Of a DNA stretch of 64,000 nucleotides, positions 1 to 64,000 are shown one piece after another. Source of the DNA: Lentisphaeria bacterium. Lineage in GTDB: Bacteria; Verrucomicrobiota; Lentisphaeria; Victivallales; UBA1829. Positions within the stretch are counted from its first letter, which is position 1. Every line of letters begins with the position of its first letter. Under the pieces are notes generated by a model that was given only the letters and a program-made list of their open reading frames with translations, did not search any database and had not been told where the DNA came from. The stretch covers positions 4,042-68,041 of the forward strand of contig JAFVTF010000067.1 in NCBI GenBank assembly GCA_017503375.1, given 5' to 3'. Both the position numbers and the translations under genes were made by a program.

Positions 1-1
1 G

Positions 2-358
2 ATGCGGAAAGGAAAACCGGGAGAAATTGAACGGTTCCGTGAGATTTTTGACCGGGTAAACCGTCAAACAGGCAAGAAACAATATATGGATCCGTACTTT
101 ATTTCCAATTTCCCCGGCTGTACACGGAAACAGATGAAAGTAGTGGATGATTTTCTGGTAAAGAATCATTGGGACCCCAGACAGGTACAGGATTATATTC
201 CTTTGCCGATGACCATGGGATGCGCCATGTATTGTTCCGGTATCGACCCGGAGGGAAATCCGATTGAAGTAAACCGCGGATTGGCTGAACGGCGGGATCA
301 GCGGGATATGCTCCGGAGAAAACATACCCGGAACCATAATGTCAAAAAACGGAAATAA
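2..358 (+). CDS. C-terminal fragment of a YgiQ-family (UPF0313) radical SAM protein, 5' end cut by the window edge
   Basis: The ORF is open to the window start. The string GKKQYMDPYFISNFPGC...DPRQVQDYIPLPMTMGCAMYCSGIDP resembles the conserved C-terminal (DUF3362-type) region of YgiQ proteins. Confidence 0.7.
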   Translation: MRKGKPGEIERFREIFDRVNRQTGKKQYMDPYFISNFPGCTRKQMKVVDDFLVKNHWDPRQVQDYIPLPMTMGCAMYCSGIDPEGNPIEVNRGLAERRDQRDMLRRKHTRNHNVKKRK

Positions 359-604
359 TTTTAAATAAATTACTTTTTTACTTTGAAAATATGCAGAACT
401 GGCATATATTATATGCCGTGAGGTCGGTTTAAAACATTTTTGAACCGGCAATAAAGAAAACAATATGGGTAATTTCAAAGGGGCTTTTGAAATTGCCTCA
501 AATATCTATCATTAGTCTTTGTGAATGGTACAGGATAAAAAACGCTGTTCCGCCCATTCCGGAGATTCTATGAAAATACAAAAATAATTGAGGAGGCAGA
601 ACTT

Positions 605-1486
605 ATGAAAAAATTACTGTGTGTCGTCTTGTTGGCTTTCTGGGGAATGATGCTTTTGGCAGATGAAGGCAGAACATTTGAAACGTTGACAAAATACAAA
701 TATAAGAATGTAAGAATTGAAGGAATCACCTGGAAGGGAATCCGGATCCGTCATGATAAAGGAAACCGTTATATAACGGATAAAGATTTGACTGCTGCAG
801 ATAAAGATCTGTTGAAAAAAGAATTGGAAATCTGGCGCGGGAAAGCAGAGAAACATAACCGCCGCAACAGTGTCCGTTCCGGTGCCCGGGCTGAACAGGA
901 AAAAGAATTGAAAGCTCTTCAGACTCAACTTCCCAAGATGAATGGGAAAGCCGTATGCAACTGGTTTCAGCCGAGAATCGGAGCAACTCCGTATGATAAA
1001 GATTTTCGATCAAAGTATTTTTCCGCTTTTGCATACGCCAAGAACGGCCGGGCTGTCATGAAAGCTGTTGAAGCGCGTATGAGAGCGATTGACACGGAAG
1101 AGTTCAATAAATTGAAGGATGCTTGTCTTGGCGGTTCCGTTGCTCAGGCAAACAGTGTCTTGAGAAAACGGATTGGTGCTGCGTATGAACACCCCAATTT
1201 CACTGAAAATTTGCGTATGCGCTTTATCTGGGTTCCCGTCAATGTCAGAACTGCTTTCGTGAATTCTCTGAAGGAAATGGCTGATCAGGAAAAAATTTGC
1301 TGCTTCTGTAAAAAAGAACCTTCCTTGAAACCCGGCAGCTATGGAAAGGCATGTTCTGCCAAAGTCTGTACGAAGTGTCAGAAAAATCTTGTGGAAAAAG
1401 CTGATGCCAACAGCAAAGAGAAGATTTGTGAATCATGTAAGGCGGAAGCCGACGGCGGTGGCGGCGATGAAGTTGCTCCGATGTGA
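605..1486 (+). CDS. Hypothetical secreted protein with a C-terminal Cys-rich (CxC/CxxC) cluster
   Basis: GAGGAGG RBS upstream of ATG 605. Signal-peptide-like MKKLLCVVLLAFWGMMLLA. C-terminus CCFC...CSAKVCTKC...CESC. No family recognised. Confidence 0.6.
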   Translation: MKKLLCVVLLAFWGMMLLADEGRTFETLTKYKYKNVRIEGITWKGIRIRHDKGNRYITDKDLTAADKDLLKKELEIWRGKAEKHNRRNSVRSGARAEQEKELKALQTQLPKMNGKAVCNWFQPRIGATPYDKDFRSKYFSAFAYAKNGRAVMKAVEARMRAIDTEEFNKLKDACLGGSVAQANSVLRKRIGAAYEHPNFTENLRMRFIWVPVNVRTAFVNSLKEMADQEKICCFCKKEPSLKPGSYGKACSAKVCTKCQKNLVEKADANSKEKICESCKAEADGGGGDEVAPM

Positions 1487-1530
1487 TGCTGTAATTTCAA
1501 AGAGTTATCCGGGAAAGGGGTCAATTTTTT

Positions 1531-2712
1531 ATGGGTAAAGTTTTATTGTCAGTTGTAATGTGCTGCGTTGCAGCGTTTGTATTTGCACAGGTGGAAGTTT
1601 CCATCACAGGAAAACAGGGGGATGATACTCTTGTTCTCCGTGATTTCAAGGGCGATATGGTTATGCGCCGCCAGCTGGAACGTGATTTGCGGAATTGCGG
1701 ATGGTTTGATGTCCAGCAAAAAGGTGTGGCAAACTATATGGTCAGCGGTTATTCCCGTGGAAATCAGTTGGAACTGGTTGTTACGGATGGCGCAGGGGCA
1801 CGGATTACAACGGTCCGGGCTTATGGTTCCACACCGGCTCAGGCCTCCCATAAAGCAGTGGATGCTCTGCTGAAATATCTTTATAAAGTAGATGGTATCT
1901 GCAGTTCCAAAATAGCATTTACCGCAGAAATCTCTCCGATGCAGAAAGAGATTTATATTTGCGATTATGATGGAACGAATTTCAAGCGTCTGACCTATAA
2001 CCGGGGACTGTCTCTGGATCCTGTCTGGTCCCCCAACGGAAACAGTGTCGTTTACAGTTACATCGGCAATGCGTATACCGTTCTGATGGAACATCATGTA
2101 GCAAGCGGACAATCCCGGCAGCTTGCAAAATTCCGCGGCTTGAACGCCGGAGGCGCAATCTCTCCGAATGGTACACATGTCGCTTTGGTTTTGAGTAAAG
2201 ATAATCAGGTCGATCTTTATGTCCGGCCTTTGAACGGCGGAACATTGCGCCGCCTGACCCGGGATAAAGCGGTGGAGGCCTCTCCCTGCTGGTCTCCTGA
2301 CGGAACAAAGATCTGCTATGTTTCCGATTCCGGTTACGGCAGACCCCGGCTTTATGTCATCTCTGTAAACGGCGGAAGAGCGGTCCGGCTTCCCGGAAGT
2401 CTGGGCAGCGAAAGCGTTTCTCCCTCCTGGGGAAAAGATGGAAAGATCACCTATTGTGCCAAGAGCGGAAATTACAGCGTATATGTTGTTGATCCGAACG
2501 GCGTTTCAGCGAATGAGCCCAGACAGAAAATCGGTCGGGTCGTGAACGCCGGAGGCGATTGGGAAAGTCCCTCCTGGGCTCCGGATAACCGGCATATCGT
2601 CTGTTCCCATAACGGAGGTCTTTATGTCGTTGACACCTGGTCCGGAAAGAGCCGTCAGATTGTAGGCGGAAAATCCAAATGTACACTTCCGGACTGGTCT
2701 CCGCTGAACTGA
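1531..2712 (+). CDS. tolB: TolB-like periplasmic beta-propeller protein
   Basis: Signal peptide, then repeated PD40/WD40-like signatures (WSPNG, ISPNG, WSPDG, SWGKDG, SWAPD) after a short N-terminal domain. The size (393 aa) is close to TolB. Confidence 0.6.
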   Translation: MGKVLLSVVMCCVAAFVFAQVEVSITGKQGDDTLVLRDFKGDMVMRRQLERDLRNCGWFDVQQKGVANYMVSGYSRGNQLELVVTDGAGARITTVRAYGSTPAQASHKAVDALLKYLYKVDGICSSKIAFTAEISPMQKEIYICDYDGTNFKRLTYNRGLSLDPVWSPNGNSVVYSYIGNAYTVLMEHHVASGQSRQLAKFRGLNAGGAISPNGTHVALVLSKDNQVDLYVRPLNGGTLRRLTRDKAVEASPCWSPDGTKICYVSDSGYGRPRLYVISVNGGRAVRLPGSLGSESVSPSWGKDGKITYCAKSGNYSVYVVDPNGVSANEPRQKIGRVVNAGGDWESPSWAPDNRHIVCSHNGGLYVVDTWSGKSRQIVGGKSKCTLPDWSPLN

Positions 2713-2719
2713 GTTTTTT

Positions 2720-3985
2720 ATGGCTTACGATATCGAATGGCTGAATTCAACCGGTTTTTTTACGATTAAACTCGGTTTGGAGCGGATGGAAGAGCTGCTG
2801 GAACGGATGGGGCGGCCTCAGGATTCTTTGCGTTTTGTTCATGTAGCGGGAAGTAATGGGAAAGGGTCGGTCTGTTCTTTGACAGAAACAGCGTTGCGGA
2901 AAATGGGGTATAAAACCGGATTTTACAGTTCTCCGCATTTGATCAAGCTCACAGAACGTTTCCGGGTCAATGGAACGCCTGCCGGGGATGAATGTTTTAT
3001 CCGCAGTGCCGAATCCGTCAGAAAACATGTGGAAGCGATGAGAAAAAACAACAACTCGCCTTCTTATTTTGAGATAACGACTGCCATTGCATTGGAAATT
3101 TTCCGTTCAGAGAATGTGGATTTTGTGATATGGGAAACCGGACTTGGCGGCAGATTGGACGCCACGAATGTGGTTATTCCGGAACTGTCCGTCATAACGG
3201 GGATTTCTCTGGAACATACAGCTTATCTTGGAACAACTTTGAGTGCAGTTGCCGGAGAGAAAGCCGGAATTATCAAACCGGGCGTTCCGGTGATTTGCGG
3301 GCCGATGCCGGAAGAAGCCCGTTCTGTTATAGCTCAAAAAGCCGCTGACTTGAATGCTCCTTTTGTACAGGTTCCTGCTTATACCGGAGCATATCAAATC
3401 AACCGGGAACAGTTTTGTCAGAAGATCACTGTGGATGGTCAGCAGTTTTTGCTGAGCCTGCCGGGTGCGTATCAGCGCAATAATGCTTCCACAGCGTTTT
3501 ACGGTTTGAAATATCTTGCCTCAAAATATGATTTTGATTTTTCAACAGCACTTTCCGGTTTCGGTGAAACCCGCTGGAGTGCCAGATTTCAGTATATTCC
3601 AGAGAAAAATCTGTTGATAGACGGTGCGCATAATCCGGAGGGAATGCAGGCTTTGGCATCAGCTTTGCAGGATTATTTCCCCGGAGAACGCTTTCATTTT
3701 CTTGCCGGATGTTTTGCGGATAAAAATGCGGAAGAGGTCGTGGCTGCCTTTGCACCGCTTGCTGAAGATGTTTCATTTATCGCTTTCGACGGTTCCGGCA
3801 GAGAGATTTGCTCTCCGGCCCAGTTGGGCGGTTTACTGGAAAAATATGCTCCCGGAATTTCCTGGCGTGAGGCAGATTTGGCAGAATCTTTGCAGAAACT
3901 CACGGCTGAATCTGGAATAACAGTCCTTTGCGGTTCTCTTCACATGTGCGGAGAAGCTTTGGAATTGCTCGGCTTGCCGGGATAA
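2720..3985 (+). CDS. folC: Folylpolyglutamate synthase / dihydrofolate synthase
   Basis: Mur-ligase P-loop VAGSNGKGS, an IDGAHNPEG motif, 421 aa. Confidence 0.85.
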   Translation: MAYDIEWLNSTGFFTIKLGLERMEELLERMGRPQDSLRFVHVAGSNGKGSVCSLTETALRKMGYKTGFYSSPHLIKLTERFRVNGTPAGDECFIRSAESVRKHVEAMRKNNNSPSYFEITTAIALEIFRSENVDFVIWETGLGGRLDATNVVIPELSVITGISLEHTAYLGTTLSAVAGEKAGIIKPGVPVICGPMPEEARSVIAQKAADLNAPFVQVPAYTGAYQINREQFCQKITVDGQQFLLSLPGAYQRNNASTAFYGLKYLASKYDFDFSTALSGFGETRWSARFQYIPEKNLLIDGAHNPEGMQALASALQDYFPGERFHFLAGCFADKNAEEVVAAFAPLAEDVSFIAFDGSGREICSPAQLGGLLEKYAPGISWREADLAESLQKLTAESGITVLCGSLHMCGEALELLGLPG

Positions 3986-3995
3986 TTTCCGGAAA

Positions 3996-4934
3996 TCAAT
4001 CCTTCTTATCTCCGATAAAATCATCAAAATCGCCGAAAGAGTCCGGATCTTCTTTTTTGTCTTCAATACGATCCATGAACGGAAGATCTTTGATTTCTTC
4101 ATAGTCCACATCTTTTGTAGCGATTCTTCCACCATCAATAATGACAGAACCGTCACTGGGATTGCTGACAAGAAACGGAGTCGTTGTTGTTCGGAGATAA
4201 ACCTGACGTTTTTCAAGTTTTCCGTTGAAATTATATCTGTAGTAGATAAAGACCTTCTGTGTGACATGAATCATTGCATGGAGTCTTGCCGTGGAATCGA
4301 CCAGTAATTGCGGACGGTAATCCGGTCCCAAATCGAATCCGAGACGTTTGACAGCATACACGTTTTCTGCATCTTCAATGATGAGATAATAAAGCTGTGC
4401 GGTTCCGTTATTGAAGATTCTGATATTATAATTTCTGGTTGGGACTTTTTGCGTGACCAGCCGTTTTCCCGTATAATCCGGAACTCCGAAAAGCCGTTTC
4501 CAGTAAAGAGAACCGTTTCCGACACTGAAACTGGTTTCATTGGAACGGTAGCTGCCGGATAATCTGGGATGTTTGACAATTGCTGTCACACTGTAATCTC
4601 CCAGTTCCTGAAGGGGATAATAGTTGGAAAGATTGATTGTGATATTGCGGGTTTCCCCGGGTTTCAGAATCAAACCGGAGAGAATCGGTTTTTTTCCGGG
4701 AAGCCGTTCCAGTAATTTTCTGTTTTTGTGGTAGATGACAAAATCCAGTTCCCCGCGCAGTTGTTTACTGTGACCGAAGGTGATCGGCATGGATGAATAA
4801 TTTTTGAGGTAAATTCTGAGCCGCACTGCATCGTACTGCATAAAATCAGTATGGCTGGGCTTGATGTTGAGCGAAATCTGAGCGAATCCCTGCAAGCCGG
4901 CAAGCATCAGAAGCAGTAATAATATTTTTTTCAT
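3996..4934 (-). CDS. Hypothetical secreted protein with an acidic C-terminal tail
   Basis: Signal peptide MKKILLLLLMLAGLQGFAQ. Long clean ORF. C-terminus EDKKEDPDSFGDFDDFIGDKKD. No family recognised. Confidence 0.6.
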   Translation of the reverse strand: MKKILLLLLMLAGLQGFAQISLNIKPSHTDFMQYDAVRLRIYLKNYSSMPITFGHSKQLRGELDFVIYHKNRKLLERLPGKKPILSGLILKPGETRNITINLSNYYPLQELGDYSVTAIVKHPRLSGSYRSNETSFSVGNGSLYWKRLFGVPDYTGKRLVTQKVPTRNYNIRIFNNGTAQLYYLIIEDAENVYAVKRLGFDLGPDYRPQLLVDSTARLHAMIHVTQKVFIYYRYNFNGKLEKRQVYLRTTTTPFLVSNPSDGSVIIDGGRIATKDVDYEEIKDLPFMDRIEDKKEDPDSFGDFDDFIGDKKD

Positions 4935-5144
4935 AGTGTATCTCTCCGTTCATAATGATTGGATTTGTAAATTACATCATAAATGGTTACTTTTCAAATG
5001 CAAAAAATAAAAAAATCCTTAAAACAGAGGAAGTTTACCGAAAAATATATTGAATCAGGAATGAATTCATTTTTTTCGGACTTGATTTTTTACCGTTTTT
5101 GTGCTAATTTAATTAGATAAACCTAAAAACGTCAGGAAGTTTTT

Positions 5145-6047
5145 ATGACAATTACAGCCGCAATACTTGTTTTTATTTCCGTGTTCATGCACGCTGCATG
5201 GAATTTGATGTCCAAAACCACCCAGCCATCCACGGCATTTTATCTGATTATGAACTTTGTCGGAGGGATCATCTGGCTGCCGTTTTTTATCATGAGTGCA
5301 AACTCCTTCTGGGGACTGCCTCCGCTGTTTTATTGGCTTTTCGCAGCGACTTGCGTGTTTGAAGTCCTTTACATGTATGGATTGGCACATGGATACAAGC
5401 ATGGAGATATCTCTCTGATTTATCCGCTCGTGCGAACTCTTCCGGTATTGATGCTTGCGGTAATCACTCTTGTTGCCGGAATCGGTAAACCGTTCGGAGC
5501 CATTACAATGTTCGGTATGATCGTGATCGCATGCGGCTGCCTGATCATGCCATTTCAATCATTCCGGAATATTTCTTTCAAAAATCTGAATGGAATCGCT
5601 CTGGTCTTTGTATGTCTCGGTGCAATCGGAACGACCGGGTATACTTTGTGTGACAGTGAGGCGTTGAAACTTGTCGCTCCCGATGGGAATGTTTCAGCCG
5701 TCTGTACACTGGGTTATCTGTTTCTGATGCAGACCGGTTTGACTCTCGGAGAAGTTCCGCTGGTTGTTTTTGACAAAAAAGAACACGAAGCAATGAAAAA
5801 CATCTGGGGAAAGAAAATTATTTATCCGGTTCTTGCCGGGGTAGTCAGCTCTATGGCATATGCCTTGATTCTGATTGCTATGCAGTATGTCACCAATGTC
5901 AGTTACATTCAGGCATTCCGTCAGCTCAGTCTGCCGATCGGCTTTGTTGCCGGAGTGATCTTCCTGCATGAAAAAAGTTCTGCGACCAAAGTTGTCGGTC
6001 TTTCCCTGATTCTGATCGGGTTGATCGTTGTGGCTTTTACAAAATAG
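5145..6047 (+). CDS. EamA/DMT-superfamily multi-pass membrane transporter
   Basis: 300-aa, highly hydrophobic protein with about 10 helical segments in two halves. AGGAAG RBS before ATG 5145. Confidence 0.6.
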   Translation: MTITAAILVFISVFMHAAWNLMSKTTQPSTAFYLIMNFVGGIIWLPFFIMSANSFWGLPPLFYWLFAATCVFEVLYMYGLAHGYKHGDISLIYPLVRTLPVLMLAVITLVAGIGKPFGAITMFGMIVIACGCLIMPFQSFRNISFKNLNGIALVFVCLGAIGTTGYTLCDSEALKLVAPDGNVSAVCTLGYLFLMQTGLTLGEVPLVVFDKKEHEAMKNIWGKKIIYPVLAGVVSSMAYALILIAMQYVTNVSYIQAFRQLSLPIGFVAGVIFLHEKSSATKVVGLSLILIGLIVVAFTK

Positions 6048-6060
6048 TCCGCATAAAATT

Positions 6061-6124
6061 CCGGAAAATTTTCTTCAAAAGTTTTCCTTTTTTTCCCGGT
6101 CACAAATCAATCATTATTGGAAAG
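6061..6124 (+). repeat. Partial copy (hairpin-2 plus tail) of the ~150-nt intergenic repeat family
   Basis: ggaaaattttcttcaaaagttttcc...ggtcacaaatcaatcattattggaaag aligns with 6254-6318 and 28052-28111. Confidence 0.6.
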
Positions 6125-6165
6125 CTCTGTTCCCAATAAGGGTTGATAAATCTTTCTGTTATTTT

Positions 6166-6316
6166 AACCCCAAAATGGCATTTTGATTTCTGCTGATACA
6201 AAAATCGGAATGCCGCAAAAAGGTTTGAAAAAGGATGATGGGGTTTGGGGAAGAAGGGAAAAACTTTCCTGAAAAGTTTTTCCCATCTTCCCCGATCACA
6301 AATCAACCTTTATTGG
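6166..6316 (+). repeat. Full copy 1 of the ~150-nt two-hairpin intergenic repeat (possible REP/BIME-like element or small RNA)
   Basis: About 90% identical to 27965-28111 in the same orientation. Hairpin 1 is 6177-6214 (13 bp including two G-U pairs that only work on the + strand). Hairpin 2 is 6247-6293 (21-bp stem). It lies between convergent genes. Confidence 0.8.
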
Positions 6317-6357
6317 AAACAAAGCCACAATGGAAAGCTGACTGTTTCAGCCTGCGG

Positions 6358-9297
6358 TTACTTCTGAACCCGTTCCAGAGAGAACTGATCAACATAAACT
6401 TTGTTCGGATTCACATTTTTCTTATGGAAACCTCCCAGATAGAAAAATGCATCCTGACTCAGTTTCACAGGACCAAGCCGGAACAGTTTATAATCCTTTC
6501 CGGAATAATCTTTTATTTTAAGTTTTTTCGTATAAATAACCTTTTTTGTAAACTGATCGTAAAATCCAACGCTGTTTGTCAAATCCGGGTCAACGGCATC
6601 TGTTCTGATTCTCAGATTGACATAGTATTCCGCTTTTTCGATCGGTCCGAGTTTGCACCACATGCTCCAGCCTTTATTGCCGTCAGTGACAACACTCTTT
6701 CCATCCAGTGCTGCCGGATCATTGCAGAATGATTTCAGCATGAATTTTGATTCCGGATAGACGATTTCCGGCATACTGATTCTGCCGAACTGCTTCAATC
6801 CATTCCGGTATCCGAGAGTGAAGAACAGCGGAGACCATGCAGCTGTCGGTTCTTTTGCAGGCAGCGTTCGGAAAAAGTTCGCAGTCATTCCTGTTTTCAT
6901 CTGATTGAATGGTAATTGTTTCAACGGAATCGCCATCATCCATTCCCATGTATTGCCGGAAAGATTGTTGATAAAACGCGGCGTAAGTTTTCCTTTTTCG
7001 CGTTCTTCTTTTCCGTCCTTCATGAAGAATTTCAACTGCTCGATTTTTCCTGCAGGGGAGATCGCTATGTGCCATAATGGTCTTGCAGCATATTCCGAAA
7101 AGAATAACTCTACACAATCGCTCCAGAAATCCCGGTTGGAAACGATCACCCCGCCGGGATTGTTTTCTGTGTATTTCAGGTAAAGATACTGTTTATCTGC
7201 TGCCGCAAGCATGGAGATATTGCGGGCATGTGCTTTTCCATCTTTGTTCTGAAGCCAAAGACCGGTGGAGTTTGCTTTTGACCAGTTGACTTTTTCCGGA
7301 TTACCTCCGGCATTCGAGACCATGGCGGGAATCAATTTTTTCTGTTTGGTCTTGCCCATATTTGCCATTTTCTGTTCGTACTGGAGTTTGCCTTTTCTTG
7401 CTTCTTCCCATACACCTTTGATAAATCTTTGAAGATTCGCTTTTTCAAAAGGTGTTTTAACCAGAACAGATGCTTCTTTCAGAAGGGCTTCTATTTGATT
7501 GAAACGTTCGTTGCTGCCGATTTTCCAGTTGATATCTTCTGTATGGAGTCCGGTTCCCCAATAGGGATTATGCGCGCCCCGCGGACCATAAGGTTTGGAA
7601 ATATCGTCTGTCCATTCTTTCGGGTAATTATTTTTATTCCACCATGCGTCTTCGCTGATCCTGTAAATCTTTTTCATCGCAGGAGCAGCTTTTCCGTAAC
7701 TTGCATTGAACCAGTCATCAATGATCTTATCCGGATCGAGAGAGGGATCAAAAGCCAGCTTTGCCGCAACGTATGCTTCCAGAAGGCTGTATTGCAGTTC
7801 GACTTCCGTAAACCATCCTTTCACTCCGCTGGAGAACAGTTTTTTCATCATTTCCCCGTTTTTCCAAGGATAAAGCCCCGGGAAACTGTGATATTGAAAA
7901 TGTACTTTTGAATCCCAGTGCGGTGAAAAGATATAAGTCCAGAGCATTACAGGACGCTTTTTTGCCTCGTTTTTGATCCATTTGCTGTATTCCAGTTCCT
8001 GAGCTGCTCTGATGCCGGGATGCCACCAGGAATAGGTTGTCAGACACAAGGTGACAGAAATATTTTCCGGAAGTTTGAGTTTATCCGGATACGGAAGTGT
8101 CTGGATATATGCCAGCGTTGAAATTCCTGTTCCTTTTTGAAGAGCAGAGGCTTTTTTGGCGATCTCTGAAATAAAATGGAACTTCTGATGGGATGTTTTA
8201 TAATCTCCTTTCAAATCCGGGAACAATGCTTTGCAATTTTCACATTTACAGAACAGATTGCTGTCTGCCGGTTCCACCGGATAGAAGAACGGTTTGCCCG
8301 GAATACGCGGTGTCAGACATTTTTCCGGAGAAACTTTTCCGTTTGCGTTCCACCATCCGCCCCGGACATTTTTTCCCTGAGCATAACGGGCTGCAACTTC
8401 AGCAAAATGTTTATGGGTATCCGGATGAGTGAAACAAGGCTGAGGTGGAAGATCAGTATCGGCAGGGTATTTGCTTCTGACAGCTTTATCAGAATAACTG
8501 TTGGCACCTTTATATCCGGCAGCGAACAATTCCGGACGTTTCTGTTTGAATTCTCCTGCCAGATTCGGATCTTTTGCTTTATCCCAATACTGGAAATAAA
8601 GAGTATAATAGTTGTGAGCAGTTTTTCCGTAAATTTCACACTGTCTCCAGCGGAAAGACCACAAACGGCGTTCACGTTCAGAGAATGGAAGAACCGTATA
8701 GTTTCTGTCATCCGTATAAATTTCCCGGAATCCATCCAGCGGCGGCGTGAATTTTTTATCAAGAGGTGATACTGTCAGTGTTTTTTTCCGGGGATAAGCA
8801 ATGGAATCTTCCCAGGGTCCGGTAAAGAGAACACCGCAGCGGTTTTCCAGAAAATCGTAAACAGCGAATAAGGTTCCATAGGTTTGAAAATGAGGAATCG
8901 GGAATGTATTGTAATTCTGATAATTAACTTTTCCAAAATCCGGAGTATCATTTCCCGTCAGAAAAATCTGATCTCCTTCGGTTTTGATTTGGTAGGTTTC
9001 TCCGGAAAATTTTTCCGGTGTCAATCCGATCTCCCGGGCTGCTTTTGTATTCCCGATATAAATTTTCACTTTTTCCGGAGCTGATTCTGTCCGGATCGGC
9101 AGTTCTGCTCCGGAGATCAATTTTACAAAGTTCCTGAGTTCCAAGGCTCCGAGTTGGGCGGCCTTTGTCGGTTTTTTTCCGAGAATGATTGCCGCATTTG
9201 CGTTACCGTCTTTGACAAGAACGAGTTCTGCTGCCGAAAGGGAGAACATTCCCGGTAACAGAAACAACATAAATAAGATAACAGGTTTGTAAAACAT
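6358..9297 (-). CDS. Secreted DUF4838-type putative glycoside hydrolase with a CBM9-like C-terminal region
   Basis: Signal peptide. The N-terminus AELVLVKDGNANAAIILGKKPTKAAQLGALELRNFVKLISGAELPI is the typical DUF4838 opening. A DFWSDCVELFFS motif lies in the C-terminal third. GAAAGGA RBS. Confidence 0.6.
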   Translation of the reverse strand: MFYKPVILFMLFLLPGMFSLSAAELVLVKDGNANAAIILGKKPTKAAQLGALELRNFVKLISGAELPIRTESAPEKVKIYIGNTKAAREIGLTPEKFSGETYQIKTEGDQIFLTGNDTPDFGKVNYQNYNTFPIPHFQTYGTLFAVYDFLENRCGVLFTGPWEDSIAYPRKKTLTVSPLDKKFTPPLDGFREIYTDDRNYTVLPFSERERRLWSFRWRQCEIYGKTAHNYYTLYFQYWDKAKDPNLAGEFKQKRPELFAAGYKGANSYSDKAVRSKYPADTDLPPQPCFTHPDTHKHFAEVAARYAQGKNVRGGWWNANGKVSPEKCLTPRIPGKPFFYPVEPADSNLFCKCENCKALFPDLKGDYKTSHQKFHFISEIAKKASALQKGTGISTLAYIQTLPYPDKLKLPENISVTLCLTTYSWWHPGIRAAQELEYSKWIKNEAKKRPVMLWTYIFSPHWDSKVHFQYHSFPGLYPWKNGEMMKKLFSSGVKGWFTEVELQYSLLEAYVAAKLAFDPSLDPDKIIDDWFNASYGKAAPAMKKIYRISEDAWWNKNNYPKEWTDDISKPYGPRGAHNPYWGTGLHTEDINWKIGSNERFNQIEALLKEASVLVKTPFEKANLQRFIKGVWEEARKGKLQYEQKMANMGKTKQKKLIPAMVSNAGGNPEKVNWSKANSTGLWLQNKDGKAHARNISMLAAADKQYLYLKYTENNPGGVIVSNRDFWSDCVELFFSEYAARPLWHIAISPAGKIEQLKFFMKDGKEEREKGKLTPRFINNLSGNTWEWMMAIPLKQLPFNQMKTGMTANFFRTLPAKEPTAAWSPLFFTLGYRNGLKQFGRISMPEIVYPESKFMLKSFCNDPAALDGKSVVTDGNKGWSMWCKLGPIEKAEYYVNLRIRTDAVDPDLTNSVGFYDQFTKKVIYTKKLKIKDYSGKDYKLFRLGPVKLSQDAFFYLGGFHKKNVNPNKVYVDQFSLERVQK

Positions 9298-9314
9298 AAA
9301 AAAATCCTTTCCGG

Positions 9315-10106
9315 TTAATTGGCTGATTTGACTTTTAGCGTTTCAGAAGGTGTTTTTCCTTCCTTATAGTAAATATAATTCCAATTGTTATATGCCTTTT
9401 CACTGCAGAGTTCCATGTGGATCTTTCCCGGTGAAGTTGTTGCTGTATGACCATCGGCATACATGATATTGGCTTTTTCATTATGTCTTGTATGAATCTG
9501 GGATTTATCGGATTCTGTTGTCAGTTCAATGTAGAAATATTGTCCTCCGTACCATGTTCCGACAGAACCCATATGCAGCGAATCAGCTCCGATCAGCTCA
9601 CTGGATGGGCTTTTTGATTTCCCAATACGGTAAAGACGATCATAATAAGCCCCGTTTTTGATTTCAAAAGCCCGTGAAGGATCAGTTGTAAGAAATACAT
9701 CAAGGGGGAAGATTCCGTACGTTGATTTCATCCGGCTTGTAAGCATGGGATTGGCAACAGCCTGCGGCTGAATTGTCGGACATGACAGAACCTTTGTATC
9801 TGTAAGATATCCTCCCTGATAAGCCTTGAAAAGCCACCCCGGATTGCTTGAAGCATCTGTCGCGTTGTAAACCCGGTATGCATACAGACCGTTGTATTCA
9901 TCGGAATACATTCCGACTCCCAGCATGACTTGTTTCTGATTATTGAGACATGACGAGGTTTGAGCCGCTTTTCTTGCATTGTTCAGTGCGGGCAACAGCA
10001 TTCCCGCCAGAATCGCAATGATGGCGATCACAACCAGAAGTTCGATCAGGGTGAATGGAACAATGACTGAATGGCATTTCCGGCATGAAAAACTTTTGTT
10101 AATCAT
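9315..10106 (-). CDS. Prepilin-type N-terminal domain protein of the H-X9-DG / DUF1559 family
   Basis: [33 protein letters not shown]-terminal helix. C-terminal [12 protein letters not shown] (H-X9-DG). AAGGAG RBS. Position -1 is Pro, not Gly. Confidence 0.85.
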
Positions 10107-10123
10107 CTTTTTTCTCCTTGAAT

Positions 10124-11935
10124 TTATATTATAGTTGGATTTTCCGGTAAATCAAATGAAAAATCTTCATTCCACAATTTTATATTGTTCTTTTTACAGC
10201 TGACAAGCAGTTCATTTACAGCCCGGATCAATGCTCCGGAGGCTGTCGTGAACCATGGAAGTTTTTTCAGTTCATACACTTCAAAACATTCATAAAAACA
10301 CCCCGTAGAATTTTCTGCGGCATCTTTCAGATATTTCAGAGCCTTCCGGAAATCCCCTCTGCGGATTTCTGCCGTTGCAATCACTCCGGCATACCAGGAT
10401 GAAATGTTTTTTCCGCCGGAATATTGTCCTGCAAACTCTGCAATATTCGCTTCTGTTTCTTCCAGAGCTTTCTGCTGAAGCGGATCTTTCGGGCAGACTG
10501 TCTGATAGGGAAAAATTCCATGATACATTGCAATTGAATTCTGTTTGCATCCGGGATAGGGAACATATCGTTCATTTTCAGCTGGAAGTGCATGGGTCAG
10601 CTCTTCAGAAAGTTTCTTCCATTTTTGCCGGAGTTCATGATCACAATCAAGATATTCCGCTATTTCCGCCGCAGCCCGGAAAACTGCGATCCCGCCGCAA
10701 GTTGTTGAGTACCCCCTTTCAATGAATTCCCCAAAACGTTCCATATCGGTACATTTCCCGATGTATGCTCCGGTAACGGAATCGTAATAAACAGCACTGC
10801 GCCGGTAATATTCTGCGCACCCATGAATCAGCGGATATAACACTTCCGAAAGCAGTTGTCTGTCCTGAAGAAATTTCCAGCATTCCCATGCACTGACTGC
10901 AACATTCGCCATGTGAACATATCGGTCCATCCAGAAGCCCGGCGGGGAACCTTCCGAACCGTCTTCCCGTGTTTCCCACGGATAACGTGCCGCAAGATTT
11001 TCTTTCGGACATATATGAGTATAGCATGTTCTTTGAATCGCATTTTCCAATACGGAAAAACGGAAACGGTCGATTTTTACCGCTTCTTTGAAATGACCGC
11101 TTGTCAGAAATGCTCCGTGTACATAAAATTCATCATAGGCGAAAAATCTGCCTTCCCAGTGTGATGGAAATAAGCCGGTCGGAACAGACCAGGGAGTTGA
11201 GGAAATTTTCAAATGGTATTGTGCCGTCCGGTACATTTTCATAAGAGCTTCATCGGGAATAGAAATCCAGCTTTCATTCCAGTATTTTTCCCATTCAGAA
11301 CAATGCGTTTTATACAGAGTATCAAAGTTTTCTCCTTTTGCTTCATCATCAAAACAGAGCAAAATATCAACGTTTGAATTTTTTGTTGTAATTGCCAATT
11401 CATGATCGGAAGAACAGAATTCTGCATCCGGAGCAATCATTTTTATAAAGCCGGAATGATTCCCGGAATTATATTCCAGCCGATCTGTTCCCTGTTGGAC
11501 AATCTGAATGGAACGTTCTTTCGGAAGATTGTAGCTGAATTTGTATCCCGGAACATCTCCCTCTGAGATGATGTTTTTCCGGATCGCAATGATTTCCCGT
11601 TCTGCATGACAGAAAATTTTTGTATGGATTTCAATCCCAGAGCTGTATTTGACGTTACATTCACAATATGCGTGATCAAGATCGATTGATTGGGAAAATT
11701 CCAGAACATCTCCGCTTTTTTCCGGGGATTGCACAAAATTCCCGAACCGGATCAGATTCATACTCTGATCATTATAACGTTTCCCGGAACGGACGATGAC
11801 CGGCTGCATCCCGCAATATTTCTGCTGCTTCATTTCTCCTTCATAATCGACCATGAAGGATAGTTTCCCGTTTCCCATCGCCAGGGGAACATAATGCCGT
11901 TTCCTTTGACTTTTATCACTGTATGATATTTTCAT
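10124..11935 (-). CDS. GH65-like (alpha/alpha)6 glycoside hydrolase/phosphorylase, no signal peptide
   Basis: [19 protein letters not shown] and [16 protein letters not shown] resemble the GH65 catalytic-domain motifs (FWD.E.F and PW.S...G.E). The start is moved to ATG 11935, which has a GGAG 6 nt upstream. The ORF-track start at 11947 lacks an RBS. Confidence 0.5.
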
Positions 11936-12056
11936 GGTGTACTCCATATTTATTCCGCTGTTAATAATTTATATTGAAAATAACTTGAAATCAAGAAGTT
12001 ATTGTGCTATTTTATACATGAACTGGTCATAATCAATACATAAAACAGGAATAATA

Positions 12057-12890
12057 ATGAGAGAAAAAGAAGATTATAAAGTAAATTTTTTGCGGTATCA
12101 GGATATGAGTGAACTGCCGATTTACCCTTTTTGTGCTGAAATTTCATTGCGTTATATTCCGCGAAAAGTCAACAGAAATCAATATCCGTTTTTATTGATT
12201 TGCGGAATTCAGGAAGGAAGCGTGCGTTTCGTTTTCGATGACCGGAAAATAACGCTGAACGCAAATGATGTGCTGCTGATTCCACCTTATACTCCATATT
12301 ATTTTGAATCATATTCGACAGGCGGACATTACAAAAAACTTGCCTTGGAATTACAGGGAAAACTGCTGAATGAATATCTTGATTGTTTGAAGATAAAACA
12401 GGTTTGCTGCCATAAAAAAGAATTATGGGAAGAATTTATTTCCGCATTTGAAAAAATCAATGAATTCAATGCAGCAGGAAATAAAGGGGAAATCCCGGAG
12501 ATATCTGCTGTTATTATCAGACTGCTGCACCATTTCTCTCTTCGGAATCAAACTGAAAACGATAATGGAGATTCTCTTTTGCTGATGGCTTGCAGATGGA
12601 TCGATCAGAACCTGGATAAACCGATAGATCTCCGTTCATTGGAACAACATCTGAACGTCAGCCGTTCAACTCTGGGACGGATTTTCCGGAAAGGAAAAAC
12701 AGTCAGTCCGAAAGAATATTGGATCCGCCGCAGATTGGAAAAATCAGAATACCTTTTGAATCATTCGGAATATTCCATCAAAGAAATCTCTTTCCAGCTG
12801 GGATATTCCTCACAATTCCATTTTTCCAATGAATTCAGACGGTTCTATGGGCTTTCCCCGCTGGCGTACCGGAAACTCGGACAAAACTGA
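12057..12890 (+). CDS. AraC-family transcriptional regulator (cupin-like sensor plus HTH)
   Basis: C-terminal SIKEISFQLGYSSQFHFSNEFRRFYGLSPLAYRK AraC HTH signature. Divergent from the GH65-like operon. Confidence 0.85.
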   Translation: MREKEDYKVNFLRYQDMSELPIYPFCAEISLRYIPRKVNRNQYPFLLICGIQEGSVRFVFDDRKITLNANDVLLIPPYTPYYFESYSTGGHYKKLALELQGKLLNEYLDCLKIKQVCCHKKELWEEFISAFEKINEFNAAGNKGEIPEISAVIIRLLHHFSLRNQTENDNGDSLLLMACRWIDQNLDKPIDLRSLEQHLNVSRSTLGRIFRKGKTVSPKEYWIRRRLEKSEYLLNHSEYSIKEISFQLGYSSQFHFSNEFRRFYGLSPLAYRKLGQN

Positions 12891-12911
12891 GTTTCCGGCA
12901 ATCAATTCGGT

Positions 12912-14756
12912 TCAGAGCTTTTCAATCGCAATATGAACAGTTAAACCATCTTTTCCTTCAGCGGCAAAGGTGTCATAATGTCCATTCCGGTTCCGGGCAG
13001 GGCGTTTCAGATCGCTGATCGTTCCACCTGTGACTGTATAACGGCAGACATATCCGCCAAATTCAATTTCCAGAACCTTTTCTTTTTGCGTGACTTTTGT
13101 ATTTTCTTCCCCGTTGAACCGGAAGACCGGGAGCAGACAACGTACTTTATTTTTTCCGGAAATCTTGATTTGAAGTCCGTTTTTATCCAGCACATAACTG
13201 CTTGCAACAGTTTGACCGCCGGGGAATTTACATTCCACTTCCGCTTTAGCTGTTTCTCCTGATGCAGAATGGCTTTTCACGGTATGGATAACTTCCTGTT
13301 CCTCTGCATCAATCCATTTTCCGTCAGCAAATATTCCCGGAACAATAGAAAGCATTGCCGGATTTTCTATGTCGACAGTGTAGCTTGATTTTGCAGGGCA
13401 GGGGGTGCTGAGACAAAGTTCAGATGGCGCACCTTTTTTGAGAAGGCGTCCCAAACCGCTGCAATCATAATGATAGTTTGCGTTATAATCATATTGAGCA
13501 GTATATTCCCCTGCATGTAAAAACAGCTGATGGAATTTATCGGAGGTTTTCCAGCTTCTTCCCATGTTATCATTGATTTCTCCGGCTGGGATTGAGTCAT
13601 CGCAAATCCGGTATGCAACATAAAGAAAAGAGGCTGCCGTAATCATGTACTTATCGAAATAAGCATAGTCTTCGCAACCGTACTTTGTATCCAGCGGAAA
13701 ACGGTTTTTGATATGAAGGATCGGAGTTTTTTTCAACCAGCCGGAGATCTTTTCCACGGCGCGGATTGCTCTGGCACGGAATTCTCCGGCAGTTTTCATA
13801 TCGCCTTTTGCGGCAAAGCGTCTCGCATAATATTCCATCATAATGGCTAAATGGGATTCATTATGCAGGAATTGATTGCTCCGTCCGCCGAAGGGCATTT
13901 CACCCGTAACGGATTGCAGGTCAAGTGTCAGCAATGCACTGGAATCCAATGCATCCTGCCAGACTTGCTTATATTTTCCCTGATATCCTTCATGAAGAAG
14001 GATCGCGAAAAGTCCGCGGGTGACAAAATCATAAACTGCAGGTTCCCCCGGATCGCGGTACATCTTGTTTTCATCCAGATGCCGCAGCTGAGAATATGCC
14101 TGCAAATCAATAAAATCCGCATAAGAATCAGCCAATCCCATTTTCTGCCGCATAAATTCGCTGACCATTGTGAATGCCGCCCAGTTGTAAACGATATGTT
14201 CTGTGTCTCTTGCATAAACATTATAACATGTATAGGGATTGATCGTTTTCAAAAGATTTTTCCATTCCTGCATCTTTTCAGCGGGAATCACTTTGCTGTT
14301 TTCCAATTCTTCCAGACAGAAAATGATTTCTTTCACGGAAAAATCATTTGCAGCTTTGACTTTCGGGATCTGCTGACAGCAGAAGTCCATCATCTGAATG
14401 AAAATATCTTTCAGATCCTGTCGTTTTCCATGAGCCATGAGGATTCCGATATTGGCAGTCAATCGGGGAAAACCATGTTCAGTCAACCCTTCTTTTTTGA
14501 CCTGATTGAAATAACGGTTGATGTGTTCCATGCTGTATGCAGAAAGCGTGGTTTCCATCAGATCAAGATAGTATGTCTTTTTCATGATCTTTTCCTTTGT
14601 CTTGATTTTTGCTGATTGTTTTATCTGATCGGAATCTTTGATTGTCTGTGTTTGCAGACCGCATCCGGTAAAGGAAAACAATACAGTGATTCCTGTAAAT
14701 ACCGGAAGGATGAACGCCGTTGATTGGATGAACATTTTCTTTTTGTCCATTTCCAT
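12912..14756 (-). CDS. Hypothetical lipoprotein-like protein, function unknown (possibly a helical-toroid glycan enzyme)
   Basis: N-terminal hydrophobic segment ending in FTGC (lipobox-like). It has its own promoter (14783-14811). ATG 14750 has better AGGAG spacing than 14756. No family recognised. Confidence 0.5.
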   Translation of the reverse strand: MEMDKKKMFIQSTAFILPVFTGITVLFSFTGCGLQTQTIKDSDQIKQSAKIKTKEKIMKKTYYLDLMETTLSAYSMEHINRYFNQVKKEGLTEHGFPRLTANIGILMAHGKRQDLKDIFIQMMDFCCQQIPKVKAANDFSVKEIIFCLEELENSKVIPAEKMQEWKNLLKTINPYTCYNVYARDTEHIVYNWAAFTMVSEFMRQKMGLADSYADFIDLQAYSQLRHLDENKMYRDPGEPAVYDFVTRGLFAILLHEGYQGKYKQVWQDALDSSALLTLDLQSVTGEMPFGGRSNQFLHNESHLAIMMEYYARRFAAKGDMKTAGEFRARAIRAVEKISGWLKKTPILHIKNRFPLDTKYGCEDYAYFDKYMITAASFLYVAYRICDDSIPAGEINDNMGRSWKTSDKFHQLFLHAGEYTAQYDYNANYHYDCSGLGRLLKKGAPSELCLSTPCPAKSSYTVDIENPAMLSIVPGIFADGKWIDAEEQEVIHTVKSHSASGETAKAEVECKFPGGQTVASSYVLDKNGLQIKISGKNKVRCLLPVFRFNGEENTKVTQKEKVLEIEFGGYVCRYTVTGGTISDLKRPARNRNGHYDTFAAEGKDGLTVHIAIEKL

Positions 14757-14782
14757 TTACTCCTGTCTTTTTACTGAAAAGT

Positions 14783-14811
14783 AATATACCCCCTTGAAAA
14801 ATAAATGTCAA
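14783..14811 (-). promoter_or_regulatory. Sigma70-type promoter for the 12912-14756 gene
   Basis: Minus strand reads TTGACA-17 nt-TATATT, directly after the upstream terminator. Confidence 0.55.
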
Positions 14812-14814
14812 GAA

Positions 14815-14851
14815 TAAAAAAGGGATATCTCAGATTTTTTCTCAGATATCC
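14815..14851 (-). terminator. Rho-independent terminator ending the DUF4838 operon (locus 2)
   Basis: Minus strand: ggatatctgaga-aaaaa-tctgagatatcc stem (one mismatch) followed by cTTTTTT. Confidence 0.6.
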
Positions 14852-14908
14852 TATGCTTTTTGAGCTGCAGTTCCGGATCACGGAAAACTGCAGAAGTTTG
14901 AGCGGTAT

Positions 14909-17782
14909 TTACAGGAATTTCAGTGTAACATCAGAAATTGCCGCCGCCTCTGTTCCGCGCATTTTGAAGAAGATCATCAGGAATTTATTCCCTTTCAGAG
15001 CATCCCCCTTTACACGGAATTTGACCGGTGCAAAACCTTTGTTGGAAACCGGACGTGCCCAGAGAACATTCTGCCCCGCAACCCAGTTATTCTTCTTCCA
15101 TTCGTAGATGATTACACCGATTTTACCGGATTTACTTTCCGCCGGACGCGCCGCATTCAAGGTCACTTCCATGACGTTTCCGGGTTTTTTGTTCCAGTTG
15201 AAGAGATAATGTCCGATGGTATATGCGTTCGGATTCCGGTTGACCATTGCTGTTTTTCCGAACAGTTTTTCATGGGTCGATTTTTCACGGGGAACGATCT
15301 TCGCAGAAGAAATTTTCTTTTCCCGTGTTTGTGATTTCTGCGCGGCAGCATCGCCAATCCGGATCAGACGGATATCTGCAATATACAGAGGTTCATTGAC
15401 TTTGAACCGGGATGGACGGATAATGATATTCGCTCCGGTATGCCGGGGAAGAACTGTCGCAACCTGTGTGAAAGTCTGCCATTCATTTGCCGGAATGCGG
15501 ATCTGCCGCAGATCTTCCCATGCGTTGTTGACTCCGTTGGTGCAGACCCAGAGGGAAAGATCCATGATCGCCTGCTGTGATTTTGACAGAACCTTGAGCG
15601 ATACCGCCCAGATTCCGGGATCAAGTTTCTCCGTGATCGTGAATGAAACGATATGACTCAACATGATATCATCCGGATTCGGTACTCCGTTGGGATGCGC
15701 CGGAAGGAGCTTGAGAGTCTTTTCGCCCTTGTAAAGCACTTCACTGGTAATTTCATAAGGAACTGAAGTTTTGATCTTCATTACACTTACCGGTTTTTCC
15801 AGTTTCGGGTTGGAGAAATAATTTTTGGCTTTATCTCCCTGAGTAACAAGAGAAATCATTTCTTTGACCGCCTTCGGCATATCCGGCAGAGCGGAAAGAG
15901 CTTTCAATCCCTCCTGAACTTCTTTGTGTTCCATAAAACGCAGAGATTTGAGAAGTCCGGCAGAAAGTAGTACTGAGGCATCCGGCTCATATAATTTCCG
16001 GGTGATATAATACTGTTTTGCTTTTTCATTAGAAAAATCCGCATTGGTGAAATAAGCAGCGGCACGTTTATGTTGAGCAATCAGACGCGGAAACTCCTTT
16101 TTCAGGAAATGAAAGTATGCCAGTGTATCTTTAACATTTTTGAATTCTCCGTTATCTGCTGCCCGGTATGCCATTCCTTGGAACGTTGCAATACAATCCA
16201 GATTTTCCATTTGACGGACAAGCAGGGCAGCACGGGCTTTTTCTCCGGGTGTTTTTGCCAATGTTTCCACTTTGAGCGCAAGGTCAAGCAGTTCTTTGGT
16301 GAAGCCCGGTTTCAGCGCAAACATGTGGTTTTCATTCGGATACATGTAAATATAGTTCCGTGCGCGGAAGATGGGTGTCTTTTTCATTTCTTCGGAAAGC
16401 CAGTAATTTTCGCACTTCTGATAGAGTTCTTTCAGGTACGGAGCGGCTGCTTTTCCGGCATAGCGGTTATACCACTCTTCCAGAAGTTTTTCCGGATCTG
16501 CATTGATATCTTTCAGAAGATTTGCAACAAGATAGGTCTTCGGACCGTCAAGAGCATCTGCCATACGGGAGTTTTCTCCGAAATAGGCTCTGCCGCCGTT
16601 GGCATAAAGATATTTCAGCAACGCAGCATGATTCTTGAAGTTCACGCGGGGGACCAGAAAGTTTCTGCCCCAGCAGTAATCCCAGATCCCGGTTTCTTTG
16701 ACCATTTTCCCCCACTCATTGATCACTCCCCAGTGACGTTCCTTTACTTTCGGATCCAATGCTCCCAGAACAGAATCCAGAGTCATCATGGGAACCACAT
16801 TTTTGTGAACCGGGAAATCCGGAGTCATAATGGTTCCGGTATAAGCGAGAATACCGATCCGGAGATCAGGATATTCTTTACAAACTGCTTCTGCAACACG
16901 GTTTACAAATGTGTAATAACTGTTCGCATGATTCTGTCTGTCATTGACAAATATTCCCTTGCGAAGCCCTTTATTCATGTTCTTGCAGCTTTCACATTCA
17001 CAGAATCCGCTATTGTCGTTGACGCCCAATGTGATGGATTGCGCCGGTCGTTTTTTCAAGATCTCAAGCGTATTTTTTACAGCTTCTTTTGCGGTCTCCG
17101 GATTGGAATAACAGGGTTGCCAGTTATTATAAATATTTGCAGGCGGTTTCACCAGTTTTTTTCCGCGGATGACCGGCATAATTGCAGCGGGCCAGCCTTT
17201 CCGGTATTTATGCGGCGGAAAAGAATAGACAGGAATCCCATGCGTGTATTGGAATTTTCCATTATCATAAAAACCAAGTTCCACAAGGTGATTCGGGAGC
17301 AGCCAGGTTGAACGCCGCAGAGAAAAACCTTCTTTGGATTTCATCGGTTCTGTCGGAACCTGAACATTTTTCATCGGTTCATACTGGAACATGCAATTTT
17401 CGATTCCGAGAAAACGGGTGTCTGCTCCCTTTTCCAGAACAGCATTCAACGCCTGAAATATGGAGGTGTCCGTTGCGGTGATCTTCATCACTTTTTCTGA
17501 CGGAAATTCGATTTCCCAATTGAAATGAGTTCCCAGTTTCGGATTCTTTTCCAGCACGACCTGAATGGTGTACGGAAGATTTTTATTTGTCTTCGGTAAT
17601 TCCGTTCCTGTGACTTTTTTCAGATAAGAGTTAAAAAGATCAATATGTTCAAGACTTTTTTCATCCGTATCTTTTGCCAGTTGAATTTGAGCGGTCGGTT
17701 TTGCATTTTTGACCAGATGGAATTCTGCAGCGGTCAATCCGCTGACAGCCAGCAATCCCATCAATAAAATTTTATGTTTCAT
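14909..17782 (-). CDS. Secreted DUF4838-type putative glycoside hydrolase (paralog of 6358-9297)
   Basis: Signal peptide. AEFHLVKNAKPTAQIQLAKDTDEKSLEHIDLFNSYLKKVTGTELPK opening. AGGAGG RBS. Confidence 0.6.
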   Translation of the reverse strand: MKHKILLMGLLAVSGLTAAEFHLVKNAKPTAQIQLAKDTDEKSLEHIDLFNSYLKKVTGTELPKTNKNLPYTIQVVLEKNPKLGTHFNWEIEFPSEKVMKITATDTSIFQALNAVLEKGADTRFLGIENCMFQYEPMKNVQVPTEPMKSKEGFSLRRSTWLLPNHLVELGFYDNGKFQYTHGIPVYSFPPHKYRKGWPAAIMPVIRGKKLVKPPANIYNNWQPCYSNPETAKEAVKNTLEILKKRPAQSITLGVNDNSGFCECESCKNMNKGLRKGIFVNDRQNHANSYYTFVNRVAEAVCKEYPDLRIGILAYTGTIMTPDFPVHKNVVPMMTLDSVLGALDPKVKERHWGVINEWGKMVKETGIWDYCWGRNFLVPRVNFKNHAALLKYLYANGGRAYFGENSRMADALDGPKTYLVANLLKDINADPEKLLEEWYNRYAGKAAAPYLKELYQKCENYWLSEEMKKTPIFRARNYIYMYPNENHMFALKPGFTKELLDLALKVETLAKTPGEKARAALLVRQMENLDCIATFQGMAYRAADNGEFKNVKDTLAYFHFLKKEFPRLIAQHKRAAAYFTNADFSNEKAKQYYITRKLYEPDASVLLSAGLLKSLRFMEHKEVQEGLKALSALPDMPKAVKEMISLVTQGDKAKNYFSNPKLEKPVSVMKIKTSVPYEITSEVLYKGEKTLKLLPAHPNGVPNPDDIMLSHIVSFTITEKLDPGIWAVSLKVLSKSQQAIMDLSLWVCTNGVNNAWEDLRQIRIPANEWQTFTQVATVLPRHTGANIIIRPSRFKVNEPLYIADIRLIRIGDAAAQKSQTREKKISSAKIVPREKSTHEKLFGKTAMVNRNPNAYTIGHYLFNWNKKPGNVMEVTLNAARPAESKSGKIGVIIYEWKKNNWVAGQNVLWARPVSNKGFAPVKFRVKGDALKGNKFLMIFFKMRGTEAAAISDVTLKFL

Positions 17783-17803
17783 CCTTGATTCCTCCTTTGT
17801 ATA

Positions 17804-18568
17804 TTATTCTGAATAAGTGAAAATCGGGGCAGATGGGGGTTGAAACGTTGTTGTATTGGCCCAATGGAATTCACCTCTGTGGCTGACTGTATTACCGGCA
17901 ACAGTCACGACATTATCAACACCCTGGTGGTGGGAATCCGGCTTATCTGTCAGACGTCTGGTATTATATTCTGCCAAACCATATATATTGGGATTTGATT
18001 GTGCTGCATAACTGTGAGTATCTGTCATAAAAATTATTTTTGAAGCTGGAACCTTTGATTTCCCAAGTTTATAAGGGGAATAGAATTTAGGAGGCGCCTG
18101 AAAATATCCCAGCAATTGGTTTACAGTGTAGCTTCTGTTGATAGTTTTTCCGCCTTCCTTCTGGAACTCATAATTATACGTTCCGTTGGCAACCATACCG
18201 ACACCCCGGGAACGGTCACCCGGACAATCGAAAATTTTGATGGAAACTCCTCCTCGTTTGATGTCGGTGTAACCGGCATAATAAATGGTATGGAAAGGCG
18301 AGAGTTTTGCATGGGTAGATTTATTGTATGCAATCGGGAAAAAATCATTCTGGTCACCGGCATAGGATGTAAAAACCTGATGCGCCTGTTTCAGATTGGA
18401 AATACAGGATGCACTGATTCCCTTTGCTCTGGATTTGTTCAGAGCCGGAAGCAGCATTCCCGCAAGAATTGCAATGATCGCAATAACCACGAGCAATTCG
18501 ATCAGCGTGAAGCACATGTGCTTCATGCCTGTACACAGGCATGAACCGTTGTTCTTTGACATTTTCAT
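17804..18568 (-). CDS. Prepilin-type N-terminal domain protein, H-X9-DG family variant (H-X9-AG)
   Basis: [30 protein letters not shown]-terminal [12 protein letters not shown]. The start is set at ATG 18568 (MKMSKNN...), preceded by AAAGGAAAC. The ORF-track start at 18613 is an upstream extension. Confidence 0.8.
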
Positions 18569-18720
18569 AATGTTTCCTTTCTTGTTTGTTATTATAAAAA
18601 CAGTATACGACACTGCATCAAAGATTCCGGAAATCTTTGAAATCGTTTCTCCGGTGATATTTTGAAAAACCCCGGTTATACTTTTTTTCTTTCAAAACGG
18701 AACGTTCAACGCTGTCAAAA

Positions 18721-20103
18721 TCACTCGTAAAAACGCAAAACGTTCTGAATGACTTTATCTTTCGTGATCGTTCCATTCAAATATTGCTCAAAATAAGGCA
18801 TCATGGCACAGCCCACCGGAGTCGGATAACGTTTCGGGTTCTGACGGCAGCGGGCAAAATATTTCAATAATTCCTTTTCAGGAGCAATATCAATAGTAGA
18901 AATGGATTCTGTTCTGACAGGAGCGGAATGCAGTTTTGTCCAAATTTCATCCTGAACAGATTTTGATAAGAGGTATTCGATAAACAAGAGTGCATGATGA
19001 ATGTTTTCAGAATGTTTCCCGATCCCGATCATACCGCTTCCACCCCAGTAATAACAGTCTTTCCGCGGGTTATGATAAATCGAAGAAATATATTGTTCTT
19101 CTGCAGTAATTCCGGTTGAGAATACAGAATTTGAATAGGAGGGAACACAGAACACATTCATTTCAGAATTTCCATTCAGAATTCCCCAGGAGATTTCATT
19201 TGTCATGAAGACATTTTTTCTCTCTTTGACCAGTTCGATCCGGTCAAAGACAATATTACAATGTTCCCGGATGATTTCCGGAGTAAAATCCACAGGAACA
19301 CCCAGATCGCGGCAGATATCATAATAGAGATTAAAAACCGGATATTTTTCCGGCAGAAACTGATTCACTTTCCGGAGCATTTCTTCCATCGGCATATTTC
19401 CGGCGGAAACACCATCGAATAAATGAAATTGTTTCAGCCATTGGACACGCTGAAATGTGAACATGTAAGTGTACGCATATTCATTTTGCAGCGGAAATGT
19501 TTCGTTGAGCATTCCGGAAAGAAACTCATCAGAATGGAAAAGTTTTTTCCAGGAAGGCTTGACTGGCATCAGCTGGTCCAGGTAACTTTTTGCCTGGAAA
19601 ATAGGTGTCGGCATCACTGCCAGATCAAAATTCCCGGACTGAAAATAATCCCAGTAAGAGGTATCGATACTTTCAAAATTATTACAGTATTGAGCTTTCA
19701 GATGCACCGTGGGAACCAGTTGATTGAATTTTTCGATTAATGAGTTCCAGAAATTGATCTGATCAGGCTTCGTCTCCGGAAGGAGGAGCGTCATGCTCTT
19801 ATTCATAGATCCGGTAACTTTATTATATGCACCACGTGGTGTATTGTTTTCTGCTTTTTTGTGATTGACATAGGTTTCTTTTCCGCGCCGGACCAATCTT
19901 CCGGATTCCAGAAACGGTTCCAGTGCTTTGCGGATCGTCCGCCTGTTCACTTTGATTTCCGCTGCAAGTTCACGTTCCGATGGAAAACGCATATTATGTT
20001 CAGATTTAAGGATCCAGTAATGAAACTGGTGTCTTAAGATCAGATAAAGCGGCTTGTCTGTCCGATTTATATAGAAAGGCTCTTTCAGTATTTCCGGAAT
20101 CAT
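18721..20103 (-). CDS. One-component regulator: GntR-type winged HTH fused to an ABC-type sugar/solute-binding-protein-like domain
   Basis: N-terminal FPSERELAAEIKVNRRTIRKALEPFLESGRLVRRGKETYV (GntR HTH). The C-terminal ~370 aa include WGGSGMIGIGKHSENIHHALLFIEYLLSKSVQDEIW, typical of family-1 extracellular solute-binding proteins. No signal peptide. Confidence 0.7.
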   Translation of the reverse strand: MIPEILKEPFYINRTDKPLYLILRHQFHYWILKSEHNMRFPSERELAAEIKVNRRTIRKALEPFLESGRLVRRGKETYVNHKKAENNTPRGAYNKVTGSMNKSMTLLLPETKPDQINFWNSLIEKFNQLVPTVHLKAQYCNNFESIDTSYWDYFQSGNFDLAVMPTPIFQAKSYLDQLMPVKPSWKKLFHSDEFLSGMLNETFPLQNEYAYTYMFTFQRVQWLKQFHLFDGVSAGNMPMEEMLRKVNQFLPEKYPVFNLYYDICRDLGVPVDFTPEIIREHCNIVFDRIELVKERKNVFMTNEISWGILNGNSEMNVFCVPSYSNSVFSTGITAEEQYISSIYHNPRKDCYYWGGSGMIGIGKHSENIHHALLFIEYLLSKSVQDEIWTKLHSAPVRTESISTIDIAPEKELLKYFARCRQNPKRYPTPVGCAMMPYFEQYLNGTITKDKVIQNVLRFYE

Positions 20104-20125
20104 AAAAAAATCCTTGAATTTATTG

Positions 20126-20148
20126 CACCATATACACCAACTGCACCA
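20126..20148 (-). promoter_or_regulatory. Three TGGTG pentamers at 9-bp period in the regulator leader (candidate operator)
   Basis: CACCA on the + strand at 20126, 20135 and 20144, located between the -10 box and ATG 20103. Confidence 0.4.
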
Positions 20149-20155
20149 TGAAGAT

Positions 20156-20183
20156 ATTATAGCATGAATATTTTATTTGTCAA
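20156..20183 (-). promoter_or_regulatory. Sigma70-type promoter of the locus-2 regulator
   Basis: Minus strand reads TTGACA-16 nt-TATAAT. Confidence 0.6.
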
Positions 20184-20203
20184 GAAGGGAAAATAAAAAA
20201 ATC

Positions 20204-20256
20204 TCAAAAAAAAATGGCTCAGTTCCCAAACAAGGGCCCTTGATTGGGAACTGAGC
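20204..20256 (-). terminator. Rho-independent terminator (ancestral yggU terminator, now behind the inserted gene)
   Basis: 13-bp arms gctcagttcccaa / ttgggaactgagc around a GGGCCC-centred loop (20217-20256), followed on the minus strand by a run of 9 T. Confidence 0.8.
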
Positions 20257-20257
20257 T

Positions 20258-20365
20258 ATAAAAAAACGGAAAATCAAAGATTTTTATTGAGTTCCTGCTG
20301 CAATATTGGGATTGTCCGAACATGGCTGATTCCGCAGACTTTCACGACTTTTTTCCGGGATGTCT
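20258..20365 (-). pseudogene. Displaced duplicate of the yggU 3' end (direct repeat copy A)
   Basis: About 90% identical to 22171-22277 (about 10 mismatches and 1 indel by hand alignment). It still reads in frame as TSRKKVVKVCGISHVRTIPILQQELNKNL*, but has no upstream coding body. Confidence 0.75.
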
Positions 20366-20468
20366 TTGACAAACTGTTTGAATATATGCTTTCGCAATAA
20401 ATGAGTTCAAATTCAAGGCAACTCTTTTTATCCGATCAGTACAAGTGTAAAAACAATCACCGGAACAT

Positions 20469-22052
20469 TTACTTCATAATCAGCTCATCTTCCCAGCCGA
20501 TGAGATTGCCTTTTTCTGAATCAAAGTTCACTCCGATGATGTAGATTTCCCGTTTGTCAAGCAAATACTTTTTATAGTATTCTTTTTCCTTGATCTGTTC
20601 CAATGCTGTCGGATCGTTGTCGAGTTTGAATTCAAAGATGAATATAGCATCTTTGGTCTGCACCACAGCATCTATTCTGCCGTCATTGGTTGCTGATTCT
20701 GCTTCAATATACAATCCAAGCAAGCGGAATATGGAGAAAAAGATTGTCTGGAAAGTCGATTCCTGCTTCTTGTGTGAAGTATAAGGAATTCCGGCAAAGA
20801 ATACTTCCATTGCTTTGCGGAGTTTTTTCAAATCCTTATTCAACAAAGCCGTTGCTATTTCAGCAGTAAACTGCACTGACACAGTTTGAGTCTTGCCGGC
20901 ATAACTGTTCAGAATGTAGGCACTGAATGCTCCTGCGACCTCACGGTTGGGAAAATCCAGAAAATACCAGGTCTGTCCGAAACGTTCTTCGGTTCCTTTT
21001 ATTGTAATGTAGCCTGTTTGCAGCAGTAACGTCAACGGGTCGATATTATCGATTTCAAAGGCATTGAATGCAACTTGCGGTACAGCGTCTTTCAATGCTG
21101 TCTCGAAATTAAAATCTTTTTGCTTGGTCAGCTCCATCAAAAATGATGGTGTTCCGGTGGAAAACCAATAATTATTGAATTCTCCACCATTTTCAAAGAA
21201 GTACGCCAGAGACACGGGATTATAAACCGTTTTTGCATTTTTGTGGAATCGATAACCGTTGTACCAATTTTTGATTTCAGTTTTGTATACTTCTATATCC
21301 GTCTCTCCGGCAAGAGCCGCAATGCGGTCGTCGAAGTTTGCTTCCAACTCGTCCTGGGTATAACCAAACATCGTTGCATAACGGGCATCCATAGTGATAT
21401 CCGTCAGATTATTCAAATCAGAGAATAATGAAACATGACAAAACTTACTGACTCCGGTAATAAAAACAAAACGCAACATGCCGTTTTTTTCTTTTATCAC
21501 AGAGTAAAATGTCCTTAATGCTTCAAGGAAACGAGAACGTTTTTCTTGAGTTATATTGTTGAGAATAGGTTTGTCATACTCATCCAGCAGTATGACAACA
21601 TCACCATCTCTGTCATGTAATTTCTTTATCAAAACATGGAACATTGTATCAGAAGATGATACCTGCAGTTCTATATTATTGATGCTTGCCTGTTCAAGAA
21701 GCATTTGCTGAAAACGCTCTTCCATTTTTTCGAGAGTACTGAAATCCCGCCCATTCATATCCAAATGAATCACAGGATGTTTTTTCCAGTCATAAGGTTT
21801 GTCATAGATGGCAAGCCCTTTGAAAAGTTCTTTTTTGCCTTCAAAGAGTGCCTTCAGTGTAGACACGGTGAGAGACTTGCCAAAACGGCGCGGACGTGAC
21901 AAAAAATACATTCCCCGGGCAGGTCTTATCAACTGCCAAATGTATTCTGTCTTATCTACATACAGGAAATTTCCCTGTATCAGGTCTTCAAAATTGTAAA
22001 CACTGCTGGTAATATCTTTCATGGTATCTACTCCCGTTGCTGTAATATACAC
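20469..22052 (-). CDS. Predicted AAA-ATPase (N-terminal) fused to a PD-(D/E)XK nuclease-like domain (C-terminal)
   Basis: FEDLIQGNFLYVDKTEYIWQL...YFLSRPRRFGKSLTVSTLKALF is the hallmark opening of the 'predicted AAA-ATPase' family. C-terminal GRIDAVVQTKDAIFIFEFKLDN...ALEQIKEKEYYKKY is PD-(D/E)XK-like. Confidence 0.85.
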   Translation of the reverse strand: MYITATGVDTMKDITSSVYNFEDLIQGNFLYVDKTEYIWQLIRPARGMYFLSRPRRFGKSLTVSTLKALFEGKKELFKGLAIYDKPYDWKKHPVIHLDMNGRDFSTLEKMEERFQQMLLEQASINNIELQVSSSDTMFHVLIKKLHDRDGDVVILLDEYDKPILNNITQEKRSRFLEALRTFYSVIKEKNGMLRFVFITGVSKFCHVSLFSDLNNLTDITMDARYATMFGYTQDELEANFDDRIAALAGETDIEVYKTEIKNWYNGYRFHKNAKTVYNPVSLAYFFENGGEFNNYWFSTGTPSFLMELTKQKDFNFETALKDAVPQVAFNAFEIDNIDPLTLLLQTGYITIKGTEERFGQTWYFLDFPNREVAGAFSAYILNSYAGKTQTVSVQFTAEIATALLNKDLKKLRKAMEVFFAGIPYTSHKKQESTFQTIFFSIFRLLGLYIEAESATNDGRIDAVVQTKDAIFIFEFKLDNDPTALEQIKEKEYYKKYLLDKREIYIIGVNFDSEKGNLIGWEDELIMK

Positions 22053-22170
22053 CTCTGGAAATGCTTTTTCAATTGTTTGTTCCTGAAAAAACGCTTTTTA
22101 TTGAAGAGATGAGCCGAAACGGAATTGTTTTGAATAAAGCTCCGCTTTAGAGATGCTGGATACTTTGTTC

Positions 22171-22277
22171 ATAAAAAAACGGAAATCAAAGATTTTTATT
22201 GAGTTCCTGCTGCAATATTTGGATAGCCTGAGCATGGTTGATTCCGCAGACTTCCACGACTTTGTCCCGTGATGTCT
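22171..22277 (-). repeat. Direct repeat copy B (functional yggU 3' end plus 15 nt downstream)
   Basis: See copy A. The pair brackets an 1805-bp segment that carries only the AAA-ATPase/PD-(D/E)XK gene. Confidence 0.75.
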
Positions 22278-22509
22278 GTCCGGAATGAAGAGAGACTGAG
22301 GATTTTGATAAATCAAGAATATCTGCCAGAAAAGCACAGAGTGCCGCATTGGCTTTCCCGTCAACAGGCGGAGTGTTGAGAGAAATTTTAACAGCAGAAC
22401 CATGCATTCCGCGGATTCCCTGTTTTGAGGCTCGCGGTTGAACCCGGCAGGCAATCCGCACTATGCCGGGTTCAACTTGAGTAACTGCTGATTCTACAGA
22501 TTCAGCCAT
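22186..22509 (-). CDS. yggU: YggU/DUF167-family protein
   Basis: PRASKQGIRGMHGSAVKISLNTPPVDGKANAALCAFLADIL motif. ATG 22509 overlaps the ftsH TGA by 1 nt (TGATG). The ORF-track start at 22512 is a GTG. Confidence 0.8.
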   Translation of the reverse strand: MAESVESAVTQVEPGIVRIACRVQPRASKQGIRGMHGSAVKISLNTPPVDGKANAALCAFLADILDLSKSSVSLHSGQTSRDKVVEVCGINHAQAIQILQQELNKNL

Positions 22510-24566
22510 CACACACTTTCCGGTGGAATCGGTTCTGTTTCAGCAGGAATTTCTTCAGCCGGGATCTCTTTCACGAGTTCCTGTTTGGGCTGAGGCATAT
22601 CAAGCAGTTCATAAACCTGAGCTGCATCAAGGGTTTCTTTTTCCAGCAGAGCTTCTGCAAGTTTATCCAGCTTGTCACGGTGTTCCGTAAGAATATTCCG
22701 GGCGGAATCCATTGCTTCATCCACCAGTTTCTTGATTTCCAGGTCAATGATCCGTGCAGTTTCTTCACTGTATGCTTCACTGCGGGTGATGTCTCTGCCG
22801 AGATAAATATGATCGGACCGTTCTCCATACTGGATCGGACCGAGTTTGTCACTCATACCGAAAGCACAAACCATGGCACGGGCAACTTTTGTTGCGTGAG
22901 AAATATCAGCAGATGCACCGCTGGTGACATCCGTGAAAACGATCTCTTCCGCTGCGCGTCCGCCCATGTCGACTTTCATCAGATCTTTCATTTCCAGCAT
23001 ACTCTGGGAGTAACGGTCTTCTTCCGGAACCATCATTGTCAAACCGAGAGCCTGACCGCGGGGAATGATCGTGACTTTATGGAGCGGAACGGAATGTTCG
23101 CAGAAAATATTGACAATGGTATGTCCTGCTTCGTGCCATGCAGTGAGACGGCGTTCCCGTTCGGGGATCAGACGGCTCTTGCGTTCTCTGCCGAAACAGA
23201 CTTTGTCGCGTGCTTCTTCCAGGTCGTGCTGGTCTGCTGCTGTTTTGTTATAACGGGCAGCAAGGAGAGCCGCTTCATTGATCAGATTTGCGAGATCCGC
23301 ACCGGAGAATCCGGAGGTGGAACGGGCAACAGAATCCAGATCAACATCCGGAGCAAGTTTGATATTTTTTGCATGGACATCAAGAATCTTGCGGCGTCCG
23401 GCAATATCGGGATAGTCAATAACGATCTGGCGGTCGAAACGTCCGGGACGGAGCAGGGCAGGGTCAAGGACATCAGCTCTGTTTGTCGCAGCCAGAACGA
23501 TCACGCCTTCCTGTGTTTCCAGACCATCCATTTCCACAAGCATTGCGTTGAGGGTCTGTTCCCGTTCATCGTGGCCGCCGCCGATTCCGGAGAAACGGGA
23601 GCGTCCGACAGCATCGATTTCATCAATGAAAATCACGCAGGGAGCATGTTTTCTTGCCTGTTCAAACATATCGCGGACACGGCTTGCACCGACACCGACG
23701 AACATTTCCACGAAGTCGGAACCGCTGATGGCGAAGAATGCCACTCCGGCTTCTCCGGCAACAGCCTTTGCCATCAGAGTTTTCCCGGTTCCCGGCGGTC
23801 CGGTGAGCAGGGCTCCGCGGGGAATCTTGCCGCCGAGCAGTTTGAATTTCAGCGGATCTTTCAGATAATCCACGATTTCTTTGGTTTCTTCCTTTGCCTC
23901 ATCGCAACCTGCAACATCGTCAAAAGTCTTGCTGTTTTCGCCGGGCAGGATCATTCTGGCTCTGGATTTGCCGAAATCCGTTGCATTTTTTCCAGCCATC
24001 CGCATCTGCCGTGCAAAGAGAAAATAGAGCAGCCCGATGACAAGAATCCCGATCACAACGTTTCCGAGCAGGGATTTCCACCAGGAATCCCGTTCCAGAA
24101 TATTGGTTTCAACTTTCTGCAGACCTTCCATGACAGCCGGAGTTTTGATGACCCGGGTACGATAATAGTTCTTGGTCATTTTCAACTCTTCCGGAGTATC
24201 AGAACTTTTGGTTTCCCCGGTCAGGTCGGTACCGCGTTTCTTCGCAGGGACAGTAACCTTCTTATCACCTTCTGCTTTTTTATTATCAACGGGAGCTGCC
24301 AGTTCTGTTTTATCATAGACCCCTTCGATTTGAAGGACATCTTCCGTTTCGGGGAGAATGACGGCGGTCTTGATCCATCCTTTGCTCAGCCAGCTTTCAA
24401 ATTCTGACTGGGAAAGATCTTTGGAGTTTGCAAGAGAGGGCGTGAACTTGTAAATGAACAGAGTCACGATCATAACGAGAACGAGCAGCCAGATAAAAAC
24501 AGCTGCGGGCGGTCTCTTAGAGGGCATGCCTCCCTGTGGAGGCGGATTTTCCTGTTTGTTACTCAT
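22509..24566 (-). CDS. ftsH: ATP-dependent zinc metalloprotease FtsH
   Basis: N-terminal TM segments, Walker A GPPGTGKT, the AAA second region of homology, and the HEAGH zinc motif. Confidence 0.95.
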
Positions 24567-24633
24567 AAAAAAATATCCTGTTGCTGGCGGGGGAACGTCT
24601 GCTGAAAAAAATAATAACTGTTGTTTTTAATGA

Positions 24634-25140
24634 TTACAAAACGCGGCTGAAAACTACAATTCCGAGAACCAGAAGCGCGACAAGAAGTACACCAATGATT
24701 CCGACAAGGATGATACGTTCCTTTTTATCGGACGGGGAGGTTGAAACCGGAGCTGAACCGAGATTTACAGTGTCAAGATCAATATCTGTAATCGTGATAC
24801 CAGTGGAGGTCTTCTGAGTTGTGGTGGAACGGGAACCTTCCTTGTTATCGGCATCAAAGAGAACTTCGATTCCGCCAAACTGAATGATATCGCTGTTCAT
24901 CAGTTCCTGTTCAGAGACAGGAACATTATTGATACGGGTTCCGTTTGTGGAGTTATTATCGCGCACGATGAACGTTTCTCCGGAACGGATGATATCGCAG
25001 TGATGGGAAGAAAGAGAGGAATCTTTGATACAGATATCCCGCTCATCAGATCTTCCGACTGTATAAAAATCATTTGTAAGCTCGAACTGTTTTCCTCTGA
25101 ACTGAGAAGAAAGTACGATTAATTTTGGTGTACCTGCCAT
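24634..25140 (-). CDS. FHA-domain protein with a C-terminal transmembrane anchor
   Basis: YTVGRSDERDICIKDSSLSSHHCDIIRSGETFIVRDNNSTNGTRINN FHA signature. C-terminal IILVGIIGVLLVALLVLGIVVF. AAGGAG RBS. Confidence 0.8.
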   Translation of the reverse strand: MAGTPKLIVLSSQFRGKQFELTNDFYTVGRSDERDICIKDSSLSSHHCDIIRSGETFIVRDNNSTNGTRINNVPVSEQELMNSDIIQFGGIEVLFDADNKEGSRSTTTQKTSTGITITDIDLDTVNLGSAPVSTSPSDKKERIILVGIIGVLLVALLVLGIVVFSRVL

Positions 25141-25423
25141 AATACAAAACTCCTTAGATATGGCTGAATGCAGCTCATTCGCCGTTATTCGTTATTATAA
25201 TCGCTTTCACAGAAAGATAACACAATTCCTGAAAATTTCAATGTCAAAATTAATTAAAATTAAAAAAAAATACGGAAAATGCGCAGTATGGTCTCTTCCT
25301 TTACATGAAACAGCATTTTATTCTCTGCAAAATAGAAGTACCGTATACCGTAAAGTTTGATAATAAATGACGGATTTATCAACAAAAACAGTATGGTCAA
25401 ACAAGTACAGAGACAAAAGTTGT

Positions 25424-26218
25424 TTAACATTTAAGATGCTGTTCTTTGTATTTATTCGGAGATATACCATAGAATTTTTTGAAACGGTTGGAAAAATAAA
25501 AAACCGAACTGTAATTTAATTCAGCTGCAATTTCACTGATTGTCTTATTTTCTTTCAGAAGCAGCTCTTTTGCCTGGGCCATTTTCATCTGTTCTTTGTA
25601 TTTTCCGGGCGGTATACCGAAACTTTCTTTGAATTTAAAGAAAAAAGAAGATCTGGAAACGCCGCATCCTTTTGCAATTTCTTCAACATTTTTATCAAAC
25701 GGGAGATAAAAACTTTTCAATGTTACATCATCAGGTTCTGAACTCTTTTCCGAACAGGAAAGCATATTTCCATAAAGCAGGATTGTATGAACCAGACAAT
25801 ATGCGAGTTCATACCAGCCGGGTCGACGTATTGCACAAATCCTGCGCAGTTCGGAAAACAGATATTTCAACCGTTGGAAATCCTCCGGTTCAATCGCTGT
25901 TTTGAATACAAACGGAGTTAGCTTTGTCCATTTGACCGGTGCTGTGATATATGTTCCGAAATTGAAATGACACCATTCCGTTGACCATCGGGAAGACAAC
26001 GATGTAAAATATCTGTCAGGCCCGGGTTTGATCAGAACCATCTCACCTTTCTGCAGTTTTATATTCTGATCATCAATAGTCAGAACCACTTCTCCGCTTT
26101 CCAACAGAAGAATATTCCAATTTTCGCCATATCCATAGTGTGGTTTCCCGGAACGGAAAGAACTCTTTTGACAAAAAATCTCCCGCCCCGTAACGCTGCT
26201 GTAATGATTCTGTAGCAT
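25424..26218 (-). CDS. AraC-family transcriptional regulator
   Basis: C-terminal ISEIAAELNYSSVFYFSNRFKKFYGISPNKYK HTH. The start is moved to ATG 26218 (MLQNHY...). The ORF-track extension to 26395 runs through the divergent promoter and into the neighbouring gene. Confidence 0.8.
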   Translation of the reverse strand: MLQNHYSSVTGREIFCQKSSFRSGKPHYGYGENWNILLLESGEVVLTIDDQNIKLQKGEMVLIKPGPDRYFTSLSSRWSTEWCHFNFGTYITAPVKWTKLTPFVFKTAIEPEDFQRLKYLFSELRRICAIRRPGWYELAYCLVHTILLYGNMLSCSEKSSEPDDVTLKSFYLPFDKNVEEIAKGCGVSRSSFFFKFKESFGIPPGKYKEQMKMAQAKELLLKENKTISEIAAELNYSSVFYFSNRFKKFYGISPNKYKEQHLKC

Positions 26219-26234
26219 TTTTATTCTCCGTTTT

Positions 26235-26275
26235 TTTTGGACGATGTTATATATATTTTGGACTATATTATATAT
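26235..26275 (+). promoter_or_regulatory. Two 20-nt direct repeats at 21-bp spacing (candidate AraC-type half-sites)
   Basis: ttttggacgatgttatatat (26235-26254) and ttttggactatattatatat (26256-26275) match at 18/20 positions, just upstream of the -35 box. Confidence 0.5.
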
Positions 26276-26293
26276 TGTTTTGCAAAAAAAATA

Positions 26294-26322
26294 TTGATAT
26301 TTTTCCGGCAATGTATTATAAT
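26294..26322 (+). promoter_or_regulatory. Sigma70-type promoter of the ADP-ribosylglycohydrolase-family gene
   Basis: TTGATA-17 nt-TATAAT, about 45 nt upstream of ATG 26368, with an AGGAG RBS. Confidence 0.6.
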
Positions 26323-26367
26323 ATATCAGAGAAACGAATAAAAAACAAGTAGAAACAGGAGAAAAAA

Positions 26368-27858
26368 ATGCTTGATGTAAAAAAATTGAAGTCACAAATC
26401 ACGGGCTGCTGGCTGGGGAAAAATATCGGGGGAACATTGGGAGCTCCCTTTGAAGGAACGAAAGAGGTTCTGGATTTGACATTTTATACTCAGAAAGATC
26501 TTTATGGCAAACCCGTTCCGAATGATGACCTGGACTTGCAGATCGTTTGGCTGTCCCTGGTGGAATATTACGGTCTCTTCCGTTTGAACTCCCGTCTGAT
26601 GGGAGAATACTGGATGAATAATATCATTGGACCGTGGAATGAATATTCAATCTGCCGCAACAACTGTCAGAACGGATTTTATCCGCCCCTTTCCGGAAGC
26701 TGCAATAACGACCTGTGGAAATGGAGTAACGGAGCGTGGATACGCAGCGAACTCTGGGCATGTCTGTTTCCGGGTGACCCAGATTCAGCTTTGAAGTTTG
26801 CATGGCTTGATGCCTCTTGCGACCATTCCGGTGAAGGAATCTATGCAGAAATGTTTACTGTTGCGCTGGAATCCGCCGCTTTTGTTGAAAAAGATATCTG
26901 TCAACTGATACGGATCGGCTTGAGTAAAATTCCTGAAACTTCCCGTCTTTATGAATCTGTCAAACTTGTTTGCGATTGTTATGATTCAGGTTGTGATTGG
27001 AAAACAACACGGCAGAAAGTTGTGGAACTGAACAGCGATCTGGGATTTTTCCAGGCCCCCGGAAATGTTTCATTCGTGGTTATCGGGCTTTTGTACGGCG
27101 AAGGCGATTTTTCAAAGACGATTTGCACAGCAGTGAATTGCGGTGATGATGCAGACTGTACTGCCGCTGCCGCAGGGGCTATTATGGGAATCATTCTTGG
27201 GGAAGAAAACTTGCCGGAAGAATGGATCAAACCGATTGGCAGAAGTATCATTACGGTTGCGATCAGTCCTCATGGACTTCCGCAGCCGGTACCGAAGACC
27301 ATTGATGAAATGACTGCAAGAATTATGAAACAGCTGGAAATCATCCGGACGGAATATCCCTCCTTGAATGAACCTCCGGAAGATCTCTGTTCTCAAAAAG
27401 AAGCAGAACGGATATGGAATAAATCACCTTATGAACTCTGGTTCAATATTGACTGGGGAGAAGTCGGCGTGGAATATATAAACGGTCCCTGGATCTCTTC
27501 GGGAGAAGCATGTCAGATCAAATTGCATATACGGAATATGACTATGGCCAACTCTGAAGTCCGGTATCGCTGGAGAGTGCCGGAAGGCTGGAGTTCCTCT
27601 GCAAAAACCGGTGCAATGGGCGGCAGTCATTTCTGTGATACCGCCGTTGATACGGATCTGATTCCAGCCGGAGTGCCTGAAGAGCCGACTGTTGTGGTTG
27701 AACTGGAAATAACCTCCGGCGATCGCAGAATCCCGCAAATCATTTCCGTACCGATGCAATGGAAAAATACGGTTCACTATCCAAGACTCAAGCAGGACAA
27801 AGATTGTCCGAGACTCCCCCTTGTCTATGCCAGAGTAAAGGAAGTCAGAGATAAGTAA
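26368..27858 (+). CDS. ADP-ribosylglycohydrolase-family protein with an extra ~160-aa C-terminal domain
   Basis: GCWLGKNIGGTLGAPFEG opening and a GDDADCTAAAAGAIMG metal-site motif typical of the ARH fold. No signal peptide. Confidence 0.75.
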   Translation: MLDVKKLKSQITGCWLGKNIGGTLGAPFEGTKEVLDLTFYTQKDLYGKPVPNDDLDLQIVWLSLVEYYGLFRLNSRLMGEYWMNNIIGPWNEYSICRNNCQNGFYPPLSGSCNNDLWKWSNGAWIRSELWACLFPGDPDSALKFAWLDASCDHSGEGIYAEMFTVALESAAFVEKDICQLIRIGLSKIPETSRLYESVKLVCDCYDSGCDWKTTRQKVVELNSDLGFFQAPGNVSFVVIGLLYGEGDFSKTICTAVNCGDDADCTAAAAGAIMGIILGEENLPEEWIKPIGRSIITVAISPHGLPQPVPKTIDEMTARIMKQLEIIRTEYPSLNEPPEDLCSQKEAERIWNKSPYELWFNIDWGEVGVEYINGPWISSGEACQIKLHIRNMTMANSEVRYRWRVPEGWSSSAKTGAMGGSHFCDTAVDTDLIPAGVPEEPTVVVELEITSGDRRIPQIISVPMQWKNTVHYPRLKQDKDCPRLPLVYARVKEVRDK

Positions 27859-27964
27859 AAAGGGGCTGTTGCTCAAAAATTAATTTTTCATTGGTAACAG
27901 AGCCTCGAGAAAAATCAGTACGGTCGAACGTATATACCGCAGATATTTTCGGTACAGTACCCCC

Positions 27965-28111
27965 AACCCCAAGATGGCATTTTGATTTTTGCGTTGCAAA
28001 AATCGGAATGCCGCAAAAAGGTTTGAAAAAGGATGATAGGGTTCGGGGAAGAAGGAAAAAACTTTCCTTAAAAGTTTTTCCCTTCTTCCCCGATTACAAA
28101 TCAACCTTTAT
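27965..28111 (+). repeat. Copy 2 of the ~150-nt two-hairpin intergenic repeat
   Basis: About 90% identical to 6166-6316. Hairpin 1 is 27976-28012 and hairpin 2 is 28045-28091. It also lies between convergent genes. Confidence 0.8.
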
Positions 28112-28157
28112 CAGGTACCTGTTGCCTGAATTTTTTAACGATTCAGAATAACAGGGA

Positions 28158-29381
28158 TTACTTTTTGTTTCTGGTGATGTTTTCCGGAATCGAACGGGCT
28201 GTTATTTTTGCAAATTTAAAATCAACAGCCCCTTCACGGAAGAACGGTTTTAATTCTTCCGGTACAACATTAATTCCTTTGTTATGCATGATGTTGTTGG
28301 AAATCTGGAATCTGCAATTTTCCATTCCCCGCGGATTTTTCTTCATTTCAGCCGGGATATTCAAAGAAGGATCGCAAACGATCAGAGGGATCCCGCCGAT
28401 TGCATAACAATCCCGGATTGTCAGCTGCATAGGTATTGCAAAAAGACGGACCAGTGCACCGTTTTCCCGGACAACCTGACCGCATGCTGTAAGACAATTC
28501 CGGAGGACCACTCTTCCTCCGTCCGAATGCGGATGGATCGCAGCTGCCTTTGCATAATTGTAAACTGCCGGGATTCCGCCGCCTTCACCGCCGAAACGGA
28601 CACTATCCGCCTCAAAACGGTCGTAATTATCCACCCAGCGGGCATTGTGGTAATAATCCTGTCCCTTGGGCGGATTTGCGCTGGGGGTCAGACAGCAGAA
28701 TGAAAGCCTCATGGTTCCGTACCGGTTGATAAATGCAGCTCCATCGGTCATGTTCGGCTGTGTCTGATCAACCCAGCAGTTGCGGATCTCCATCAAATCT
28801 CCGAAATTTTGCACACAACGGAAATTCTTGGAGAAGAGACATCCCTCGATCAAAGACTGACAGGACAGGTGAGAGATTCCTCTGGGCGGTTCCAGTTTGA
28901 CTGCCATCTCTGAGGCATAAAGAAACTGACAATCCCGGATCGTGACCATAGTCTTATCCAGATTTCTGTTTGTTACCAGAACCTGAACTCCTCCACCGAG
29001 AAATACCAGCTTTTCAATCCGGTTTCTGTATGCATTGATCTGGAACATCAAGCCGTTTTCCGCACCTGCCCATTTGAGAACAGCGGTCGTGTTTGAACCG
29101 GACATATTCACGAAACCGGAGACATTGATCGTGGACGTGATTTTATAAACACCGTGAGGAAATACCACGGTTGGCCCGGAGCCGAAATAACTGGATGCCG
29201 GATATTTTCCATAAGACCTGAATCCTCTCACAGATTTTGCCGCCGCATCAAATGCCTTCTGGATTGCTTTCGTATCATCAACCTGTCCGTTTCCGACAGC
29301 TCCATATTTTTTTACGTTGAATCCTTCGCCAAAGGAACAGAGTGTGCAAAGACACAGCAGGGTTATAAAAATTCTTTTCAT
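28158..29381 (-). CDS. Secreted right-handed beta-helix protein (pectate-lyase-superfamily fold), unknown specificity
   Basis: Signal peptide. FNVKKYGAVGNGQVDDTKAIQKAFDAA opening typical of beta-helix glycan enzymes. Shares RFGGEGGG..AVYN.AK with its upstream paralog. Confidence 0.65.
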   Translation of the reverse strand: MKRIFITLLCLCTLCSFGEGFNVKKYGAVGNGQVDDTKAIQKAFDAAAKSVRGFRSYGKYPASSYFGSGPTVVFPHGVYKITSTINVSGFVNMSGSNTTAVLKWAGAENGLMFQINAYRNRIEKLVFLGGGVQVLVTNRNLDKTMVTIRDCQFLYASEMAVKLEPPRGISHLSCQSLIEGCLFSKNFRCVQNFGDLMEIRNCWVDQTQPNMTDGAAFINRYGTMRLSFCCLTPSANPPKGQDYYHNARWVDNYDRFEADSVRFGGEGGGIPAVYNYAKAAAIHPHSDGGRVVLRNCLTACGQVVRENGALVRLFAIPMQLTIRDCYAIGGIPLIVCDPSLNIPAEMKKNPRGMENCRFQISNNIMHNKGINVVPEELKPFFREGAVDFKFAKITARSIPENITRNKK

Positions 29382-29395
29382 ATTTTATTGTACCT

Positions 29396-31039
29396 TTATT
29401 TGGTAAAAAGCGGTTTTTTGTTCAAACCGAATTCATGGATTTCCAGGACACTTCCGGGTGCAGCAAGTTCATATCTGTGCGGAATCTTGCCCTTACGGGG
29501 ATGGTATTCCTGTCCAATGTAATAAATCCGGAATGTCAAAGTCCGTTTTCCTTTCAGAGCAGGAACAGCTTTGGCGACATTTACTTCCCGTTTTCCGATG
29601 GGAAGCTGGCGCACGAAAAATGTGTACAGCTTTCCGGTTGCTTCATCAACCATTTTAACTGCAAATTCGGCCGGCTGACTGGAACGTACATCCATCGTCA
29701 GATAAGGGGTTTTACTGAAATCAACTTCCACATGTTTGACTTCAACAAAGGGGGCATCTCCATTTTTTCCGGAAAGACGGCGCATCAAACAGACCGGATA
29801 ACTGTCTTTATGGAAGACTGCAAGGAGGTCTCTGTTGTAAATCGCAGAACCGTCCATGTAGTTATCAAAGGAAAGTTTTACACCTTTCATGGTCAGAATA
29901 TTGATTTCACTTTTCGGTTTGATGGAGGTGACTTTGTATTCTTTGATCTTCTTTTCCAGTTCTTTGCCTGCCAGATGACCTGCCGGCATGGGGAGAGGAT
30001 TTACCTTTGCTGTCTGCAGGTCTGCCGGAATGACGAAACCTTTGAATCCCACATTTCCGTGAGCATGGAAGTTAAAGACATTTTTTTCGCCGAAGAAATA
30101 GTTGTCCAGCTTGATTGCAGGATTCACAACCACGCCCTTGCTGAATGTGGAATGGCAGTTTTCGATTGCCACAAGGTTCGGAACTTCCACGCAGTAAACT
30201 GCACAGTTCTGCAATCCGCTTGTATGGGCATCCACTTCACATTCCCGAAGTACGACAGTATTGGGCAGAGTGGGCAGTTTGGAATATTTTGCGAAATTAT
30301 AAACAGCAGTAAAACCGCCGCCTTCACCGCCGAAACGGCAGTTCGTTGCTGTGAGCCGTCCGTAGTTGTCGATCCAGCGTTGGCTCTGTCCGTTGCAGAG
30401 GGGAACACCGAGAAGATTGTCAACGGTCATATAACCGTGACGGTTCACGATGACAGCACTGTTTTTCATATCCTTATTATTCATGATCCATACATCCCGG
30501 ATCACGGTCCAGTCGGAATCGCTGTCAATGGAACCGATACAATGAATGAATTCACTCTTTTCAATGGTAAAAAGTGTGCTTTGCGCGCCCTTGCGTGTCA
30601 TGAGAGCGGTTCCGGTACACCAGAAAAATTTACAGTTTTCCACAAAGAAAAGAGATTTATCCAGGTTGTCATTGACTGCGGCAATATGACCTTTCCCGCC
30701 TTTGAAGACCAAACCTTTCACGGAAGCGTGCCAGAAGTTGATATAATCAAAGGTCGTTGCCTCCGGGTCCTGCTGAACAATGACTGCATTGTTGCCCCGC
30801 AGAGAAACCCGGTCAACTTTCAAAGTTCCTTTCACCAGATAAACTCCGGAGGGGAAATAAACGGTTTGGGGATTGTATGGATCACGGATCTTTTTTGCCG
30901 CGGCTTTCAGCGCGGCAGCGATCGCTGCAGTATCATCTTTTTTACTGTCTCCGGCTGCCCCGAAATCTTTCACATTGATTTCTCCGGCAAACAGTATTGC
31001 AGCAAGTGCTGCAGCCAATACGGTTAACAACTTTTTCAT
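29396..31039 (-). CDS. Secreted right-handed beta-helix protein (paralog) with a C-terminal extension
   Basis: Signal peptide. INVKDFGAAGDSKKDDTAAIAAALKAAAK opening. RFGGEGGGFTAVYNFAKY motif. AAAGGA RBS. Confidence 0.65.
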   Translation of the reverse strand: MKKLLTVLAAALAAILFAGEINVKDFGAAGDSKKDDTAAIAAALKAAAKKIRDPYNPQTVYFPSGVYLVKGTLKVDRVSLRGNNAVIVQQDPEATTFDYINFWHASVKGLVFKGGKGHIAAVNDNLDKSLFFVENCKFFWCTGTALMTRKGAQSTLFTIEKSEFIHCIGSIDSDSDWTVIRDVWIMNNKDMKNSAVIVNRHGYMTVDNLLGVPLCNGQSQRWIDNYGRLTATNCRFGGEGGGFTAVYNFAKYSKLPTLPNTVVLRECEVDAHTSGLQNCAVYCVEVPNLVAIENCHSTFSKGVVVNPAIKLDNYFFGEKNVFNFHAHGNVGFKGFVIPADLQTAKVNPLPMPAGHLAGKELEKKIKEYKVTSIKPKSEINILTMKGVKLSFDNYMDGSAIYNRDLLAVFHKDSYPVCLMRRLSGKNGDAPFVEVKHVEVDFSKTPYLTMDVRSSQPAEFAVKMVDEATGKLYTFFVRQLPIGKREVNVAKAVPALKGKRTLTFRIYYIGQEYHPRKGKIPHRYELAAPGSVLEIHEFGLNKKPLFTK

Positions 31040-31070
31040 TCAAGATATCCTTTCAAATTGCTTTTGTATT

Positions 31071-31793
31071 TCAATATGGGCTGTCATAGGTTCCATCGGG
31101 CTGGGGGGCGGATTGCATTCCGTAGGTTCCGGAGCTTTTCAGGGGAATCTGGGAATATCTCAAAGATGCAACATGTCCATCATGGAATGCAAAATTTGCA
31201 CTTCTGTTGTGACGGAATTTCAAGTTCTGGTATTGTGCCTGACTGGGCGGTTCATGAACTCTGCCGATTCCGAATCCGGGGCCGAACTGCGTTTCAATGT
31301 CAGCAAGCTGTGCACGGGTGGATGTCGCTTTGATTTTTGTGATTTTTGCAAAAGTGACATGTTCCCAATATGTTGTTGTTGAATTTGGCCAGCCGCCATT
31401 GGTATTTGAGTTGATCCCGTAATCTGCAAAACAGCCGCTGACACCATTATTCCCACGGTATTTTTCAACCGGACAGCGCCATACAGCTTTCGGATTCCAG
31501 GCATCTCCGGCAAATAAGTCATATTTTTCCGTATGAAAAAAGGCTGTCCAATAGGAACCGCTCCCGGTTTTCCGGATGTGAGATGGCAACAGCATATCAT
31601 CATTTTCCTGTGTATAACGCATCAGAATATTGTTCACCTGACGGATATTGTTTTTACATTGAACCTCCAGAGCTCTTCCTCTGGCATTATTCAATGCCGG
31701 CAGCAGCATCCCGGCAAGAATTGCTATTATTGCAATTACAACCAGCAACTCTATCAGCGTGAAACTTTTTTGACTGAAACGATTTTTTTTCAT
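31071..31793 (-). CDS. Prepilin-type N-terminal domain protein of the H-X9-DG / DUF1559 family
   Basis: [33 protein letters not shown]-terminal [22 protein letters not shown]. Confidence 0.85.
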
Positions 31794-31918
31794 TTTTCTC
31801 TCCTGTTATTGTTATTATTCTGATGACATTTTTTGGGTCTGTTGACGGGTTCTGTTCTTTTTGAGCAGTCTCATGAGAATATCCTTTCTATGACCTGCGG
31901 CAAAAACACGATGATTTC

Positions 31919-31946
31919 TGATGACGGTTTGCTGAACCTGTCATCA
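31919..31946. promoter_or_regulatory. Inverted repeat TGATGAC-N14-GTCATCA between the regulator and the pilin-like gene (candidate operator)
   Basis: tgatgacgg...cctgtcatca. The 10-mer ttctgatgac recurs at 31818-31827 (about 25 nt upstream of the pilin-like ATG) and at 31916-31925. Confidence 0.4.
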
Positions 31947-31985
31947 TTGGCATTTTCAAGCTGCGGCGTATTTTCTTCATTTTTA

Positions 31986-33044
31986 TTAACTTTTCAAATA
32001 TGGTTTGATATAGACATTTTTACGAAGCTCAACAGGGGTGCGGACTTGTTCCAGTAATGCCCTAGCACATTCCTCCGGTGAAACAATGATGCTCGGGAAT
32101 GTAAAACCACCCAATCCCCGGCACCAATCTGTGTTCAAACAGCCAATATAGTGTTTCGGGATATATCCACATTCCTTTGCGATTGTCAGAACCAGATTCA
32201 GAGAACTGTCATTTCCTGTATAAATTCCATCCGGCTGACTTTTCGGATGGGAGAATATTTCGTATATTGCATCAGCCAGTTTTTTCTTTTTTGAATAGGA
32301 AATGTAAATATGCGAAGCGGGATCGAATCCATTTTCTTTCAAGACATCTGCGAATCCATCCATAATGAGTTTGCTCCGGTGATGGGAAAAATCCTCCGGA
32401 TCAAAACGCCGGAACATATCAGGTCCGTCACAATCAATCAGTAACGGACGCTTGCACCCCTTTTCAATCAAATAAGACGCTCCGATTCTGCCGATTTCAT
32501 AATAATCAATAAAAACCCCCGTTGCATTTTCCGGGATATCGTAATCAATGTAATCGAAGAAAACCGGATTCTTTTTCAGGAGCTTGTCGATCATTGGATA
32601 AGCTTTATAGATATATCCGTCAAGGATCATGTAATTTGTTTCCAGGGAAGAAAGAGTCGTGAGTCCGCGCCGGATATGTTTTCTCAGTTTCGGCTGGTCA
32701 AATCCCCAAACATCGACCGCTTGAATACACAATCCTGCCTCTGCAGTCATTCTTTGCAGATGAGCATAGACATCTTCGTGAAAATGCCCGCCGTAACGCA
32801 GGACGGCACCGATCAGTTTTGCTGGATTGTAGTTTCTGCTTATCATTGTGCCGAGCCGTTTTTTCCGCTCAATAACGCCTTCTGAAACCAAATGTTCCAA
32901 TGCGTGACGGACTGTTCCGCGGGCAACACCGAACTGGCTGGCAAGTTCAGTCTCTTTGGGTAATAATGAGTTATCCCACGTTCCGGACCGAATCCCATCC
33001 CGCAGGTATTCCAGTATTTTTTCTGATTTTTCGCCGCGTTCCAT
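31986..33044 (-). CDS. GntR-family regulator with a LacI/PBP1-type sugar-binding effector domain
   Basis: LPKETELASQFGVARGTVRHALEHLVSEGVIERKKRLGTMI HTH. The start is moved to ATG 33044, which has a CAGGAG RBS 9 nt upstream. Confidence 0.75.
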   Translation of the reverse strand: MERGEKSEKILEYLRDGIRSGTWDNSLLPKETELASQFGVARGTVRHALEHLVSEGVIERKKRLGTMISRNYNPAKLIGAVLRYGGHFHEDVYAHLQRMTAEAGLCIQAVDVWGFDQPKLRKHIRRGLTTLSSLETNYMILDGYIYKAYPMIDKLLKKNPVFFDYIDYDIPENATGVFIDYYEIGRIGASYLIEKGCKRPLLIDCDGPDMFRRFDPEDFSHHRSKLIMDGFADVLKENGFDPASHIYISYSKKKKLADAIYEIFSHPKSQPDGIYTGNDSSLNLVLTIAKECGYIPKHYIGCLNTDWCRGLGGFTFPSIIVSPEECARALLEQVRTPVELRKNVYIKPYLKS

Positions 33045-33079
33045 ACTGAAAAACTCCTGAAAATATTTCGTACAACACA

Positions 33080-33108
33080 ATTATAGCATACAGTTCAAAA
33101 AAAATCAA
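33080..33108 (-). promoter_or_regulatory. Sigma70-type promoter of the locus-3 regulator
   Basis: Minus strand reads TTGATT-17 nt-TATAAT. Confidence 0.55.
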
Positions 33109-33397
33109 CAGGACATATTTTTATATATTCGTAAAAAAAAGATGTTTTGAAATGGACATATTTTTTCAGCCAATATGTATTGTCTCTGTTATTTTGTTGA
33201 AAATGAAAATGTTCAGCATTTTTTCTGTTTTTTTTATGAGAAAATCAGGAAAAACAGAGGAAAAATCAAAAAAAATCATTTATGCACTGGAAAAAACTGC
33301 AAACTGGAGTTATATTTCCGGATTATCACTGTATTTTAAAAATAACGGGCTTTTTCTCAAAAAAGTCCAAACTAAAGGTTTAGAAAGGTTACAGCAC

Positions 33398-34732
33398 ATG
33401 TCTAAGAAAGAAAATGCACTGATGACTGCTATGACAATGGAACTGAAAGAAGTTTCCGCATGCACAAAGACTGCTGAATTCTGCGTTCCCGCAGAAGCTG
33501 TCAAAGCTGAATTTGCCGCTGTTGCAAAAGAATTTGCTTCTCAGGTTCAGATCGGCGGATTCCGTAAAGGAAAGACCCCCGTTTCTCTGGTTCTTGCCAG
33601 ATATGGCGCAAAACTTGCAGAAGATGTTGAACGTTCCATTCAGCGCACCGCTGCAGAAAAAGTTCAGGATGCATGCAAAGTTGTTGCAATTCCCGATTAC
33701 AAAGCAAAAGATGATGCAAAGCCCGCAGCCGACAAAGCTTTTGAGTTCACTTTCACCGTTGATGTCGCTCCCAGCTTTGATCTCCCCGCTTATGCCGATT
33801 TTGAAATCGAAGTTCCCGCACAGCCCTCTCTCGATGAAGAAGCTGCAAAAGAACTCGAATACCTCAAAGAACTCTATTCCGACTATGCAACAGTGGAAGA
33901 CCCCGCTGTCAACGGCGATATGCTGAAAGTCACCTACACCAGCGATTTCACACCTGCTGAAGATGCATCTGCTTCTCTGAAACGTATGGCAGGCGCAGAA
34001 GATTCCTGGATCTGGCTGAGCGAAAATGATTTCGTTCCCGGAGCAACTGCTGCTCTCACCGGCGCAAAGACCGGAGATGTGAAAGAATTCACCGCTGAAT
34101 TCCCCGAAGACTGGCGCGAAAGCGGACTCGCAGGCAAGAAAGTTGCTTACAAGTTCACCGTCAAAGAAGTTCAGCACAAGACCCCCATCACCGATGACAA
34201 AGTTCTTGCTGAAAAGCTCCGCATGGATGATGTTGAAAAGATGAAAGAAATGCTCAAGAAACAGGCTGAAAACAAGCTCGTTTCCGAACGCAAATCTGCC
34301 ATCCAGGAAAAACTGATTGCAAAACTCGTGGAAGCTGTCGGAGCATTTGAACTCCCCACCTCCTCTGTTGAAACCGAAAAGAGAAGAATCTTCTCCTCCA
34401 TCGCAAACAACACTGTCAAGTCCGAAGCGGATGCTGAAAAGTTCAAAGCTGATATGGATAAACATCTTGCAGAAGCGGAAGAAGAAGCACGCAAGAAACT
34501 TTCCCGCAACTTCATCCTTACTGCAATCGCAGAACAGGAAAAAGTGGAAGTTTCCCCCGCAGAATTCGATCAGCATCTGGAAGAACTTGCAGGCTACTAC
34601 CGCTGCAAGAAGCAGGATATCATCAAGCGTCTTCAGGAAAATGATGCATTCGGTGATTTCCATGCTGATCTGGTTATCGGAAAGACCCTTGACGTGCTTT
34701 GCGACAAAGTAAAAGTCAAAGAAGTGAAATAA
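33398..34732 (+). CDS. tig: Trigger factor
   Basis: GGFRKGKTPVSLVLARYG motif, a central PPIase-like region and an acidic C-terminus, followed by clpP-clpX. The start is uncertain (ATG 33398 with GAAAGG, or ATGs at 33422-33437). The ORF-track start at 33152 is an unlikely extension. Confidence 0.85.
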   Translation: MSKKENALMTAMTMELKEVSACTKTAEFCVPAEAVKAEFAAVAKEFASQVQIGGFRKGKTPVSLVLARYGAKLAEDVERSIQRTAAEKVQDACKVVAIPDYKAKDDAKPAADKAFEFTFTVDVAPSFDLPAYADFEIEVPAQPSLDEEAAKELEYLKELYSDYATVEDPAVNGDMLKVTYTSDFTPAEDASASLKRMAGAEDSWIWLSENDFVPGATAALTGAKTGDVKEFTAEFPEDWRESGLAGKKVAYKFTVKEVQHKTPITDDKVLAEKLRMDDVEKMKEMLKKQAENKLVSERKSAIQEKLIAKLVEAVGAFELPTSSVETEKRRIFSSIANNTVKSEADAEKFKADMDKHLAEAEEEARKKLSRNFILTAIAEQEKVEVSPAEFDQHLEELAGYYRCKKQDIIKRLQENDAFGDFHADLVIGKTLDVLCDKVKVKEVK

Positions 34733-34843
34733 TTCCGGTCCTTCACCGTATAAACTATTGAAAGCCAATTCTGCAGGACAGCTTCCGCTGAGCTTGGAGG
34801 ATTGGCTTCATAGTAAAATCAGATTAACAGAAGGAGAAAGACT

Positions 34844-35440
34844 ATGAGTAAAGCTATGTATGTTCCTATGGTTGTAGAACAAACCGGACAGGGTGAACGC
34901 GGATATGATATCTATTCCCGTCTTTTGAAAGACAGAATCATTTTCCTCGGGACACCGATTGATGATGCTGTTGCAAACCTGATTGTTGCAGAACTTCTCT
35001 TTCTGCAATCTGAAGACCCCAAAAAAGATATCGATCTTTACATCAACAGTCCCGGCGGTTCTGTGACAGCAGGGCTTGCGATCCTTGACTGTATGAAAGT
35101 CATTTCCTGTGATGTCAAGACCTACTGCGTTGGACAGGCTGCCAGTATGGGTGCAGTTCTGCTCAGTGCAGGTACAAAAGGCAAACGTTTTGCTCTTCCC
35201 AATGCACGGGTCATGATCCATCAGCCCAGCGGCGGAAGCGAAGGTACCGCTGCGGATATTGATATCCAGGCAAGAGAAATCCTCAAGATTCGTACAACCT
35301 TGAACGGCATCCTTGCTGAAAATACCGGAAACCCCGTGAAAAAAATCGCTCATGATACAGAACGTGACTATTTCATGTCTGCTCAGGAGGCTTTGGAATA
35401 CGGGATCGTTGACAGCATCATCCCTCATAAGAAAGCGTAA
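34844..35440 (+). CDS. clpP: ATP-dependent Clp protease proteolytic subunit
   Basis: [24 protein letters not shown] (catalytic Ser) and MIHQPSGG (His) motifs. AAGGAG RBS. Confidence 0.95.
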
Positions 35441-35452
35441 GAGAGTTCTTTT

Positions 35453-36721
35453 ATGGCAAAACATACTCATGGTGATGGTGAAATCCCGCGCTGTTCGTTT
35501 TGCGGACGTCCGGCAGGAACCGCTGGTCTGGGCAATCTGATCAGCAGTCCTTCCGGGGCTTCCATTTGCGAAAACTGCGTGGAATTATGCCGTCAGTACA
35601 TGCGGGGAAAAGACTCCGCACCCAAGAAGAAAAATTCTGAAATTCTGCCTCTGGAAATTCCGAAACCGGCTGAAATCAAAGCCGAACTCGATAAATATGT
35701 CATCGGTCAGGATGAAGCTAAAAAGTTTCTGTCCGTGGCAGTTCACAACCATTATAAACGTCTGGTCTCTCACGATCAGGAAGTAGATGATATCGATATT
35801 GAAAAGAGTAATGTGCTTCTGCTGGGGCCCACAGGTTCCGGTAAAACACTGCTTGCACGTACTCTTGCAAAGATGTTGAACGTTCCTTTCTGCATTGCCG
35901 ATGCAACCACTCTTACAGAGGCCGGATATGTCGGCGAGGACGTGGAAAATATCCTGCTCCGTCTTTTACAGGCTGCTGATTTCGATGTGGAAAAAGCTCA
36001 GATCGGTATCGTTTATGTGGATGAAATCGATAAAATCGCAAGAAAGACTGAGAATGTTTCCATCACCCGTGATGTTTCCGGGGAAGGTGTGCAGCAGGCT
36101 CTCCTGAAAATTCTGGAAGGTACTGTGGCAAACGTTCCGCCGAAAGGTGGACGCAAACATCCGGACCAGGAATATATTAAGGTTGATACCACCAATATTC
36201 TTTTCATCTGCGGTGGTGCATTTGTCGGATTGGATAAAATCATTCAGCGCAGAGTCGGAAAGCATGTCCTCGGATTCAATCAGGATGCAACGGATGAAGT
36301 TGTCATTGACCCAAACTCTCCTGAAATTCTGAAATTGACAGAACCGGAAGATCTGGTTCATTTCGGGATCATTCCCGAATTTATCGGACGTCTGCCGATT
36401 GTCACCTCTCTGATGCCTTTGAAAGAGGCTGATCTGGTGAGAATCCTCACAGAGCCCAAGAATGCGTTGACCCGTCAGTATCAGAAACTGCTGGGAATGG
36501 AAAACGTGAAATTGGAGTTCAAGAAGGAAGCTCTGGAAGCATTGGCGGAAAAATCTGTCAAACGCGGAACAGGTGCCCGCGGGTTACGCTCCATCCTTGA
36601 AAATATGATGATGGATATCATGTACGATATCCCGTCACGCGGGGATGTGGAAAAATGCGTGATTACCCGGAAAACCGTGGAAGGCGGTAAACCGGAACTT
36701 ACCTTGAAGAAAAAGAAATAA
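35453..36721 (+). CDS. clpX: ATP-dependent Clp protease ATP-binding subunit ClpX
   Basis: N-terminal zinc-binding CSFCG...CENC, Walker [12 protein letters not shown]-loop region, 422 aa. Confidence 0.95.
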
Positions 36722-36741
36722 GATTAAAAACTTTTTTTCTC

Positions 36742-36870
36742 GGAACCACGGAAGACACGGAAAGACACAGAATAAAAGATCAACTCTTTTGCGTTTTAAT
36801 TTTTGCACGGCAAAAATTAAAACGCAATCATAAAAAATTTCCGTGAAACTTCCGTGTATTCCGTGTTTTC
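36742..36870. repeat. Composite palindromic element: a perfect 17-bp central hairpin flanked by inverted arms, each with three CACGGAA-type heptads
   Basis: Central stem 36789-36805 / 36811-36827. Left-arm heptads at 36747, 36756 and 36766 (CACGGAA, CACGGAA, CACAGAA). Right-arm TTCCGTG at 36839, 36850 and 36859. Between convergent clpX and nif3. Confidence 0.75.
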
Positions 36871-36880
36871 TCAAAAGAAC

Positions 36881-37654
36881 TCAAAGCCCTGTCGGGAGTT
36901 CCCGGAAGGCACATTCAATACCGAATTCTTCCGCAACAATATTCATCACATTCAGGACACCGGGGATTTCTGTCCGGTAGTGTCCGGCGGCGACAACTGC
37001 CACATCTGCCTCTTTTGCATAGTGCCATGCCTGATGAGTGAACTCACCTGTCAGAAGACAATCGACTTTTCCTGCGATCATTTCCTGGAAGAAGGGAACA
37101 CAAGCCCCGCCGCCGGAGACAACAGCCACTGTTTTAACGGATTTGTCATCGTTGAAACAGGTATAGGAATATCCGGGGTAAGGAAGATTTGTACAGAATT
37201 CCATTCCGAGTTTTTTGGCTTTCATTGCCCGGGGAAGTTCACCAACGAAACCGATCTGAACACCGTCATAAAAACCGAACGGACGGATATTTTTCAATCC
37301 CATCATCTTTGCGATTGCCGCATTATGTCCGATTTCCGGATGAGCATCCAATGGAAGATGTGCGGCATAAAGGGACATGTTATTCTGAGCCAGCTGAGTG
37401 ATTCTTGCAGCATCAAGAGAACCGATTCTTTTGAGACTTCCGCCCCAGCTCAAACCGTGATGAACAAAGATAAAGTCTGCTTCATCTTCTGCGGCAAAAT
37501 CGAACAGATCTTTACATGCATCCACACCGAAGACTGCACGTTCGACTTCATTTCCTGCATCAAACTGCAAGCCGTTGTTGGAGGAATCCCCGCCGAACGC
37601 TTTCAGATTCAGCAAGTCATTCAGAAACATTGAAATTTCATAAGCTGTTGCCAT
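36881..37654 (-). CDS. Nif3-family dinuclear metal centre protein (GTP cyclohydrolase 1 type 2 homolog)
   Basis: SSNNGLQFDAG...DFIFVHHGLSWGG...YAAHLPLDAHPEIGHN motifs. Confidence 0.8.
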   Translation of the reverse strand: MATAYEISMFLNDLLNLKAFGGDSSNNGLQFDAGNEVERAVFGVDACKDLFDFAAEDEADFIFVHHGLSWGGSLKRIGSLDAARITQLAQNNMSLYAAHLPLDAHPEIGHNAAIAKMMGLKNIRPFGFYDGVQIGFVGELPRAMKAKKLGMEFCTNLPYPGYSYTCFNDDKSVKTVAVVSGGGACVPFFQEMIAGKVDCLLTGEFTHQAWHYAKEADVAVVAAGHYRTEIPGVLNVMNIVAEEFGIECAFRELPTGL

Positions 37655-37671
37655 AATACGGTCTCCTTCTG

Positions 37672-38928
37672 TTATCGGATCTGTCCGTTTCCGCGGACTT
37701 TGTATTTGTAAACAGTCAACTCATCCAGACCCATGGGACCTCTGGCATGGATCTTATCCGTGCTGATTCCGATTTCTGCACCCATTCCGAATTCTCCGCC
37801 GTCGGTGAACCGTGTGGAGGAATTTGCATAAACAGCGGCAGAATCCACTTCATTCAGGAACTGTTCGGCTGCTTCTGCGTTATTGGTCAGAATGGAATCA
37901 CTGTGTCCGGAACCGTAAGTGTTGATATGGTCGATCGCTTCCCGGATATCTTTCACTGTTTTGACAGCCAGTTCCAAACAGAGATATTCTTTCGGCCAAT
38001 CGGAATCTTCCGCTGCAACTGATCTGGGAACCAGAGCTTTGAATGCAGGGTCCGCATGGAAGGTGACATCATGGAGCGCAGCATCGATCATCGGCGCAAA
38101 TTTCTGCAGAACAGATTCGTTGATAAGAAGCGTTTCCAGTGCGTTGCAGACACCGGGTCTCTGACATTTTGCATTGCGGATAATTTCACAGGCGCGTTCC
38201 AGATCGCAATCGGAATCAACGTAAATATGGCAAACTCCCTTATAATGCTTGATCACGGGCATGGTTGCCTGTTCCACTACAGCACGGATCAATCCTTCTC
38301 CGCCGCGGGGAATTACCAGACTGATATACTGATCCATTTTTACCATCATGGAAACTGCGGCTCTGTCCGTGCATGGAATCACACAGACTGCTCCTGCAGG
38401 CATTCCGGCTTTTTCTCCGGCTTTGCTGATACATTCTGCCAGTGCAATATTGGAGCGGATCGCTTCAGAACCGCCGCGCAGAACTACCGGATTTCCCGCT
38501 TTCAAACAGAGAACCGTGGAGTCAACTGTAACGTTCGGACGGGATTCATAGATAATTCCAATGACACCGATAGGAACGGAAACTTTCTGGATAAGCAAGC
38601 CGTTCGGGCGTGTTGTTTCAGAGAGAATTCTGCCGACAGGATCGGGCAGGGAAATGACATGGCGGACTCCGTCGGACATGGATTTGATTCTTGCATGGTC
38701 GAGTTTGAGACGGTCCAGCATTGCGGAAGAAAGTCCTGCTTTTGCCGCTTCTTCCATATCAATCGCATTGGCTGCAATGATTTCTGCTTCGGAAGCATCT
38801 ATCGCATCCGCCATTGCTGCAAGCCATTTATTTTTTTCTTCAGTAGTAGCTGTTGCCAGTTTCCGGGCAGCACTTTTCGCTTTTGCGCCCAGTGATTCCA
38901 GCATATTTTTCATTTCTGTCTGATCCAT
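37672..38928 (-). CDS. proA: Glutamate-5-semialdehyde dehydrogenase (gamma-glutamyl phosphate reductase)
   Basis: VCNALETLLI catalytic-Cys motif and aldehyde-dehydrogenase fold signatures. The start is moved to ATG 38928 (GAGGAG 9 nt upstream). The ORF-track start at 38958 is a TTG. Confidence 0.9.
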   Translation of the reverse strand: MDQTEMKNMLESLGAKAKSAARKLATATTEEKNKWLAAMADAIDASEAEIIAANAIDMEEAAKAGLSSAMLDRLKLDHARIKSMSDGVRHVISLPDPVGRILSETTRPNGLLIQKVSVPIGVIGIIYESRPNVTVDSTVLCLKAGNPVVLRGGSEAIRSNIALAECISKAGEKAGMPAGAVCVIPCTDRAAVSMMVKMDQYISLVIPRGGEGLIRAVVEQATMPVIKHYKGVCHIYVDSDCDLERACEIIRNAKCQRPGVCNALETLLINESVLQKFAPMIDAALHDVTFHADPAFKALVPRSVAAEDSDWPKEYLCLELAVKTVKDIREAIDHINTYGSGHSDSILTNNAEAAEQFLNEVDSAAVYANSSTRFTDGGEFGMGAEIGISTDKIHARGPMGLDELTVYKYKVRGNGQIR

Positions 38929-39045
38929 TGCTTCGATTCTCCTCAGATGTTGTTTCAATACGGGAATATAGCATGTTTTTTTTGAGAATCAATCACAAAA
39001 GAGGTGCCTTAAAACTATTTTTTTTGAAAAACAGCTATTTTCCAG

Positions 39046-39093
39046 ACAAAAAAAGATATCATGAAAGATTTTAGAACACTCTCATGATATCTT
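39046..39093 (-). terminator. Rho-independent terminator after the GH94 gene
   Basis: 12-bp stem aagatatcatga / tcatgatatctt (39053-39093), followed on the minus strand by a 7-T run. Confidence 0.7.
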
Positions 39094-39120
39094 TTGAGTT
39101 ATACGGAGATGCTTTTACAA

Positions 39121-41514
39121 TCAGATGATGGTGACATCCACCTTGACTTTTGTTCCTTTCGGAGCGCGGGGAATCAGATTCCCTTCGATGGGCGTTCCAT
39201 CGACAGAGATCTTCACGTTCGGTCCATTTTTGTGTTCCGGGTTCTGAACTTCAATGTGATAAAGAGCACCGGAAAGAATACGGTCAACACAGTACCCGCT
39301 CCAATCTGCCGGAATGCAGGGAACGATTCTCAGTCCATCTGCTTCCGGACGGACACCAAGGAGATATTCTGTTGCCGCACGGTAAATCCATGCCGCACCG
39401 CCTGTCAGATGGGTCAGTGATGCTTTTCCGCAGTTGCTGTTGATCGGACCGTAAACCCATGAGGCAAAAGCATAGGGTTCCCGTTCATAAAGATCGGCAT
39501 CCTTCGCTGTACGGTAATCCGGACGGATGTTCCGGAAATATTCCCATGCGCGGTCTGCATTTCCTCTGGAGGCTTCCGCAATGACTGCCCAGGTGTTTGC
39601 ATGATAGAAGAGTCCGGAGTTTTCGCCTGCACCCGGTGCATTACCGCAATATCTTGTACCATCCATGAGCTTGGTGAACGGAGGATAGAACAGCTGGATT
39701 CCGTAACGGGTATGCAGCTGGTCATAGACACTGTTCATTGCTTTTTCAATATGTTCCGGATCAAGAGTTCCGGCAAGAGATGCCCAGGTCTGAGCATTCA
39801 GGAAGATACTTCCTTCTTCGTTTTCTGCAGAACCCATTTTTTCTGCAGGGAAGAGCAGACGGCGGTACCAGTTTCCATCCCAGACATCTTCGGAATCCAA
39901 TGCTTTTGTGAAATCGGCGATCTTCTGATTCAGGAATGCCACATCGTCAGCATATTTGTCTCCCAGCATATTGATCAGCATCTTTGCCGCAACGATGTAC
40001 TGCATTGCGACCATGGTACTTTCTCCATCGCTCAGGATCGCACTGATGATCACAAGAGAATCATTCCAGTCACAGTTGTAAAGTTTCGGCAATCCGTGTT
40101 TCCCGACACTTGTTCCGGTGAATCTCATTGCGCGGAGCAGAAGATCAATGACTGTGGATTCTGTTCCTTCATAATCGGCAACAGGTGTGTTCAGAAATTC
40201 TTTGTCACCTGTTTCCGCAATATACTTTGCAATGGTGAAAATCCCCCATACGATTGCATCGCAGCGGAAATGTTCCGGATTGGAACATTTCAGAGAGACC
40301 GGATCAATATTGGTTACGATCTGTCCGTTTTCACGGATGGAGTGCATAAGGAGAAGGATATTTTCTTTTGTTTCTTCCGGGAAGAAAAGACTGCCTGCCA
40401 TGATATCCTGCATGGTATCACGGAATGTTTTGGAGGTTCCGCTTCCGGTGTGACGGTGAGAAATGGAGCGTCCGCAGCGCATGGTTGTTTTGATATTCTT
40501 TGGGAACCAGACGTTGAGCATTTCGTTCAAACCCTTTTCCGGAGTGTAAACCTGATTTTTCTCCAGAATGGAATCCCACCAGTCTCCGAAATTCTTTGCT
40601 GCTGCATCAACAACTGCAAGATCGTCATATTTTTTGAGCAATGCGCCTGCATCTTCCAGTTTCCGGCTTGCTGCAAGTTTGATGACAACCCGTTCAGATG
40701 CGCCCGGAGCAAGTTTGAAATTGAGTTTGAATGTCCCGCAAATATGGAATCCGGCTCCGGTAACTTCAGAGTTCGCAAGAACTCCGCTTTCCAGAGCTTC
40801 CGGATTTGCTTCGGAACGGCAGCGTCCGATGAATGTATCCCGACGCATGTCATAATTATTGAATTTTTTCGTTGCATTGAACAGGGTGAATCCCGGATGA
40901 TGTGCTTCAAATGCAAAGTAATCCAATGAAAGAGCATTGTATTCATCATTGTAATTTGCGGTCATCTGGTTGCCGCAGAAATGATAGTACATCACATCTT
41001 TTATGATATCGCGCATGGAGAAATCCAGATACGGATAGGCGGAGAAAACCATCTCTTCAGAGGTGTTGTTGGTGAATGTGACATCCCACAGCATGACAGG
41101 ATCTTCTGCCGGAATGAAATATTTTACCTGAGCCCGGAGTCCGTTCTTTTCAGAATCAAACTTTGTGTAATACATCCCGTGACGGCATTCGTATTTATCC
41201 AGCTTTGTAAATGTGGGAGAGGCTGACGGATTCCATACAGTTCCGTCGAGCTGGCGGATATAGAGATAAAATCCCGGATGATCTTCAGGGGTCGCCATGT
41301 ACTGATAACGGGTCAGACGTCCGGTGTGCGGCTGTTTGTACCAGACGGTTCCGCCTGCACGGTTGGAAACAAATGCATCCAGATCGCCAACTCCGCCAAG
41401 ATAATTGATCCAGGCTTTCGGAGTATAGGGCGAGGTGATGACATATTCTCTGTTTTCAGAGTCAAAATATCCATACTTGCATTTGCTTGTGTCAATAGAC
41501 GGTTCTCTGCTCAT
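39121..41514 (-). CDS. GH94-family glycan phosphorylase (cellobiose/chitobiose phosphorylase-like), cytoplasmic
   Basis: N-terminus KYGYFDSENREYVITSPYTPKAWINYLGG is the characteristic GH94 opening. About 800 aa, no signal peptide, AAAGGA RBS. Confidence 0.75.
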   Translation of the reverse strand: MSREPSIDTSKCKYGYFDSENREYVITSPYTPKAWINYLGGVGDLDAFVSNRAGGTVWYKQPHTGRLTRYQYMATPEDHPGFYLYIRQLDGTVWNPSASPTFTKLDKYECRHGMYYTKFDSEKNGLRAQVKYFIPAEDPVMLWDVTFTNNTSEEMVFSAYPYLDFSMRDIIKDVMYYHFCGNQMTANYNDEYNALSLDYFAFEAHHPGFTLFNATKKFNNYDMRRDTFIGRCRSEANPEALESGVLANSEVTGAGFHICGTFKLNFKLAPGASERVVIKLAASRKLEDAGALLKKYDDLAVVDAAAKNFGDWWDSILEKNQVYTPEKGLNEMLNVWFPKNIKTTMRCGRSISHRHTGSGTSKTFRDTMQDIMAGSLFFPEETKENILLLMHSIRENGQIVTNIDPVSLKCSNPEHFRCDAIVWGIFTIAKYIAETGDKEFLNTPVADYEGTESTVIDLLLRAMRFTGTSVGKHGLPKLYNCDWNDSLVIISAILSDGESTMVAMQYIVAAKMLINMLGDKYADDVAFLNQKIADFTKALDSEDVWDGNWYRRLLFPAEKMGSAENEEGSIFLNAQTWASLAGTLDPEHIEKAMNSVYDQLHTRYGIQLFYPPFTKLMDGTRYCGNAPGAGENSGLFYHANTWAVIAEASRGNADRAWEYFRNIRPDYRTAKDADLYEREPYAFASWVYGPINSNCGKASLTHLTGGAAWIYRAATEYLLGVRPEADGLRIVPCIPADWSGYCVDRILSGALYHIEVQNPEHKNGPNVKISVDGTPIEGNLIPRAPKGTKVKVDVTII

Positions 41515-41591
41515 AATATGATCCTTTCATACGGTTGATTATGAGACAATATACCCCGTGAATGACGATTGTCAAGGAATATTTTGAAAAA

Positions 41592-42611
41592 TCAGTAAAC
41601 AGGTTTCCCTGTTACGATAAAATCCACTCCGCAACGGGTTATTTTCATCCCTTCAACAGGGATTGCTTCAGATAACGTTATCGGGTCTGCTCCGTCACAG
41701 ACAGTACGGCTCCCGGCTCCACAGAGAATTTTCGGTGCATAGTGAAATTCTATTTCATTGACAGCTTTTGCCGCCAGTGCGGATGCCGCAAGGGTTCCTC
41801 CGCCTTCAATCAACAGCTGCATAACACCGCGTCTGCCAAGCTCCTGCAGAAAATTTTCCCATGCCACCGCTGTGGAAAGATTCACAAATTCCCAGCCCTC
41901 TCTCTGTTCCAAACGTTCCGGATGGGCTGTTGCAGCAAACCGCAGCGGCGTCCGCAAGACTTTTCCGGCAGCGGTTCGTATGGTCAATGAAGGATGATCC
42001 AACCGATAGGTTTCTGCTCCTACCAGAATTGCATCTGAATTTTTCCGCAATAACTGAACACGTTTCCGTGCTTGTTCCGAGGTGATCCATTGGGAGTTTC
42101 CCGAGGCAGTCGCAATCTTTCCATCCAGCGTGGATGCCATCTTCAGAATCACGAACGGTTTATGATTGGTTATGTGATAAAAAAATGCCCGGTTTGCCTG
42201 AAGACATTTTTCTTCCAGTATTCCGGTTTCCACAGTGATTCCGGCTGCCCGGAGAATTTCAAAACCTTTTCCCGCATGTTTTCCATTGGAATCTGTACAT
42301 CCTGCGAATACCCGTGCAATTCCGGCATTGATGATTGCAGAAGTGCAGGGCGGTGTTCTTCCTGTTGTGCAGCAAGGTTCCAGAGTGACATAAATATCTG
42401 CCCCTTTCAGGGAACGTTTTCCTGCAAAACGGATGGCTTCGACTTCCGCATGAGGCTGTCCGGCTCCATGATGCCAGCCCTCTCCGATGATTGTTCCATT
42501 TTTTACAATAACTGCTCCGACAACCGGATTCGGGGCGGTGAAACCTCTGGCACGCTCCGCCAGATTCAATGCCCGCTGCATCATCTTTTTATGAAATGTT
42601 TGCTGTTCCAT
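41592..42611 (-). CDS. ribD: Bifunctional riboflavin biosynthesis deaminase/reductase RibD
   Basis: CMP/dCMP deaminase zinc motifs HAEVEA...PCCTTGRTPPC, then a reductase domain. Start is either ATG 42611 or a GTG at 42626 that overlaps the upstream stop codon. Confidence 0.9.
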   Translation of the reverse strand: MEQQTFHKKMMQRALNLAERARGFTAPNPVVGAVIVKNGTIIGEGWHHGAGQPHAEVEAIRFAGKRSLKGADIYVTLEPCCTTGRTPPCTSAIINAGIARVFAGCTDSNGKHAGKGFEILRAAGITVETGILEEKCLQANRAFFYHITNHKPFVILKMASTLDGKIATASGNSQWITSEQARKRVQLLRKNSDAILVGAETYRLDHPSLTIRTAAGKVLRTPLRFAATAHPERLEQREGWEFVNLSTAVAWENFLQELGRRGVMQLLIEGGGTLAASALAAKAVNEIEFHYAPKILCGAGSRTVCDGADPITLSEAIPVEGMKITRCGVDFIVTGKPVY

Positions 42612-42622
42612 AATAAACTTTC

Positions 42623-43948
42623 TCACTTTTCAACGGAAATCGTATAGGCAGCCAGAGTGATTGCCCATGCCTGATCGAAAGGCATGGTTTTGAATTCATG
42701 ACCTTCTCCCCAACAGTCTGTATAAATGATTGTTCGTGTGGAATTATTGAAACCTATGATCAGACGCATGTGAGTCATCGGCGGTTTCGCCGGAAGATTT
42801 TCTTCTTTGATAACGCCCAGAACCGTATACCAGACCAGAGGCTGTCCTGTCATGACATTTTTCATGATATTGCTTTGAAACGTTGATGCTGCATGATCGT
42901 CTTTTCTGATTTTCACAAGAATATCTGCATCCATTTTCAAAAATGATGCTGCAGCTGCGACTTTTCCTTTTTTCGGAATTTCCATTTTCTTTTTACCGGA
43001 ACTTTTTGCAGAACGGTTATATTTTCCCAGAAGATTCTGCAGCCGTCTCAGTGATCTGTCTCCTGTAAAATAGACAAAATCCTCTTTGATTTTCAGCTTG
43101 TTTTTAATGCAGGTTGTCTTTAATACGATCTGTAAATCTTCAACATCTGAGTACAATTTTGCATCTTTTTTTAACGCTTCCGCTGCAATCGGTTTTTCCG
43201 GTTTTATTCCATGATATTCCATGATTCTCTGAATAACAGCCGCAGCGCAATTCCCTTTTTCACCTTGCTCAAACATCGGAAATTTCTCCAGAAAAACATT
43301 CCCGTTTGCTTCGCGTTTGACGGAAAAACGGTTTTCCTGAATTCCGTACGGACGGTCGTAAGCTGTCTGTGAGATAAAACGCTGCAATGGGTTCTTTCCC
43401 GGCTGGACGGTTTCAAATTCTATCTGAAGAAAGCCCGGATCATCTCCCATGTTCTCCAAGCGTTTGATTCCCCATTTCATGACACACACATATTTCCCTG
43501 CAACCCAGACAACCGCATTCAGCCGCAAATTACCCGAGCTGCGTCTCAATAATTTTGCTTTCACACCGGGGTAGCGTTTTTTCAGCGCATCATAGATCTT
43601 TTTCATATTATTCCGGAAGATATTTGCCGGCATAATTTCTCCACTTCTGCTTTCATACAGGGTGAGACAGAGGAATGACGGGGTTTTATCATAGAATTTG
43701 ACATAAGCATTTGAAACGTTGAATCCAAGGAATGTAAACTTTTCTTTGCTTTTGGGATCAGCCGGATAATAGGCCTCATTTTTCGCCGCATTACTCCACA
43801 TGAAAAGATTTTTTTCCCCATCCGGAACAATAAGCTGATCTTTGGTTTTTGAGAAAAACTCATGTCCGTTTCCAATAAATTTCAGCATGTCCTCTGCAAA
43901 AACAGTTGCAGTCAGCATGAGCAGAACCGGAATAAAAAACTTTTTCAT
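42623..43948 (-). CDS. Secreted hypothetical protein with a papain-fold (C39-like) Q-C-H-D signature (paralog B)
   Basis: Start at ATG 43948 (MKKFFIPVLLMLTATVFA signal peptide). QGEKGNCAAAVIQRIMEYHGI, then THMRLIIGFN, then IIYTDCWGEGHEF. Confidence 0.6.
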   Translation of the reverse strand: MKKFFIPVLLMLTATVFAEDMLKFIGNGHEFFSKTKDQLIVPDGEKNLFMWSNAAKNEAYYPADPKSKEKFTFLGFNVSNAYVKFYDKTPSFLCLTLYESRSGEIMPANIFRNNMKKIYDALKKRYPGVKAKLLRRSSGNLRLNAVVWVAGKYVCVMKWGIKRLENMGDDPGFLQIEFETVQPGKNPLQRFISQTAYDRPYGIQENRFSVKREANGNVFLEKFPMFEQGEKGNCAAAVIQRIMEYHGIKPEKPIAAEALKKDAKLYSDVEDLQIVLKTTCIKNKLKIKEDFVYFTGDRSLRRLQNLLGKYNRSAKSSGKKKMEIPKKGKVAAAASFLKMDADILVKIRKDDHAASTFQSNIMKNVMTGQPLVWYTVLGVIKEENLPAKPPMTHMRLIIGFNNSTRTIIYTDCWGEGHEFKTMPFDQAWAITLAAYTISVEK

Positions 43949-43968
43949 TCTATAGAACCTTCTGTTTA

Positions 43969-45315
43969 TTAATACATTTTCCGTTCTCTGGGAAGAAGAT
44001 AGAGCAATCTGTTTGTAATTGTCCATGCATATTGAATCGGCATGGATTTCAATTCATGACCAATTCCCCAGGTGTCTGTGTAAAGAATTTCCTGATTCTT
44101 TTCATTGAATCCGATAATCAAACGCATATGACCGCCTTTGGATTGAAGCGAGAGTTTTTCCTCCGGCATAATCCCAAGCATAACACACCAGATCACCGGA
44201 ATTCCCTCCTGGATATTTTTCATGATAATTTTTTGAAATTTCCGGAATTCAGAATCACCGTTCCGTACTTTTGAATAAAGCTCCGGATCCATACTGTAAA
44301 TCGTTTCATCCAGATAAACAGTTCTGTTCCGGACAATCATTTTCATTTCCGGTTTCTTCTCTTTTTTTGCCAGCCGGTTGTAAGATGACACTATTTTTTT
44401 CAAATTTTTTATGGCTTCATTCCGGGAAAATAAATTATATTCATTCCGGAGTTTTACTCCGAATTTTCCACTGACATTTTCCAGAGTCTTTACCATGTTT
44501 TCCACAGAAGTTCCGCCGGAAGCAGTCGTCCCGCAAAGCTGCGCAATCGTATGCTGATTGACCGGAATGTTGTAATATCTTAAAACCCGTTCCAGAACTG
44601 CTGCAACACAATACCCCTTTTGTCCCTGATCAACCATTGGGATATTGGCTATATAGACATTCCCGTTGGGTTCCCTCCGGATATTTTCCGGAAGATTTTT
44701 CCGGGATGTGATTTCCGTGCGGTCTGCCTTCACCAGAGAACGTTTCGCTGGATCGTTCGCAGGATTGAACGGTTCAAATTCAACTTGAAGATATTCCGGC
44801 TTTTCTTTCCGTTTGGTTTTTCCGCTGAGACTCCATTTCATGATACAGGAGTATTTCTTTCCGCGCCAGACCACTCCGTGAACATACATCCCGTCAGAGA
44901 GTTTTTCCCGCAGCCGGACCGGTTTTTCTCCCGGATATACCGTTTTTATGTAATTATACAATTCCTGCGTTTTTTTCTGGAATTGAGCAACCGTAATTGG
45001 CTGATTGTCTCCACGGTTGTAAACAGAAATATAGATACGGCTGACACTGTTGTCCTTAAAATCTACAATGACTTCTGAAACGGGATTTCCCAGCAATGTC
45101 AATTTATCCGGGATTTTAGGGTGCACCGGATAGCGTGCGGACGTCTTTTCGTCAGATGTCCAACGGAAAAATCGGGCATTGGAGGGTTTTATGAAAAGAG
45201 GACGGTTTTCGGAAAAAATCTGAAAATCTTTCCCGATGATTTTCATGAGATCTTCCGCTGCGGTATGTATGGAAAACAGACACAAGAGACTCAAAAAAAC
45301 AATTTTTCCTTTCAT
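43969..45315 (-). CDS. Secreted hypothetical protein with a papain-fold (C39-like) Q-C-H-D signature (paralog A)
   Basis: Signal peptide MKGKIVFLSLLCLFSIHTAA. QGQKGYCVAAVLERVLRYYNI, then GGHMRLIIGFN, then ILYTDTWGIGHEL. Collinear with paralog B over the full length. Confidence 0.6.
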   Translation of the reverse strand: MKGKIVFLSLLCLFSIHTAAEDLMKIIGKDFQIFSENRPLFIKPSNARFFRWTSDEKTSARYPVHPKIPDKLTLLGNPVSEVIVDFKDNSVSRIYISVYNRGDNQPITVAQFQKKTQELYNYIKTVYPGEKPVRLREKLSDGMYVHGVVWRGKKYSCIMKWSLSGKTKRKEKPEYLQVEFEPFNPANDPAKRSLVKADRTEITSRKNLPENIRREPNGNVYIANIPMVDQGQKGYCVAAVLERVLRYYNIPVNQHTIAQLCGTTASGGTSVENMVKTLENVSGKFGVKLRNEYNLFSRNEAIKNLKKIVSSYNRLAKKEKKPEMKMIVRNRTVYLDETIYSMDPELYSKVRNGDSEFRKFQKIIMKNIQEGIPVIWCVMLGIMPEEKLSLQSKGGHMRLIIGFNEKNQEILYTDTWGIGHELKSMPIQYAWTITNRLLYLLPRERKMY

Positions 45316-45333
45316 AAAACACCCCTCCCGGTT

Positions 45334-46257
45334 TTAATCTTCCTCCAGCCCGAACATTGCGGAGGCATAACTTTTCGGATCAAATTCCTGAAGATCTTCC
45401 GGCTGTTCTCCGAATCCGGCAAACAGAACAGGAAGCTGAAATTCCGTTTGAATTCTGACAGCACAACCGCCTTTTCCTGTGCCATCCAGTTTTGTCAGGA
45501 CAACACCTGTGACCCCTGCTGTTTCTGAAAACTCTTTTGCCTGGGAAAGCATATTCATTCCCATGGAAGTATCCAGCGTGAGCAGGGTTTCATGAGGTGC
45601 ATCCGGAAGCAGTTTCGTAATGATTCTGCGCATCTTGGCAAGTTCATCCATCAGCGATTTTTTATTCTGCTGACGTCCGGCTGTATCTATGATGAGGTAA
45701 TCCGCTTTCTGTGCGATTGCAGATGAAACTGCATCGTATGCCACCGCAGCAGGGTCCGCTCCGGTCTTGGAGGCAACAATGCCTGCACCTGTCCGTTCTG
45801 CCCACAGTTTCAGCTGTTCTGAAGCTGCGGCCCGGAACGTATCACAGGCTCCCAGCATGACTTTCTTTCCCGCCCGCGTGAAAATCCAGGCAAGTTTTCC
45901 TGCTGTTGTGGTCTTTCCGCTTCCGTTGACTCCAACCATCAGAATAACAGTAGGGCCTTCCGGTGCAAGATTCAATGTTGACCGCCGGGTCTGCATCAGC
46001 GCAGTGATATCTCCTGCAGCGATTTCCAGAATATTTTCACTTCCGGAGAGAAGCCCTCTGTCATAGCGGTCTTTGATATCTTCCTTGATCTTTTTTGCGG
46101 CTTCTGCGCCGAAATCCGCTTCCAAAAGGACATGTTCCAGATTGGTAAAGGTGGAGGCATCCCACTTCTGAACATCTGTGAATATAGCGGTCACACCGCG
46201 GGTAATCGCCGTGGCTGTCTTTTGAAGTCCTTTTTTGAATACAGAAAACAATCCCAT
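45334..46257 (-). CDS. ftsY: Signal recognition particle receptor FtsY
   Basis: GVNGSGKTTTAGKLA, DTAGR and TKLDG SRP-GTPase motifs. The start is moved to ATG 46257 (MGLFSVFKKGLQKT), which abuts the nusB stop. Confidence 0.9.
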   Translation of the reverse strand: MGLFSVFKKGLQKTATAITRGVTAIFTDVQKWDASTFTNLEHVLLEADFGAEAAKKIKEDIKDRYDRGLLSGSENILEIAAGDITALMQTRRSTLNLAPEGPTVILMVGVNGSGKTTTAGKLAWIFTRAGKKVMLGACDTFRAAASEQLKLWAERTGAGIVASKTGADPAAVAYDAVSSAIAQKADYLIIDTAGRQQNKKSLMDELAKMRRIITKLLPDAPHETLLTLDTSMGMNMLSQAKEFSETAGVTGVVLTKLDGTGKGGCAVRIQTEFQLPVLFAGFGEQPEDLQEFDPKSYASAMFGLEED

Positions 46258-46258
46258 A

Positions 46259-46777
46259 TTACTCAATACCCTTATCTTTTGCATCCGGGGGGAGGGAGTC
46301 CTTGACACCATTCAGGATGCCGTTGATGAAGACTCCGGATTTTTCTGTTGCGTATGACTTGGAAATTTCGATTGCCTCGTCAATGCTGACAAGAATCGGG
46401 ATTTCCGGACAATATTTCAGTTCATAGACTGCGATACGGATGATATTCCGGTCTACTGCCGCCATGCGTTTGATATCCCATTTTTCTGAGAAAGATTCCA
46501 GAACACCGTCAATTTCATTCAGGTAAAAAAGAACACCGTCAATCATTTTTTCAGCATAATTTTTTGCCTTTTTGAAAACACGGTCATCAGAAGTCAAATC
46601 ACCTTCTGCGGCCTGTTCCCAGAACATTTCCCGGGCTTTTTCCACATCTTCTGCTGTATCTGTCTCCGGAGTCATATCACGGAGATAAAGATACTGCATG
46701 GCAAGTTCTCTGCCCAAACGTTTGAAGTGCGTCTGAGCATTTACCCGCACTGCCATATTCTTACGAGGAAGATTCAT
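46259..46777 (-). CDS. nusB: Transcription antitermination factor NusB
   Basis: RELAMQYLY...DRNIIRIAVYEL...AIEISKSY signatures, and the conserved ribH-nusB linkage. Confidence 0.85.
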   Translation of the reverse strand: MNLPRKNMAVRVNAQTHFKRLGRELAMQYLYLRDMTPETDTAEDVEKAREMFWEQAAEGDLTSDDRVFKKAKNYAEKMIDGVLFYLNEIDGVLESFSEKWDIKRMAAVDRNIIRIAVYELKYCPEIPILVSIDEAIEISKSYATEKSGVFINGILNGVKDSLPPDAKDKGIE

Positions 46778-46780
46778 TGC

Positions 46781-47272
46781 TTACTTTTTGCCTTTCTGAT
46801 TCATGGCCTTTGCAAGATTTGCCATTTCGATCGCAGAAACTGTTACGTCAAAACCGCGGTTTCCTGCCTTGGTTCCGCTGCGTTCAATAGCCTGTTCGAT
46901 ATTTTCTGTGGTTAAAACACCGTAAATCACAGGAATTCCGCTTTCCAGAGAAAGCTGTCCCAGAGATTTGGAAACCTGACCGTTGATGTAGGATGCGTGA
47001 GCTGTTGCTCCCTGAATCACACAGCCGAGTGCGATCACTGCATCATATTTTCCATTTGCAAGGAAACGGGAGGCAACGTAGGGAAGTTCATAACTTCCGG
47101 GGCACCATGCCACATCAACATTATCAAGACTGCCGCCGTGGCGTACAATGGCGTCATACGCTCCATCCAGAAGTTTTTCCACAAAAAAGGTGTTGAATCT
47201 GGAACAGGCAATTGCAATCTTCAGCCCTTTGGCATCCAGTTTTCCTTCAAAAACGTTCGCAGGTGTATTCAT
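46781..47272 (-). CDS. ribH: 6,7-dimethyl-8-ribityllumazine synthase
   Basis: IACSRFN...PGSYELP...ALGCVIQGATAHASYI...GVLT motifs, 163 aa. Confidence 0.9.
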   Translation of the reverse strand: MNTPANVFEGKLDAKGLKIAIACSRFNTFFVEKLLDGAYDAIVRHGGSLDNVDVAWCPGSYELPYVASRFLANGKYDAVIALGCVIQGATAHASYINGQVSKSLGQLSLESGIPVIYGVLTTENIEQAIERSGTKAGNRGFDVTVSAIEMANLAKAMNQKGKK

Positions 47273-47292
47273 TTTCTTTCCTCCTGTCTTTT

Positions 47293-48510
47293 TTATTTAT
47301 CTTGAAATATTTCGTTGAATATATGACCCATGCGTTCCTGTTTGGTACGCAGATATTTTTCATCATGCTGCTGCGGCGGAATTTCAATGGGAAGCCGTTC
47401 CCGGATCTCAAGTCCATATCCGGAAATTCCAACCAGTTTCTGCGGGTTGTTTGTCAGAAGACGGACTCCCTTGATACCAAGGTCTGTCAGAATCTGTGCT
47501 CCAACTCCATATTCTCTCAAGTCAGCGGCAAAACCCAGCTTTTCATTCGCTTCAATCGTGTCACAGCCGGCTTCCTGAAGTTTGTAGGCATGGATCTTGT
47601 TTTCCAAACCGATTCCTCTGCCTTCCTGCCGCAGATAAACAAGCACTCCATTGCCTTCCGCTGCAATCATCTGCATCGCTTTGGAAAGCTGATCTCCGCA
47701 ATCACATCTGGAAGAACCGAACACATCTCCGGTCAGACATTCACTGTGAACACGGGTCAAAACATTATCTTTCCCGGCAACATCTCCGCAGACCAGGGCA
47801 AGGTGCGTGCTCTGATCCACAAGAGAACGGTAAAGGTAAAGATCAAAATCGCCGTAACGGGTCGGAAGTTTGACTTTTTCTTCGCAGACAACCAGTTTTT
47901 CTTTCCGGCGGCGGTATTCCACAATATCCGCTACGGTACAGAGACAGAGTCCATGTTTTTTTGCAAATTCTCTCAATCCATCCAGCCGGAGCATCCGTCC
48001 GTCATCGCCCATGATTTCACAAATCACTCCGGCAGGTTTCAAACCGGCAAGTTTGGCAAGATCAACAGCCGCTTCCGTATGACCGATTCTCTGAAGAACT
48101 CCTCCCGGACGTGCTGCCAGCGGAAATGTATGTCCCGGACGGGCAAATGCACTTGCCGGAACGGAATCATCAAGCAAATCCTGAATGGTACGGACCCGGT
48201 CATAAGCGGAAATACCCGTTGAGGTTCCAATCATACTGTCAACACTTTCCGTGAATGCTGTCCCGAAATGGTCCGTTGAGGGCGGACGGGAAATTCCCAA
48301 TGCTTTGGCTCTGGCTTCCGGAATGGGAGTACAGATCAAACCTCTTGCATGGGTTGCCATGAATACGATTGTTTCCGGTGTAACAAGCTCTACCGCACAG
48401 ACAAGGTCCCCTTCGTTTTCGCGGGATTCATCATCCACAACGATGACCATTTTTCCTGCCTTGATCGCAGAAACTGTTTCTTCTACTGTACTGAAAATTT
48501 TTTCTTCCAT
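47293..48510 (-). CDS. ribBA: Bifunctional 3,4-dihydroxy-2-butanone-4-phosphate synthase / GTP cyclohydrolase II
   Basis: [11 protein letters not shown] (DHBP synthase) and [19 protein letters not shown] (GCH II zinc site), 405 aa. Confidence 0.9.
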
Positions 48511-48539
48511 AACGCTGCTGCGCCTCCTTGTTGTTTTTT

Positions 48540-48735
48540 GAGCCGGCGCACGCAGAATATCAAAACCATTTTAATATCCGCTGCGACCCTCTCCCTTCCA
48601 GACTCGCAGAATCCCTTCTGCATCACTGTCGGTTCCGGAGTTTCACCGGATCTGTCCTGTTCAGGACTCGCGGACTTTACCGCCGGTCGGGATTTGCCAT
48701 CAGGCTCACCCAGCCCCGAAGATCGCTCTCTTTTC
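48540..48735 (-). promoter_or_regulatory. FMN riboswitch (RFN element) leader of ribBA
   Basis: Minus strand reads cttcggggctgggtga...aatcccgaccggcggtaaagtccgcgag...gatccggtgaaactccggaaccgacagt...agtctggaagggagag. P1 is gcgatcttc / gagagggtcgc. Downstream, ctgcgtgcgcc can pair with ggcgcagcag, which overlaps the AAGGAGG RBS. Confidence 0.9.
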
Positions 48736-48827
48736 TTTAGTCTGGAGGCAATTTCAAAAGTCTTCCAAGACTTTTGAAATTACCTCTCTATATAATATAC
48801 AGCAATTTCCGTTTTATTCAAGGGGAA

Positions 48828-49229
48828 TCAGTGAGTTTTTCCTTCTTCCGGAGGGATTAAAAGTTCACATAACCCCTTGTCCGCTTCCAGAAAATCAAGC
48901 TCCCGCATCCCTTTTAATGGAATCCAGCGGAACTGCTGTCCTTCTTTTGCAACCGGCTCTTTCTCATTTTTCCGCAGACAACGTAAAAAAACAAGTCGTA
49001 TCGCACCCGCAGGATAGTGATGGATAATGTCAAAAATAACATCCATCGGAATCACATCCAGTGCCAGTTCCTCCTGCATTTCCCGGATGATACAGTCCCC
49101 GAAACTTTCTCCCGGCTCCACTTTGCCTCCGGGAAATTCCCACTTCCCGGCAGCCGCTTTGCTGTCAGGACGGTTTGAAACAAGAATCATTCCCTTTTCC
49201 CGGATGATCGCCGCACAGACCGTTTTCAT
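48828..49229 (-). CDS. NUDIX hydrolase (MutT-like)
   Basis: Nudix box GKWEFPGGKVEPGESFGDCIIREMQEELAL. 4-nt overlap with the upstream MATE gene. Confidence 0.85.
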   Translation of the reverse strand: MKTVCAAIIREKGMILVSNRPDSKAAAGKWEFPGGKVEPGESFGDCIIREMQEELALDVIPMDVIFDIIHHYPAGAIRLVFLRCLRKNEKEPVAKEGQQFRWIPLKGMRELDFLEADKGLCELLIPPEEGKTH

Positions 49230-50587
49230 TTTGCCTCACTCTCCCGCAGCAGCCGCCATGTCAAACGGTGTGCAAAAATCATGCCGATCGTTCCGGATAA
49301 AACATCAGCTGCCAGACGGGCGGCAAATATCCAATTCATATCTCCGAACGCCGCTGCCAATAACGTAAATGGAATCAGACAGCCGATGATTCTTAACCCA
49401 CTCAGCCAGGCAGATGCCGCAGGACGGTTGCATCCGGTAAAAGTAAAACCGGAGTAACGGTGCGCTTCCAGAAAACCGAATCCAAACGGAACGATCCGGA
49501 GGTACTGCGTCATGACTTTTGCCGCTTCCGGACTCTCACTGCAGAAAAATTGAGAAATCTGCGGAGCAAATATACAGATAATAATGGCAAGGAACATTTC
49601 ATACGATAACGCAAAGCGCATGGCAAAACGACGGCACTGATTGATCCGGTCAAAACGCTTTGCCCCGAAATTCTGCCCAATCATCGGCATCATGGACATA
49701 CCAAGAGCCATCGGAACCAGAAATGCAACCGTTTCCAATCGGGCGGCTGCGTTCGTTCCAGCTACACTCGCTGAACCGAAATCAGAAACCACTTTCGTGA
49801 CAATCGCACTGCCGATAGGCATCAGGATCATTCCGAGAATAGAAGGAATCGCAACCCGGAGAACCATCATCCAGCTCTTGAATATGAAACGGAAATCCAG
49901 CGGGATTCTGGAGAGCAAGTGATGTTTTTTCCAGATGAGAAACAGGATGATCACTGAAGATAAGCCCTGCGAGATCACTGTTGCAAGAGCTCCGCCGAAG
50001 ATGCCCGTCGCCGGAATGATCCACCATCCGAAAATCAAAACAGGGTCAAGAATCACATTGACAACCATCCCGAAAATCATCATTGTACTGGCAAGTTTTG
50101 AATCCGCTGCTGTAATCAGAATCGAGTTCCCTGCCATACCTATCACCGCCAGGGGTGTTCCGATATACCAGACAAGCATATATTCCCGGATCATTCCGAA
50201 CAGCTCCGGCTTTGCTCCCAAAAGAGAAAAAACCGGATTCATGGTGAAGATTCCAATCAATGCAAGCAGACTGGTCAGTAAGACAACCAGCGCAAGTCCG
50301 GCAGTCGTGATAGAGGCGGCCCGTTCCCTGCGTTCACCGCCAAGAGAGTGGGCAACCAATGTCATGATTCCTGTTCCCAAACCATGAAAAATACATCCGG
50401 CAAACATGGCAACCGGCATAGTAAAACCAACTGCCGCAAGAGGTGCTTCACCCAATTTCCCAATAAAATAGGTGTCTGCAATATTGTATCCTGACATGGC
50501 AAGTGTGCCAGCCAGCATTGGAACCGCTGTACGGATCATCGTCAAGCCGATGGGGGCCGTAATAAAATCAGATTTCTGTGGAGGCAT
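49226..50587 (-). CDS. MATE-family efflux transporter
   Basis: 453 aa, about 12 hydrophobic helices. The N-terminal IRTAVPMLAGTLAMSGYNIADTYFIGKLG pattern is typical of MATE proteins. Confidence 0.8.
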   Translation of the reverse strand: MPPQKSDFITAPIGLTMIRTAVPMLAGTLAMSGYNIADTYFIGKLGEAPLAAVGFTMPVAMFAGCIFHGLGTGIMTLVAHSLGGERRERAASITTAGLALVVLLTSLLALIGIFTMNPVFSLLGAKPELFGMIREYMLVWYIGTPLAVIGMAGNSILITAADSKLASTMMIFGMVVNVILDPVLIFGWWIIPATGIFGGALATVISQGLSSVIILFLIWKKHHLLSRIPLDFRFIFKSWMMVLRVAIPSILGMILMPIGSAIVTKVVSDFGSASVAGTNAAARLETVAFLVPMALGMSMMPMIGQNFGAKRFDRINQCRRFAMRFALSYEMFLAIIICIFAPQISQFFCSESPEAAKVMTQYLRIVPFGFGFLEAHRYSGFTFTGCNRPAASAWLSGLRIIGCLIPFTLLAAAFGDMNWIFAARLAADVLSGTIGMIFAHRLTWRLLRESEAK

Positions 50588-50798
50588 AGTTTTTCCCGGA
50601 TCAGTAGATGATCCGTCCTCCCATGGGCTGAACTTCCCAGTTTGACTGGGAATTGAATGGTTTCGGATTTATTCCGGAACGTTCCTGCGGCGTGGAAAAA
50701 AATGCACATCCGCCGCAGAAAAACAGAAGAATCATTCCGGAAAAGAATAAAATACTGTGTCGCAATTTCATAAAAAAAGTATTTCCTGTAATAACAAA

Positions 50799-50833
50799 GA
50801 TACTGCAAAAGAACTTTTACCCCTTGCAGTATC
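50799..50833 (-). terminator. Probable terminator hairpin after the coiled-coil gene / small ORF unit
   Basis: 10-bp stem gatactgcaa / ttgcagtatc, followed on the minus strand by tttgtt (a weak U-tract). Confidence 0.45.
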
Positions 50834-50890
50834 TTCAAATTTTATTTGAGCCGATTTCAAACTTGTCTGTGTATTTTTTGAAACCGTCTC

Positions 50891-51028
50891 CTATTTTCCT
50901 GTAACCTTCTGGATCAGCGACTGCAAATCACCGTATGCATCCAATTCCATGAGTTGGATTCCAATCGCAGCGCAGAGAAGGAGGAACGTTACGATTCCAA
51001 CGATTGTAAATGTTGTTGATCTGAACAT
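50891..51028 (-). CDS. Candidate 45-aa single-pass membrane protein (below the ORF-track cutoff)
   Basis: AAAGGA RBS 9 nt upstream of ATG 51028. Translation is MFRSTTFTIVGIVTFLLLCAAIGIQLMELDAYGDLQSLIQKVTGK*. It lies 26 nt after the upstream gene's stop and before a hairpin. Confidence 0.4.
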   Translation of the reverse strand: MFRSTTFTIVGIVTFLLLCAAIGIQLMELDAYGDLQSLIQKVTGK

Positions 51029-51054
51029 TTTCAAAAATCCTTTCTCATAGAATA

Positions 51055-52296
51055 TTACTTCTTGAGGAGTTTTTCAATATCAGCCTTGAGAAGTTTCATG
51101 TCATCTTCAAGGAAAATCACTGCATCGCCTTCCTGAATCTTGTCACGGAGAGTATTGAGCTGGATATCAGCATTGGAGTAATCAGCATGAACATCTCTCA
51201 AAGTGATTTTTCCGATGACTTTCGGAGTATTGGTTGAGATTCCGCGGACGATTGTCATTGTCTTTCCGGGGGTGATGTTCAGGAGCGTCTTATAGGTTCT
51301 TCCGGCAAAGGTCTGCTGGACTTCTCTCTTTGCACCCAGGTCGATTGTGACAAAGTTCCATTTTGTATCGACTCTCTTGACCTGATTTCTGACGAGAGCG
51401 TAAAGGTTCAGGTAATACTGAGCATCTTTCTTCTGGTATTCAATCCGGTTGATGTCAGGGTTGTTCGTCGGATTGATTCTCTTTTTCAGATCTGCAATTT
51501 CAGCAGCTTTCTTTTTATTATCAGTGACGTATCTGTCTTTTTCTCTGGTCAAGCTGGTGATTCTGTTGTTGAGTTTTGTGATTTCAGAAGTCTTTCTTCT
51601 GTTTTCAGCTTTTTCCTTGTTCAGCTCAGCTTTCTGTTTTGCAACAGCTTTGGTGATTTCATCCTGATTGGAAGCTCCAACTCCAACAGTCTGAGCGATC
51701 TTCTGCAGTCTGGCATCTCTTTCTGCAATTTTAGCATTCTGAGCATCAACAGCCTTATGGATTCTGCTGACATAGGCTCTGCCCTGGTCACCCTTATCGT
51801 CTTTAATAGCGTTTGCTGTTGTTGCAACACTGAGTCTGGAACCTGCTGTGGAGAAAACCTGAGCAATCGCATCATTTTTTCTCTTATACTGATTGACTTT
51901 TGCTTTCAGCTCATCTTTGTGTGCAACATAGGAGTTGACATCAAGCAGGGTTTCTTTGTCTGCTGTAACACCAACTGCTGCGGAAATGTCGCAGATAGCC
52001 TGTGCAAGTTCATCTCTCTGTTTGACAACTTTATCAGCACCTGCAGAAAGTTTCTGAAGCCTGCTTTCCATATCAGCCAGATTGCGGTGGCTGAATTCTT
52101 TTGTCTTAATCTGATCCGCCACGTTTGTTTTGGAACCTTTGTCAAGGTTTTTCGCTGTTGCATCAATTTGATTTGCCATCAAATCCCATCCCTTTAACAA
52201 ATCTGTTCTTTTCTCAAACAGAAAGTATGAGAGAATGGTTGCCCCTGCTGCTGCCAGCAGGATAAGGATTAACACGATTCGGTTGAGAACACCCAT
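51055..52296 (-). CDS. Membrane-anchored coiled-coil protein with a C-terminal beta-rich domain, function unknown
   Basis: N-terminal TM segment VLNRIVLILILLAAAGATILSYFLF, about 250 aa of heptad-rich K/E/A sequence, and a C-terminal WNFVTIDLGAKREV...VIGKITLRDV domain. Confidence 0.6.
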   Translation of the reverse strand: MGVLNRIVLILILLAAAGATILSYFLFEKRTDLLKGWDLMANQIDATAKNLDKGSKTNVADQIKTKEFSHRNLADMESRLQKLSAGADKVVKQRDELAQAICDISAAVGVTADKETLLDVNSYVAHKDELKAKVNQYKRKNDAIAQVFSTAGSRLSVATTANAIKDDKGDQGRAYVSRIHKAVDAQNAKIAERDARLQKIAQTVGVGASNQDEITKAVAKQKAELNKEKAENRRKTSEITKLNNRITSLTREKDRYVTDNKKKAAEIADLKKRINPTNNPDINRIEYQKKDAQYYLNLYALVRNQVKRVDTKWNFVTIDLGAKREVQQTFAGRTYKTLLNITPGKTMTIVRGISTNTPKVIGKITLRDVHADYSNADIQLNTLRDKIQEGDAVIFLEDDMKLLKADIEKLLKK

Positions 52297-52531
52297 GGAG
52301 GACTCCTTCGTTTTTTATATTATTTTTAATACGTTATTCTTCTTCCTTGAAGCATTACCTGTAAATCTATATTGAAAAGTGCGTTTTGTCAAATTGAAAA
52401 ACGTTTTTTTTTCATATTTTTTTACAGTTTTCTTCCCTTTTTGCCAGTTTATAACAGGTGGTAATATATCATACATCTTGTTAAATGTCAAAAAAAAAGA
52501 TGACGAAACTTCCTTTTTTTTGTAAAAATAC

Positions 52532-52569
52532 AGAAAAAATGCCGGTTCCAATGTTTGAAAACCGGCATT
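52532..52569 (-). terminator. Rho-independent terminator closing the locus-4 operon
   Basis: 10-bp stem aatgccggtt / aaccggcatt (52538-52569), followed on the minus strand by TTTTTT. Confidence 0.7.
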
Positions 52570-52586
52570 TTGTATGTTTTGTCGTT

Positions 52587-55500
52587 TTATCGCGTCCATT
52601 CCCGAACAGTTTTGGTTCCGGAGGCAAGTTCTTCCGCTTCCAGTTTCCATTTTCCGTTCGGCTCATTCTGACCGGGAACATATACAAATTCCGCAGAACC
52701 GTTTTTGGCAGAGATGAACTGTTCCATTTTCTGTCCGTTCGGCATCGTCAGCAGAACACGGATCGGCTGGATTCCTTTCAGCTGTTTCTGTTTTCCATTC
52801 AGAACAGAAATCTTGAAGACAGCTTTTTTACCTGCCTGGAATGTTGGAATGTTTTCAACTTTCACTGCACCGACAGCTTCAGGGTAGACAATCAGAAGTT
52901 TTCCTTCCACGGGTTTGAAGTCAAGAGAAACCTTTCCGTTTTTCAACTCAAGTTTCTTCTTTGCCGGGAATTCATAGACAGCTCCATTTGTTTTAAGAGA
53001 AACATCCGCTTTCAGCGGCAGACCTGCATCGTAAACAGATTTATATTTTTTACCGAAGTAATCTCCGAATGTCCGTTTGTCATTCATCAGGAATACATAT
53101 TTGCAGTCGCCGGATTGAAGAGTCCGGATGTACAGTTCTGTGGATTCTGTATCGGCAAATGTGGAACCTGCCTGTTTGAATTTCCGCAGAGCTTTTGCAT
53201 AGTTCTGCTGTTCTGCATACATTACATCGGCAGTAAATCCCTTTTTATGCTTGACACTCCAATAAGTCGTGTCGGTGATTTTCTCGGTTTCGATGGGGAA
53301 CTTGACCGCTTTCGGGAACAGTTTTGCCCAGGGGGAATCCGGTTCCGTCAGGATCTTTCCGCCTTTATCAGCAAATGTTTTGAGTTTATCAAAGACATCC
53401 TGCGGCAGATGACTTGTACGGTAAAGCAGGATCTGGTCATAGTTAGCCAGTTCTCCTTTCCGGATGGTTTCTTCTGTGATGATCGCTGTCGGAATATTTG
53501 CTTTCCAGAAGAGATTCAAAATCGTATTCGCAGATGAATTTCCATAACCGCCCCAGTAGGATCTGTTGAAGATCTGGGAACCGAAAGAAAGCATCAGAGC
53601 TGTTTTGGGCTGTTCTCTTTCAAGATGGCGTGTTGCACTCCAGAGAGGTTTGACAAATTTCTTTGCAAAATCACTGACCGTCTGTCTGATGTGCTTTTCC
53701 CGGAATTCCGGTTTTGAAGTCGGCAGCAGGAAATTCAAATCGTAAATTTCGATCATTTCCGGTTTTGCTGCAAAGCCGAGATGAAGTGCTGTCAGATAAA
53801 TATTTGCAGGCTGAACACCTGCCCAGCGTCCTTTGGCAGGACCGATCTTATAACTGTAAAGCCAGAGACTGGGGTCAAGCTGGAATTTTTCCGGACGGCC
53901 GCCGGCACGGCAGGCGGAAAGCATGCTTTCCACAGCCATAAATGTTTCTCCGGCATCCGGATGACAATAGAACCATGTTCCGGCAAAATCCATTCCTTCC
54001 ATACGGGAGGAAAGAGGCACATTGCGGTACGGGTCATGATAGACTTGAATATCGGGACGTTCTTTTTTGATGATTTTTGCGACCTGAGCGCGGATGAGGT
54101 TATCTCCGGCACCGCGGTCCCAGAACCATGACATGAAACGGTAGTATTTGTTGTCCGTCGGGAAAACTGCGGGGGTGGCTTTTTTCACACTCTGCGGGAT
54201 TCTGACAACGCGGCCTGCGGTATTGTCGATTTCCATATTGGCAGTTTCAGAGATCGGCGGTTCAAAGCCCAGTTCTTTTCTGGCTCTGTCAATATCTTCT
54301 TTTGCGTATCCCTGTTCCAGAAAGTTTTCAATTTCAGAGTCCAGAAGAATACGGTTGATTGCAGGATAATCTTTGAGGAATTTTGCAATTTTTTCCATGC
54401 CGGAACAGATGTATTTGATGGTTTTTTCATTCCGTGCATTCAGCCGAATGCTGCGGGTTCCGTCTTTGCGGACAACGCACATATCGTTTCCGCCTGCGGG
54501 AACAGCGGAGAGAAGTGCAATCTGAATCCCGATCGACATATTGTTCAGCATGGCGTAGTCTGTCCGGGAGGCAATCATTTTTTTGCGGTACTGAACATCA
54601 TCTTTCGGGGTAAGATTCAGGTTGATGCCGTTGAAACCGTTTGCATTCATGACAGCAAGATCGCCGCCTGTCCAGCAGTAGAAACGGTAAAGATCTTTCT
54701 GCGGGCGTCTCACAACGGTGATATTCATTTCAGCAGACAGCTTTCCGTCGGTGACTTTGACTGTGTTTTTTCCGTAATTCAGGTCAGAAGCTTTGACGGA
54801 AATTGCCTGTTTGACTGTTCCTGTTGCGGGAACTGTTGAAACCGAACGGGATTCTTTTTTCTTCTGATACACCACTTGCATTTTTCCGGGTTTCATCGCA
54901 TCGGGTGTCCGGTTGATGAATTCAGCGGTCATAGCGATGGTTTCATCATCATAAAAAACGGTACGGCAGGTATCTGTGCTCAAACGGATTTCCTGTTTCG
55001 GGAGTGCCACAGGTTTTTTCTCAACGGCATATCCGGAATAGCTCTTGACAGAAACTTCTGCAAACTGAGCTTTCCGTTCGTGTACGCCGATTGCAACAGT
55101 TCCTTTCTTGAAGGTATCATCCAATGTCTGCAAAAGTTCAATGCTGTTGAGACGGACGTGGATCATTCCTTCATGTCTGCCGATGGAGATTGTCAGCGGG
55201 GCTGTTCTGCTTCCGGATGTCGGAATCTGAGTATCAACAGATGTTCTGGAAGCAAGCAGAGAAGCCTTTCCTTTTTCCACTTTGTAAAGATTCAGTTCAC
55301 GCTGGGTGTTGTTTCCATCCAGAACAAGACGGTAACAGTTGTTATTATCCTGACGGCAAAATTCCAGAATGATTTTTCCCATATTGTCGACAGTAATGAC
55401 ACGTGCGGTCAGAACGAAACTTTCGGGCATGATTTTGTCATTGACTGCCAGCGCATTAACGTCGATATGATCACTAAATTCTCTGTATCCGAATTTATCT

Positions 55501-56087
55501 GAATACCATTTCCCGCTGACAGGTTTGAACGGGATATTTTTGGAGGGCGCAACAAAATGAAGGTGAGTTGTTTCAGTTCCTGCGGAGGTGAATTTTTCCG
55601 GACGGACAACTTTTTCAAGAATTTTAACGTTTGTGACTTTTCCGGGGAAAATAAATCTGTTTCCGGGATATTTTCCGATCTGAAGTGAGTGCTGATTGAC
55701 GAGCGGCATCGTGATGTTTTCTTTTTCGCCGATCTTGGTTCCATTCAGATAAATTTCTCCTTTTCCGTTTTCAAAACAGAGGGTGATCCTGCTTGTTTTG
55801 AAAAGTTCCAGTTCCACGGGAGCGGAAATTCCTTTGCCGCGGTTGACCCGGAAGTTCAAATGAGATTTGGCTCCGAATCTTCCTCTGGAATAGTCCAGAG
55901 ACCAGGAGTGTTGAGCTGAATCATATCCTTTGGTCAGAATTTGAGTTCTGTGTGCGGCGGGAAATTCTCCCATGGGGAAAACATCCGCCTGAATGGTCAT
56001 TCCTTTGTTCTGTGCTACCGCTGAAAGGGATAATAATCCGATTCCGCAAAGCAGCAGACGTTTCATTGTTTTGTGAAGGTGGTTCAT
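52587..56087 (-). CDS. 1166-aa secreted multidomain protein (LamG/concanavalin-like N-terminal modules plus a putative glycan-enzyme core)
   Basis: Signal peptide MKRLLLCGIGLLSLSAVAQ. LamG-like segment GEIYLNGTKIGEKEN...IGKYPGNRFIFPGKVTNVKILEK. The rest was not confidently assigned. AGGAG RBS. Confidence 0.55.
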   Translation of the reverse strand: MNHLHKTMKRLLLCGIGLLSLSAVAQNKGMTIQADVFPMGEFPAAHRTQILTKGYDSAQHSWSLDYSRGRFGAKSHLNFRVNRGKGISAPVELELFKTSRITLCFENGKGEIYLNGTKIGEKENITMPLVNQHSLQIGKYPGNRFIFPGKVTNVKILEKVVRPEKFTSAGTETTHLHFVAPSKNIPFKPVSGKWYSDKFGYREFSDHIDVNALAVNDKIMPESFVLTARVITVDNMGKIILEFCRQDNNNCYRLVLDGNNTQRELNLYKVEKGKASLLASRTSVDTQIPTSGSRTAPLTISIGRHEGMIHVRLNSIELLQTLDDTFKKGTVAIGVHERKAQFAEVSVKSYSGYAVEKKPVALPKQEIRLSTDTCRTVFYDDETIAMTAEFINRTPDAMKPGKMQVVYQKKKESRSVSTVPATGTVKQAISVKASDLNYGKNTVKVTDGKLSAEMNITVVRRPQKDLYRFYCWTGGDLAVMNANGFNGINLNLTPKDDVQYRKKMIASRTDYAMLNNMSIGIQIALLSAVPAGGNDMCVVRKDGTRSIRLNARNEKTIKYICSGMEKIAKFLKDYPAINRILLDSEIENFLEQGYAKEDIDRARKELGFEPPISETANMEIDNTAGRVVRIPQSVKKATPAVFPTDNKYYRFMSWFWDRGAGDNLIRAQVAKIIKKERPDIQVYHDPYRNVPLSSRMEGMDFAGTWFYCHPDAGETFMAVESMLSACRAGGRPEKFQLDPSLWLYSYKIGPAKGRWAGVQPANIYLTALHLGFAAKPEMIEIYDLNFLLPTSKPEFREKHIRQTVSDFAKKFVKPLWSATRHLEREQPKTALMLSFGSQIFNRSYWGGYGNSSANTILNLFWKANIPTAIITEETIRKGELANYDQILLYRTSHLPQDVFDKLKTFADKGGKILTEPDSPWAKLFPKAVKFPIETEKITDTTYWSVKHKKGFTADVMYAEQQNYAKALRKFKQAGSTFADTESTELYIRTLQSGDCKYVFLMNDKRTFGDYFGKKYKSVYDAGLPLKADVSLKTNGAVYEFPAKKKLELKNGKVSLDFKPVEGKLLIVYPEAVGAVKVENIPTFQAGKKAVFKISVLNGKQKQLKGIQPIRVLLTMPNGQKMEQFISAKNGSAEFVYVPGQNEPNGKWKLEAEELASGTKTVREWTR

Positions 56088-56107
56088 ATTTGTGTATCTC
56101 CTGTATT

Positions 56108-56857
56108 TTAGTTGCTCCCGGGGTTTCCGAAATATCTGTTTCCATCAATAAACCACATGGGACGGTTCAGTCTGAGAGGCCCTGTTGTGAATTTTGTGAT
56201 GTCGACATGCCCATCAGCACGTCCTGTCACATTATTGAAGTTATGTCTCATTTTAACATCTATCGGAACCGGGAGTTTATCTGAATCGTATCCGCTGTAG
56301 TAGGGATCTGTTCCACTGACAGAAAAGGTTGTGCCGTCGTTCCATTCCATCATATAGACCAGAACTGACGGCTTCAGAATATTGGTTCTTTTCCGGAGTT
56401 TTCCCGCATTGCTTCCGGCGGAGTCCACTGAAAGAAAACAACTTCCGTTTGTACGGTAACTCAAAGCGAATCCATAATGTCCGTACGGTTCCTTTTTCAT
56501 GAATAAATGCGGGTCGGAAGGACAACTGAAGAGGTTATTTTCTTTCACTGCTGAATTTGTCTTTTTGTAGTAGAGATTTGCAGCGTGCATCCAGTACGGT
56601 GTTGAATAAAACTTGTTCTGATAATTTGCATGAGAGCCGCCGGGGGCGATAAAATCATCATAATCATCACTGTAAAAGTTCAGATAAGTCAGGAGGGACT
56701 TCTCGTTATTGACGCACTGCGTTCTTTTTGCAGAACCTCGGGCGTTGTTCAATGCGGGCAATAACATTCCGGCAAGGATTGCGATAATTGCGATCACAAC
56801 GAGCAGTTCAATCAGTGTGAAACTCATGTGTTTTTCTCTGTTTCGGAAATTTTTCAT
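56108..56857 (-). CDS. Prepilin-type N-terminal domain protein of the H-X9-DG / DUF1559 family
   Basis: [44 protein letters not shown]-terminal [12 protein letters not shown]. The start is set at ATG 56857 by identity with the paralog at 58928, including the AAAGGA RBS. Confidence 0.85.
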
Positions 56858-56876
56858 TTTTTTCCTTTCTGTTATT

Positions 56877-58214
56877 TTATTTTTCAATCATTTTACCATT
56901 CAGATTCAGCGGTTTGCCGAATTTACAGTTTTCCATTTCTGTATCTTTGTCGTTGAAAGTTACAACTCCATATTTCCAGCCGGGTTCCTCATTCCATTTA
57001 ATTCTGATCCGGTTGAAACGGACATCCTTTGCATGGGCAATGTAAAACGCCCCTTCCGATTGTGTCTTGCCCCATTCTCCGTAAGGACCTTCAATATTAT
57101 CGGAATGTGGAGTGTGCGTTCCGATACATTCCAGTTCCATATCTTCAAAGGAAATATTTTCAATTCCGGTTCCGGCATTTCCGCTGACGGATATATTTTT
57201 ACTGAAGGTTCCCCGGATATGACGGAAACTGATATTTTTGATCATTTTTGCTGCAGGTTCCGGTCTGGCGCCTTTAACATTGCTCAGAACAAGAATCGGG
57301 TTTTCCACGTTCATTTGCAGATTGGAAAATGAGATGTTTTCGATCTGAACACCAGTATCCGGTTTGGCAAGATAATTGGAAATGATGGCAATGGCGGTTC
57401 TTGTATTGTAGAAGACGATATTGGAGAACGTGGCATTGCGGACAATACCATTTCCCACTCCTATGCGGATTGCGTTGCAGTTCGTATGAAGAATACAGTT
57501 TGTGACAGTCACCAATTCACAGGGCTTTTTGTTTTTGATTCTGGCGTCGGAACCGCGCAACGTGATGCAGTCATCACCGGCATCAATGATGCAGTCGGAA
57601 ATCGTCACCCGGCGGCAGCAGTCAATGTCGATTCCATCCCCGTTGAAAGTCCGCTGATCGTTCAGAACCCTCAAACCGTGGATCTGTACATCATCGCTGC
57701 CATGCACAAAGCAAGTCCAGTACGGAGCATTGTAAAGTTTCAGATCAAGAATCTTGACATTTCTGCATTCCTCGAAAAAGATCATCTGACCGGGACGCCA
57801 GATGCGCATGAGTTCTTCCGGTGAGAATTTTCCATCGATCCTGTCGCAGGTCGGCTGGGTTTTATCCCCGTAAAACGCCTGACGGTTTCCGTCAATGATT
57901 CCGGTTCCGGAAAGGGTGATATTTTCCTGTTCCACAGCAACGATAAAATGAGCTCCGCTGACAAATTCCTGGGAAAATACCAGATTTTGCGGACAGAAAT
58001 CATCTTTATTGTAGTCTTCTTTATCAGGGCTTGCTTTCAAGGTTGCGCCGGTTTCCAGATGCAACCCTCCGTTTGATTTCAGATAAAGGGTTCCGGAAAG
58101 GTAAGTTCCGGGCGGAAAGTAAACCATGCCGCCCGCATCAATAGCTTTCTGGATAGCTGCTGTATCTTTTGTGATTCCATCACCGACAGCACCGTAATCT
58201 TTTACGTTCCGCAT
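56877..58214 (-). CDS. GH28-family glycoside hydrolase (polygalacturonase-like), no signal peptide
   Basis: [26 protein letters not shown] opening, [18 protein letters not shown], and a beta-helix repeat pattern. Confidence 0.75.
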
Positions 58215-58232
58215 AAGTAAATAACCTCAAAA

Positions 58233-58928
58233 TTAATTATACCGGGAGCCAGTCCTAGTCCATTTATAAAGATCATTCATGCAAGCATCTGTCGGCAGTT
58301 TCATGATTTCCACATGTCCATCAGCATGACCGGTATTTGCTTTCATATTATGTCTTGCCATCAGCCAGTCGATACGTTCCTGACTTGCGAGATTTCCCCA
58401 TCCGGAATAATAAGTTGCAGTACCGCTAGGACTGAAATTTGTTGATTTTTCCATATCCCACATCCAAACGTGTTTGGACGGCTGTCTGATGGAGACCCGT
58501 TTATGCCGGAGTGTTGCGTTGTCGTAGGGGAAGCAGTTTGTATTTACCCAGTAACTGAGTCTGTAACCATAGAATCCGCTGGTCCAGAGATGTTTGTCGG
58601 AAGGACAGCTGAAAAGACTGTTTTTACCCGTAGCTTTCGGGGTCTTGTAGTAGTTGTGATGAATGACCCCCATCCAGGTATCATTCGTTGCTGTAGGAGT
58701 TTTCATTCTGCTGAGCGGCATGAAACCGTCACTGTCATCACTGTATGCATTGATGAACAAAAGCAGCTGTTTGATATTTCCCTTGCAGGAAGCCATTCTG
58801 CTGTTTTCCCGTGCGTTGTTCAGAGCAGGAAGCAGCATCCCGGCGAGAATTGCGATAATTGCGATCACAACGAGCAGTTCAATCAGTGTGAAACTCATGT
58901 GTTTTTCTCTGTTTCGGAAATTTTTCAT
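58233..58928 (-). CDS. Prepilin-type N-terminal domain protein of the H-X9-DG / DUF1559 family
   Basis: [44 protein letters not shown]-terminal [12 protein letters not shown]. Confidence 0.85.
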
Positions 58929-58948
58929 TTTTTTTCCTTTCTTTATGG

Positions 58949-60409
58949 TTATACAACAATTTTCTCTTGAATTTCGATTCTCTGTTTCAGACTTTCAAAC
59001 TTGTTTTTCATTGCTTTTATAAACTCATCAACGGTCATGGAACCGTACAGCAATTCTTTCAGTTCCTCTCTCAGATAGAAAATGATGAGATCTGAAAAGC
59101 AATGACTGTTTTTATCCTGATCTTTCCGCGGAGCAAGGTTTTGAAGAAATTCAGCTGTCATTTGTTTTGTCTGATGATATTTATTTTTCATGTGTTCAAA
59201 AAACAGCTGTTTATGGACAGGGAAGTTTCCTTTGAATTCAGCACAAGGTTTCTGTACTTCATACGAGAGCAGGTAATGCAGGAAATCTGCTGCGGCGTGA
59301 ACATTGAGACAATTTTTGGAAATTGCAATTTTCAGGAATTCCACAGACAGATTTTTTTGGCTTGGAAACGTGAGAAAACCACATCGGAAATTCGGCGGGT
59401 CAAGCACTTGAAGATGGGAAAGCTGTCCCAGGAGAAAGAGCCGCTGACCTTGCAGAAAGTTTTCCAGATTGTCAAAGGTATATTTCTGGTCTGTAACAAA
59501 AAGCTTGTCAATATTATTTCCGGCTGACCTTCCAGCTTGAACAAGTTTTTCCAGAATTGGACGGAATCTGTTCATATCATTGATATTTTCCAGATCCGTC
59601 TGTAAATAGAGATAATCCCAGATCCTGACACCGGAGAGACATCCATCGGGCAGTTTTTCAGCTGAATCCATAAGAAGATCAAGCAGTTTTCCGCCGCTTA
59701 CTTTTTCAGGGATTCCGGAAATTCCGATTTTTTCTGCCAGTTCCTGATTCCAGAGAATAATGGGTGCAGAAAGATAGAACGGAACAGAATAGGTTAGATC
59801 AATATTCAAATCTTTCAGTATGTAAGAATCTGAATTTTCAACGGATTTCAGCCTTGCCGGGATTTTTATGAAGTCTTTTTCGTAATTCAGTCTGAACAAA
59901 TGCGACAACATCATGATATCAATTTTTTGGGATTGAATGATCTCTTTGATGTTATTTTGCCGGGAAAGATTTTCCATCCATACAGGTTCGACAGTAACAG
60001 ATCCATTCCTGTTGTTGTAATTATCAATCACTGTTTCCCAGAATTTTCTTTGAATGGGAAGATCCTCATAGATCAGAAAACGCAAAGGCGGCTGATGCAT
60101 GATTTCATGCTGCATACCGGGGATGAACGGGTTTGGCTGAATGGAACGGCATTGTTTCTTCGGAGCAACCATTGTACCCAGTCTTCCGTGGCGGATGATA
60201 GCTCCACTGACATAGAACTTATTCAGCGCACTCCGGACGGTGACACGGCTGATCTGCAATGATTCAGAAATCATGCGTTCCGGGGGGAGAGGAGTTCCTG
60301 CCTCCAGATTTTCGATCAGTTTTTCCAGCTGGTTTTCCAATTGACTTTTCAGAGACTTAGGAGAAGTCCTGTCAATCATCAGTACCTGCAGCATTTCATC
60401 GGTCGTCAT
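58949..60409 (-). CDS. One-component regulator: GntR-type winged HTH fused to a solute-binding-protein-like domain (paralog of 18721-20103)
   Basis: [43 protein letters not shown]. The C-terminal ~400 aa have the same SBP-like layout (…[25 protein letters not shown]…). No signal peptide. Confidence 0.7.
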
Positions 60410-60437
60410 AATTCTGAAACTTTATTTTGTTTGTTTT

Positions 60438-60455
60438 AATACCAATAATACCAAT
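60438..60455 (-). promoter_or_regulatory. Tandem 9-bp repeat ATTGGTATT x2 in the regulator leader (candidate operator)
   Basis: The + strand reads aataccaat twice in tandem, located between the -10 box and ATG 60409. Confidence 0.4.
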
Positions 60456-60464
60456 TGTTACCCT

Positions 60465-60493
60465 ATTATACCACAAATAAATCAGATTGTCAA
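60465..60493 (-). promoter_or_regulatory. Sigma70-type promoter of the locus-4 operon
   Basis: Minus strand reads TTGACA-17 nt-TATAAT. Confidence 0.6.
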
Positions 60494-60777
60494 GCCCCCT
60501 GAATGATAAAAAAGAGAGAAAAAACAGGTATTGTGCAAGAAATTGAATTGTTTTTTACAAGATCGAACAAAGAATAGAAAAGAATTTCTCAAACATATTA
60601 CGAAGGACTTTCAAGTTTTTTTAATTTTTTGAAATTACCTCTTTTATTTGCAGTTTTGTTTTGATAAAATAGAGAAAAAGGCAAAAAATTAGTTTTTTCA
60701 GTATTGAAATTTCTGAAAAATGTGATATATTAGGGCTCCGATTACTGAATAGAGCAAGTCAGGAAAGGAAACAGACA

Positions 60778-63700
60778 ATGCCGAAACGCACGGACATTAA
60801 GAAGGTCTTGATCATTGGGTCAGGTCCCATCATCATCGGTCAGGCATGTGAGTTCGATTACTCCGGAACTCAGGCATGCAAGGCACTCCGCAATCTTGGT
60901 TATGAAATCGTTCTCGTGAACTCCAACCCCGCAACGATCATGACCGACCCCGGAACTGCTGATCACACCTACATTGAACCTCTCACAGTTGACAGGCTGG
61001 AAAAGATCATCGAAAAAGAACGTCCGGATGCACTTCTGCCCAACCTGGGCGGTCAGACAGCTCTGAACCTTTCCACCGCACTTCATGAAGAAGGTATTCT
61101 CAAGAAATACGGCGTGAAAGTGATTGGTGTCGACCTCGAAGCTATTCAGCGCGGCGAAGACCGTATCATCTTCAAAGAAACCATGAAGAAAATCGGGGTT
61201 CCCATGGCAAAGTCCGAACCCTGTACCACTGTCGAAGGCGCAGAAAAAATCGCCAATGATTTCGGCTATCCTGTCGTTCTCCGTCCCGCTTACACTATGG
61301 GCGGAACAGGCGGCGGTATCGTTTACAATGTGGAAGAACTCCGTGAAGTTTGTGCCCGCGGTCTGGAAGCAAGTTTGATTCATCAGGTCCTCGTTGAAGA
61401 ATGTGTCACCGGATGGATGGAATTGGAACTGGAAGTCGTCCGCGATGCTGAAGGCAATAAGATTACTGTCTGTTTCATTGAAAACGTTGACCCGATGGGA
61501 ACTCATACCGGAGACAGCTTCTGCGTTGCTCCCATGCTGACCGTTCCGGAATCCCTGCAGAAGCGTTTGCAGGATTATGCTTACAGAATCGTTGATGAAG
61601 TCGGTATCACAGGCGGCGGAAACGTTCAGTTCTCCTACAATCCTGCTGATGACCGCATCATTGTGATTGAAATCAACCCCAGAACCTCCCGTTCCTCTGC
61701 TCTGGCATCCAAAGCAACCGGATTCCCGATTGCAAGTGTTTCCACTCAGCTCGCAGCAGGATTGACTCTGAAGGAACTGCCCTACTGGAAAGAAGGAACT
61801 CTGGAAAAATATGTTCCCACCGGCGATTATGTCGTTGTAAAATTCGCACGCTGGGCATTTGAAAAATTCCCGCAGGCAGCGGATTGCCTCGGAACCCAGA
61901 TGAAGGCTGTCGGAGAAATGATGAGTATCGGACAGAACTTCAAGGAAGCGTTCCAGAAAGGTATCCGTTCTCTTGAAATCGGCAGATACGGACTCGGTTT
62001 TGTCAAGAAGATCGAAAAGCTTTCTGCTGAAGAACTGAAACAGAGGATCGTCACTCCCAACAGTCAGCGTTTCTTCCAGATTTATGAAGCAATGAAGAAG
62101 GGCGTGACCGTTGATGAAGTTGTCAAAGCTACCAAGATCACCCGTTACTTCATCGAACAGATGTATGAACTGGTTCAGTCCGAACTCAATATGATCGCCA
62201 AAGGCTGGAAGGGTATCACGGATGCGGAACTCGTTCAGGCAAAGCGTGATGGTTTCGCAGATAAATATCTTGCCCGGATTTTCGATGTTACAGAGAAAGA
62301 AGTCCGTGACCGCAGACGCGCAGCAGGTGCAAAGGTTGTTTACCGCGCTATTCCCGTTTCCGGTGTGGAAAATCAGGAATATTATTACTCCACCTATGCA
62401 GATGTGGAAGATAATGTAAAAGTTTCCGATAAACGCAAGATCATGATTCTCGGCGGCGGACCCAACCGTATCGGTCAGGGGATTGAATTTGACTACACCT
62501 GCGTTCATGCAGCATTTGCACTCCGCGATGAAGATTGTGAATCTGTGATGATCAACTGTAACCCGGAAACAGTTTCCACCGACTATGACACAAGCAACAA
62601 ACTCTACTTTGAACCTCTCACAGTGGAAGATGTGCTGGCTGTCTACGAAAAGGAAAAACCGGAAGGTGTCATCGTTCAGTTCGGTGGACAGACTCCGTTG
62701 AATATTGCTCAGGAACTGAAAGATGCCGGATTGAATATTCTCGGAACCCAGCCGGAAGGGATCCGTCTGGCAGAAGACCGTGAATATTTCCGTGAACGGA
62801 TGATCGCTCTTGGAATTCCGCAGCCGAAGAGCGGAACAGCGATCTCTCTGGAAGAAGCTATCGCACTCGGAAATGAAGTCGGTTATCCTGTGATGGTCCG
62901 TCCCTCCTTTGTTCTCGGCGGACGCGGTATGGCAGTTCTTCACAACGAAGAAGAACTCAAGAAATATGCTGTTGAAGCAATCCAGGTCAGCCCGGAATAT
63001 CCCATGCTGATCGACCGCTTCCTTGATAATGCAACCGAATGTGAAGTGGATGCCCTTTCCGATGGAAAGACCACCTTCCTTGCAACTGTGATGGAACACA
63101 TTGAGCTTGCCGGTATTCACTCCGGAGACTCAGCATGTGCAATTCCTCCTGTGACATTGAAGCAGGAACACCTTGACACCATCGAACGTTACTCTGCAGC
63201 AATTGCGGCTGACTTCAAGGTGGAAGGTATTCTGAACGTTCAGTATGCGGTTTGCGATGATGTTGTTTATATCATTGAAGCCAACCCACGTGCATCCAGA
63301 ACCGTGCCTCTGGTGGCAAAAGTCACCGGCGTTCCTCTTGCAAGAATTGCAACCGGTTTGATGCTCGGACACCCGATGGAAGAATTCAAACCTCTGCTGA
63401 AACGCAAGTCCTCCAGCTACTATGGTGTGAAGGAAGCAGTCTTCCCGTTCAATATGTTCCCCGAAGTTGACCCGATTCTCGGACCTGAAATGCGTGCAAC
63501 CGGTGAAGTGATGGGCTTGGCTGACAACTTCGGTCTTGCCTACTTCAAGGCTCAGGAAGCAGCCGGTGGAAAACTTCCGCTGGAAGGAACCGCTCTCATC
63601 TCTGTCAACAAGAAAGAACGTCAGTATCTTCTCCCCGTTGCTCAGGGCCTGCAGAAACTCGGTTTCCCGATTTATGCAACAGAAGGTACCAGTGCATTCC

Positions 63701-63984
63701 TTACAGAAAACGGAATTGAAAACACCATGATCAACAAGATCGGTGAAGGAAGACCGGATGTCAGCGATCTGATCAAGAATCATACAGTGAACCTGATCAT
63801 CAATACTCCGAAGGATAAGACGGAAAAACGCGATGACAGCTATATCCGCATGATGGCGATTCAGTACAAGATTCCGTTCATGACAACGATTGCTGCTGCC
63901 AAAGCAAGTATTTCCGGTATTGAAGCCGCACGGAAACAGGCGATTCCGCCGAAATCCCTGCAGGAATACCATTCCGGAAAATAA
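60778..63984 (+). CDS. carB: Carbamoyl-phosphate synthase large subunit
   Basis: 1068 aa with duplicated ATP-grasp halves. IIGSGPIIIGQACEFDYSGTQA opening, a second GGGPNRIGQGIEFDY repeat, and an MGS-like C-terminus. Confidence 0.95.
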   Translation: MPKRTDIKKVLIIGSGPIIIGQACEFDYSGTQACKALRNLGYEIVLVNSNPATIMTDPGTADHTYIEPLTVDRLEKIIEKERPDALLPNLGGQTALNLSTALHEEGILKKYGVKVIGVDLEAIQRGEDRIIFKETMKKIGVPMAKSEPCTTVEGAEKIANDFGYPVVLRPAYTMGGTGGGIVYNVEELREVCARGLEASLIHQVLVEECVTGWMELELEVVRDAEGNKITVCFIENVDPMGTHTGDSFCVAPMLTVPESLQKRLQDYAYRIVDEVGITGGGNVQFSYNPADDRIIVIEINPRTSRSSALASKATGFPIASVSTQLAAGLTLKELPYWKEGTLEKYVPTGDYVVVKFARWAFEKFPQAADCLGTQMKAVGEMMSIGQNFKEAFQKGIRSLEIGRYGLGFVKKIEKLSAEELKQRIVTPNSQRFFQIYEAMKKGVTVDEVVKATKITRYFIEQMYELVQSELNMIAKGWKGITDAELVQAKRDGFADKYLARIFDVTEKEVRDRRRAAGAKVVYRAIPVSGVENQEYYYSTYADVEDNVKVSDKRKIMILGGGPNRIGQGIEFDYTCVHAAFALRDEDCESVMINCNPETVSTDYDTSNKLYFEPLTVEDVLAVYEKEKPEGVIVQFGGQTPLNIAQELKDAGLNILGTQPEGIRLAEDREYFRERMIALGIPQPKSGTAISLEEAIALGNEVGYPVMVRPSFVLGGRGMAVLHNEEELKKYAVEAIQVSPEYPMLIDRFLDNATECEVDALSDGKTTFLATVMEHIELAGIHSGDSACAIPPVTLKQEHLDTIERYSAAIAADFKVEGILNVQYAVCDDVVYIIEANPRASRTVPLVAKVTGVPLARIATGLMLGHPMEEFKPLLKRKSSSYYGVKEAVFPFNMFPEVDPILGPEMRATGEVMGLADNFGLAYFKAQEAAGGKLPLEGTALISVNKKERQYLLPVAQGLQKLGFPIYATEGTSAFLTENGIENTMINKIGEGRPDVSDLIKNHTVNLIINTPKDKTEKRDDSYIRMMAIQYKIPFMTTIAAAKASISGIEAARKQAIPPKSLQEYHSGK

Positions 63985-64000
63985 TTGATCGTTCTATCTG

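What the first reader, a model, noticed from the sequence alone, without database searches (positions are those of the whole stretch)
6358..12890. Locus 1: divergent AraC regulator with a GH65-like enzyme, H-X9-DG prepilin-like and a secreted DUF4838/CBM9-like enzyme
This is the fourth instance. The gaps are 17 nt on each side of the pilin-like gene. Here the sensor is a divergently transcribed AraC-type regulator instead of a GntR fusion.

The cassette pairs a cytoplasmic (alpha/alpha)6 enzyme with a secreted enzyme, which implies import of an oligosaccharide intermediate. No importer is encoded.
Basis: partly seen in the sequence, partly recalled or inferred. Interest (0 to 1): 0.6.

Follow-up and report, generated by a model that had tools for sequence, protein, structure and literature searches.

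The report
Pilin-like gene inside sugar-degrading operon
An uncultured gut-type Victivallales bacterium keeps a pilus-subunit-like gene next to a secreted sugar-cleaving enzyme, in an operon with its own sugar-sensing switch but no sugar importer; this layout recurs across these bacteria and may mark how they export enzymes or capture glycans.

Summary
On the minus strand lies a three-gene operon: a GH65-like enzyme without a signal peptide (10124-11935), a 263-aa prepilin-like H-X9-DG protein (9315-10106), and a 979-aa secreted DUF4838 enzyme with a CBM9-like domain (6358-9297). Both gaps are 17 nt and carry ribosome-binding sites. An AraC regulator (12057-12890) is transcribed divergently. 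It is one of four such cassettes, holding five pilin-like genes, in the window.

New points:
- The pilin-like gene and the DUF4838 gene are a conserved adjacent pair in at least three other Lentisphaeria lineages (about 50% and 53-57% identity). The other cassette genes vary.
- The 28-residue N-terminal helix is identical or nearly so in the window's five paralogues despite 10-18 synonymous codon changes. The heads share about 30% identity.
- The residue before the expected cleavage site is almost never glycine (Pro here).
- The confident head model matches no solved structure and gave no periplasmic-binding-protein hit.
- No sugar importer is encoded in this cassette or its orthologues.

Best reading: a cassette-specific pseudopilin joins a shared type-II-secretion or type-IV-filament machine and serves the cognate secreted enzyme. 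Glycan capture or uptake is the main rival. I found one brief literature precedent, in Verrucomicrobiota. I rate it a new variant of a known kind, of moderate to high interest.

The parts
12057..12890 (+). AraC/XylS-family regulator, 277 aa: N-terminal cupin-type AraC ligand-binding domain and C-terminal double HTH. It is transcribed divergently from the operon.
   Evidence: PF12833 at 1.2e-20, PF00165 at 3.3e-14, PF02311 at 7.6e-10. Orthologues of 47-52% identity lie divergently next to GH65-like orthologues in L007, L010 and L012.
11936..12056 (.). 121-nt divergent control region. It holds promoter-like hexamers on both strands and an 8-bp inverted repeat, AATAACTT (11979-11986) and AAGTTATT (11996-12003). 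Other strains of the same species carry a 169-nt MITE-like insertion between the positions that correspond to 11962 and 11963.
   Evidence: Sequence; promoter scan; alignment with L001, L004 and L006. That this region acts as a promoter or operator is inferred.
10124..11935 (-). GH65-like enzyme, 603 aa (607 aa if translation starts at 11947), no signal peptide. It has an N-terminal beta-sandwich and an (alpha/alpha)6 catalytic domain but lacks the C-terminal domain of the roughly 750-aa homologues. Candidate catalytic residues are E399 (motif GKCTDMER) and E552.
   Evidence: NCBIfam kojibiose hydrolase at 1.6e-17, far below the cut-off. PDB 7fe3 at 2e-7 with the single sequence. Family profile A3: 7fe3 at 3.8e-33, 4ktr at 2.3e-18, GH95 4ufc at 1.5e-15. 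Invariant residues. N-termini.
9315..10106 (-). Prepilin-like H-X9-DG / DUF1559-type protein, 263 aa. It has a 17-aa basic leader, then [28 protein letters not shown] (F+1, E+5, Pro at -1), then a head of about 215 aa with C53, C109-P110 and H208-x9-D218-G219-H220.
   Evidence: Pfam and NCBIfam. 84-sequence alignment. AlphaFold model with pLDDT 91.8: helix 20-70 followed by a beta-sheet head. No PDB match with E below 0.5. Position -1 statistics. Codon analysis.
6358..9297 (-). Secreted DUF4838 enzyme, 979 aa. In order: signal peptide; N-terminal alpha/beta domain; TIM barrel with helical bundle (the fold shared by GH20, GH67, GH84 and GH115, and the catalytic domain of GH163 and GH185); a CBM9-like domain at about 650-840; a C-terminal beta-sandwich at about 845-979. 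It also has an invariant 4-Cys cluster: C288, C350, C352, C355.
   Evidence: PF16126 at 7.4e-22. AlphaFold model with pLDDT 93.4. Foldseek: GH115 at 1e-17 to 1e-15, GH67 at 2e-10, GH84/GH20 at 1e-8 to 1e-7, CBM9 7nwo at 3e-8 and 1i82 at 6.5e-7. Invariant residues. Family function from PMC10570127.

Best explanation
This is an AraC-controlled, three-gene glycan-utilisation operon of an uncultured Victivallales (Lentisphaeria) bacterium. A signal-peptide-bearing DUF4838 glycosidase with a CBM9-like module would attack a polymer outside the cytoplasm. A GH65-like hydrolase without a signal peptide would finish an imported oligosaccharide. AraC would sense a cytoplasmic product.

The pilin-like gene encodes a cassette-specific pseudopilin. 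Its strictly conserved N-terminal helix lets it enter one shared type-II-secretion or type-IV-filament machine. Its divergent head is dedicated to the co-encoded secreted enzyme. I commit to this role: the pseudopilin is induced together with the enzyme and couples that enzyme to the machine, for passage across the outer membrane or display at the cell surface.

Shown: gene content, operon layout, family relationships, conservation of the pair, and selection on the helix. Inferred: co-regulation by AraC, assembly into a filament, and the export or display role.
For: - Operon anatomy with RBS-bearing 17-nt gaps.
- The pilin-like gene and the DUF4838 gene immediately downstream form a conserved pair. 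L012 has pilin250 (50% identity) followed by DUF4838 at 57%. L017 has pilin228 (49%) followed by DUF4838 at 53%. P0124 and P0242 share the same longest-contig length (10540), so they probably lie on one contig. By contrast, the second pilin-like gene of the same L012 operon is only 31% identical, with much of the match in the N-terminal helix. The GH65-like gene and the roughly 520-aa gene come and go.
- The helix is under extreme purifying selection. The 28 N-terminal codons of the five paralogues in the window differ at 10-18 codons synonymously and at 0-2 non-synonymously. The heads share about 30% identity. This fits a common assembly platform.
- The head is found only behind a pilin-type N-terminus. 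Of 939 representatives, in nearly all of the 150 listed the match starts at about residue 35-60.
- Most genes that follow a pilin-like gene in the window and in L012 encode large proteins with a signal-peptide-like N-terminus.
- The regulator / pilin-like / CAZyme layout recurs in L014, L015, L017, L018 and L101. In an independent metagenome sample, 9 of 47 upstream neighbours carry a LacI/GntR-type sugar-binding domain, and CBM9, GH2, GH42 and AXE1 proteins lie downstream.
- Precedent: in Verruconatronum alginivorum, one of 67 pulG-like pseudopilin paralogues sits in an alginate-utilisation gene cluster. A pseudopilin was also among the proteins over-expressed on alginate. The authors suggest T2SS export of the lyases (PMC13274419).
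Against: - No expression, localisation or interaction data exist for this organism.
- No T2SS or type IV pilus assembly gene, and no prepilin peptidase, lies in the 64-kb window.
- Position -1 is Pro here and Gly in only 2 of 84 relatives. To my knowledge canonical prepilin peptidases need Gly there, so processing and assembly are unproven.
- The protein scores far below the GspG cut-off: 26 bits against 88.85.
- Some pilin-like genes precede proteins without a signal peptide, for example GH28 at 56877-58214 and the oxidoreductases in L019.
- Classical T2SS does not, to my knowledge, use substrate-specific pseudopilins.
- Pair conservation fits a head that binds the glycan just as well as a head that binds the enzyme.
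Confidence: 0.4

Rival explanations
1. Glycan-capture or uptake fibre. The head of each cassette-specific pilin-like protein binds the cassette's target glycan. Fibres extend and retract through a secretin and bring large glycans to the surface or into the periplasm, as competence pseudopili do for DNA. In this reading the pilin-like gene is the PVC counterpart of SusD-type binding proteins. An unlinked inner-membrane transporter then feeds the cytoplasmic GH65-like enzyme.
For: - The cassettes contain cytoplasmic enzymes but no transporter or TonB-dependent receptor. Only two polytopic membrane proteins lie in the 64 kb that hold the four cassettes.
- Pair conservation and head divergence fit glycan specificity.
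[quoted passage not shown] Marine Akkermansiaceae take up labelled fucoidan (PMC12418764 and PMC13174399).
- Pili arising from crateriform structures have been proposed for polysaccharide uptake in Planctomycetes (PMC12673574).
- L100 carries a pilin-like gene about 2 kb from a cluster resembling Akkermansia Amuc_1099-1102 together with a secretin: secretin, PilM and Amuc_1102, plus only a faint Amuc_1100 hit.
Against: - No lectin or CBM fold was detected in the head.
- The secreted enzymes carry their own CBMs.
- Retraction machinery was not seen.
- In L100 the pilin-like gene and the cluster lie on opposite strands, so the proximity may be chance.
- The MUL2 pilin Amuc_1102 belongs to a different family.
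Confidence: 0.3
2. Membrane-anchored periplasmic binding protein. The protein is not cleaved or assembled. It stays anchored in the inner membrane by its N-terminal helix and acts as a solute-binding protein that hands oligosaccharides to an unlinked transporter. This is the reading implied by the Pfam name 'SBP_bac_10'.
For: [quoted passage not shown]
- Position -1 is unconstrained and is Pro here, which argues against canonical prepilin-peptidase cleavage.
- The cassettes lack any other binding protein.
Against: - The confident model (pLDDT 91.8) is a long helix with a single beta-sheet head.
- Foldseek gives no periplasmic-binding-protein hit and nothing with E below 0.5.
- F+1, T+2, L+3 and E+5 are invariant. 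The whole helix is conserved under saturated synonymous change. That is far more constraint than a membrane anchor needs.
Confidence: 0.12
3. Passenger. Pilin-like paralogues are simply very numerous in these genomes and lie in CAZyme operons by chance or by duplication history, with no cassette-specific role.
For: - The family is very large: more than 7990 hits, which is the scoring cap.
- Density in the window is one per 13 kb, so co-occurrence within 10 kb is expected by chance.
- Most Lentisphaeria loci that carry a GH65-like homologue have no pilin-like gene within 10 kb.
Against: - Orthologous pilin-like + DUF4838 pairs stay adjacent, on the same strand, at about 50% protein identity in at least three other lineages, while neighbouring genes change.
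- Spacing is tight and RBS-linked.
- The gene recurs directly after the regulator.
- Selection on the sequence is strong.
Confidence: 0.08

Closest known systems
PulG-like pseudopilin paralogues in polysaccharide-utilisation clusters of Verrucomicrobiota (Verruconatronum alginivorum alginate cluster, PMC13274419)
   Same: It is a pilin or pseudopilin-like gene embedded among polysaccharide-degrading genes in a PVC bacterium. The genome holds many paralogues (67). A pseudopilin was over-expressed on the substrate. The authors suggest a link to T2SS export.
   Different: - A different phylum and a different substrate.
- That paper does not report a conserved pilin-enzyme pair, the non-Gly -1 residue, the invariant helix, or the regulator-first layout.
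Type II secretion pseudopilins and type IV pilins (GspG/PulG, PilA, ComGC)
   Same: It shares a short basic leader, F+1, E+5, a hydrophobic alpha-1 helix of about 20 residues (PF07963, TIGR02532), and a predicted helix-plus-beta-sheet architecture.
   Different: - It has no Gly at -1.
- Its head of about 215 aa is nearly twice the size of GspG's and has no structural match.
- It scores far below every equivalog cut-off.
- It is encoded in catabolic operons rather than in a gsp or pil cluster.
- Dozens of paralogues carry an identical helix.
DUF1559 / H-X9-DG paralogous family of Planctomycetes, Verrucomicrobia and Lentisphaerae (PF07596, TIGR04294)
   Same: It has the same N-terminal architecture and the same C-terminal H-x9-DG motif. 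55 of 84 relatives hit PF07596. R. baltica has 74 copies (PMC2754498).
   Different: - This protein falls just below both curated cut-offs (21.9 against 23.3 bits; 15.7 against 19 bits).
- The family's function is unknown.
- In the broad environmental sample the cassette context is weaker than in the Victivallales loci.
Akkermansia mucin utilisation loci (MUL; type IV-like pilus Amuc_1099-1102)
   Same: It is a PVC bacterium in which pilus-type proteins are needed for a complex glycan to accumulate inside the cell. A cluster resembling Amuc_1099-1102 with a secretin occurs in a contig that also carries a pilin-like paralogue (L100).
   Different: MUL2 is a single housekeeping-like locus with a different pilin family (Amuc_1102). 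It does not provide one paralogue per catabolic operon.
Bacteroidota polysaccharide utilisation loci (SusC/SusD-marked PULs)
   Same: Many substrate-specific operons each combine a sensor or regulator, secreted CAZymes and one recurring non-enzymatic marker gene.
   Different: The marker here is a pilin-like protein, not a TonB-dependent transporter with its lipoprotein. No outer-membrane or inner-membrane transporter is encoded in the cassette.
GH163 (BT1035) and GH185 (Sp_0475) DUF4838 glycosidases; GH65 kojibiose hydrolase (7fe3)
   Same: - The Pfam DUF4838 domain passes its threshold.
- The top structural neighbour is GH115 4C90/4C91. The GH185 authors found the same neighbour for Sp_0475.
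- The GH65-like profile aligns over the beta-sandwich and the catalytic domain of 7fe3.
   Different: - Subfamily and activity are unknown. The closest characterised relatives are very distant.
- The GH65-like protein fails the Pfam and NCBIfam cut-offs and lacks the C-terminal domain.

Membership tests
Type IV pilin / pseudopilin (class III signal peptide) | Short basic leader, F/M at +1, E at +5, and a hydrophobic N-terminal helix of about 20 residues (PF07963 / TIGR02532) | tested here: met
   The leader is [17 protein letters not shown], followed by F18 and E22. PF07963 scores 21.3 bits against a cut-off of 21.2. TIGR02532 scores 21.7 against 16.3. These residues are invariant in 84 relatives.
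Type IV pilin / pseudopilin (class III signal peptide) | Glycine at position -1, needed by canonical prepilin peptidases (established knowledge, from memory) | tested here: not met
   Position -1 is Pro17 here. Across 84 relatives it is Gly in 2, with S 15, N 9, R 7, C 7 and K 7. In the five window paralogues it is S, S, S, C and P.
Type IV pilin / pseudopilin (class III signal peptide) | Head with an alpha/beta-roll fold like solved pilins | tested here: inconclusive
   The AlphaFold model (pLDDT 91.8) shows helix 20-70 followed by a multi-strand beta-sheet. Foldseek finds no PDB match with E below 0.5, and the pilin CofA ranks only 49th at E 7.9.
Type IV pilin / pseudopilin (class III signal peptide) | Assembly machinery in the same genome: prepilin peptidase, ATPase, platform protein, secretin | not testable with these tools
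   None lies in the 64-kb window, and the rest of the genome is not available. A related contig, L100, carries secretin, PilM and Amuc_1102 genes.
GspG major pseudopilin (TIGR01710) | Score above the equivalog cut-off | tested here: not met
   26.2 bits against a cut-off of 88.85. Only residues 18-74 match.
DUF1559 / H-X9-DG (PF07596, TIGR04294) | HMM score above the curated cut-offs | tested here: inconclusive
   PF07596 scores 21.9 against 23.3 bits, with only profile positions 2-53 matched. TIGR04294 scores 15.7 against 19. 55 of 84 relatives hit PF07596 at E of 1e-3 or better.
DUF1559 / H-X9-DG (PF07596, TIGR04294) | C-terminal H-x9-D-G motif behind a prepilin-type N-terminus | tested here: met
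   [13 protein letters not shown] gives H208, D218, G219 and H220. H208 and G219 are invariant. D218 and H220 are conserved in at least 90% of relatives.
Periplasmic solute-binding protein (the reading of the Pfam name SBP_bac_10) | Two-lobed periplasmic-binding-protein fold | tested here: not met
   The model is a single helix-plus-sheet domain. No PBP appears among the 50 Foldseek matches shown, and none of the 88 matches has E of 0.001 or better.
GH65 | Pfam PF03632 or an NCBIfam model above its cut-off | tested here: not met
   PF03632 scores 18.1 against 27 bits. PF22124 (GH95_cat) scores 22.8 against 27. NCBIfam kojibiose hydrolase scores 63 against 800 bits.
GH65 | Homology across the beta-sandwich and the (alpha/alpha)6 catalytic domain | tested here: met
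   Profile A3 against PDB gives 7fe3 at 3.8e-33 (profile positions 7-477 aligned to chain residues 28-513), 4ktr at 2.3e-18, and 1h54, 3wiq and 9sd6 at about 1e-10. GH95 4ufc scores 1.5e-15, so the family lies between GH65 and GH95.
GH65 | Catalytic general-acid Glu, plus a general-base Glu in the hydrolase members | tested here: inconclusive
   Invariant E399 (GKCTDMER) aligns within one residue of the D-E-W motif of 7fe3. Invariant E552 aligns with the Glu of ISECKGG...PYF. Which residues are catalytic in 7fe3 is recalled from memory and was not checked.
GH163 / GH185 (DUF4838 glycosidases) | PF16126 domain above its cut-off, and the GH20/GH115-type fold | tested here: met
   PF16126 scores 78.3 against 26.6 bits. 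Foldseek gives GH115 at 1e-17 to 1e-15 and GH67, GH84 and GH20 at 1e-10 to 1e-7. The GH185 paper reports the same top neighbour.
GH163 / GH185 (DUF4838 glycosidases) | Sequence similarity to BT1035 or Sp_0475 sufficient for CAZy family assignment, and conserved catalytic residues | not testable with these tools
   The reference sequences are not on hand, and no DUF4838 structure is in PDB.
CBM9 | PF06452 hit | tested here: not met
   The C-terminal 336 residues give no hit even at E up to 10. Distant DUF4838 homologues (P0310, P0312, P0321 and others) do carry PF06452.
CBM9 | CBM9 fold | tested here: met
   Foldseek gives 7nwo at E 3e-8 with TM(target) 0.65, 1i82 at 6.5e-7 with 0.66, and 4jpq at 8.8e-9 with 0.67. 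This rests on a predicted structure.
AraC/XylS regulators | C-terminal double HTH and N-terminal AraC-type ligand-binding cupin | tested here: met
   PF12833 scores 74 bits, PF00165 53 bits and PF02311 39 bits, all above their cut-offs.
Bacteroidota-type PUL | Adjacent SusC-like TonB-dependent transporter and SusD-like lipoprotein | tested here: not met
   Pfam scans of the ORFs longer than 180 aa that I judged likely genes found no such domain.

The most novel reading that the evidence does not exclude
The pilin-like paralogues may be the defining component of a PVC-type polysaccharide utilisation system. One shared secretin and filament machine would accept dozens of interchangeable subunits, each induced by its own substrate. 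Each subunit's head would recognise the operon's glycan or enzyme. The fibre would then act as a programmable glycan-capture and uptake device, or as an enzyme-display device. In function this would replace SusC/SusD, and it would explain why these cassettes encode no transporter. The non-Gly -1 residue would imply a prepilin peptidase with a new specificity.
Probability: 0.3. Interest if true: 0.85.

Novelty: new variant of a known kind. Interest (0 to 1): 0.6.

Why it matters
PVC bacteria (Lentisphaerota, Verrucomicrobiota, Planctomycetota, Kiritimatiellota) are important degraders of complex glycans in guts, rumens and oceans. They lack the SusC/SusD marker that makes Bacteroidota loci easy to find, and how they export enzymes and take up large glycans is still unclear.

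A pilin-like gene kept as a conserved partner of a secreted enzyme would help in two ways:
- It could serve as a practical marker for finding substrate-specific loci in PVC genomes.
- It would give a concrete, testable handle on the pilus-dependent glycan foraging proposed for Akkermansia and Planctomycetes.

It would also give a function to one of the largest paralogous families of unknown function in these phyla (DUF1559 / H-X9-DG).

If instead the gene is only a T2SS accessory or a passenger, the locus is an ordinary, poorly characterised CAZyme operon.

Tried and rejected
- **Exact-sequence look-up of the 607-aa ORF.** It found nothing. The public gene call starts four codons later (P0001).
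- **Sequence search of PDB with the DUF4838 protein.** No relative was found. I needed a predicted structure and Foldseek instead.
- **Pfam scan of the DUF4838 C-terminal region for CBM9.** No hit.
- **Foldseek of the full pilin-like model.** Nothing significant. The long helix may hamper the search.
- **Solute-binding-protein reading of DUF1559.** Rejected on fold.
- **Gene conversion as the cause of the identical N-termini.** Rejected, because 10-18 of 28 codons differ synonymously.
- **EamA (5145-6047) as the missing importer.** Rejected as a cassette member. It is convergent, matches a phosphonate-associated DMT model below its cut-off, and is absent from the orthologous cassettes.
- **Transporter density near GH65-like genes by phylum (hydrophobicity heuristic).** Not discriminating.
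- **Co-occurrence of pilin-like and GH65-like genes within 10 kb.** Found in about 22 of 80 loci, mostly labelled Lentisphaeria or Victivallales. Given the density of pilin-like genes, this is not evidence in itself.
- **Literature searches.** Searches for H-X9-DG, for Victivallis or Victivallales with prepilin or pilin, and for Lentisphaerae with pilin, glycoside hydrolase and GntR found nothing relevant.
- **Rfam and tRNA scans.** Nothing lies in the locus.
- **Pfam on the partner genes of the orthologous cassettes** (about 520 aa and about 893 aa) **and on the 614-aa gene next door.** No family was found.

Full report
**1. What is there**

The region 6358-12890 contains four genes, as described. 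The minus strand carries three:
- A 603-aa protein at 10124-11935. An in-frame ATG at 11947 would add four residues. The GGAG six bases before 11935 and the public gene call P0001 favour 11935.
- A 263-aa protein at 9315-10106.
- A 979-aa protein at 6358-9297.

The two gaps are each 17 nt and each holds a Shine-Dalgarno-like sequence. No convincing terminator lies inside the block. A 277-aa AraC-family gene (12057-12890) is transcribed divergently across a 121-nt region that has promoter-like hexamers on both strands and an 8-bp inverted repeat. Two equal 17-nt gaps are ordinary operon spacing.

**2. Family assignments**

*Regulator.* It has the AraC ligand-binding cupin and the double HTH, all above Pfam cut-offs.

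*979-aa protein.* It has a signal-peptide-like N-terminus and a DUF4838 domain at 7.4e-22.
- DUF4838 is the catalytic domain of the glycoside hydrolase families GH163 (BT1035, an endo-beta-N-acetylglucosaminidase) and GH185 (Sp_0475, a 6-sulfo-GlcNAcase), which are distantly related to GH20 (PMC10570127).
- An AlphaFold model built on 59 homologues is confident (pLDDT 93.4).
- Foldseek places the N-terminal two thirds with GH115, GH67, GH84 and GH20 enzymes. The GH185 authors found the same top neighbour, GH115 4C90/4C91.
- A separate domain of about 200 residues matches CBM9 structures (7nwo, 1i82, 4jpq; target TM about 0.65). Pfam's CBM9 model does not hit. More distant homologues do carry PF06452.
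- The family has an invariant four-cysteine cluster: C288, C350, C352, C355.

*603-aa protein.* As a single sequence it gives only sub-threshold hits (GH95_cat, GH65m, kojibiose hydrolase).
- A profile of 45 homologues hits the GH65 kojibiose hydrolase 7fe3 at 3.8e-33 across the beta-sandwich and the catalytic domain. Other GH65 enzymes score 1e-18 to 1e-10, and a GH95 enzyme scores 1.5e-15.
- I therefore call it GH65-like. It is a distinct, uncharacterised family in which two invariant glutamates sit where GH65 hydrolases have theirs. Which residues are catalytic in GH65 is recalled from memory.
- The Lentisphaeria clade (600-670 aa) has no signal peptide. Most of the roughly 750-aa homologues listed from Verrucomicrobia, Planctomycetes and Bacteroidota have a hydrophobic N-terminus.

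*263-aa protein.* It has a basic leader and then [28 protein letters not shown]. It also carries the N-terminal part of DUF1559 and the C-terminal H208-x9-D218-G219-H220 motif. Its scores lie at or just below the curated cut-offs, but 55 of 84 relatives hit DUF1559.

**3. Source organism**

Identical proteins occur on metagenome contigs that share the whole neighbourhood (L001-L006). The best species-representative genomes are uncultured Victivallales/Lentisphaeria MAGs from human gut and rumen, at only 54-58% identity. The window therefore comes from an uncultured Victivallales-type bacterium with no close representative in that collection.

**4. The cassette pattern is real**

The window holds four cassettes with five pilin-like genes:
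- GntR-SBP / pilin / GH28 / pilin / 1166-aa LamG protein (60409-52587)
- GntR-PBP / pilin / two pectate-lyase-like proteins (33080-28158)
- GntR-SBP / pilin / DUF4838 / 614-aa protein (20103-12912)
- this one

The same layout of regulator, then pilin-like gene(s), then CAZymes appears around other family members that I looked up without regard to context:
- L014: GntR-PBP, two pilin-like genes, then GH123 and a GH63-like gene.
- L015: GntR, three pilin-like genes, and DUF4838, melibiase and GH2 further on.
- L101: AraC / pilin / beta-helix protein, and GntR / pilin.
- L017 and L018, from a Lentisphaerae MAG.

One paralogue, in L100, stands alone. It lies about 2 kb from a secretin / PilM / Amuc_1102 cluster, with a faint Amuc_1100 hit, that resembles the Akkermansia Amuc_1099-1102 locus.

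In a metagenome sample selected only through the pilin-like protein, 9 of 47 upstream neighbours carry a LacI/GntR-type sugar-binding domain. Downstream neighbours include four CBM9 proteins and GH2, GH42, AXE1 and LamG proteins. In that broad sample, which probably includes other PVC phyla, many contexts are different.

**5. What comparison adds**

*(a) Two conserved modules.*
- AraC orthologues (47-52% identity) always sit divergently next to GH65-like orthologues (L007, L010, L012).
- The pilin-like protein has orthologues of about 50% identity, head included, directly upstream of DUF4838 orthologues of 53-57% in L012 and L017. P0124 and P0242 are probably a further such pair.
- In L012 the same operon holds a second pilin-like gene in front of a different secreted protein. 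It is only 31% identical to ours, with much of the match in the N-terminal helix.
- The GH65-like gene is missing from L017. A conserved cytoplasmic gene of about 520 aa, present in L007, L012 and L017, is missing from the window.
- The stable unit is therefore the pilin-like gene together with DUF4838.

*(b) The helix is under very strong selection.* In the five window paralogues the 28 N-terminal codons differ at 10-18 codons synonymously and at 0-2 non-synonymously. This is purifying selection on the helix, not gene conversion. The heads share about 30% identity.

*(c) The head is specific to pilin-like proteins.* A search of 1.84 billion representatives with the head alone finds 939 relatives. 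Only one cluster scores below 1e-30. In nearly all of the 150 listed hits the match starts at about residue 35-60 of the hit, that is, behind a pilin-type N-terminus.

*(d) Position -1 is not glycine.* It is Pro here and Gly in only 2 of 84 relatives. To my knowledge canonical prepilin peptidases require Gly.

*(e) The head has no known fold match.* The head model is confident (pLDDT 91.8) but has no significant match in PDB, and no periplasmic-binding-protein hit appears. This argues against the 'solute-binding protein' label that DUF1559 carries in Pfam and in the R. baltica literature.

**6. The missing importer**

This cassette and its orthologues encode no transporter. The 64-kb window contains only two polytopic membrane proteins: an EamA/DMT protein at 5145-6047 and a MatE protein. 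The EamA gene is convergent with the operon and is not conserved next to the orthologous cassettes, so I do not count it as a member. An unlinked inner-membrane transporter is still needed to feed the cytoplasmic GH65-like enzyme and the cytoplasmic AraC sensor.

**7. Mechanism**

The invariant helix implies one shared partner: a peptidase, a platform protein or a filament core. The divergent, enzyme-linked head implies cassette specificity.

I favour a cassette-specific pseudopilin that couples the co-induced secreted enzyme to a shared T2SS-like or type-IV-filament machine, for export or surface display (confidence 0.4).

The main rival is a glycan-capturing or uptake fibre (0.3). It fits the missing transporters and the Akkermansia and Planctomycetes precedents. 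Conservation of the pair does not separate these two readings.

An uncleaved membrane-anchored binding protein (0.12) and a passenger gene (0.08) are less likely, for the reasons given with each rival.

**8. Comparison with what is known, and novelty**

The component families are all in databases. The DUF1559 / H-X9-DG family is known as a large paralogous family of unknown function.

In the searchable literature I found one brief precedent. A pulG-like pseudopilin with 67 paralogues lies in an alginate-utilisation cluster of a verrucomicrobium, a pseudopilin was among the proteins over-expressed on alginate, and the authors linked this to T2SS export (PMC13274419). I found nothing for Victivallales.

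The following appear to be undescribed:
- the systematic layout of one or more paralogues per regulated CAZyme operon;
- the conserved pilin-enzyme pair;
- the frozen helix;
- the non-Gly cleavage-site residue.

I rate it a new variant of a known kind, with interest 0.6. All functional statements rest on sequence and predicted structure only.

Noticed in passing
L001 about 8565-8735 (also L002-L006), corresponding to window 11962/11963: Other strains of the same species carry a 169-nt MITE-like insertion with 18-bp terminal inverted repeats (GAGGYAATTTCAAAAGTC). It sits in the AraC / GH65-like control region, about 27 nt upstream of the GH65-like start codon. The window lacks it. It could alter regulation of the operon.
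   Followed up: partly
window 48745-48786 and 466-499: The same inverted-repeat sequence occurs twice in the window as short palindromes of 42 bp and about 34 bp. These may be minimal copies of the element or REP-like hairpins. There are 3 matches, against 0.04 expected by chance.
   Followed up: partly
window 48582-48727 (-): An FMN riboswitch (Rfam RF00050, 84 bits) lies upstream of the ribBA gene at 47293-48510. One of the palindromic elements lies just upstream of it.
   Followed up: no
window 9315-10106 and the four other pilin-like genes (17804-18613, 31071-31793, 56108-56887, 58233-58928): The residue before the conserved FTLIELL is S, S, S, C or P, never Gly. It is Gly in only 2 of 84 relatives. 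This points to an unusual prepilin peptidase specificity or to no cleavage. Two of the leaders are rich in Cys and His (CRKCH; CLC...C).
   Followed up: partly
L100 14-7588 (-) and 10001-10753 (+): On a 767-kb contig a pilin-like paralogue lies about 2 kb from a secretin / PilM / Amuc_1102 cluster, with a faint Amuc_1100 hit. The cluster resembles the Akkermansia Amuc_1099-1102 locus and is a candidate shared machine.
   Followed up: no
window 6358-9297; L122 765-3908; L018 17463-18515: Proteins with a CBM9 or CBM9-like domain recur directly downstream of pilin-like genes. In the metagenome sample this is 4 of 41 downstream neighbours.
   Followed up: partly
window 6358-9297, residues C288, C350, C352, C355: This DUF4838 clade has an invariant four-cysteine cluster (CxCxxC plus one distant Cys), possibly a structural metal site. 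The GH185 paper does not mention it.
   Followed up: no
window 12912-20103 (-): The adjacent cassette is GntR-SBP fusion / pilin-like / a second DUF4838 only 18-22% identical to the first / a 614-aa protein that looks like a lipoprotein and has no Pfam family. It ends 21 nt from the AraC stop codon, in convergent orientation.
   Followed up: partly
L007 9881-11431, L012 9842-11422, L017 11000-12562; L007 12258-14942, L012 12180-14858: Two further families without any Pfam hit are conserved partners in the orthologous cassettes. One is a protein of about 520 aa with no obvious signal peptide, judged by eye (57-67% identity). The other is a protein of about 893 aa that appears secreted (70% identity).
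   Followed up: partly
L031 (record title 'Blautia faecis'), 703-3321: A contig binned as Blautia faecis carries a GH65-like gene followed by a pilin-like gene of the Victivallales type. This is probably a binning contaminant.
   Followed up: no
window 1-64000: The 64 kb that hold four CAZyme cassettes and a GH94 phosphorylase (39121-41514) contain only two predicted polytopic membrane proteins (EamA and MatE). Pfam detected no ABC, MFS, PTS or TonB-dependent sugar transporter.
   Followed up: partly

Follow-up and report, generated by a model that had tools for sequence, protein, structure and literature searches.

In the pilin-like proteins of the phylum Lentisphaerota, the need for Gly or Ala at position -1 appears from sequence comparison to have been dropped throughout the family simultaneously, while the core from +1 onward is absolutely constrained. 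The loss was encountered in five paralogs of one genome but extends across the phylum. Either Lentisphaerota cut their pilins under a looser rule, or the pilins work with the leader still attached.

Five pilin-like genes and their relatives

The window (the whole stretch of DNA analyzed, 64,000 nucleotides) is from a gut or rumen Lentisphaeria genome. Its pilin-like genes have hundreds of relatives across the phylum, with the same loss at -1 ahead of an unchanged pilin N-terminus. A six-frame scan returned exactly five occurrences of the pilin N-terminal motif, each with the same 25-aa core. All five lie on the minus strand in ORFs that were confirmed at the following coordinates:

9315-10106, minus strand: g1, pilin-like H-X9-DG protein, 263 aa, 17-aa leader, Pro at -1
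9981-10058, minus strand: g1 core (9981-10055) and -1 codon CCA (10056-10058)
17804-18568, minus strand: g2, pilin-like protein, 254 aa, Cys at -1, start taken as the ATG at 18568
18437-18514, minus strand: g2 core (18437-18511) and -1 codon TGC
31071-31793, minus strand: g3, pilin-like H-X9-DG protein, 240 aa, 10-aa leader, Ser at -1
31689-31766, minus strand: g3 core (31689-31763) and -1 codon AGT
56108-56857, minus strand: g4, pilin-like H-X9-DG protein, 249 aa, 12-aa leader, Ser at -1
56747-56824, minus strand: g4 core (56747-56821) and -1 codon AGT
58233-58928, minus strand: g5, pilin-like H-X9-DG protein, 231 aa, leader as in g4, Ser at -1
58818-58895, minus strand: g5 core (58818-58892) and -1 codon AGT

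The first-pass annotation had described five paralogs with an identical core and P, C, S, S and S at -1, and both the ORFs and the six-frame scan bore this out. Judged by their sequences, the five are typical of the H-X9-DG/DUF1559 pilin-like family, which is greatly expanded in Lentisphaerota. Each combines a leader that is short and basic with a class III (prepilin-type) hydrophobic N-terminus that does not vary, an alpha1 helix of about 50 residues and a divergent globular head. PF07963 and TIGR02532 scored above their cut-offs in profile searches (21.3 and 21.7 bits for g1, where PF07596 and TIGR04294 were weak), and PF07596 did so for g5 (27.2 bits); the GspG and PilA equivalog models scored far below cut-off. 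The H-X9-DG motif is present within the C-terminal sequence of g1 and is degenerate in g2 (H-X9-AG). In a profile search of the PDB, Phe+1 fell on the first residue of the mature proteins PilA (6xxd, E = 1.4e-14), PilE1, PilE and GspG (5wda), and the hydrophobic N-terminus matched theirs position by position. Modeling shows a predicted pilin-like fold for the family: the AF2 model of g3 (mean pLDDT 82.6) has a helix at 13-63 and a beta domain, and its top Foldseek matches, although weak, are the full-length pilins FimA and PilE.

The proteins share with PilA, PilE and GspG, which are substrates of PilD/GspO, the short basic leader, Phe+1, Glu+5, a hydrophobic segment of about 20 residues opening the long alpha1 helix, and a predicted lollipop-type fold. 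They differ in lacking Gly/Ala at -1, in having bigger heads, of about 200 aa, with a C-terminal H-X9-DG, and in gene location: scattered in glycan-degradation cassettes, not in pilus/T2SS operons. Also comparable are the H-X9-DG/DUF1559 paralogs (TIGR04294; PF07596, "SBP_bac_10") of Planctomycetota and Verrucomicrobiota, which have the same architecture, a near-identical core and the C-terminal H-X9-DG. They too have multiplied massively as paralogs, with 205,682 cluster representatives reaching E <= 1e-3. The core ends in ...AGMLLPALN in Lentisphaerota, ...LLLPAVQ in Planctomycetota and ...LLPALAKAK in Verrucomicrobiota.

Position -1 across phyla

Gly or Ala was found at -1 in 122 of 125 pilin-type N-termini outside Lentisphaerota (Planctomycetota, Verrucomicrobiota, Armatimonadota, Proteobacteria and others) and in 3 of the 24 from Lentisphaerota genome loci (Fisher p = 2e-19). 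Whether the H-X9-DG/DUF1559 family at large carries a canonical -1 residue, which had been left as a check, depends on the phylum: 68 of 69 sampled members from Planctomycetota and Verrucomicrobiota have G/A, against the same 3/24 in Lentisphaerota. Four further Lentisphaerota samples, conserved-pilin orthologues among them, gave G+A frequencies between 9 and 20%; the values were about 9% for 120 homologues, 13% for 124 exact cores from metagenomes and 20% for 118 representatives non-redundant at 50% identity. The anomaly reported for the five genes is real but not special to them. The accompanying premise that the canonical residue is Gly is too narrow, as in Planctomycetota, Verrucomicrobiota and Armatimonadota the rule is "G or A", with Ala about as frequent as Gly. 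No description of the non-G/A pattern in Lentisphaerota pilin-like proteins was found in the searched literature.

Across Lentisphaerota 17-19 different residues occur at -1, and at 3.70 bits, compared with 3.0-4.0 bits at -2 to -8, this position varies nearly as much as the other leader positions, with a mild enrichment of S, N, G and P. Pro is found in g1, in 8/59 conserved orthologues and in 2/24 genome loci. A residual class III layout is visible all the same: Lys or Arg stands at -2 in 56% of leaders, the net charge is at least +2 in 84%, and the shortest leader has 3 residues. Conservation jumps from none to 100% exactly at Phe+1; Phe+1 and Glu+5 are 100% invariant in more than 300 sequences despite saturated synonymous change.

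The same switch at -1 appears in a conserved orthologue. A T4P-like operon (pilin, secretin, PilM, Amuc_1100-like, GspE, GspG) of Kiritimatiellia-like and Verrucomicrobia contigs encodes a pilin next to the secretin, and this pilin has G/A at -1. Its Lentisphaeria orthologues are clear (33-36% identity over about 180 aa, with common motifs such as YRxD...PPW(I/L)S(T/S)LYP), and their -1 residues are S15 P8 N7 A6 K6 C4 H4 R3, with one G only. Close Lentisphaeria orthologues (78-85% identity to the query) swap Ser and Pro, as in MKKQS vs MKKQP. On the two Lentisphaeria contigs examined the gene is preceded by a GT2 glycosyltransferase gene and not by PilM/GspE.

Glycan-degradation cassettes and possible processing of the leader

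A secreted glycoside-hydrolase-like gene usually follows the pilin-like gene immediately, and a GntR-type regulator often precedes the pair. The neighbors in the window are as follows:

6358-9297, minus strand: g1 partner, secreted DUF4838 glycoside-hydrolase-like protein, 979 aa, starting 17 nt after g1
10124-11947, minus strand: GH95-like protein, 607 aa, in the same operon as g1 and ending 17 nt before it
12057-12890, plus strand: AraC-family regulator, divergent from the g1 operon
14909-17782, minus strand: g2 partner, secreted DUF4838 protein, 957 aa, starting 21 nt after g2
18721-20103, minus strand: GntR-type regulator, 460 aa, upstream of g2
28158-31039, minus strand: g3 partners, two secreted right-handed beta-helix proteins (547 and 407 aa), pectate-lyase/rhamnogalacturonase-like, the first starting 31 nt after g3
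31986-33080, minus strand: GntR plus periplasmic-binding-protein-like regulator, upstream of g3
52587-56087, minus strand: g4 partner, secreted 1166-aa protein with a Laminin_G_3 (lectin/glucanase-like) domain, starting 20 nt after g4
56877-58214, minus strand: GH28 polygalacturonase-like protein between g5 and g4, with gaps of 18 and 19 nt
58949-60409, minus strand: GntR plus SBP_bac_8 regulator at the head of the g5-GH28-g4-LamG operon, 20-nt gap to g5

The gaps between pilin-like and enzyme genes are thus 17-31 nt, and the neighbors have CAZyme domains; the regulator upstream is of GntR type for four of the five paralogs and of AraC type in the g1 cassette. An N-terminal signal peptide is visible in the translation of the g1 partner. 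Among 94 Lentisphaeria homologues, 63 have a same-strand ORF of at least 200 aa within 200 nt downstream, most with a signal peptide, and DUF4838, GH or CBM domains were present in 18 of 20 sampled downstream proteins. The cassette context of all five paralogs was absent from the first-pass annotation.

That annotation had set an altered peptidase against an uncleaved anchor, which is the right pair of hypotheses. We give roughly even chances to the reading that the paralogs are still processed, by a peptidase blind to -1, and serve the glycan-degradation cassettes. A single change in the processing step would be the simplest account of the phylum-wide relaxation: an A24-family prepilin peptidase or a replacement enzyme would set the cut from the +1 to +25 segment and the basic -2, ignoring P1. 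The pilin-like proteins would still be cleaved, after which a type IV filament or T2SS-like machine could pull them out of the inner membrane. Each gene would share its transcript with genes for one or two secreted glycoside-hydrolase-like proteins, in many cases controlled by a GntR-type regulator that senses sugars. Synteny alone suggests that each paralog may be a dedicated pseudopilin-like partner of the adjoining enzyme, in substrate-specific secretion or targeting, display, or glycan binding, a role that would have its functional parallel in the archaeal bindosome.

A precedent is the Sulfolobus bindosome, whose sugar-binding proteins have class III signal peptides that the more permissive peptidase PibD processes (PMC4187195). 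The likeness lies in pilin-type signal peptides on non-pilus proteins that serve to acquire sugars, a peptidase for which greater flexibility near the cleavage site is described, and a functional link to carbohydrate utilization. The bindosome differs in being archaeal, in its sequence-unrelated heads and in working with ABC transporters; Bas-like genes or transporters do not adjoin the pilin-like genes here.

Known substrates of PibD still have small residues at -1, a further difference. Even this "broad" enzyme, like PilD in mutagenesis, tolerates mainly small residues there, which counts against a relaxed peptidase. So do the variability of -1, close to that of other leader positions, and the occurrence there of Pro, which most proteases accept poorly at P1. 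Neither the window nor about 0.9 Mb of sampled Lentisphaeria DNA yielded a prepilin peptidase, an assembly ATPase or a platform gene; in a sample of that size fewer than 0.5 matches would be expected.

The main alternative, possible if somewhat doubtful, is that the Lentisphaerota family is no longer processed and that its members are bitopic N-in/C-out inner-membrane anchors. The basic leader would keep the N-terminus cytoplasmic, the globular head would sit in the periplasm beside the cassette enzymes, and the core would be conserved for docking (to an assembly-platform-like partner or by self-oligomerization), not for cleavage. The nearly unconstrained -1 (3.70 bits), the commonness of Pro there, including the S/P swap between close orthologues, and the GT2 gene in place of PilM/GspE beside the secretin-operon pilin orthologue all favor such anchors. 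S, N, G and P, the residues favored at -1, classically cap helix N-termini or form turns; their enrichment is accounted for equally well by an N-capped, uncleaved transmembrane helix and by a relaxed protease. The absence of a peptidase or type IV filament motor from the sampled Lentisphaeria DNA points the same way, but the sampling is far too small for an argument from absence. Against anchors stand the conservation boundary exactly at +1 and the complete invariance of Phe+1 and the membrane-buried Glu+5 under saturated synonymous change. In characterized T2SS/T4P systems Glu+5 serves subunit extraction and filament assembly, for which a free N-terminus is needed.

A different enzyme or site, either a non-A24 protease or cleavage by signal peptidase I beyond the hydrophobic core, would make -1 irrelevant, and an unconstrained -1 is compatible with cleavage elsewhere. 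Candidate enzymes include two tandem Peptidase_C39-like genes in the window (42623-45315). C39 peptidases cleave after Gly-Gly, however, and that motif is absent; the leader has no second conserved small-residue site (G/A unenriched at -2 to -8), an AxA-type site is missing after the core, and a cut there would cost the protein its best-conserved segment. We regard this as improbable.

Divergence of the core and start sites

The 75-nt cores of the ten pairs among g1-g5 differ at 10-18 positions, all synonymous. When synonymous codons were drawn at random from the codon usage of the window, 16.1 ± 2.6 differences were obtained. Nine of the ten pairs (13-18 differences) match this prediction, so their synonymous sites are saturated; g4/g5, with 10, is lower than random (P = 0.016). 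Because of this saturation, long-term purifying selection on the core is supported by the codon comparison. Outside the core the paralogs are 19-28% identical (g4/g5, 41%). The codon differences between g1 and g3 that were first cited for purifying selection and against recent copying (acc/acg, atc/ata, gaa/gag, gtg/gta) are correct, and the argument holds for the nine saturated pairs; it fails in part for g4/g5, where some of the identity lies in a shared tract:

56778-56863, minus strand: g4 tract, 86 nt, identical to the g5 tract, probable gene conversion
58849-58934, minus strand: g5 tract, 86 nt, partner of the g4 tract, probable gene conversion

The tract begins 6 nt ahead of the ATG, takes in the leader and ends at core codon 15, and outside it g4 and g5 have 54% nucleotide identity; it is probably the product of recent copying or gene conversion. 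An extension of this to all five genes, in which concerted evolution made the core identical and the -1 residues are hitch-hikers, could draw on this tract and on partial duplicate cores upstream of the real core in some homologues, which suggest recombination at the core. Such an origin is highly improbable and largely refuted: the other nine pairs combine 13-18 synonymous differences with 0 replacements, these 25 residues do not vary between different orders or among metagenomes, and conversion cannot explain a between-phylum difference in -1 usage.

Nothing was found in favor of an annotation or start-site artefact, in which the proteins would start elsewhere or the family would truly have Gly at -1, and this is refuted by the -1 codons, the good ribosome-binding sequences ahead of the ATGs, concordant gene calls and the recurrence of the non-Gly/Ala pattern across five independent samples. 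Since the DNA itself fixes the -1 codons, moving the start cannot yield Gly. The ribosome-binding sequences are AGGAG-like or AAAGGAAA, the latter located 5 nt ahead of the g2 ATG; the longest g2 ORF has a GTG start at 18613. Public gene calls agree for g3, g4 and g5: the exact g3 protein is called from the same start on at least 23 public contigs, and g4 and g5 have 249 and 231 aa, respectively, as called in an independent assembly.

Five pilin-like genes and their common core

A six-frame scan of the 64-kb window found the pilin N-terminal motif exactly five times, in the open reading frames designated g1 to g5. The same 25-residue core begins at Phe+1 in all five, and neither Gly nor Ala precedes it (position -1) in any of them. 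The first-pass annotation, which had described an identical core with P, C, S, S and S at -1, was thereby confirmed.

Pilin-like genes, with the residue and codon at -1
g1: 9315-10106, minus strand; Pro (CCA)
g2: 17804-18568, minus strand; Cys (TGC)
g3: 31071-31793, minus strand; Ser (AGT)
g4: 56108-56857, minus strand; Ser (AGT)
g5: 58233-58928, minus strand; Ser (AGT)

Phe+1, Glu+5 and about 20 hydrophobic residues are present in all five proteins, at positions invariant in an alignment of 100 sequences, and the leaders preceding Phe+1 are short (10–19 aa) and positively charged. The ATG codons of g1 to g5 are preceded by AGGAG-like or AAAGGAAA sequences. Identical products of 240, 249 and 231 aa are called for g3, g4 and g5 in public assemblies, and the exact g3 protein was found on at least 23 contigs from many samples. 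A start elsewhere that would place Gly at -1, an escape that the first-pass annotation had left open, is impossible: the residue is set by codons fixed in the DNA, so that no choice of start can alter it.

The 75-nt cores were compared codon by codon and differed pairwise at 10–18 positions, all synonymous; the codon examples cited earlier were correct. Independent draws of synonymous codons from the window's own codon usage gave an expectation of 16.1 ± 2.6 differences, and nine of the ten pairs, with 13–18 differences, were saturated. Together with an identity of 19–28% between the proteins outside the core, this saturation places the core under long-standing purifying selection and rules out recent copying as the general cause of its identity. 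The exception is g4/g5, which share a perfectly identical 86-nt tract (56778-56863 and 58849-58934) that begins 6 nt before the ATG and takes in the leader and core codons 1–15; elsewhere the two genes show 54% nucleotide identity. We read the tract as the product of local gene conversion or recombination between two paralogs in the same operon. The earlier attribution of the shared core to selection rather than copying holds in full for every pair except this one, part of whose identity stems from the tract.

A truncated, in-frame extra leader and core, FTLIELLV(VIAIIAIL), lies 20–60 residues upstream of the complete core in homologues P0100, P0065, P0005 and P0099. These copies suggest that the core is a recombination hot-spot that leaves remnants, and they may cause gene callers to over-extend open reading frames.

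Family assignment and the residue at -1

All five proteins passed the cut-offs of TIGR02532 ("IV_pilin_GFxxxE"; 21.7–28.5 bits, cut-off 16.3) and PF07963 (N_methyl; 21.3–33.5 bits, cut-off 21.2). In every protein the TIGR02532 match began at F+1 (profile position 4), and in four the PF07963 match did so too, so that the Gly column of the models was skipped and left unaligned. Judged by profile score and by all motif features but one, the defining Gly at -1, g1 to g5 belong to the prepilin-type N-terminal superfamily. The models for GspG, PilA and ComGC equivalogs were matched only through the N-terminal 30–60 residues and far below cut-off (TIGR01710, GspG: 25–34 bits from the N-terminal 50–60 residues, cut-off 88.85), and assignment as a GspG or major-pilin equivalog was rejected on these grounds.

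At the C-terminus an exact H-X9-DG motif (RHN...DGH by eye) is present in g1, g3, g4 and g5, and g2 has H-X9-AG. TIGR04294 scored 15.7 bits for g1 and 16.6 for g5 (cut-off 19), with g2, g3 and g4 unreported. PF07596 (DUF1559, SBP_bac_10; gathering cut-off 23.3) scored 27.2 for g5, above the cut-off, and 21.9 for g1, below it, with no match to g2–g4; a precomputed PF07596 match is present in many close homologues. By architecture, and with borderline profile scores, the five proteins are provisionally assigned to the H-X9-DG / DUF1559 family. Along the core, the 100-sequence alignment showed invariant F, T, L, I, E and further residues. It also showed two Cys that never vary and a conserved RHN...DGH block, where H195, D205, G206 and H207 are either invariant or conserved above 90%.

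AlphaFold2, run on this alignment, gave a confident model of the g3 protein (pLDDT 82.6, pTM 0.81). A 51-residue helix (13-63) is followed by a beta-rich head with strands at 125-128, 161-166, 198-203 and 208-212, and the predicted structure thus has the long N-terminal alpha1 helix and C-terminal beta head of a type IV pilin. The best Foldseek matches in the PDB were the full-length type IV pilins FimA and PilE, both weak (best E = 0.17). In a PDB profile search Phe+1 aligned to residue 1 of mature PilA (6xxd, 1.4e-14), PilE1, PilE and GspG (5wda). The closest homologue, at 98% identity, is annotated as from a Lentisphaeria MAG. The family comprised 205,682 cluster representatives at 50% identity with E <= 1e-3, and 25,713 with E <= 1e-10.

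Type IV pilins, pseudopilins and their archaeal counterparts are recognised most reliably by Gly (or Ala) at -1, a rule that family models and pilin-prediction software generally incorporate. In the 120 best homologues the position held S27 N13 H9 C9 K9 R9 Q7 and many other residues, with Gly or Ala in 11–12; its entropy was 3.70 bits, like that of the rest of the leader. The leaders had a median length of 12 aa across the family, with K or R at -2 in 56% and a net charge of at least +2 in 84%. Neither Gly nor Ala was enriched at -2 to -8, which gives no support to another cleavage site higher in the leader. Long, mutually alike N-terminal extensions (e.g. ...AARRAAEDHH..F..RRS before FTLIELL) were seen in homologues P0015, P0045, P0078, P0103 and P0009; these represent either a conserved upstream element that gene calls of excessive length have taken in, or a true subfamily with a conserved leader.

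Phyla were compared with one genome per species, using a degenerate DNA pattern for FTLIEL-x-VV-x-AII that yielded 120 loci with organism names, in which every pilin-type N-terminus was counted in six frames. Since the pattern places no constraint on -1, the comparison between phyla is unbiased.

Gly or Ala at -1 in pilin-type N-termini, by lineage
Planctomycetota: 39/40
Verrucomicrobiota: 29/29
Armatimonadota: 15/16
Proteobacteria: 11/11, all Gly
CPR: 11/11
All non-Lentisphaerota: 122/125
Lentisphaerota (Victivallales, Oligosphaeraceae, unclassified Lentisphaeria/Lentisphaerae MAGs): 3/24

The difference between Lentisphaerota (R5 S3 N3 P2 T2 and others) and the rest was significant (Fisher's exact p = 2e-19). 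Gly and Ala made up 11% and 2% of -1 residues in 124 metagenome genes with the exact core, and 14% and 7% in 118 representatives non-redundant at 50% identity; lineage-wide, the two together amounted to 9–20% across samples. As far as these sequences go, the constraint at -1 is lost throughout the phylum and the family in Lentisphaerota. The canonical Gly invoked in the first-pass annotation needs amending, the true rule in sister phyla being "G or A". Its proviso that the family at large might carry Gly, leaving the five genes as artefacts, is contradicted for Lentisphaerota by the survey.

The relaxation also reaches a conserved pilin. Kiritimatiellia-type and Verrucomicrobia contigs carry a T4P-like operon of pilin, secretin, PilM, Amuc_1100-like, GspE, GspG and minor pilin genes, and all pilins read in it had G or A at -1. 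In four loci (L121, L247, L246, L083) the cluster also includes a gene of about 200 aa; we take this cluster to be of the type that encodes Akkermansia Amuc_1100. A clear orthologue of the secretin-adjacent pilin, 33–36% identical over about 180 residues with shared motifs, was found on L125, a human-gut metagenome contig bearing the exact Lentisphaeria core. A search with it returned 59 clusters at E values from 1e-112 to 1e-34, set clearly apart from the next match at 5e-20. Their leaders are typically five residues long (MKKRS, MKKQP, MKRNC and similar), and their -1 residues were S15 P8 N7 A6 K6 C4 H4 R3 G1. Most of the six members with Ala have the leader and core of a Verrucomicrobia locus (L100); members 78–85% identical to the query interchange S and P. 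The relaxation therefore covers a conserved, probably single-copy pilin as well as the expanded paralogs, and by its distribution it is mapped to the Lentisphaerota lineage.

No description of this relaxation, of Lentisphaerota pilins or of pilin-plus-hydrolase cassettes was found in the full-text literature searched. A whole phylum that has dropped the -1 rule with the other signal residues frozen offers a natural test of how prepilin peptidases select the bond they cleave, and motif-based pilin finders will miss thousands of its proteins.

Proposed processing of the proteins

The earlier choice between an altered peptidase and an uncleaved anchor stands, extended from five genes to a phylum. 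The simplest account of one constraint being lost across a phylum and a family, the rest of the signal staying frozen, is one alteration in the factor that recognises the position. Two alterations of this kind are conceivable. In the first, the prepilin peptidase, or an enzyme replacing it, would have stopped reading P1 and would still cleave the precursors. We favour this mechanism with moderate confidence because conservation sets in precisely at Phe+1, Glu+5 is buried in the membrane and never varies, and the leader keeps the short, basic class III layout with K/R at -2. In T2SS and T4P, Glu+5 serves subunit extraction and assembly, which require removal of the basic leader. It is possible, if less probable, that cleavage was abandoned and the proteins persist as uncleaved N-in/C-out anchors. 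In favour of this second reading are the near-neutral variability at -1, the frequent Pro there and the helix N-cap character of S, N, G and P.

Processing and assembly genes were sought by tblastn in the window and in 120 loci each from genomes and metagenomes, with P. aeruginosa PilD, a GspE core, a GspF consensus, and the secretin and PilM/N of a Kiritimatiellia locus as queries. The PilD query worked, as it picked out a PilD at 1e-31 in a locus of the Patescibacteria group (CPR). In Lentisphaeria these searches revealed neither a peptidase nor an ATPase or platform gene; one secretin was matched, in L125. About 0.9 Mb of Lentisphaeria DNA was sampled without an A24 peptidase, which, at an expectation of <0.5 hits, says nothing about its absence. 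A protein search with a Kiritimatiellia GspE returned only high-GC Kiritimatiellia/Verrucomicrobia-type operons with pilins all G/A at -1, among them a single record under the name "Lentisphaerae bacterium". Pfam scans covering essentially every open reading frame (about 45 window genes) revealed no T2SS/T4P component or A24 peptidase, and extension of the contig at both ends revealed no secretion machinery.

Two tandem, overlapping minus-strand genes adjoining ftsY (42623-44026 and 43969-45315; 467 and 448 aa) encode Peptidase_C39-like domains; as candidates for an alternative leader peptidase they were set aside because the Gly-Gly motif is absent. On a Lentisphaeria MAG (GCA_018265615.1; locus L244, 497-8103) a secretin gene adjoins MacB-type ABC transporter (ABC_tran + FtsX) and membrane-fusion-like genes and is divergent from a pair of genes with overlapping reading frames, one for a GT2 glycosyltransferase and the other for the conserved pilin-like protein; a Wzy_C gene is nearby. 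The GT2-pilin pair recurs on L125 with a divergent secretin fragment. This arrangement could be an exopolysaccharide or secretion module using a pilin-like protein.

Pilin-hydrolase cassettes

Each paralog lies 17–31 nt upstream of a large glycoside-hydrolase-like gene. Four of the five enzymes have a Sec signal peptide, and the GH28 enzyme after g5 has none.

Cassettes of the window
g1 cassette: g1, then DUF4838 (979 aa); GH95-like gene 17 nt upstream of g1; AraC regulator
g2 cassette: g2, then DUF4838 (957 aa); GntR regulator, 18721-20103
g3 cassette: g3, then two beta-helix pectate-lyase-like proteins; GntR regulator, 31986-33080
g4/g5 cassette: g5, then GH28, g4 and a 1166-aa LamG-domain protein; GntR regulator, 58949-60409

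The three GntR regulators have an N-terminal GntR helix-turn-helix and each heads its cassette; two carry a fused solute-binding-protein-like domain (SBP_bac_8, Peripla_BP_3). The window cassettes include no gene for a transporter. Of the 94 Lentisphaeria homologues with enough downstream sequence, 63 had a same-strand open reading frame of 200 aa or more within 200 nt downstream, in most cases with a signal peptide. Among 20 sampled downstream proteins, 18 had DUF4838 (9), GH2, GH20, GH39, GH42, beta-helix, LamG or CBM9/CBM4_9 domains. A pilin-like gene upstream of a secreted hydrolase is thus a general arrangement. DUF4838 has been characterised as a 6-sulfo-N-acetylglucosaminidase family (PMC10570127).

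This synteny suggests a partnership in which each paralog would be a dedicated pseudopilin-like partner of the adjoining secreted enzyme, in secretion targeting, display or glycan binding. A precedent for such signal peptides in sugar-related proteins is the bindosome of Sulfolobus, in which PibD, a permissive peptidase, processes the class III signal peptides of sugar-binding proteins (PMC4187195). In a wider and speculative picture, Lentisphaerota would have rewired class III processing so that P1 is irrelevant, through a re-specified prepilin peptidase or a new enzyme. This would support hundreds of pilin-like "adaptors" per genome, each encoded beside and working with one secreted glycoside hydrolase in pseudopilus-based, substrate-specific enzyme secretion, display or glycan capture. 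Such a system would be the bacterial equivalent of what the bindosome is in archaea, and a different solution from the Sus-type polysaccharide utilisation loci. The tight pairing in gut and rumen Lentisphaeria points to an unstudied organisation of polysaccharide degradation.

Between the cassettes, and unrelated to the relaxation at -1, lie a GH94 cellobiose/chitobiose-phosphorylase-like gene (39121-41514) and a gene predicted to encode an AAA-ATPase with a PD-(D/E)XK nuclease (20469-22052).

What the first reader, a model, noticed from the sequence alone, without database searches (positions are those of the whole stretch)
12912..20183. Locus 2: GntR-SBP sensor, H-X9-AG prepilin-like and a secreted DUF4838 enzyme, followed by a separately promoted lipoprotein-like gene
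This is the third instance of the module, with a consensus promoter at 20156-20183 and a terminator at 14815-14851.

The pilin-like member carries a variant C-terminal motif (H-X9-AG instead of H-X9-DG). It also has Cys at position -1.

A TTGACA-17-TATATT promoter immediately after the terminator drives an unassigned 614-aa protein. That protein may be an additional glycan-active component.
Basis: partly seen in the sequence, partly recalled or inferred. Interest (0 to 1): 0.65.

Follow-up and report, generated by a model that had tools for sequence, protein, structure and literature searches.

The report
Pilin-linked glycan-enzyme cassette beside lyase-like gene
A gut Lentisphaeria genome carries a self-contained three-gene cassette (sugar-sensing regulator, pilin-like protein, exported glycosidase) inserted next to an older, separately transcribed gene whose product is predicted to fold like a polysaccharide lyase.

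Summary
On the minus strand there is a perfect sigma-70-type promoter (20183-20156). It is followed by a GntR regulator with a MalE-like sugar-binding domain (18721-20103), a pilin-like protein (17804-18568) and a signal-peptide DUF4838 glycosidase (14909-17782; the GH163/GH185 catalytic domain). Then come a terminator (14823-14851 plus a T-run), a second promoter (14811-14783) and a 614-aa lipoprotein-like gene (12912-14756).

The H-X9-AG motif is real. Close orthologues carry Ala or Gly at that position. Cys at -1 is also real, and none of 17 related pilin-like genes has Gly there.

The regulator, pilin-like, large-enzyme order recurs four times in the window and in distant Lentisphaeria.

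Two results are new. Relatives have FtsH, a small gene and the 614-aa orthologue uninterrupted, so the three-gene cassette is an insertion and the 614-aa gene belongs to the conserved backbone. The 614-aa protein also belongs to a large family with no Pfam match. Its confident AlphaFold model is an alpha/alpha toroid plus beta-sandwich, closest to PL35, PL12, PL33, PL15 and PL17 lyases.

What the pilin-like partner does is inferred, not shown.

The parts
20214..20259 (-). Hairpin with 23-nt arms followed by a T9 run. It lies just upstream of the cassette promoter and probably insulates it as a terminator.
   Evidence: The inverted repeat is 91% complementary. The sequence is shown.
20156..20183 (-). 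Cassette promoter, TTGACA-16-TGcTATAAT.
   Evidence: 12 of 12 consensus matches with an extended -10.
18721..20103 (-). Cytoplasmic one-component regulator of 460 aa. It has a GntR winged HTH at the N-terminus and a MalE-like (type II) sugar-binding domain, and no signal peptide.
   Evidence: The profile search against the PDB is. hhalign to the module-D regulator gives 99.1% probability over 352 columns.
17804..18568 (-). Pilin-like protein of 254 aa. The leader ends in Cys at -1, followed by FTLIELLVV with Glu at +5. It has the invariant pair Cys55 and Cys115 and the C-terminal motif H214-X9-AG.
   Evidence: The AlphaFold model has pLDDT 87 with a helix spanning residues 22-72 and a mixed alpha/beta head.
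14909..17782 (-). Exported glycoside hydrolase candidate of 957 aa. It has a Sec-type signal peptide and a DUF4838 domain at residues 180-453, which is the catalytic domain of GH163 and GH185.
   Evidence: PF16126 at E 2e-34. The N-terminus is MKHKILLMGLLAVSGLTAAEF. Family knowledge comes from PMC10570127.
14815..14893 (-). Two hairpins after the DUF4838 stop codon. The second (14823-14851) is followed by CUUUUUUAUU and looks like an intrinsic terminator.
   Evidence: z = -5.0.
14783..14811 (-). Promoter of the 614-aa gene, TTGACA-17-TATATT.
   Evidence: It is identical in L094, and the -10 is kept in L095.
12912..14756 (-). Lipoprotein-like protein of 614 aa from an unnamed family. Residues 1-32 are a signal sequence with the lipobox-like FTGC, 33-57 are a linker, about 60-385 form the alpha/alpha toroid and 400-614 form the beta-sandwich. 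This is a backbone gene, not part of the cassette.
14689..14918. A perfect 16-nt inverted repeat (14689-14704 and 14903-14918). It encloses the hairpins, the promoter, the ribosome-binding site and the first 17 codons of the 614-aa gene. It is unexplained.
20261..20365 (.). Second copy of a 105-nt direct repeat; the first copy is at 22173-22277. It is the duplicated 3' end of the PF02594-like gene. The two copies flank the AAA-ATPase_like/PDDEXK_9 gene (20469-22052) and mark the upstream edge of the cassette.
   Evidence: 88% identity between copies.
12057..12890 (+). AraC-family regulator. It converges on the 614-aa gene and diverges from module A (6358-11947). It is a neighbour, and its target is not resolved.

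Best explanation
Locus 2 is two things of different age placed side by side.

(1) Positions about 14950-20262 are a self-contained glycan-utilisation cassette that was inserted into a conserved housekeeping backbone. It brings its own upstream hairpin, a strong promoter and three genes.
- The regulator stays in the cytoplasm. It probably binds an imported oligosaccharide through its MalE-like domain and thereby controls the cassette promoter.
- The pilin-like protein is exported. It is held in the membrane, or built into a type II secretion or type IV pilus-like fibre, by its invariant N-terminal helix.
- Its variable, probably disulfide-bonded head is specific to the co-translated, Sec-exported DUF4838 glycosidase. 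The head either helps that enzyme out of the periplasm or holds enzyme and glycan at the surface.
- The enzyme most likely removes N-acetylhexosamine-containing units from host-type glycans by the substrate-assisted mechanism of GH20, GH163 and GH185.

(2) The 614-aa gene is an older backbone gene with its own promoter. It encodes an exported lipoprotein of an unnamed family with the toroid plus beta-sandwich fold of uronate-polysaccharide lyases. It is probably a lyase-like enzyme for acidic glycans and works independently of the cassette.

Shown: gene content, signals, domain assignments, recurrence of the gene order, the insertion, and the predicted fold.
Inferred: ligand sensing, the role of the pilin-like protein, substrates, and lyase chemistry.
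For: Composition and signals.

Recurrence of the design:
- Four modules lie in the window.
- The orthologous pilin plus DUF4838 pair follows a GntR regulator with a different sensor domain in L083.
- Regulator homologues at 40-60% identity are each followed by a DUF1559 pilin-like gene and an 805-892-aa protein, set between housekeeping genes.
- In 427 kb of Lentisphaeria DNA, 11 of 17 pilin-like genes are followed within 150 nt, on the same strand, by an ORF of at least 350 aa.

Pilin-like family: the N-terminal 24 residues are identical in all five window paralogues, while the heads are 26-30% identical. Cys55 and Cys115 are invariant in 46 sequences. In four of five cases the gene directly downstream has a signal peptide.

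Insertion:
- L087-L090 have FtsH, the PF02594-like gene and the 614-aa orthologue contiguous, with a gap of 18-150 nt. The same backbone genes are 80-97% identical in the window.
- A 105-nt duplication marks the upstream edge.
- Two independent contigs break at window position 14949/14950.

614-aa protein:
- It has 1816 homologues and 782 representatives at 50% identity, none with a Pfam hit.
- The model has pLDDT 91.9.
- Foldseek best matches are 8khw (PL35, E 8e-12, TM 0.51-0.53), then PL12, PL33, PL15, PL17, PL40 and PL8.
- Family members are fused to DUF4962 plus Hepar_II_III_C, Beta_helix, DUF4861, CBM96 and aldose epimerase.
- Neighbours include Hepar_II_III_C, GH88-like, short-chain dehydrogenase, 2-hydroxyacid dehydrogenase and xylose-isomerase-like genes.
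- N191 (72/73), Y233 (69/73), Y242 (72/73), R292 (73/73) and H409 (69/73) are conserved. The spacing of N191, Y242 and H409 (51 and 167 residues) resembles the Asn/Tyr/His triad of PL35 (N187/Y241/H397). Y233-x8-Y242 has the same 9-residue spacing as the PL8 pair H233/Y242, whose Asn is N183.
Against: - No transcript, binding or activity data exist.
- The pilin-like protein lacks Gly at -1, which canonical prepilin peptidases need. It may never be cleaved or assembled.
- Its head has no significant PDB match (best E 0.19).
- No secretion or pilus machinery genes lie in the window.
- One enzyme that follows a pilin-like gene (GH28 in module D) has no signal peptide.
- A 152-nt gap between the regulator and pilin-like genes holds a possible weak promoter (TTGATG-19-TATAAT, read by eye). 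The three genes therefore need not form one transcript.
- For the 614-aa protein, there is no profile-level similarity to any lyase. Identity to the structural matches is about 10%. No superposition could be made, so the catalytic-residue match is an argument from spacing only.
- In the close relatives L087-L090 its orthologue sits among stress and housekeeping genes rather than CAZyme genes.
Confidence: 0.55

Rival explanations
1. The 614-aa gene is a working fourth member of the module. It would be an accessory lyase that opens acidic glycans for the DUF4838 enzyme, and its separate promoter would only tune its dosage.
For: - It lies directly downstream on the same strand.
- The orthologous pilin plus DUF4838 module in L083 has a Hepar_II_III_C gene next to it.
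- In L005 a 64%-identical family member sits right after a pilin-like gene, in an operon with a divergent GntR-SBP regulator.
Against: - In L087-L090 the orthologue sits in a backbone position with no cassette.
- L094 keeps the gene and its promoter without the DUF4838 gene body.
- A strong terminator lies between the cassette and the gene.
- Among the 18 Lentisphaeria/Victivallales loci that carry a family member, a DUF4838 match was seen in only two (L003, L006).
Confidence: 0.15
2. The pilin-like protein does not help secretion. It is a glycan-binding or adhesive subunit, a functional stand-in for SusD or for the cellulose-binding pilins of Ruminococcus, Fibrobacter and Caldicellulosiruptor. 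It would capture the substrate for the enzyme.
For: - The same adjacency data apply.
- The heads are hypervariable on an invariant stem.
- Pfam names the family SBP_bac_10.
- Pilins linked to glycan adhesion appear in the literature search (10.1101/614800, PMC3672088).
Against: - No carbohydrate-binding fold was recognised in the model.
- No binding data exist.
- This reading is not exclusive of the secretion or display reading.
Confidence: 0.3
3. The 614-aa protein is not a lyase. It would instead be a glycoside hydrolase, a glycan-modifying enzyme or a non-catalytic binding protein on the same scaffold.
For: - Lower Foldseek matches include GH127, GH88, GH105 and GH154.
- Four of 73 members give weak DUF2264 hits.
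- E200, E300 and D243 are invariant or nearly so.
- The conserved Clostridia operon is rich in oxidoreductases, which is not the classical uronate pathway.
Against: - All full-length, best-scoring structural matches are lyases.
- Some members are fused to heparinase II/III-like domains.
- The Asn, Tyr, His and Arg pattern is conserved.
Confidence: 0.35
4. The adjacency of pilin-like and enzyme genes has no functional meaning. The family is simply very large and scattered through the genome.
For: The family is huge: 7947 hits among the 8000 candidates scored. There are five copies in 64 kb.
Against: - All five window copies and 11 of 17 copies overall sit 9-70 nt upstream of a large gene on the same strand.
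- The orthologous pair is kept at 61% identity even though the regulator has been exchanged.
Confidence: 0.05

Closest known systems
Bacteroidota polysaccharide utilisation loci (Sus-like systems)
   Same: A compact, separately regulated unit that pairs a sugar sensor with exported glycan-degrading enzymes and a non-catalytic envelope protein. It is gained and lost as a block.
   Different: There is no SusC/SusD pair. The sensor is a cytoplasmic GntR-SBP one-component regulator, not a hybrid two-component or ECF/anti-sigma system. The non-catalytic partner is pilin-like.
Type IV pilins and type II secretion pseudopilins (GspG/H, PilA, ComGC)
   Same: A short basic leader, F at +1, Glu at +5, a roughly 50-residue N-terminal helix and a probably disulfide-bonded head.
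   Different: The -1 residue is Cys, and none of 17 relatives has Gly there. All equivalog models score far below their cut-offs. The head has no significant structural match. The gene lies beside an enzyme gene, not in a machinery operon.
DUF1559 / H-X9-DG-CTERM paralogous family of Planctomycetota, Lentisphaerota and Verrucomicrobiota (PF07596, TIGR04294); also the Verru_Chthon cassette protein D model (TIGR02596)
   Same: A prepilin-type N-terminus plus a C-terminal H-x4-N-x4-(D)G-x-V motif. Homologues carry precomputed PF07596 hits.
   Different: This protein itself gets no PF07596 or TIGR04294 hit. Asp is replaced by Ala, or by Ala or Gly across its orthologue clade. TIGR02596 scores 23 bits against a cut-off of 70. 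No function for the family was found in the four papers that mention it.
AraR-type GntR regulators (GntR HTH plus a periplasmic-binding-protein-fold sugar sensor)
   Same: A GntR winged HTH fused to a binding-protein-fold effector domain that controls sugar-utilisation genes. The profile hits the AraR DNA-binding domain.
   Different: The effector domain is type II and MalE-like (SBP_bac_8), not the LacI/GalR-type fold. The subfamily is small: 17 hits in the word-indexed search, named only as Lentisphaerae where named at all.
GH163 (BT1035) and GH185 (Sp_0475) DUF4838 glycosidases
   Same: A PF16126 catalytic domain at E 2e-34. Like BT1035, the protein is exported.
   Different: At 957 aa, about 500 residues are unassigned. 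It was not placed in either CAZy family here, and the catalytic residues (D309 and Y436 of Sp_0475) were not mapped.
Toroid plus beta-sandwich polysaccharide lyases: PL35 GAGase VII (8KHW), PL12 heparinase III, PL33 BT4410, PL15 Atu3025, PL17 Alg17c, PL8
   Same: The same two-domain architecture by structure prediction. Asn, Tyr and His or Arg are conserved with similar spacing.
   Different: About 10% identity and no HMM or profile similarity. The family has no Pfam model. Most members, in Clostridia, are cytoplasmic and lie in oxidoreductase-rich operons.

Membership tests
Type IV pilin / pseudopilin superfamily (class III signal peptide) | Hydrophobic N-terminal segment with Phe at +1 and Glu at +5 after a short basic leader | tested here: met
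   The sequence reads [19 protein letters not shown]|[26 protein letters not shown]07963 scores 21.5 bits against a cut-off of 21.2, and TIGR02532 scores 21.8 against 16.3.
Type IV pilin / pseudopilin superfamily (class III signal peptide) | Gly at -1 of the prepilin peptidase site | tested here: not met
   The -1 residue is Cys. In 17 Lentisphaeria paralogues it is C, P, S, A, K, R, F, Y or L, never G.
Type IV pilin / pseudopilin superfamily (class III signal peptide) | Lollipop fold: a long alpha-1 helix packed on a beta-sheet head | tested here: inconclusive
   The AlphaFold model has a helix at residues 22-72 plus a mixed head, with pLDDT 87. The best PDB matches are the pilins FimA and PAK, but only at E 0.19-1.1.
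Type IV pilin / pseudopilin superfamily (class III signal peptide) | Cleavage, N-methylation and assembly by a pilus or secretion machinery | not testable with these tools
   No machinery genes lie in the window.
DUF1559 / H-X9-DG-CTERM (PF07596, TIGR04294) | Match to the family models | tested here: not met
   This protein has no PF07596 or TIGR04294 hit at E <= 0.01. Paralogues A and D1 and many homologues do hit PF07596.
DUF1559 / H-X9-DG-CTERM (PF07596, TIGR04294) | C-terminal His-X9-Asp-Gly motif | tested here: not met
   The motif is H214[10 protein letters not shown]224-G225. His, Asn at +5, Gly and Val are kept, but Asp is replaced. Orthologues at 48% identity or more have Ala or Gly, and relatives at 38-48% identity have Asp.
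GntR-family one-component regulators | N-terminal winged helix-turn-helix of GntR type | tested here: met
   PF00392 scores 26.8 bits against a cut-off of 27. The profile search hits YvoA at E 4e-12, DasR at 4e-10 and AraR at 7e-10.
GntR-family one-component regulators | C-terminal effector-binding domain, here a sugar SBP fold | tested here: met
   The profile hits trehalose/maltose-binding protein at E 1e-7 and MalE3 at 3e-6. hhalign to the module-D regulator, which passes the SBP_bac_8 cut-off, gives 99.1% probability.
GntR-family one-component regulators | Operator binding and ligand response | not testable with these tools
   The only lead is a tandem ATGGTGCA pair at 20124-20149. The motif count in the window is not above chance.
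GH163 / GH185 (DUF4838 glycosidases) | PF16126 catalytic domain | tested here: met
   E 2.1e-34 and 119.6 bits, covering profile positions 62-323 of 325.
GH163 / GH185 (DUF4838 glycosidases) | Catalytic residues equivalent to D309 and Y436 of Sp_0475, and assignment to one CAZy family | not tested
No PDB relative was found by sequence.
Toroid plus beta-sandwich polysaccharide lyases (PL8/12/15/17/21/33/35/39) | Two-domain fold: alpha/alpha toroid followed by an antiparallel beta-sandwich | tested here: met
   The model has pLDDT 91.9 and pTM 0.89. Foldseek gives E 8e-12 to 6e-8 against PL35, PL12, PL33, PL15 and PL17 structures.
Toroid plus beta-sandwich polysaccharide lyases (PL8/12/15/17/21/33/35/39) | Sequence membership of an existing PL family or Pfam model | tested here: not met
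   There are no Pfam or NCBIfam hits. The profile search against the PDB returned only a chance hit. hhalign to a fused heparinase-like domain gave a probability of 0.1%.
Toroid plus beta-sandwich polysaccharide lyases (PL8/12/15/17/21/33/35/39) | Catalytic Tyr and His with an Asn (or Arg) neutraliser in the cleft | tested here: inconclusive
   N191, Y233, Y242, R292 and H409 are conserved in 69-73 of 73 sequences, with spacing like PL35 and PL8. No coordinates were available for a superposition.
Bacterial lipoproteins | Basic n-region, hydrophobic core and a lipobox ending in Cys | tested here: inconclusive
   The sequence MEMDKKKMFIQSTAFILPVFTGITVLFSFTGC has Phe at -3, which is atypical. Orthologues carry canonical LSAC, LTAC, LSGC or LGGC, and others have plain signal peptides or none.
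Bacteroidota PUL | Adjacent SusC-like and SusD-like genes | tested here: not met
   No such genes appeared among the window ORFs scanned.

The most novel reading that the evidence does not exclude
The DUF1559 pilin-like proteins would be enzyme-specific adaptors. Each would use an identical N-terminal stem to enter one shared secretion or pilus fibre, and a private head to export or display the glycosidase encoded just downstream. That would give Lentisphaerota and related PVC bacteria a modular, cassette-based alternative to Sus-like systems. The non-Gly -1 site would point to unconventional processing.

Alongside this, the 614-aa family would be a new polysaccharide lyase family. The perfect 16-nt inverted repeat around its promoter and signal-peptide codons would be a DNA inversion switch that turns its exported form on and off.
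Probability: 0.15. Interest if true: 0.8.

Novelty: new variant of a known kind. Interest (0 to 1): 0.5.

Why it matters
Lentisphaerota and Victivallales are common but poorly understood glycan degraders of animal guts. Their genomes hold very many pilin-like genes for which I found no described function.

Three results make testable claims possible:
- These genes travel in regulator, pilin-like, enzyme cassettes.
- The cassettes are inserted into housekeeping backbones and appear to be present in some close strains and absent in others.
- The pilin-enzyme pair stays together when the regulator is exchanged.

Together these give a concrete hypothesis for a non-Sus route of glycan capture or enzyme export.

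Separately, a family of about 1800 proteins has no Pfam model but a confident lyase-like fold, and it is conserved across Clostridia and Lentisphaeria of ruminant guts. That makes it a candidate new carbohydrate-active enzyme family.

Tried and rejected
- Sequence-level links of the 614-aa family to known families failed. Pfam, NCBIfam, a profile search against the PDB, and hhalign to the heparinase-like half of fusion protein P0153 found nothing, apart from weak DUF2264 hits in 4 of 73 members.
- The metagenome scan with the DUF4838 protein gave only two short loci. Synteny came instead from exact-protein look-ups.
- MAFFT placed the C-terminal motif of the pilin-like protein eight residues off, aligning EYN...DSHH with the canonical motif. 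I rejected that alignment in favour of H-x4-N-x4-AG-x-V, which keeps His, Asn, Gly and Val and is supported by orthologues.
- ATGGTGCA as an operator word: 3 matches against 2.1 expected in the window. Only its tandem position after the -10 is suggestive.
- I considered that the AraC gene at 12057-12890 regulates the 614-aa gene, because AraC genes neighbour the family in Clostridia and one fusion exists. Its divergent arrangement with module A fits equally well, so this stays unresolved.
- Literature searches for DUF1559, DUF2264, Victivallis or Victivallales with pilins, and Kiritimatiellota with pseudopilins found no description of the module.

Full report
**What is there**

On the minus strand, window 12912-20183 holds the following, in order of transcription.
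- A hairpin with 23-nt arms and a T-run (20214-20259).
- A perfect TTGACA-16-TATAAT promoter with TG before the -10 (20183-20156).
- A 460-aa regulator gene (18721-20103).
- After a 152-nt gap, a pilin-like gene. The ATG at 18568 gives 254 aa, as in its orthologues.
- After 21 nt containing AAGGAGG, a 957-aa gene (14909-17782).
- Two hairpins, the second followed by CUUUUUUAUU. The fold energy is -31.5 kcal/mol, z = -5.0, with 0 of 200 shuffles as good.
- A TTGACA-17-TATATT promoter (14811-14783).
- A 614-aa gene (12912-14756).

The terminator scanner missed the hairpin only because of its own criteria.

**The three cassette genes**

*Regulator.* As a single sequence it hits GntR just under the Pfam cut-off and SBP_bac_8 weakly. 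A profile of it and 13 homologues is clear. The N-terminus matches the YvoA, DasR and AraR DNA-binding domains (E 4e-12 to 7e-10). The rest matches trehalose/maltose-binding protein and MalE3 (E 1e-7 and 3e-6). It aligns over 352 columns at 99.1% probability with the module-D regulator, which passes the SBP_bac_8 cut-off. It has no signal peptide. It is therefore a cytoplasmic one-component regulator with a MalE-like sensor. The subfamily is small: 17 hits, and the only one a source names is from a Lentisphaerae genome.

*Pilin-like protein.* It has a prepilin-type N-terminus. Residues +1 to +24 are identical in all five window paralogues, while the heads are only 26-30% identical. Cys55 and Cys115 are invariant in 46 sequences. 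The H-X9-AG reading is right. MAFFT misplaced the motif, but H214[14 protein letters not shown] keeps the His, Asn (+5), Gly and Val of the canonical H-x4-N-x4-DG-x-V. Orthologues at 48% identity or more all have Ala or Gly where more distant relatives have Asp. Cys at -1 is real, and the position is free: in 17 Lentisphaeria paralogues it is never Gly. The AlphaFold model (pLDDT 87) has a 51-residue helix and a mixed head. It has no significant PDB match, and the best matches are pilins at E 0.19-1.1.

*Enzyme.* The 957-aa protein has a Sec-type signal peptide and a PF16126 domain (E 2e-34). This domain is the catalytic domain of GH163 (BT1035, which cleaves GlcNAc-beta-1,2-Man in complex N-glycans) and of GH185 (Sp_0475, a 6-sulfo-GlcNAcase). 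Both are distant relatives of GH20 that use substrate-assisted catalysis (PMC10570127).

**The module recurs**

The window holds four such units:
- A: 6358-11947, with a divergent AraC gene.
- B: this locus.
- C: 28158-33080.
- D: 52587-60409.

Elsewhere:
- The orthologous pilin-like gene (61% identity) is again followed by a 952-aa DUF4838 gene. It is preceded by a GntR regulator whose sensor is Peripla_BP_3, not SBP-like.
- Regulator homologues at 40-60% identity are each followed by a DUF1559 gene and an 805-892-aa protein. In one case the trio lies between gatB and ispF/IMPDH.
- In the window, four of the five genes directly downstream have signal peptides. GH28 in module D does not.

**The cassette is an insertion, and the 614-aa gene is not part of it**

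Contigs carrying 69-71%-identical orthologues of the 614-aa protein show this order with no cassette: Aldedh, NIF3, ClpX, ClpP, trigger factor, FHA, FtsH, a 107-aa PF02594-like gene, the orthologue, desulfoferrodoxin, a flavodiiron protein, rubredoxin. The same backbone genes are 80-97% identical in the window, but they are interrupted twice.
- Between trigger factor and FHA lies 25.4-33.1 kb, holding an AraC gene, an ADP-ribosylglycohydrolase and module C.
- Between the PF02594-like gene and the 614-aa gene lie an AAA-ATPase_like/PDDEXK_9 gene and then cassette B. The ATPase gene is flanked by a 105-nt direct repeat of the small gene's 3' end (22173-22277 and 20261-20365, 88% identity).

Close strains differ here.
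- L096 is collinear with 19978-14795 at 97% identity.
- L097 ends at 14949.
- L094 carries the 614-aa gene at 96% nucleotide identity and keeps the promoter, both hairpins and the last 41 nt of the DUF4838 ORF. It then loses homology at 14950 and continues with 461 nt that have no counterpart in the window and hold only short ORFs (74 aa or less).

**The 614-aa protein**

It belongs to a family with 1816 word-indexed hits and 782 representatives at 50% identity. The best 120 hits have no Pfam domain except in fusion partners.
- Most members, from Clostridia, are about 557 aa and start where the core starts.
- Lentisphaeria members often add a lipoprotein or plain signal peptide.
- The model is confident (pLDDT 91.9, pTM 0.89): residues 1-53 disordered, about 60-385 helical, 400-614 beta-sandwich.
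- Foldseek places it with PL35 GAGase VII (E 8e-12, TM 0.51-0.53), heparinase III, BT4410 (PL33), Atu3025 (PL15), Alg17c (PL17), PL40 and PL8.
- Members are fused to DUF4962 plus Hepar_II_III_C, beta-helix, DUF4861, CBM96 and aldose epimerase.
- In Clostridia the gene ends a conserved operon: AraC, an OYE-like flavoprotein, a short-chain dehydrogenase, an FAD_binding_2 protein, a xylose-isomerase-like barrel and a 2-hydroxyacid dehydrogenase. Heparinase-like and GH88-like genes are sometimes present.
- In L005 a 64%-identical member follows a pilin-like gene, flanked by the same barrel and dehydrogenase families.
- N191, Y233, Y242, R292 and H409 are nearly invariant. The spacing of N191, Y242 and H409 resembles the PL35 Asn/Tyr/His triad, and Y233-x8-Y242 has the same spacing as the PL8 His-x8-Tyr pair. 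I could not superpose structures, so this is inference only.

**How it most likely works**

The cassette is a small, self-regulated glycan-utilisation unit. The regulator senses an imported oligosaccharide. The exported glycosidase attacks a hexosamine-containing glycan. The pilin-like protein, through a shared stem and a private head, exports, anchors or presents that enzyme or its substrate. Only the composition, signals, recurrence and insertion are shown. The role of the pilin-like protein is the weakest step, and the missing Gly at -1 argues against canonical processing. The 614-aa gene is an independent backbone gene for a lyase-like exported enzyme.

**Comparison and novelty**

The parts belong to known kinds: a GntR regulator, a prepilin-like DUF1559 protein, a GH163/GH185-type domain, and a lyase-like fold. 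The combination, the GntR-MalE-like sensor, the Asp-less motif clade and the unnamed lyase-like family are variants that I could not find described. This is not a Bacteroidota-type PUL.

Noticed in passing
window 14689-14704 and 14903-14918: A perfect 16-nt inverted repeat lies 198 nt apart. It encloses the terminator hairpins, the promoter, the ribosome-binding site and the first 17 codons (signal peptide) of the 614-aa gene. Only two non-hairpin inverted repeats of this kind exist in the 64 kb, and about 0.01 is expected by chance. It could be an inversion switch. No recombinase gene was seen, and the flipped form could not be searched.
   Followed up: partly
window 20261-20365 and 22173-22277: A 105-nt direct repeat (88% identity) of the 3' end of the PF02594-like gene flanks a 1.9-kb segment. 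That segment holds an AAA-ATPase_like/PDDEXK_9 gene (20469-22052), which is absent from relatives. It looks like an insertion with target duplication.
   Followed up: partly
window 14949/14950; L094 1-461; L097 end: Two independent metagenome contigs break at the same window position, 41 nt before the DUF4838 stop codon. L094 continues with unrelated sequence holding only short ORFs. This suggests the cassette is present in some close strains and absent in others, with a 3' relic left behind.
   Followed up: partly
window 6200-6315 and 27998-28111; related copies in L009, L001, L015: Modules A and C end with the same roughly 115-nt non-coding element (95% identical), which contains a 21-23-bp hairpin. 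Cassette B lacks it. It may be a shared terminator or a mobile intergenic repeat.
   Followed up: partly
window 9315-10106, 17804-18568, 31071-31793, 56108-56887, 58233-58928 and 12 genes in Lentisphaeria loci: None of 17 pilin-like genes has Gly at -1 before FTLIEL. The residue is C, P, S, A, K, R, F, Y or L. The next 24 residues are identical in all five window copies. This points to unusual processing, or none.
   Followed up: partly
window 25424-33080: A second block is absent from relatives and lies between trigger factor and FHA/FtsH. It holds an AraC regulator, an ADP-ribosylglycohydrolase and module C (GntR-Peripla_BP regulator, a pilin-like gene and two pectate-lyase-like genes).
   Followed up: partly
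L020, L034, L058, L069, L073, L076 and other Clostridia loci: Cytoplasmic members of the 614-aa family end a conserved operon. Its genes are AraC, an OYE-like flavin oxidoreductase, a short-chain dehydrogenase, a 623-aa FAD_binding_2 protein, a xylose-isomerase-like barrel and a 2-hydroxyacid dehydrogenase. The dehydrogenase lies directly upstream in 24 loci. The pathway is unknown.
   Followed up: partly
window 14583-14585 (Met58 of the 614-aa protein) and homologues P0003, P0012, P0020, P0021: Homologues that carry a signal peptide still keep a Met-Lys-Lys exactly where the signal-less homologues start. This hints at a recent N-terminal extension or at two alternative start sites.
   Followed up: no
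window 18591-18621: A possible weak internal promoter, TTGATG-19-TATAAT, lies in the 152-nt gap between the regulator and pilin-like genes. The scanner does not report it because the spacer is 19 nt.
   Followed up: no
L083 5680-7596: A heparinase II/III-like gene lies divergent to the orthologous GntR, pilin-like, DUF4838 module in a relative. In the window, a lyase-like gene of a different family lies beside the module instead.
   Followed up: no
window 42623-45315: Two adjacent paralogous genes (467 and 448 aa) have peptidase C39-like domains. They lie next to riboflavin-synthesis genes (ribD directly, ribH and ribBA nearby).
   Followed up: no
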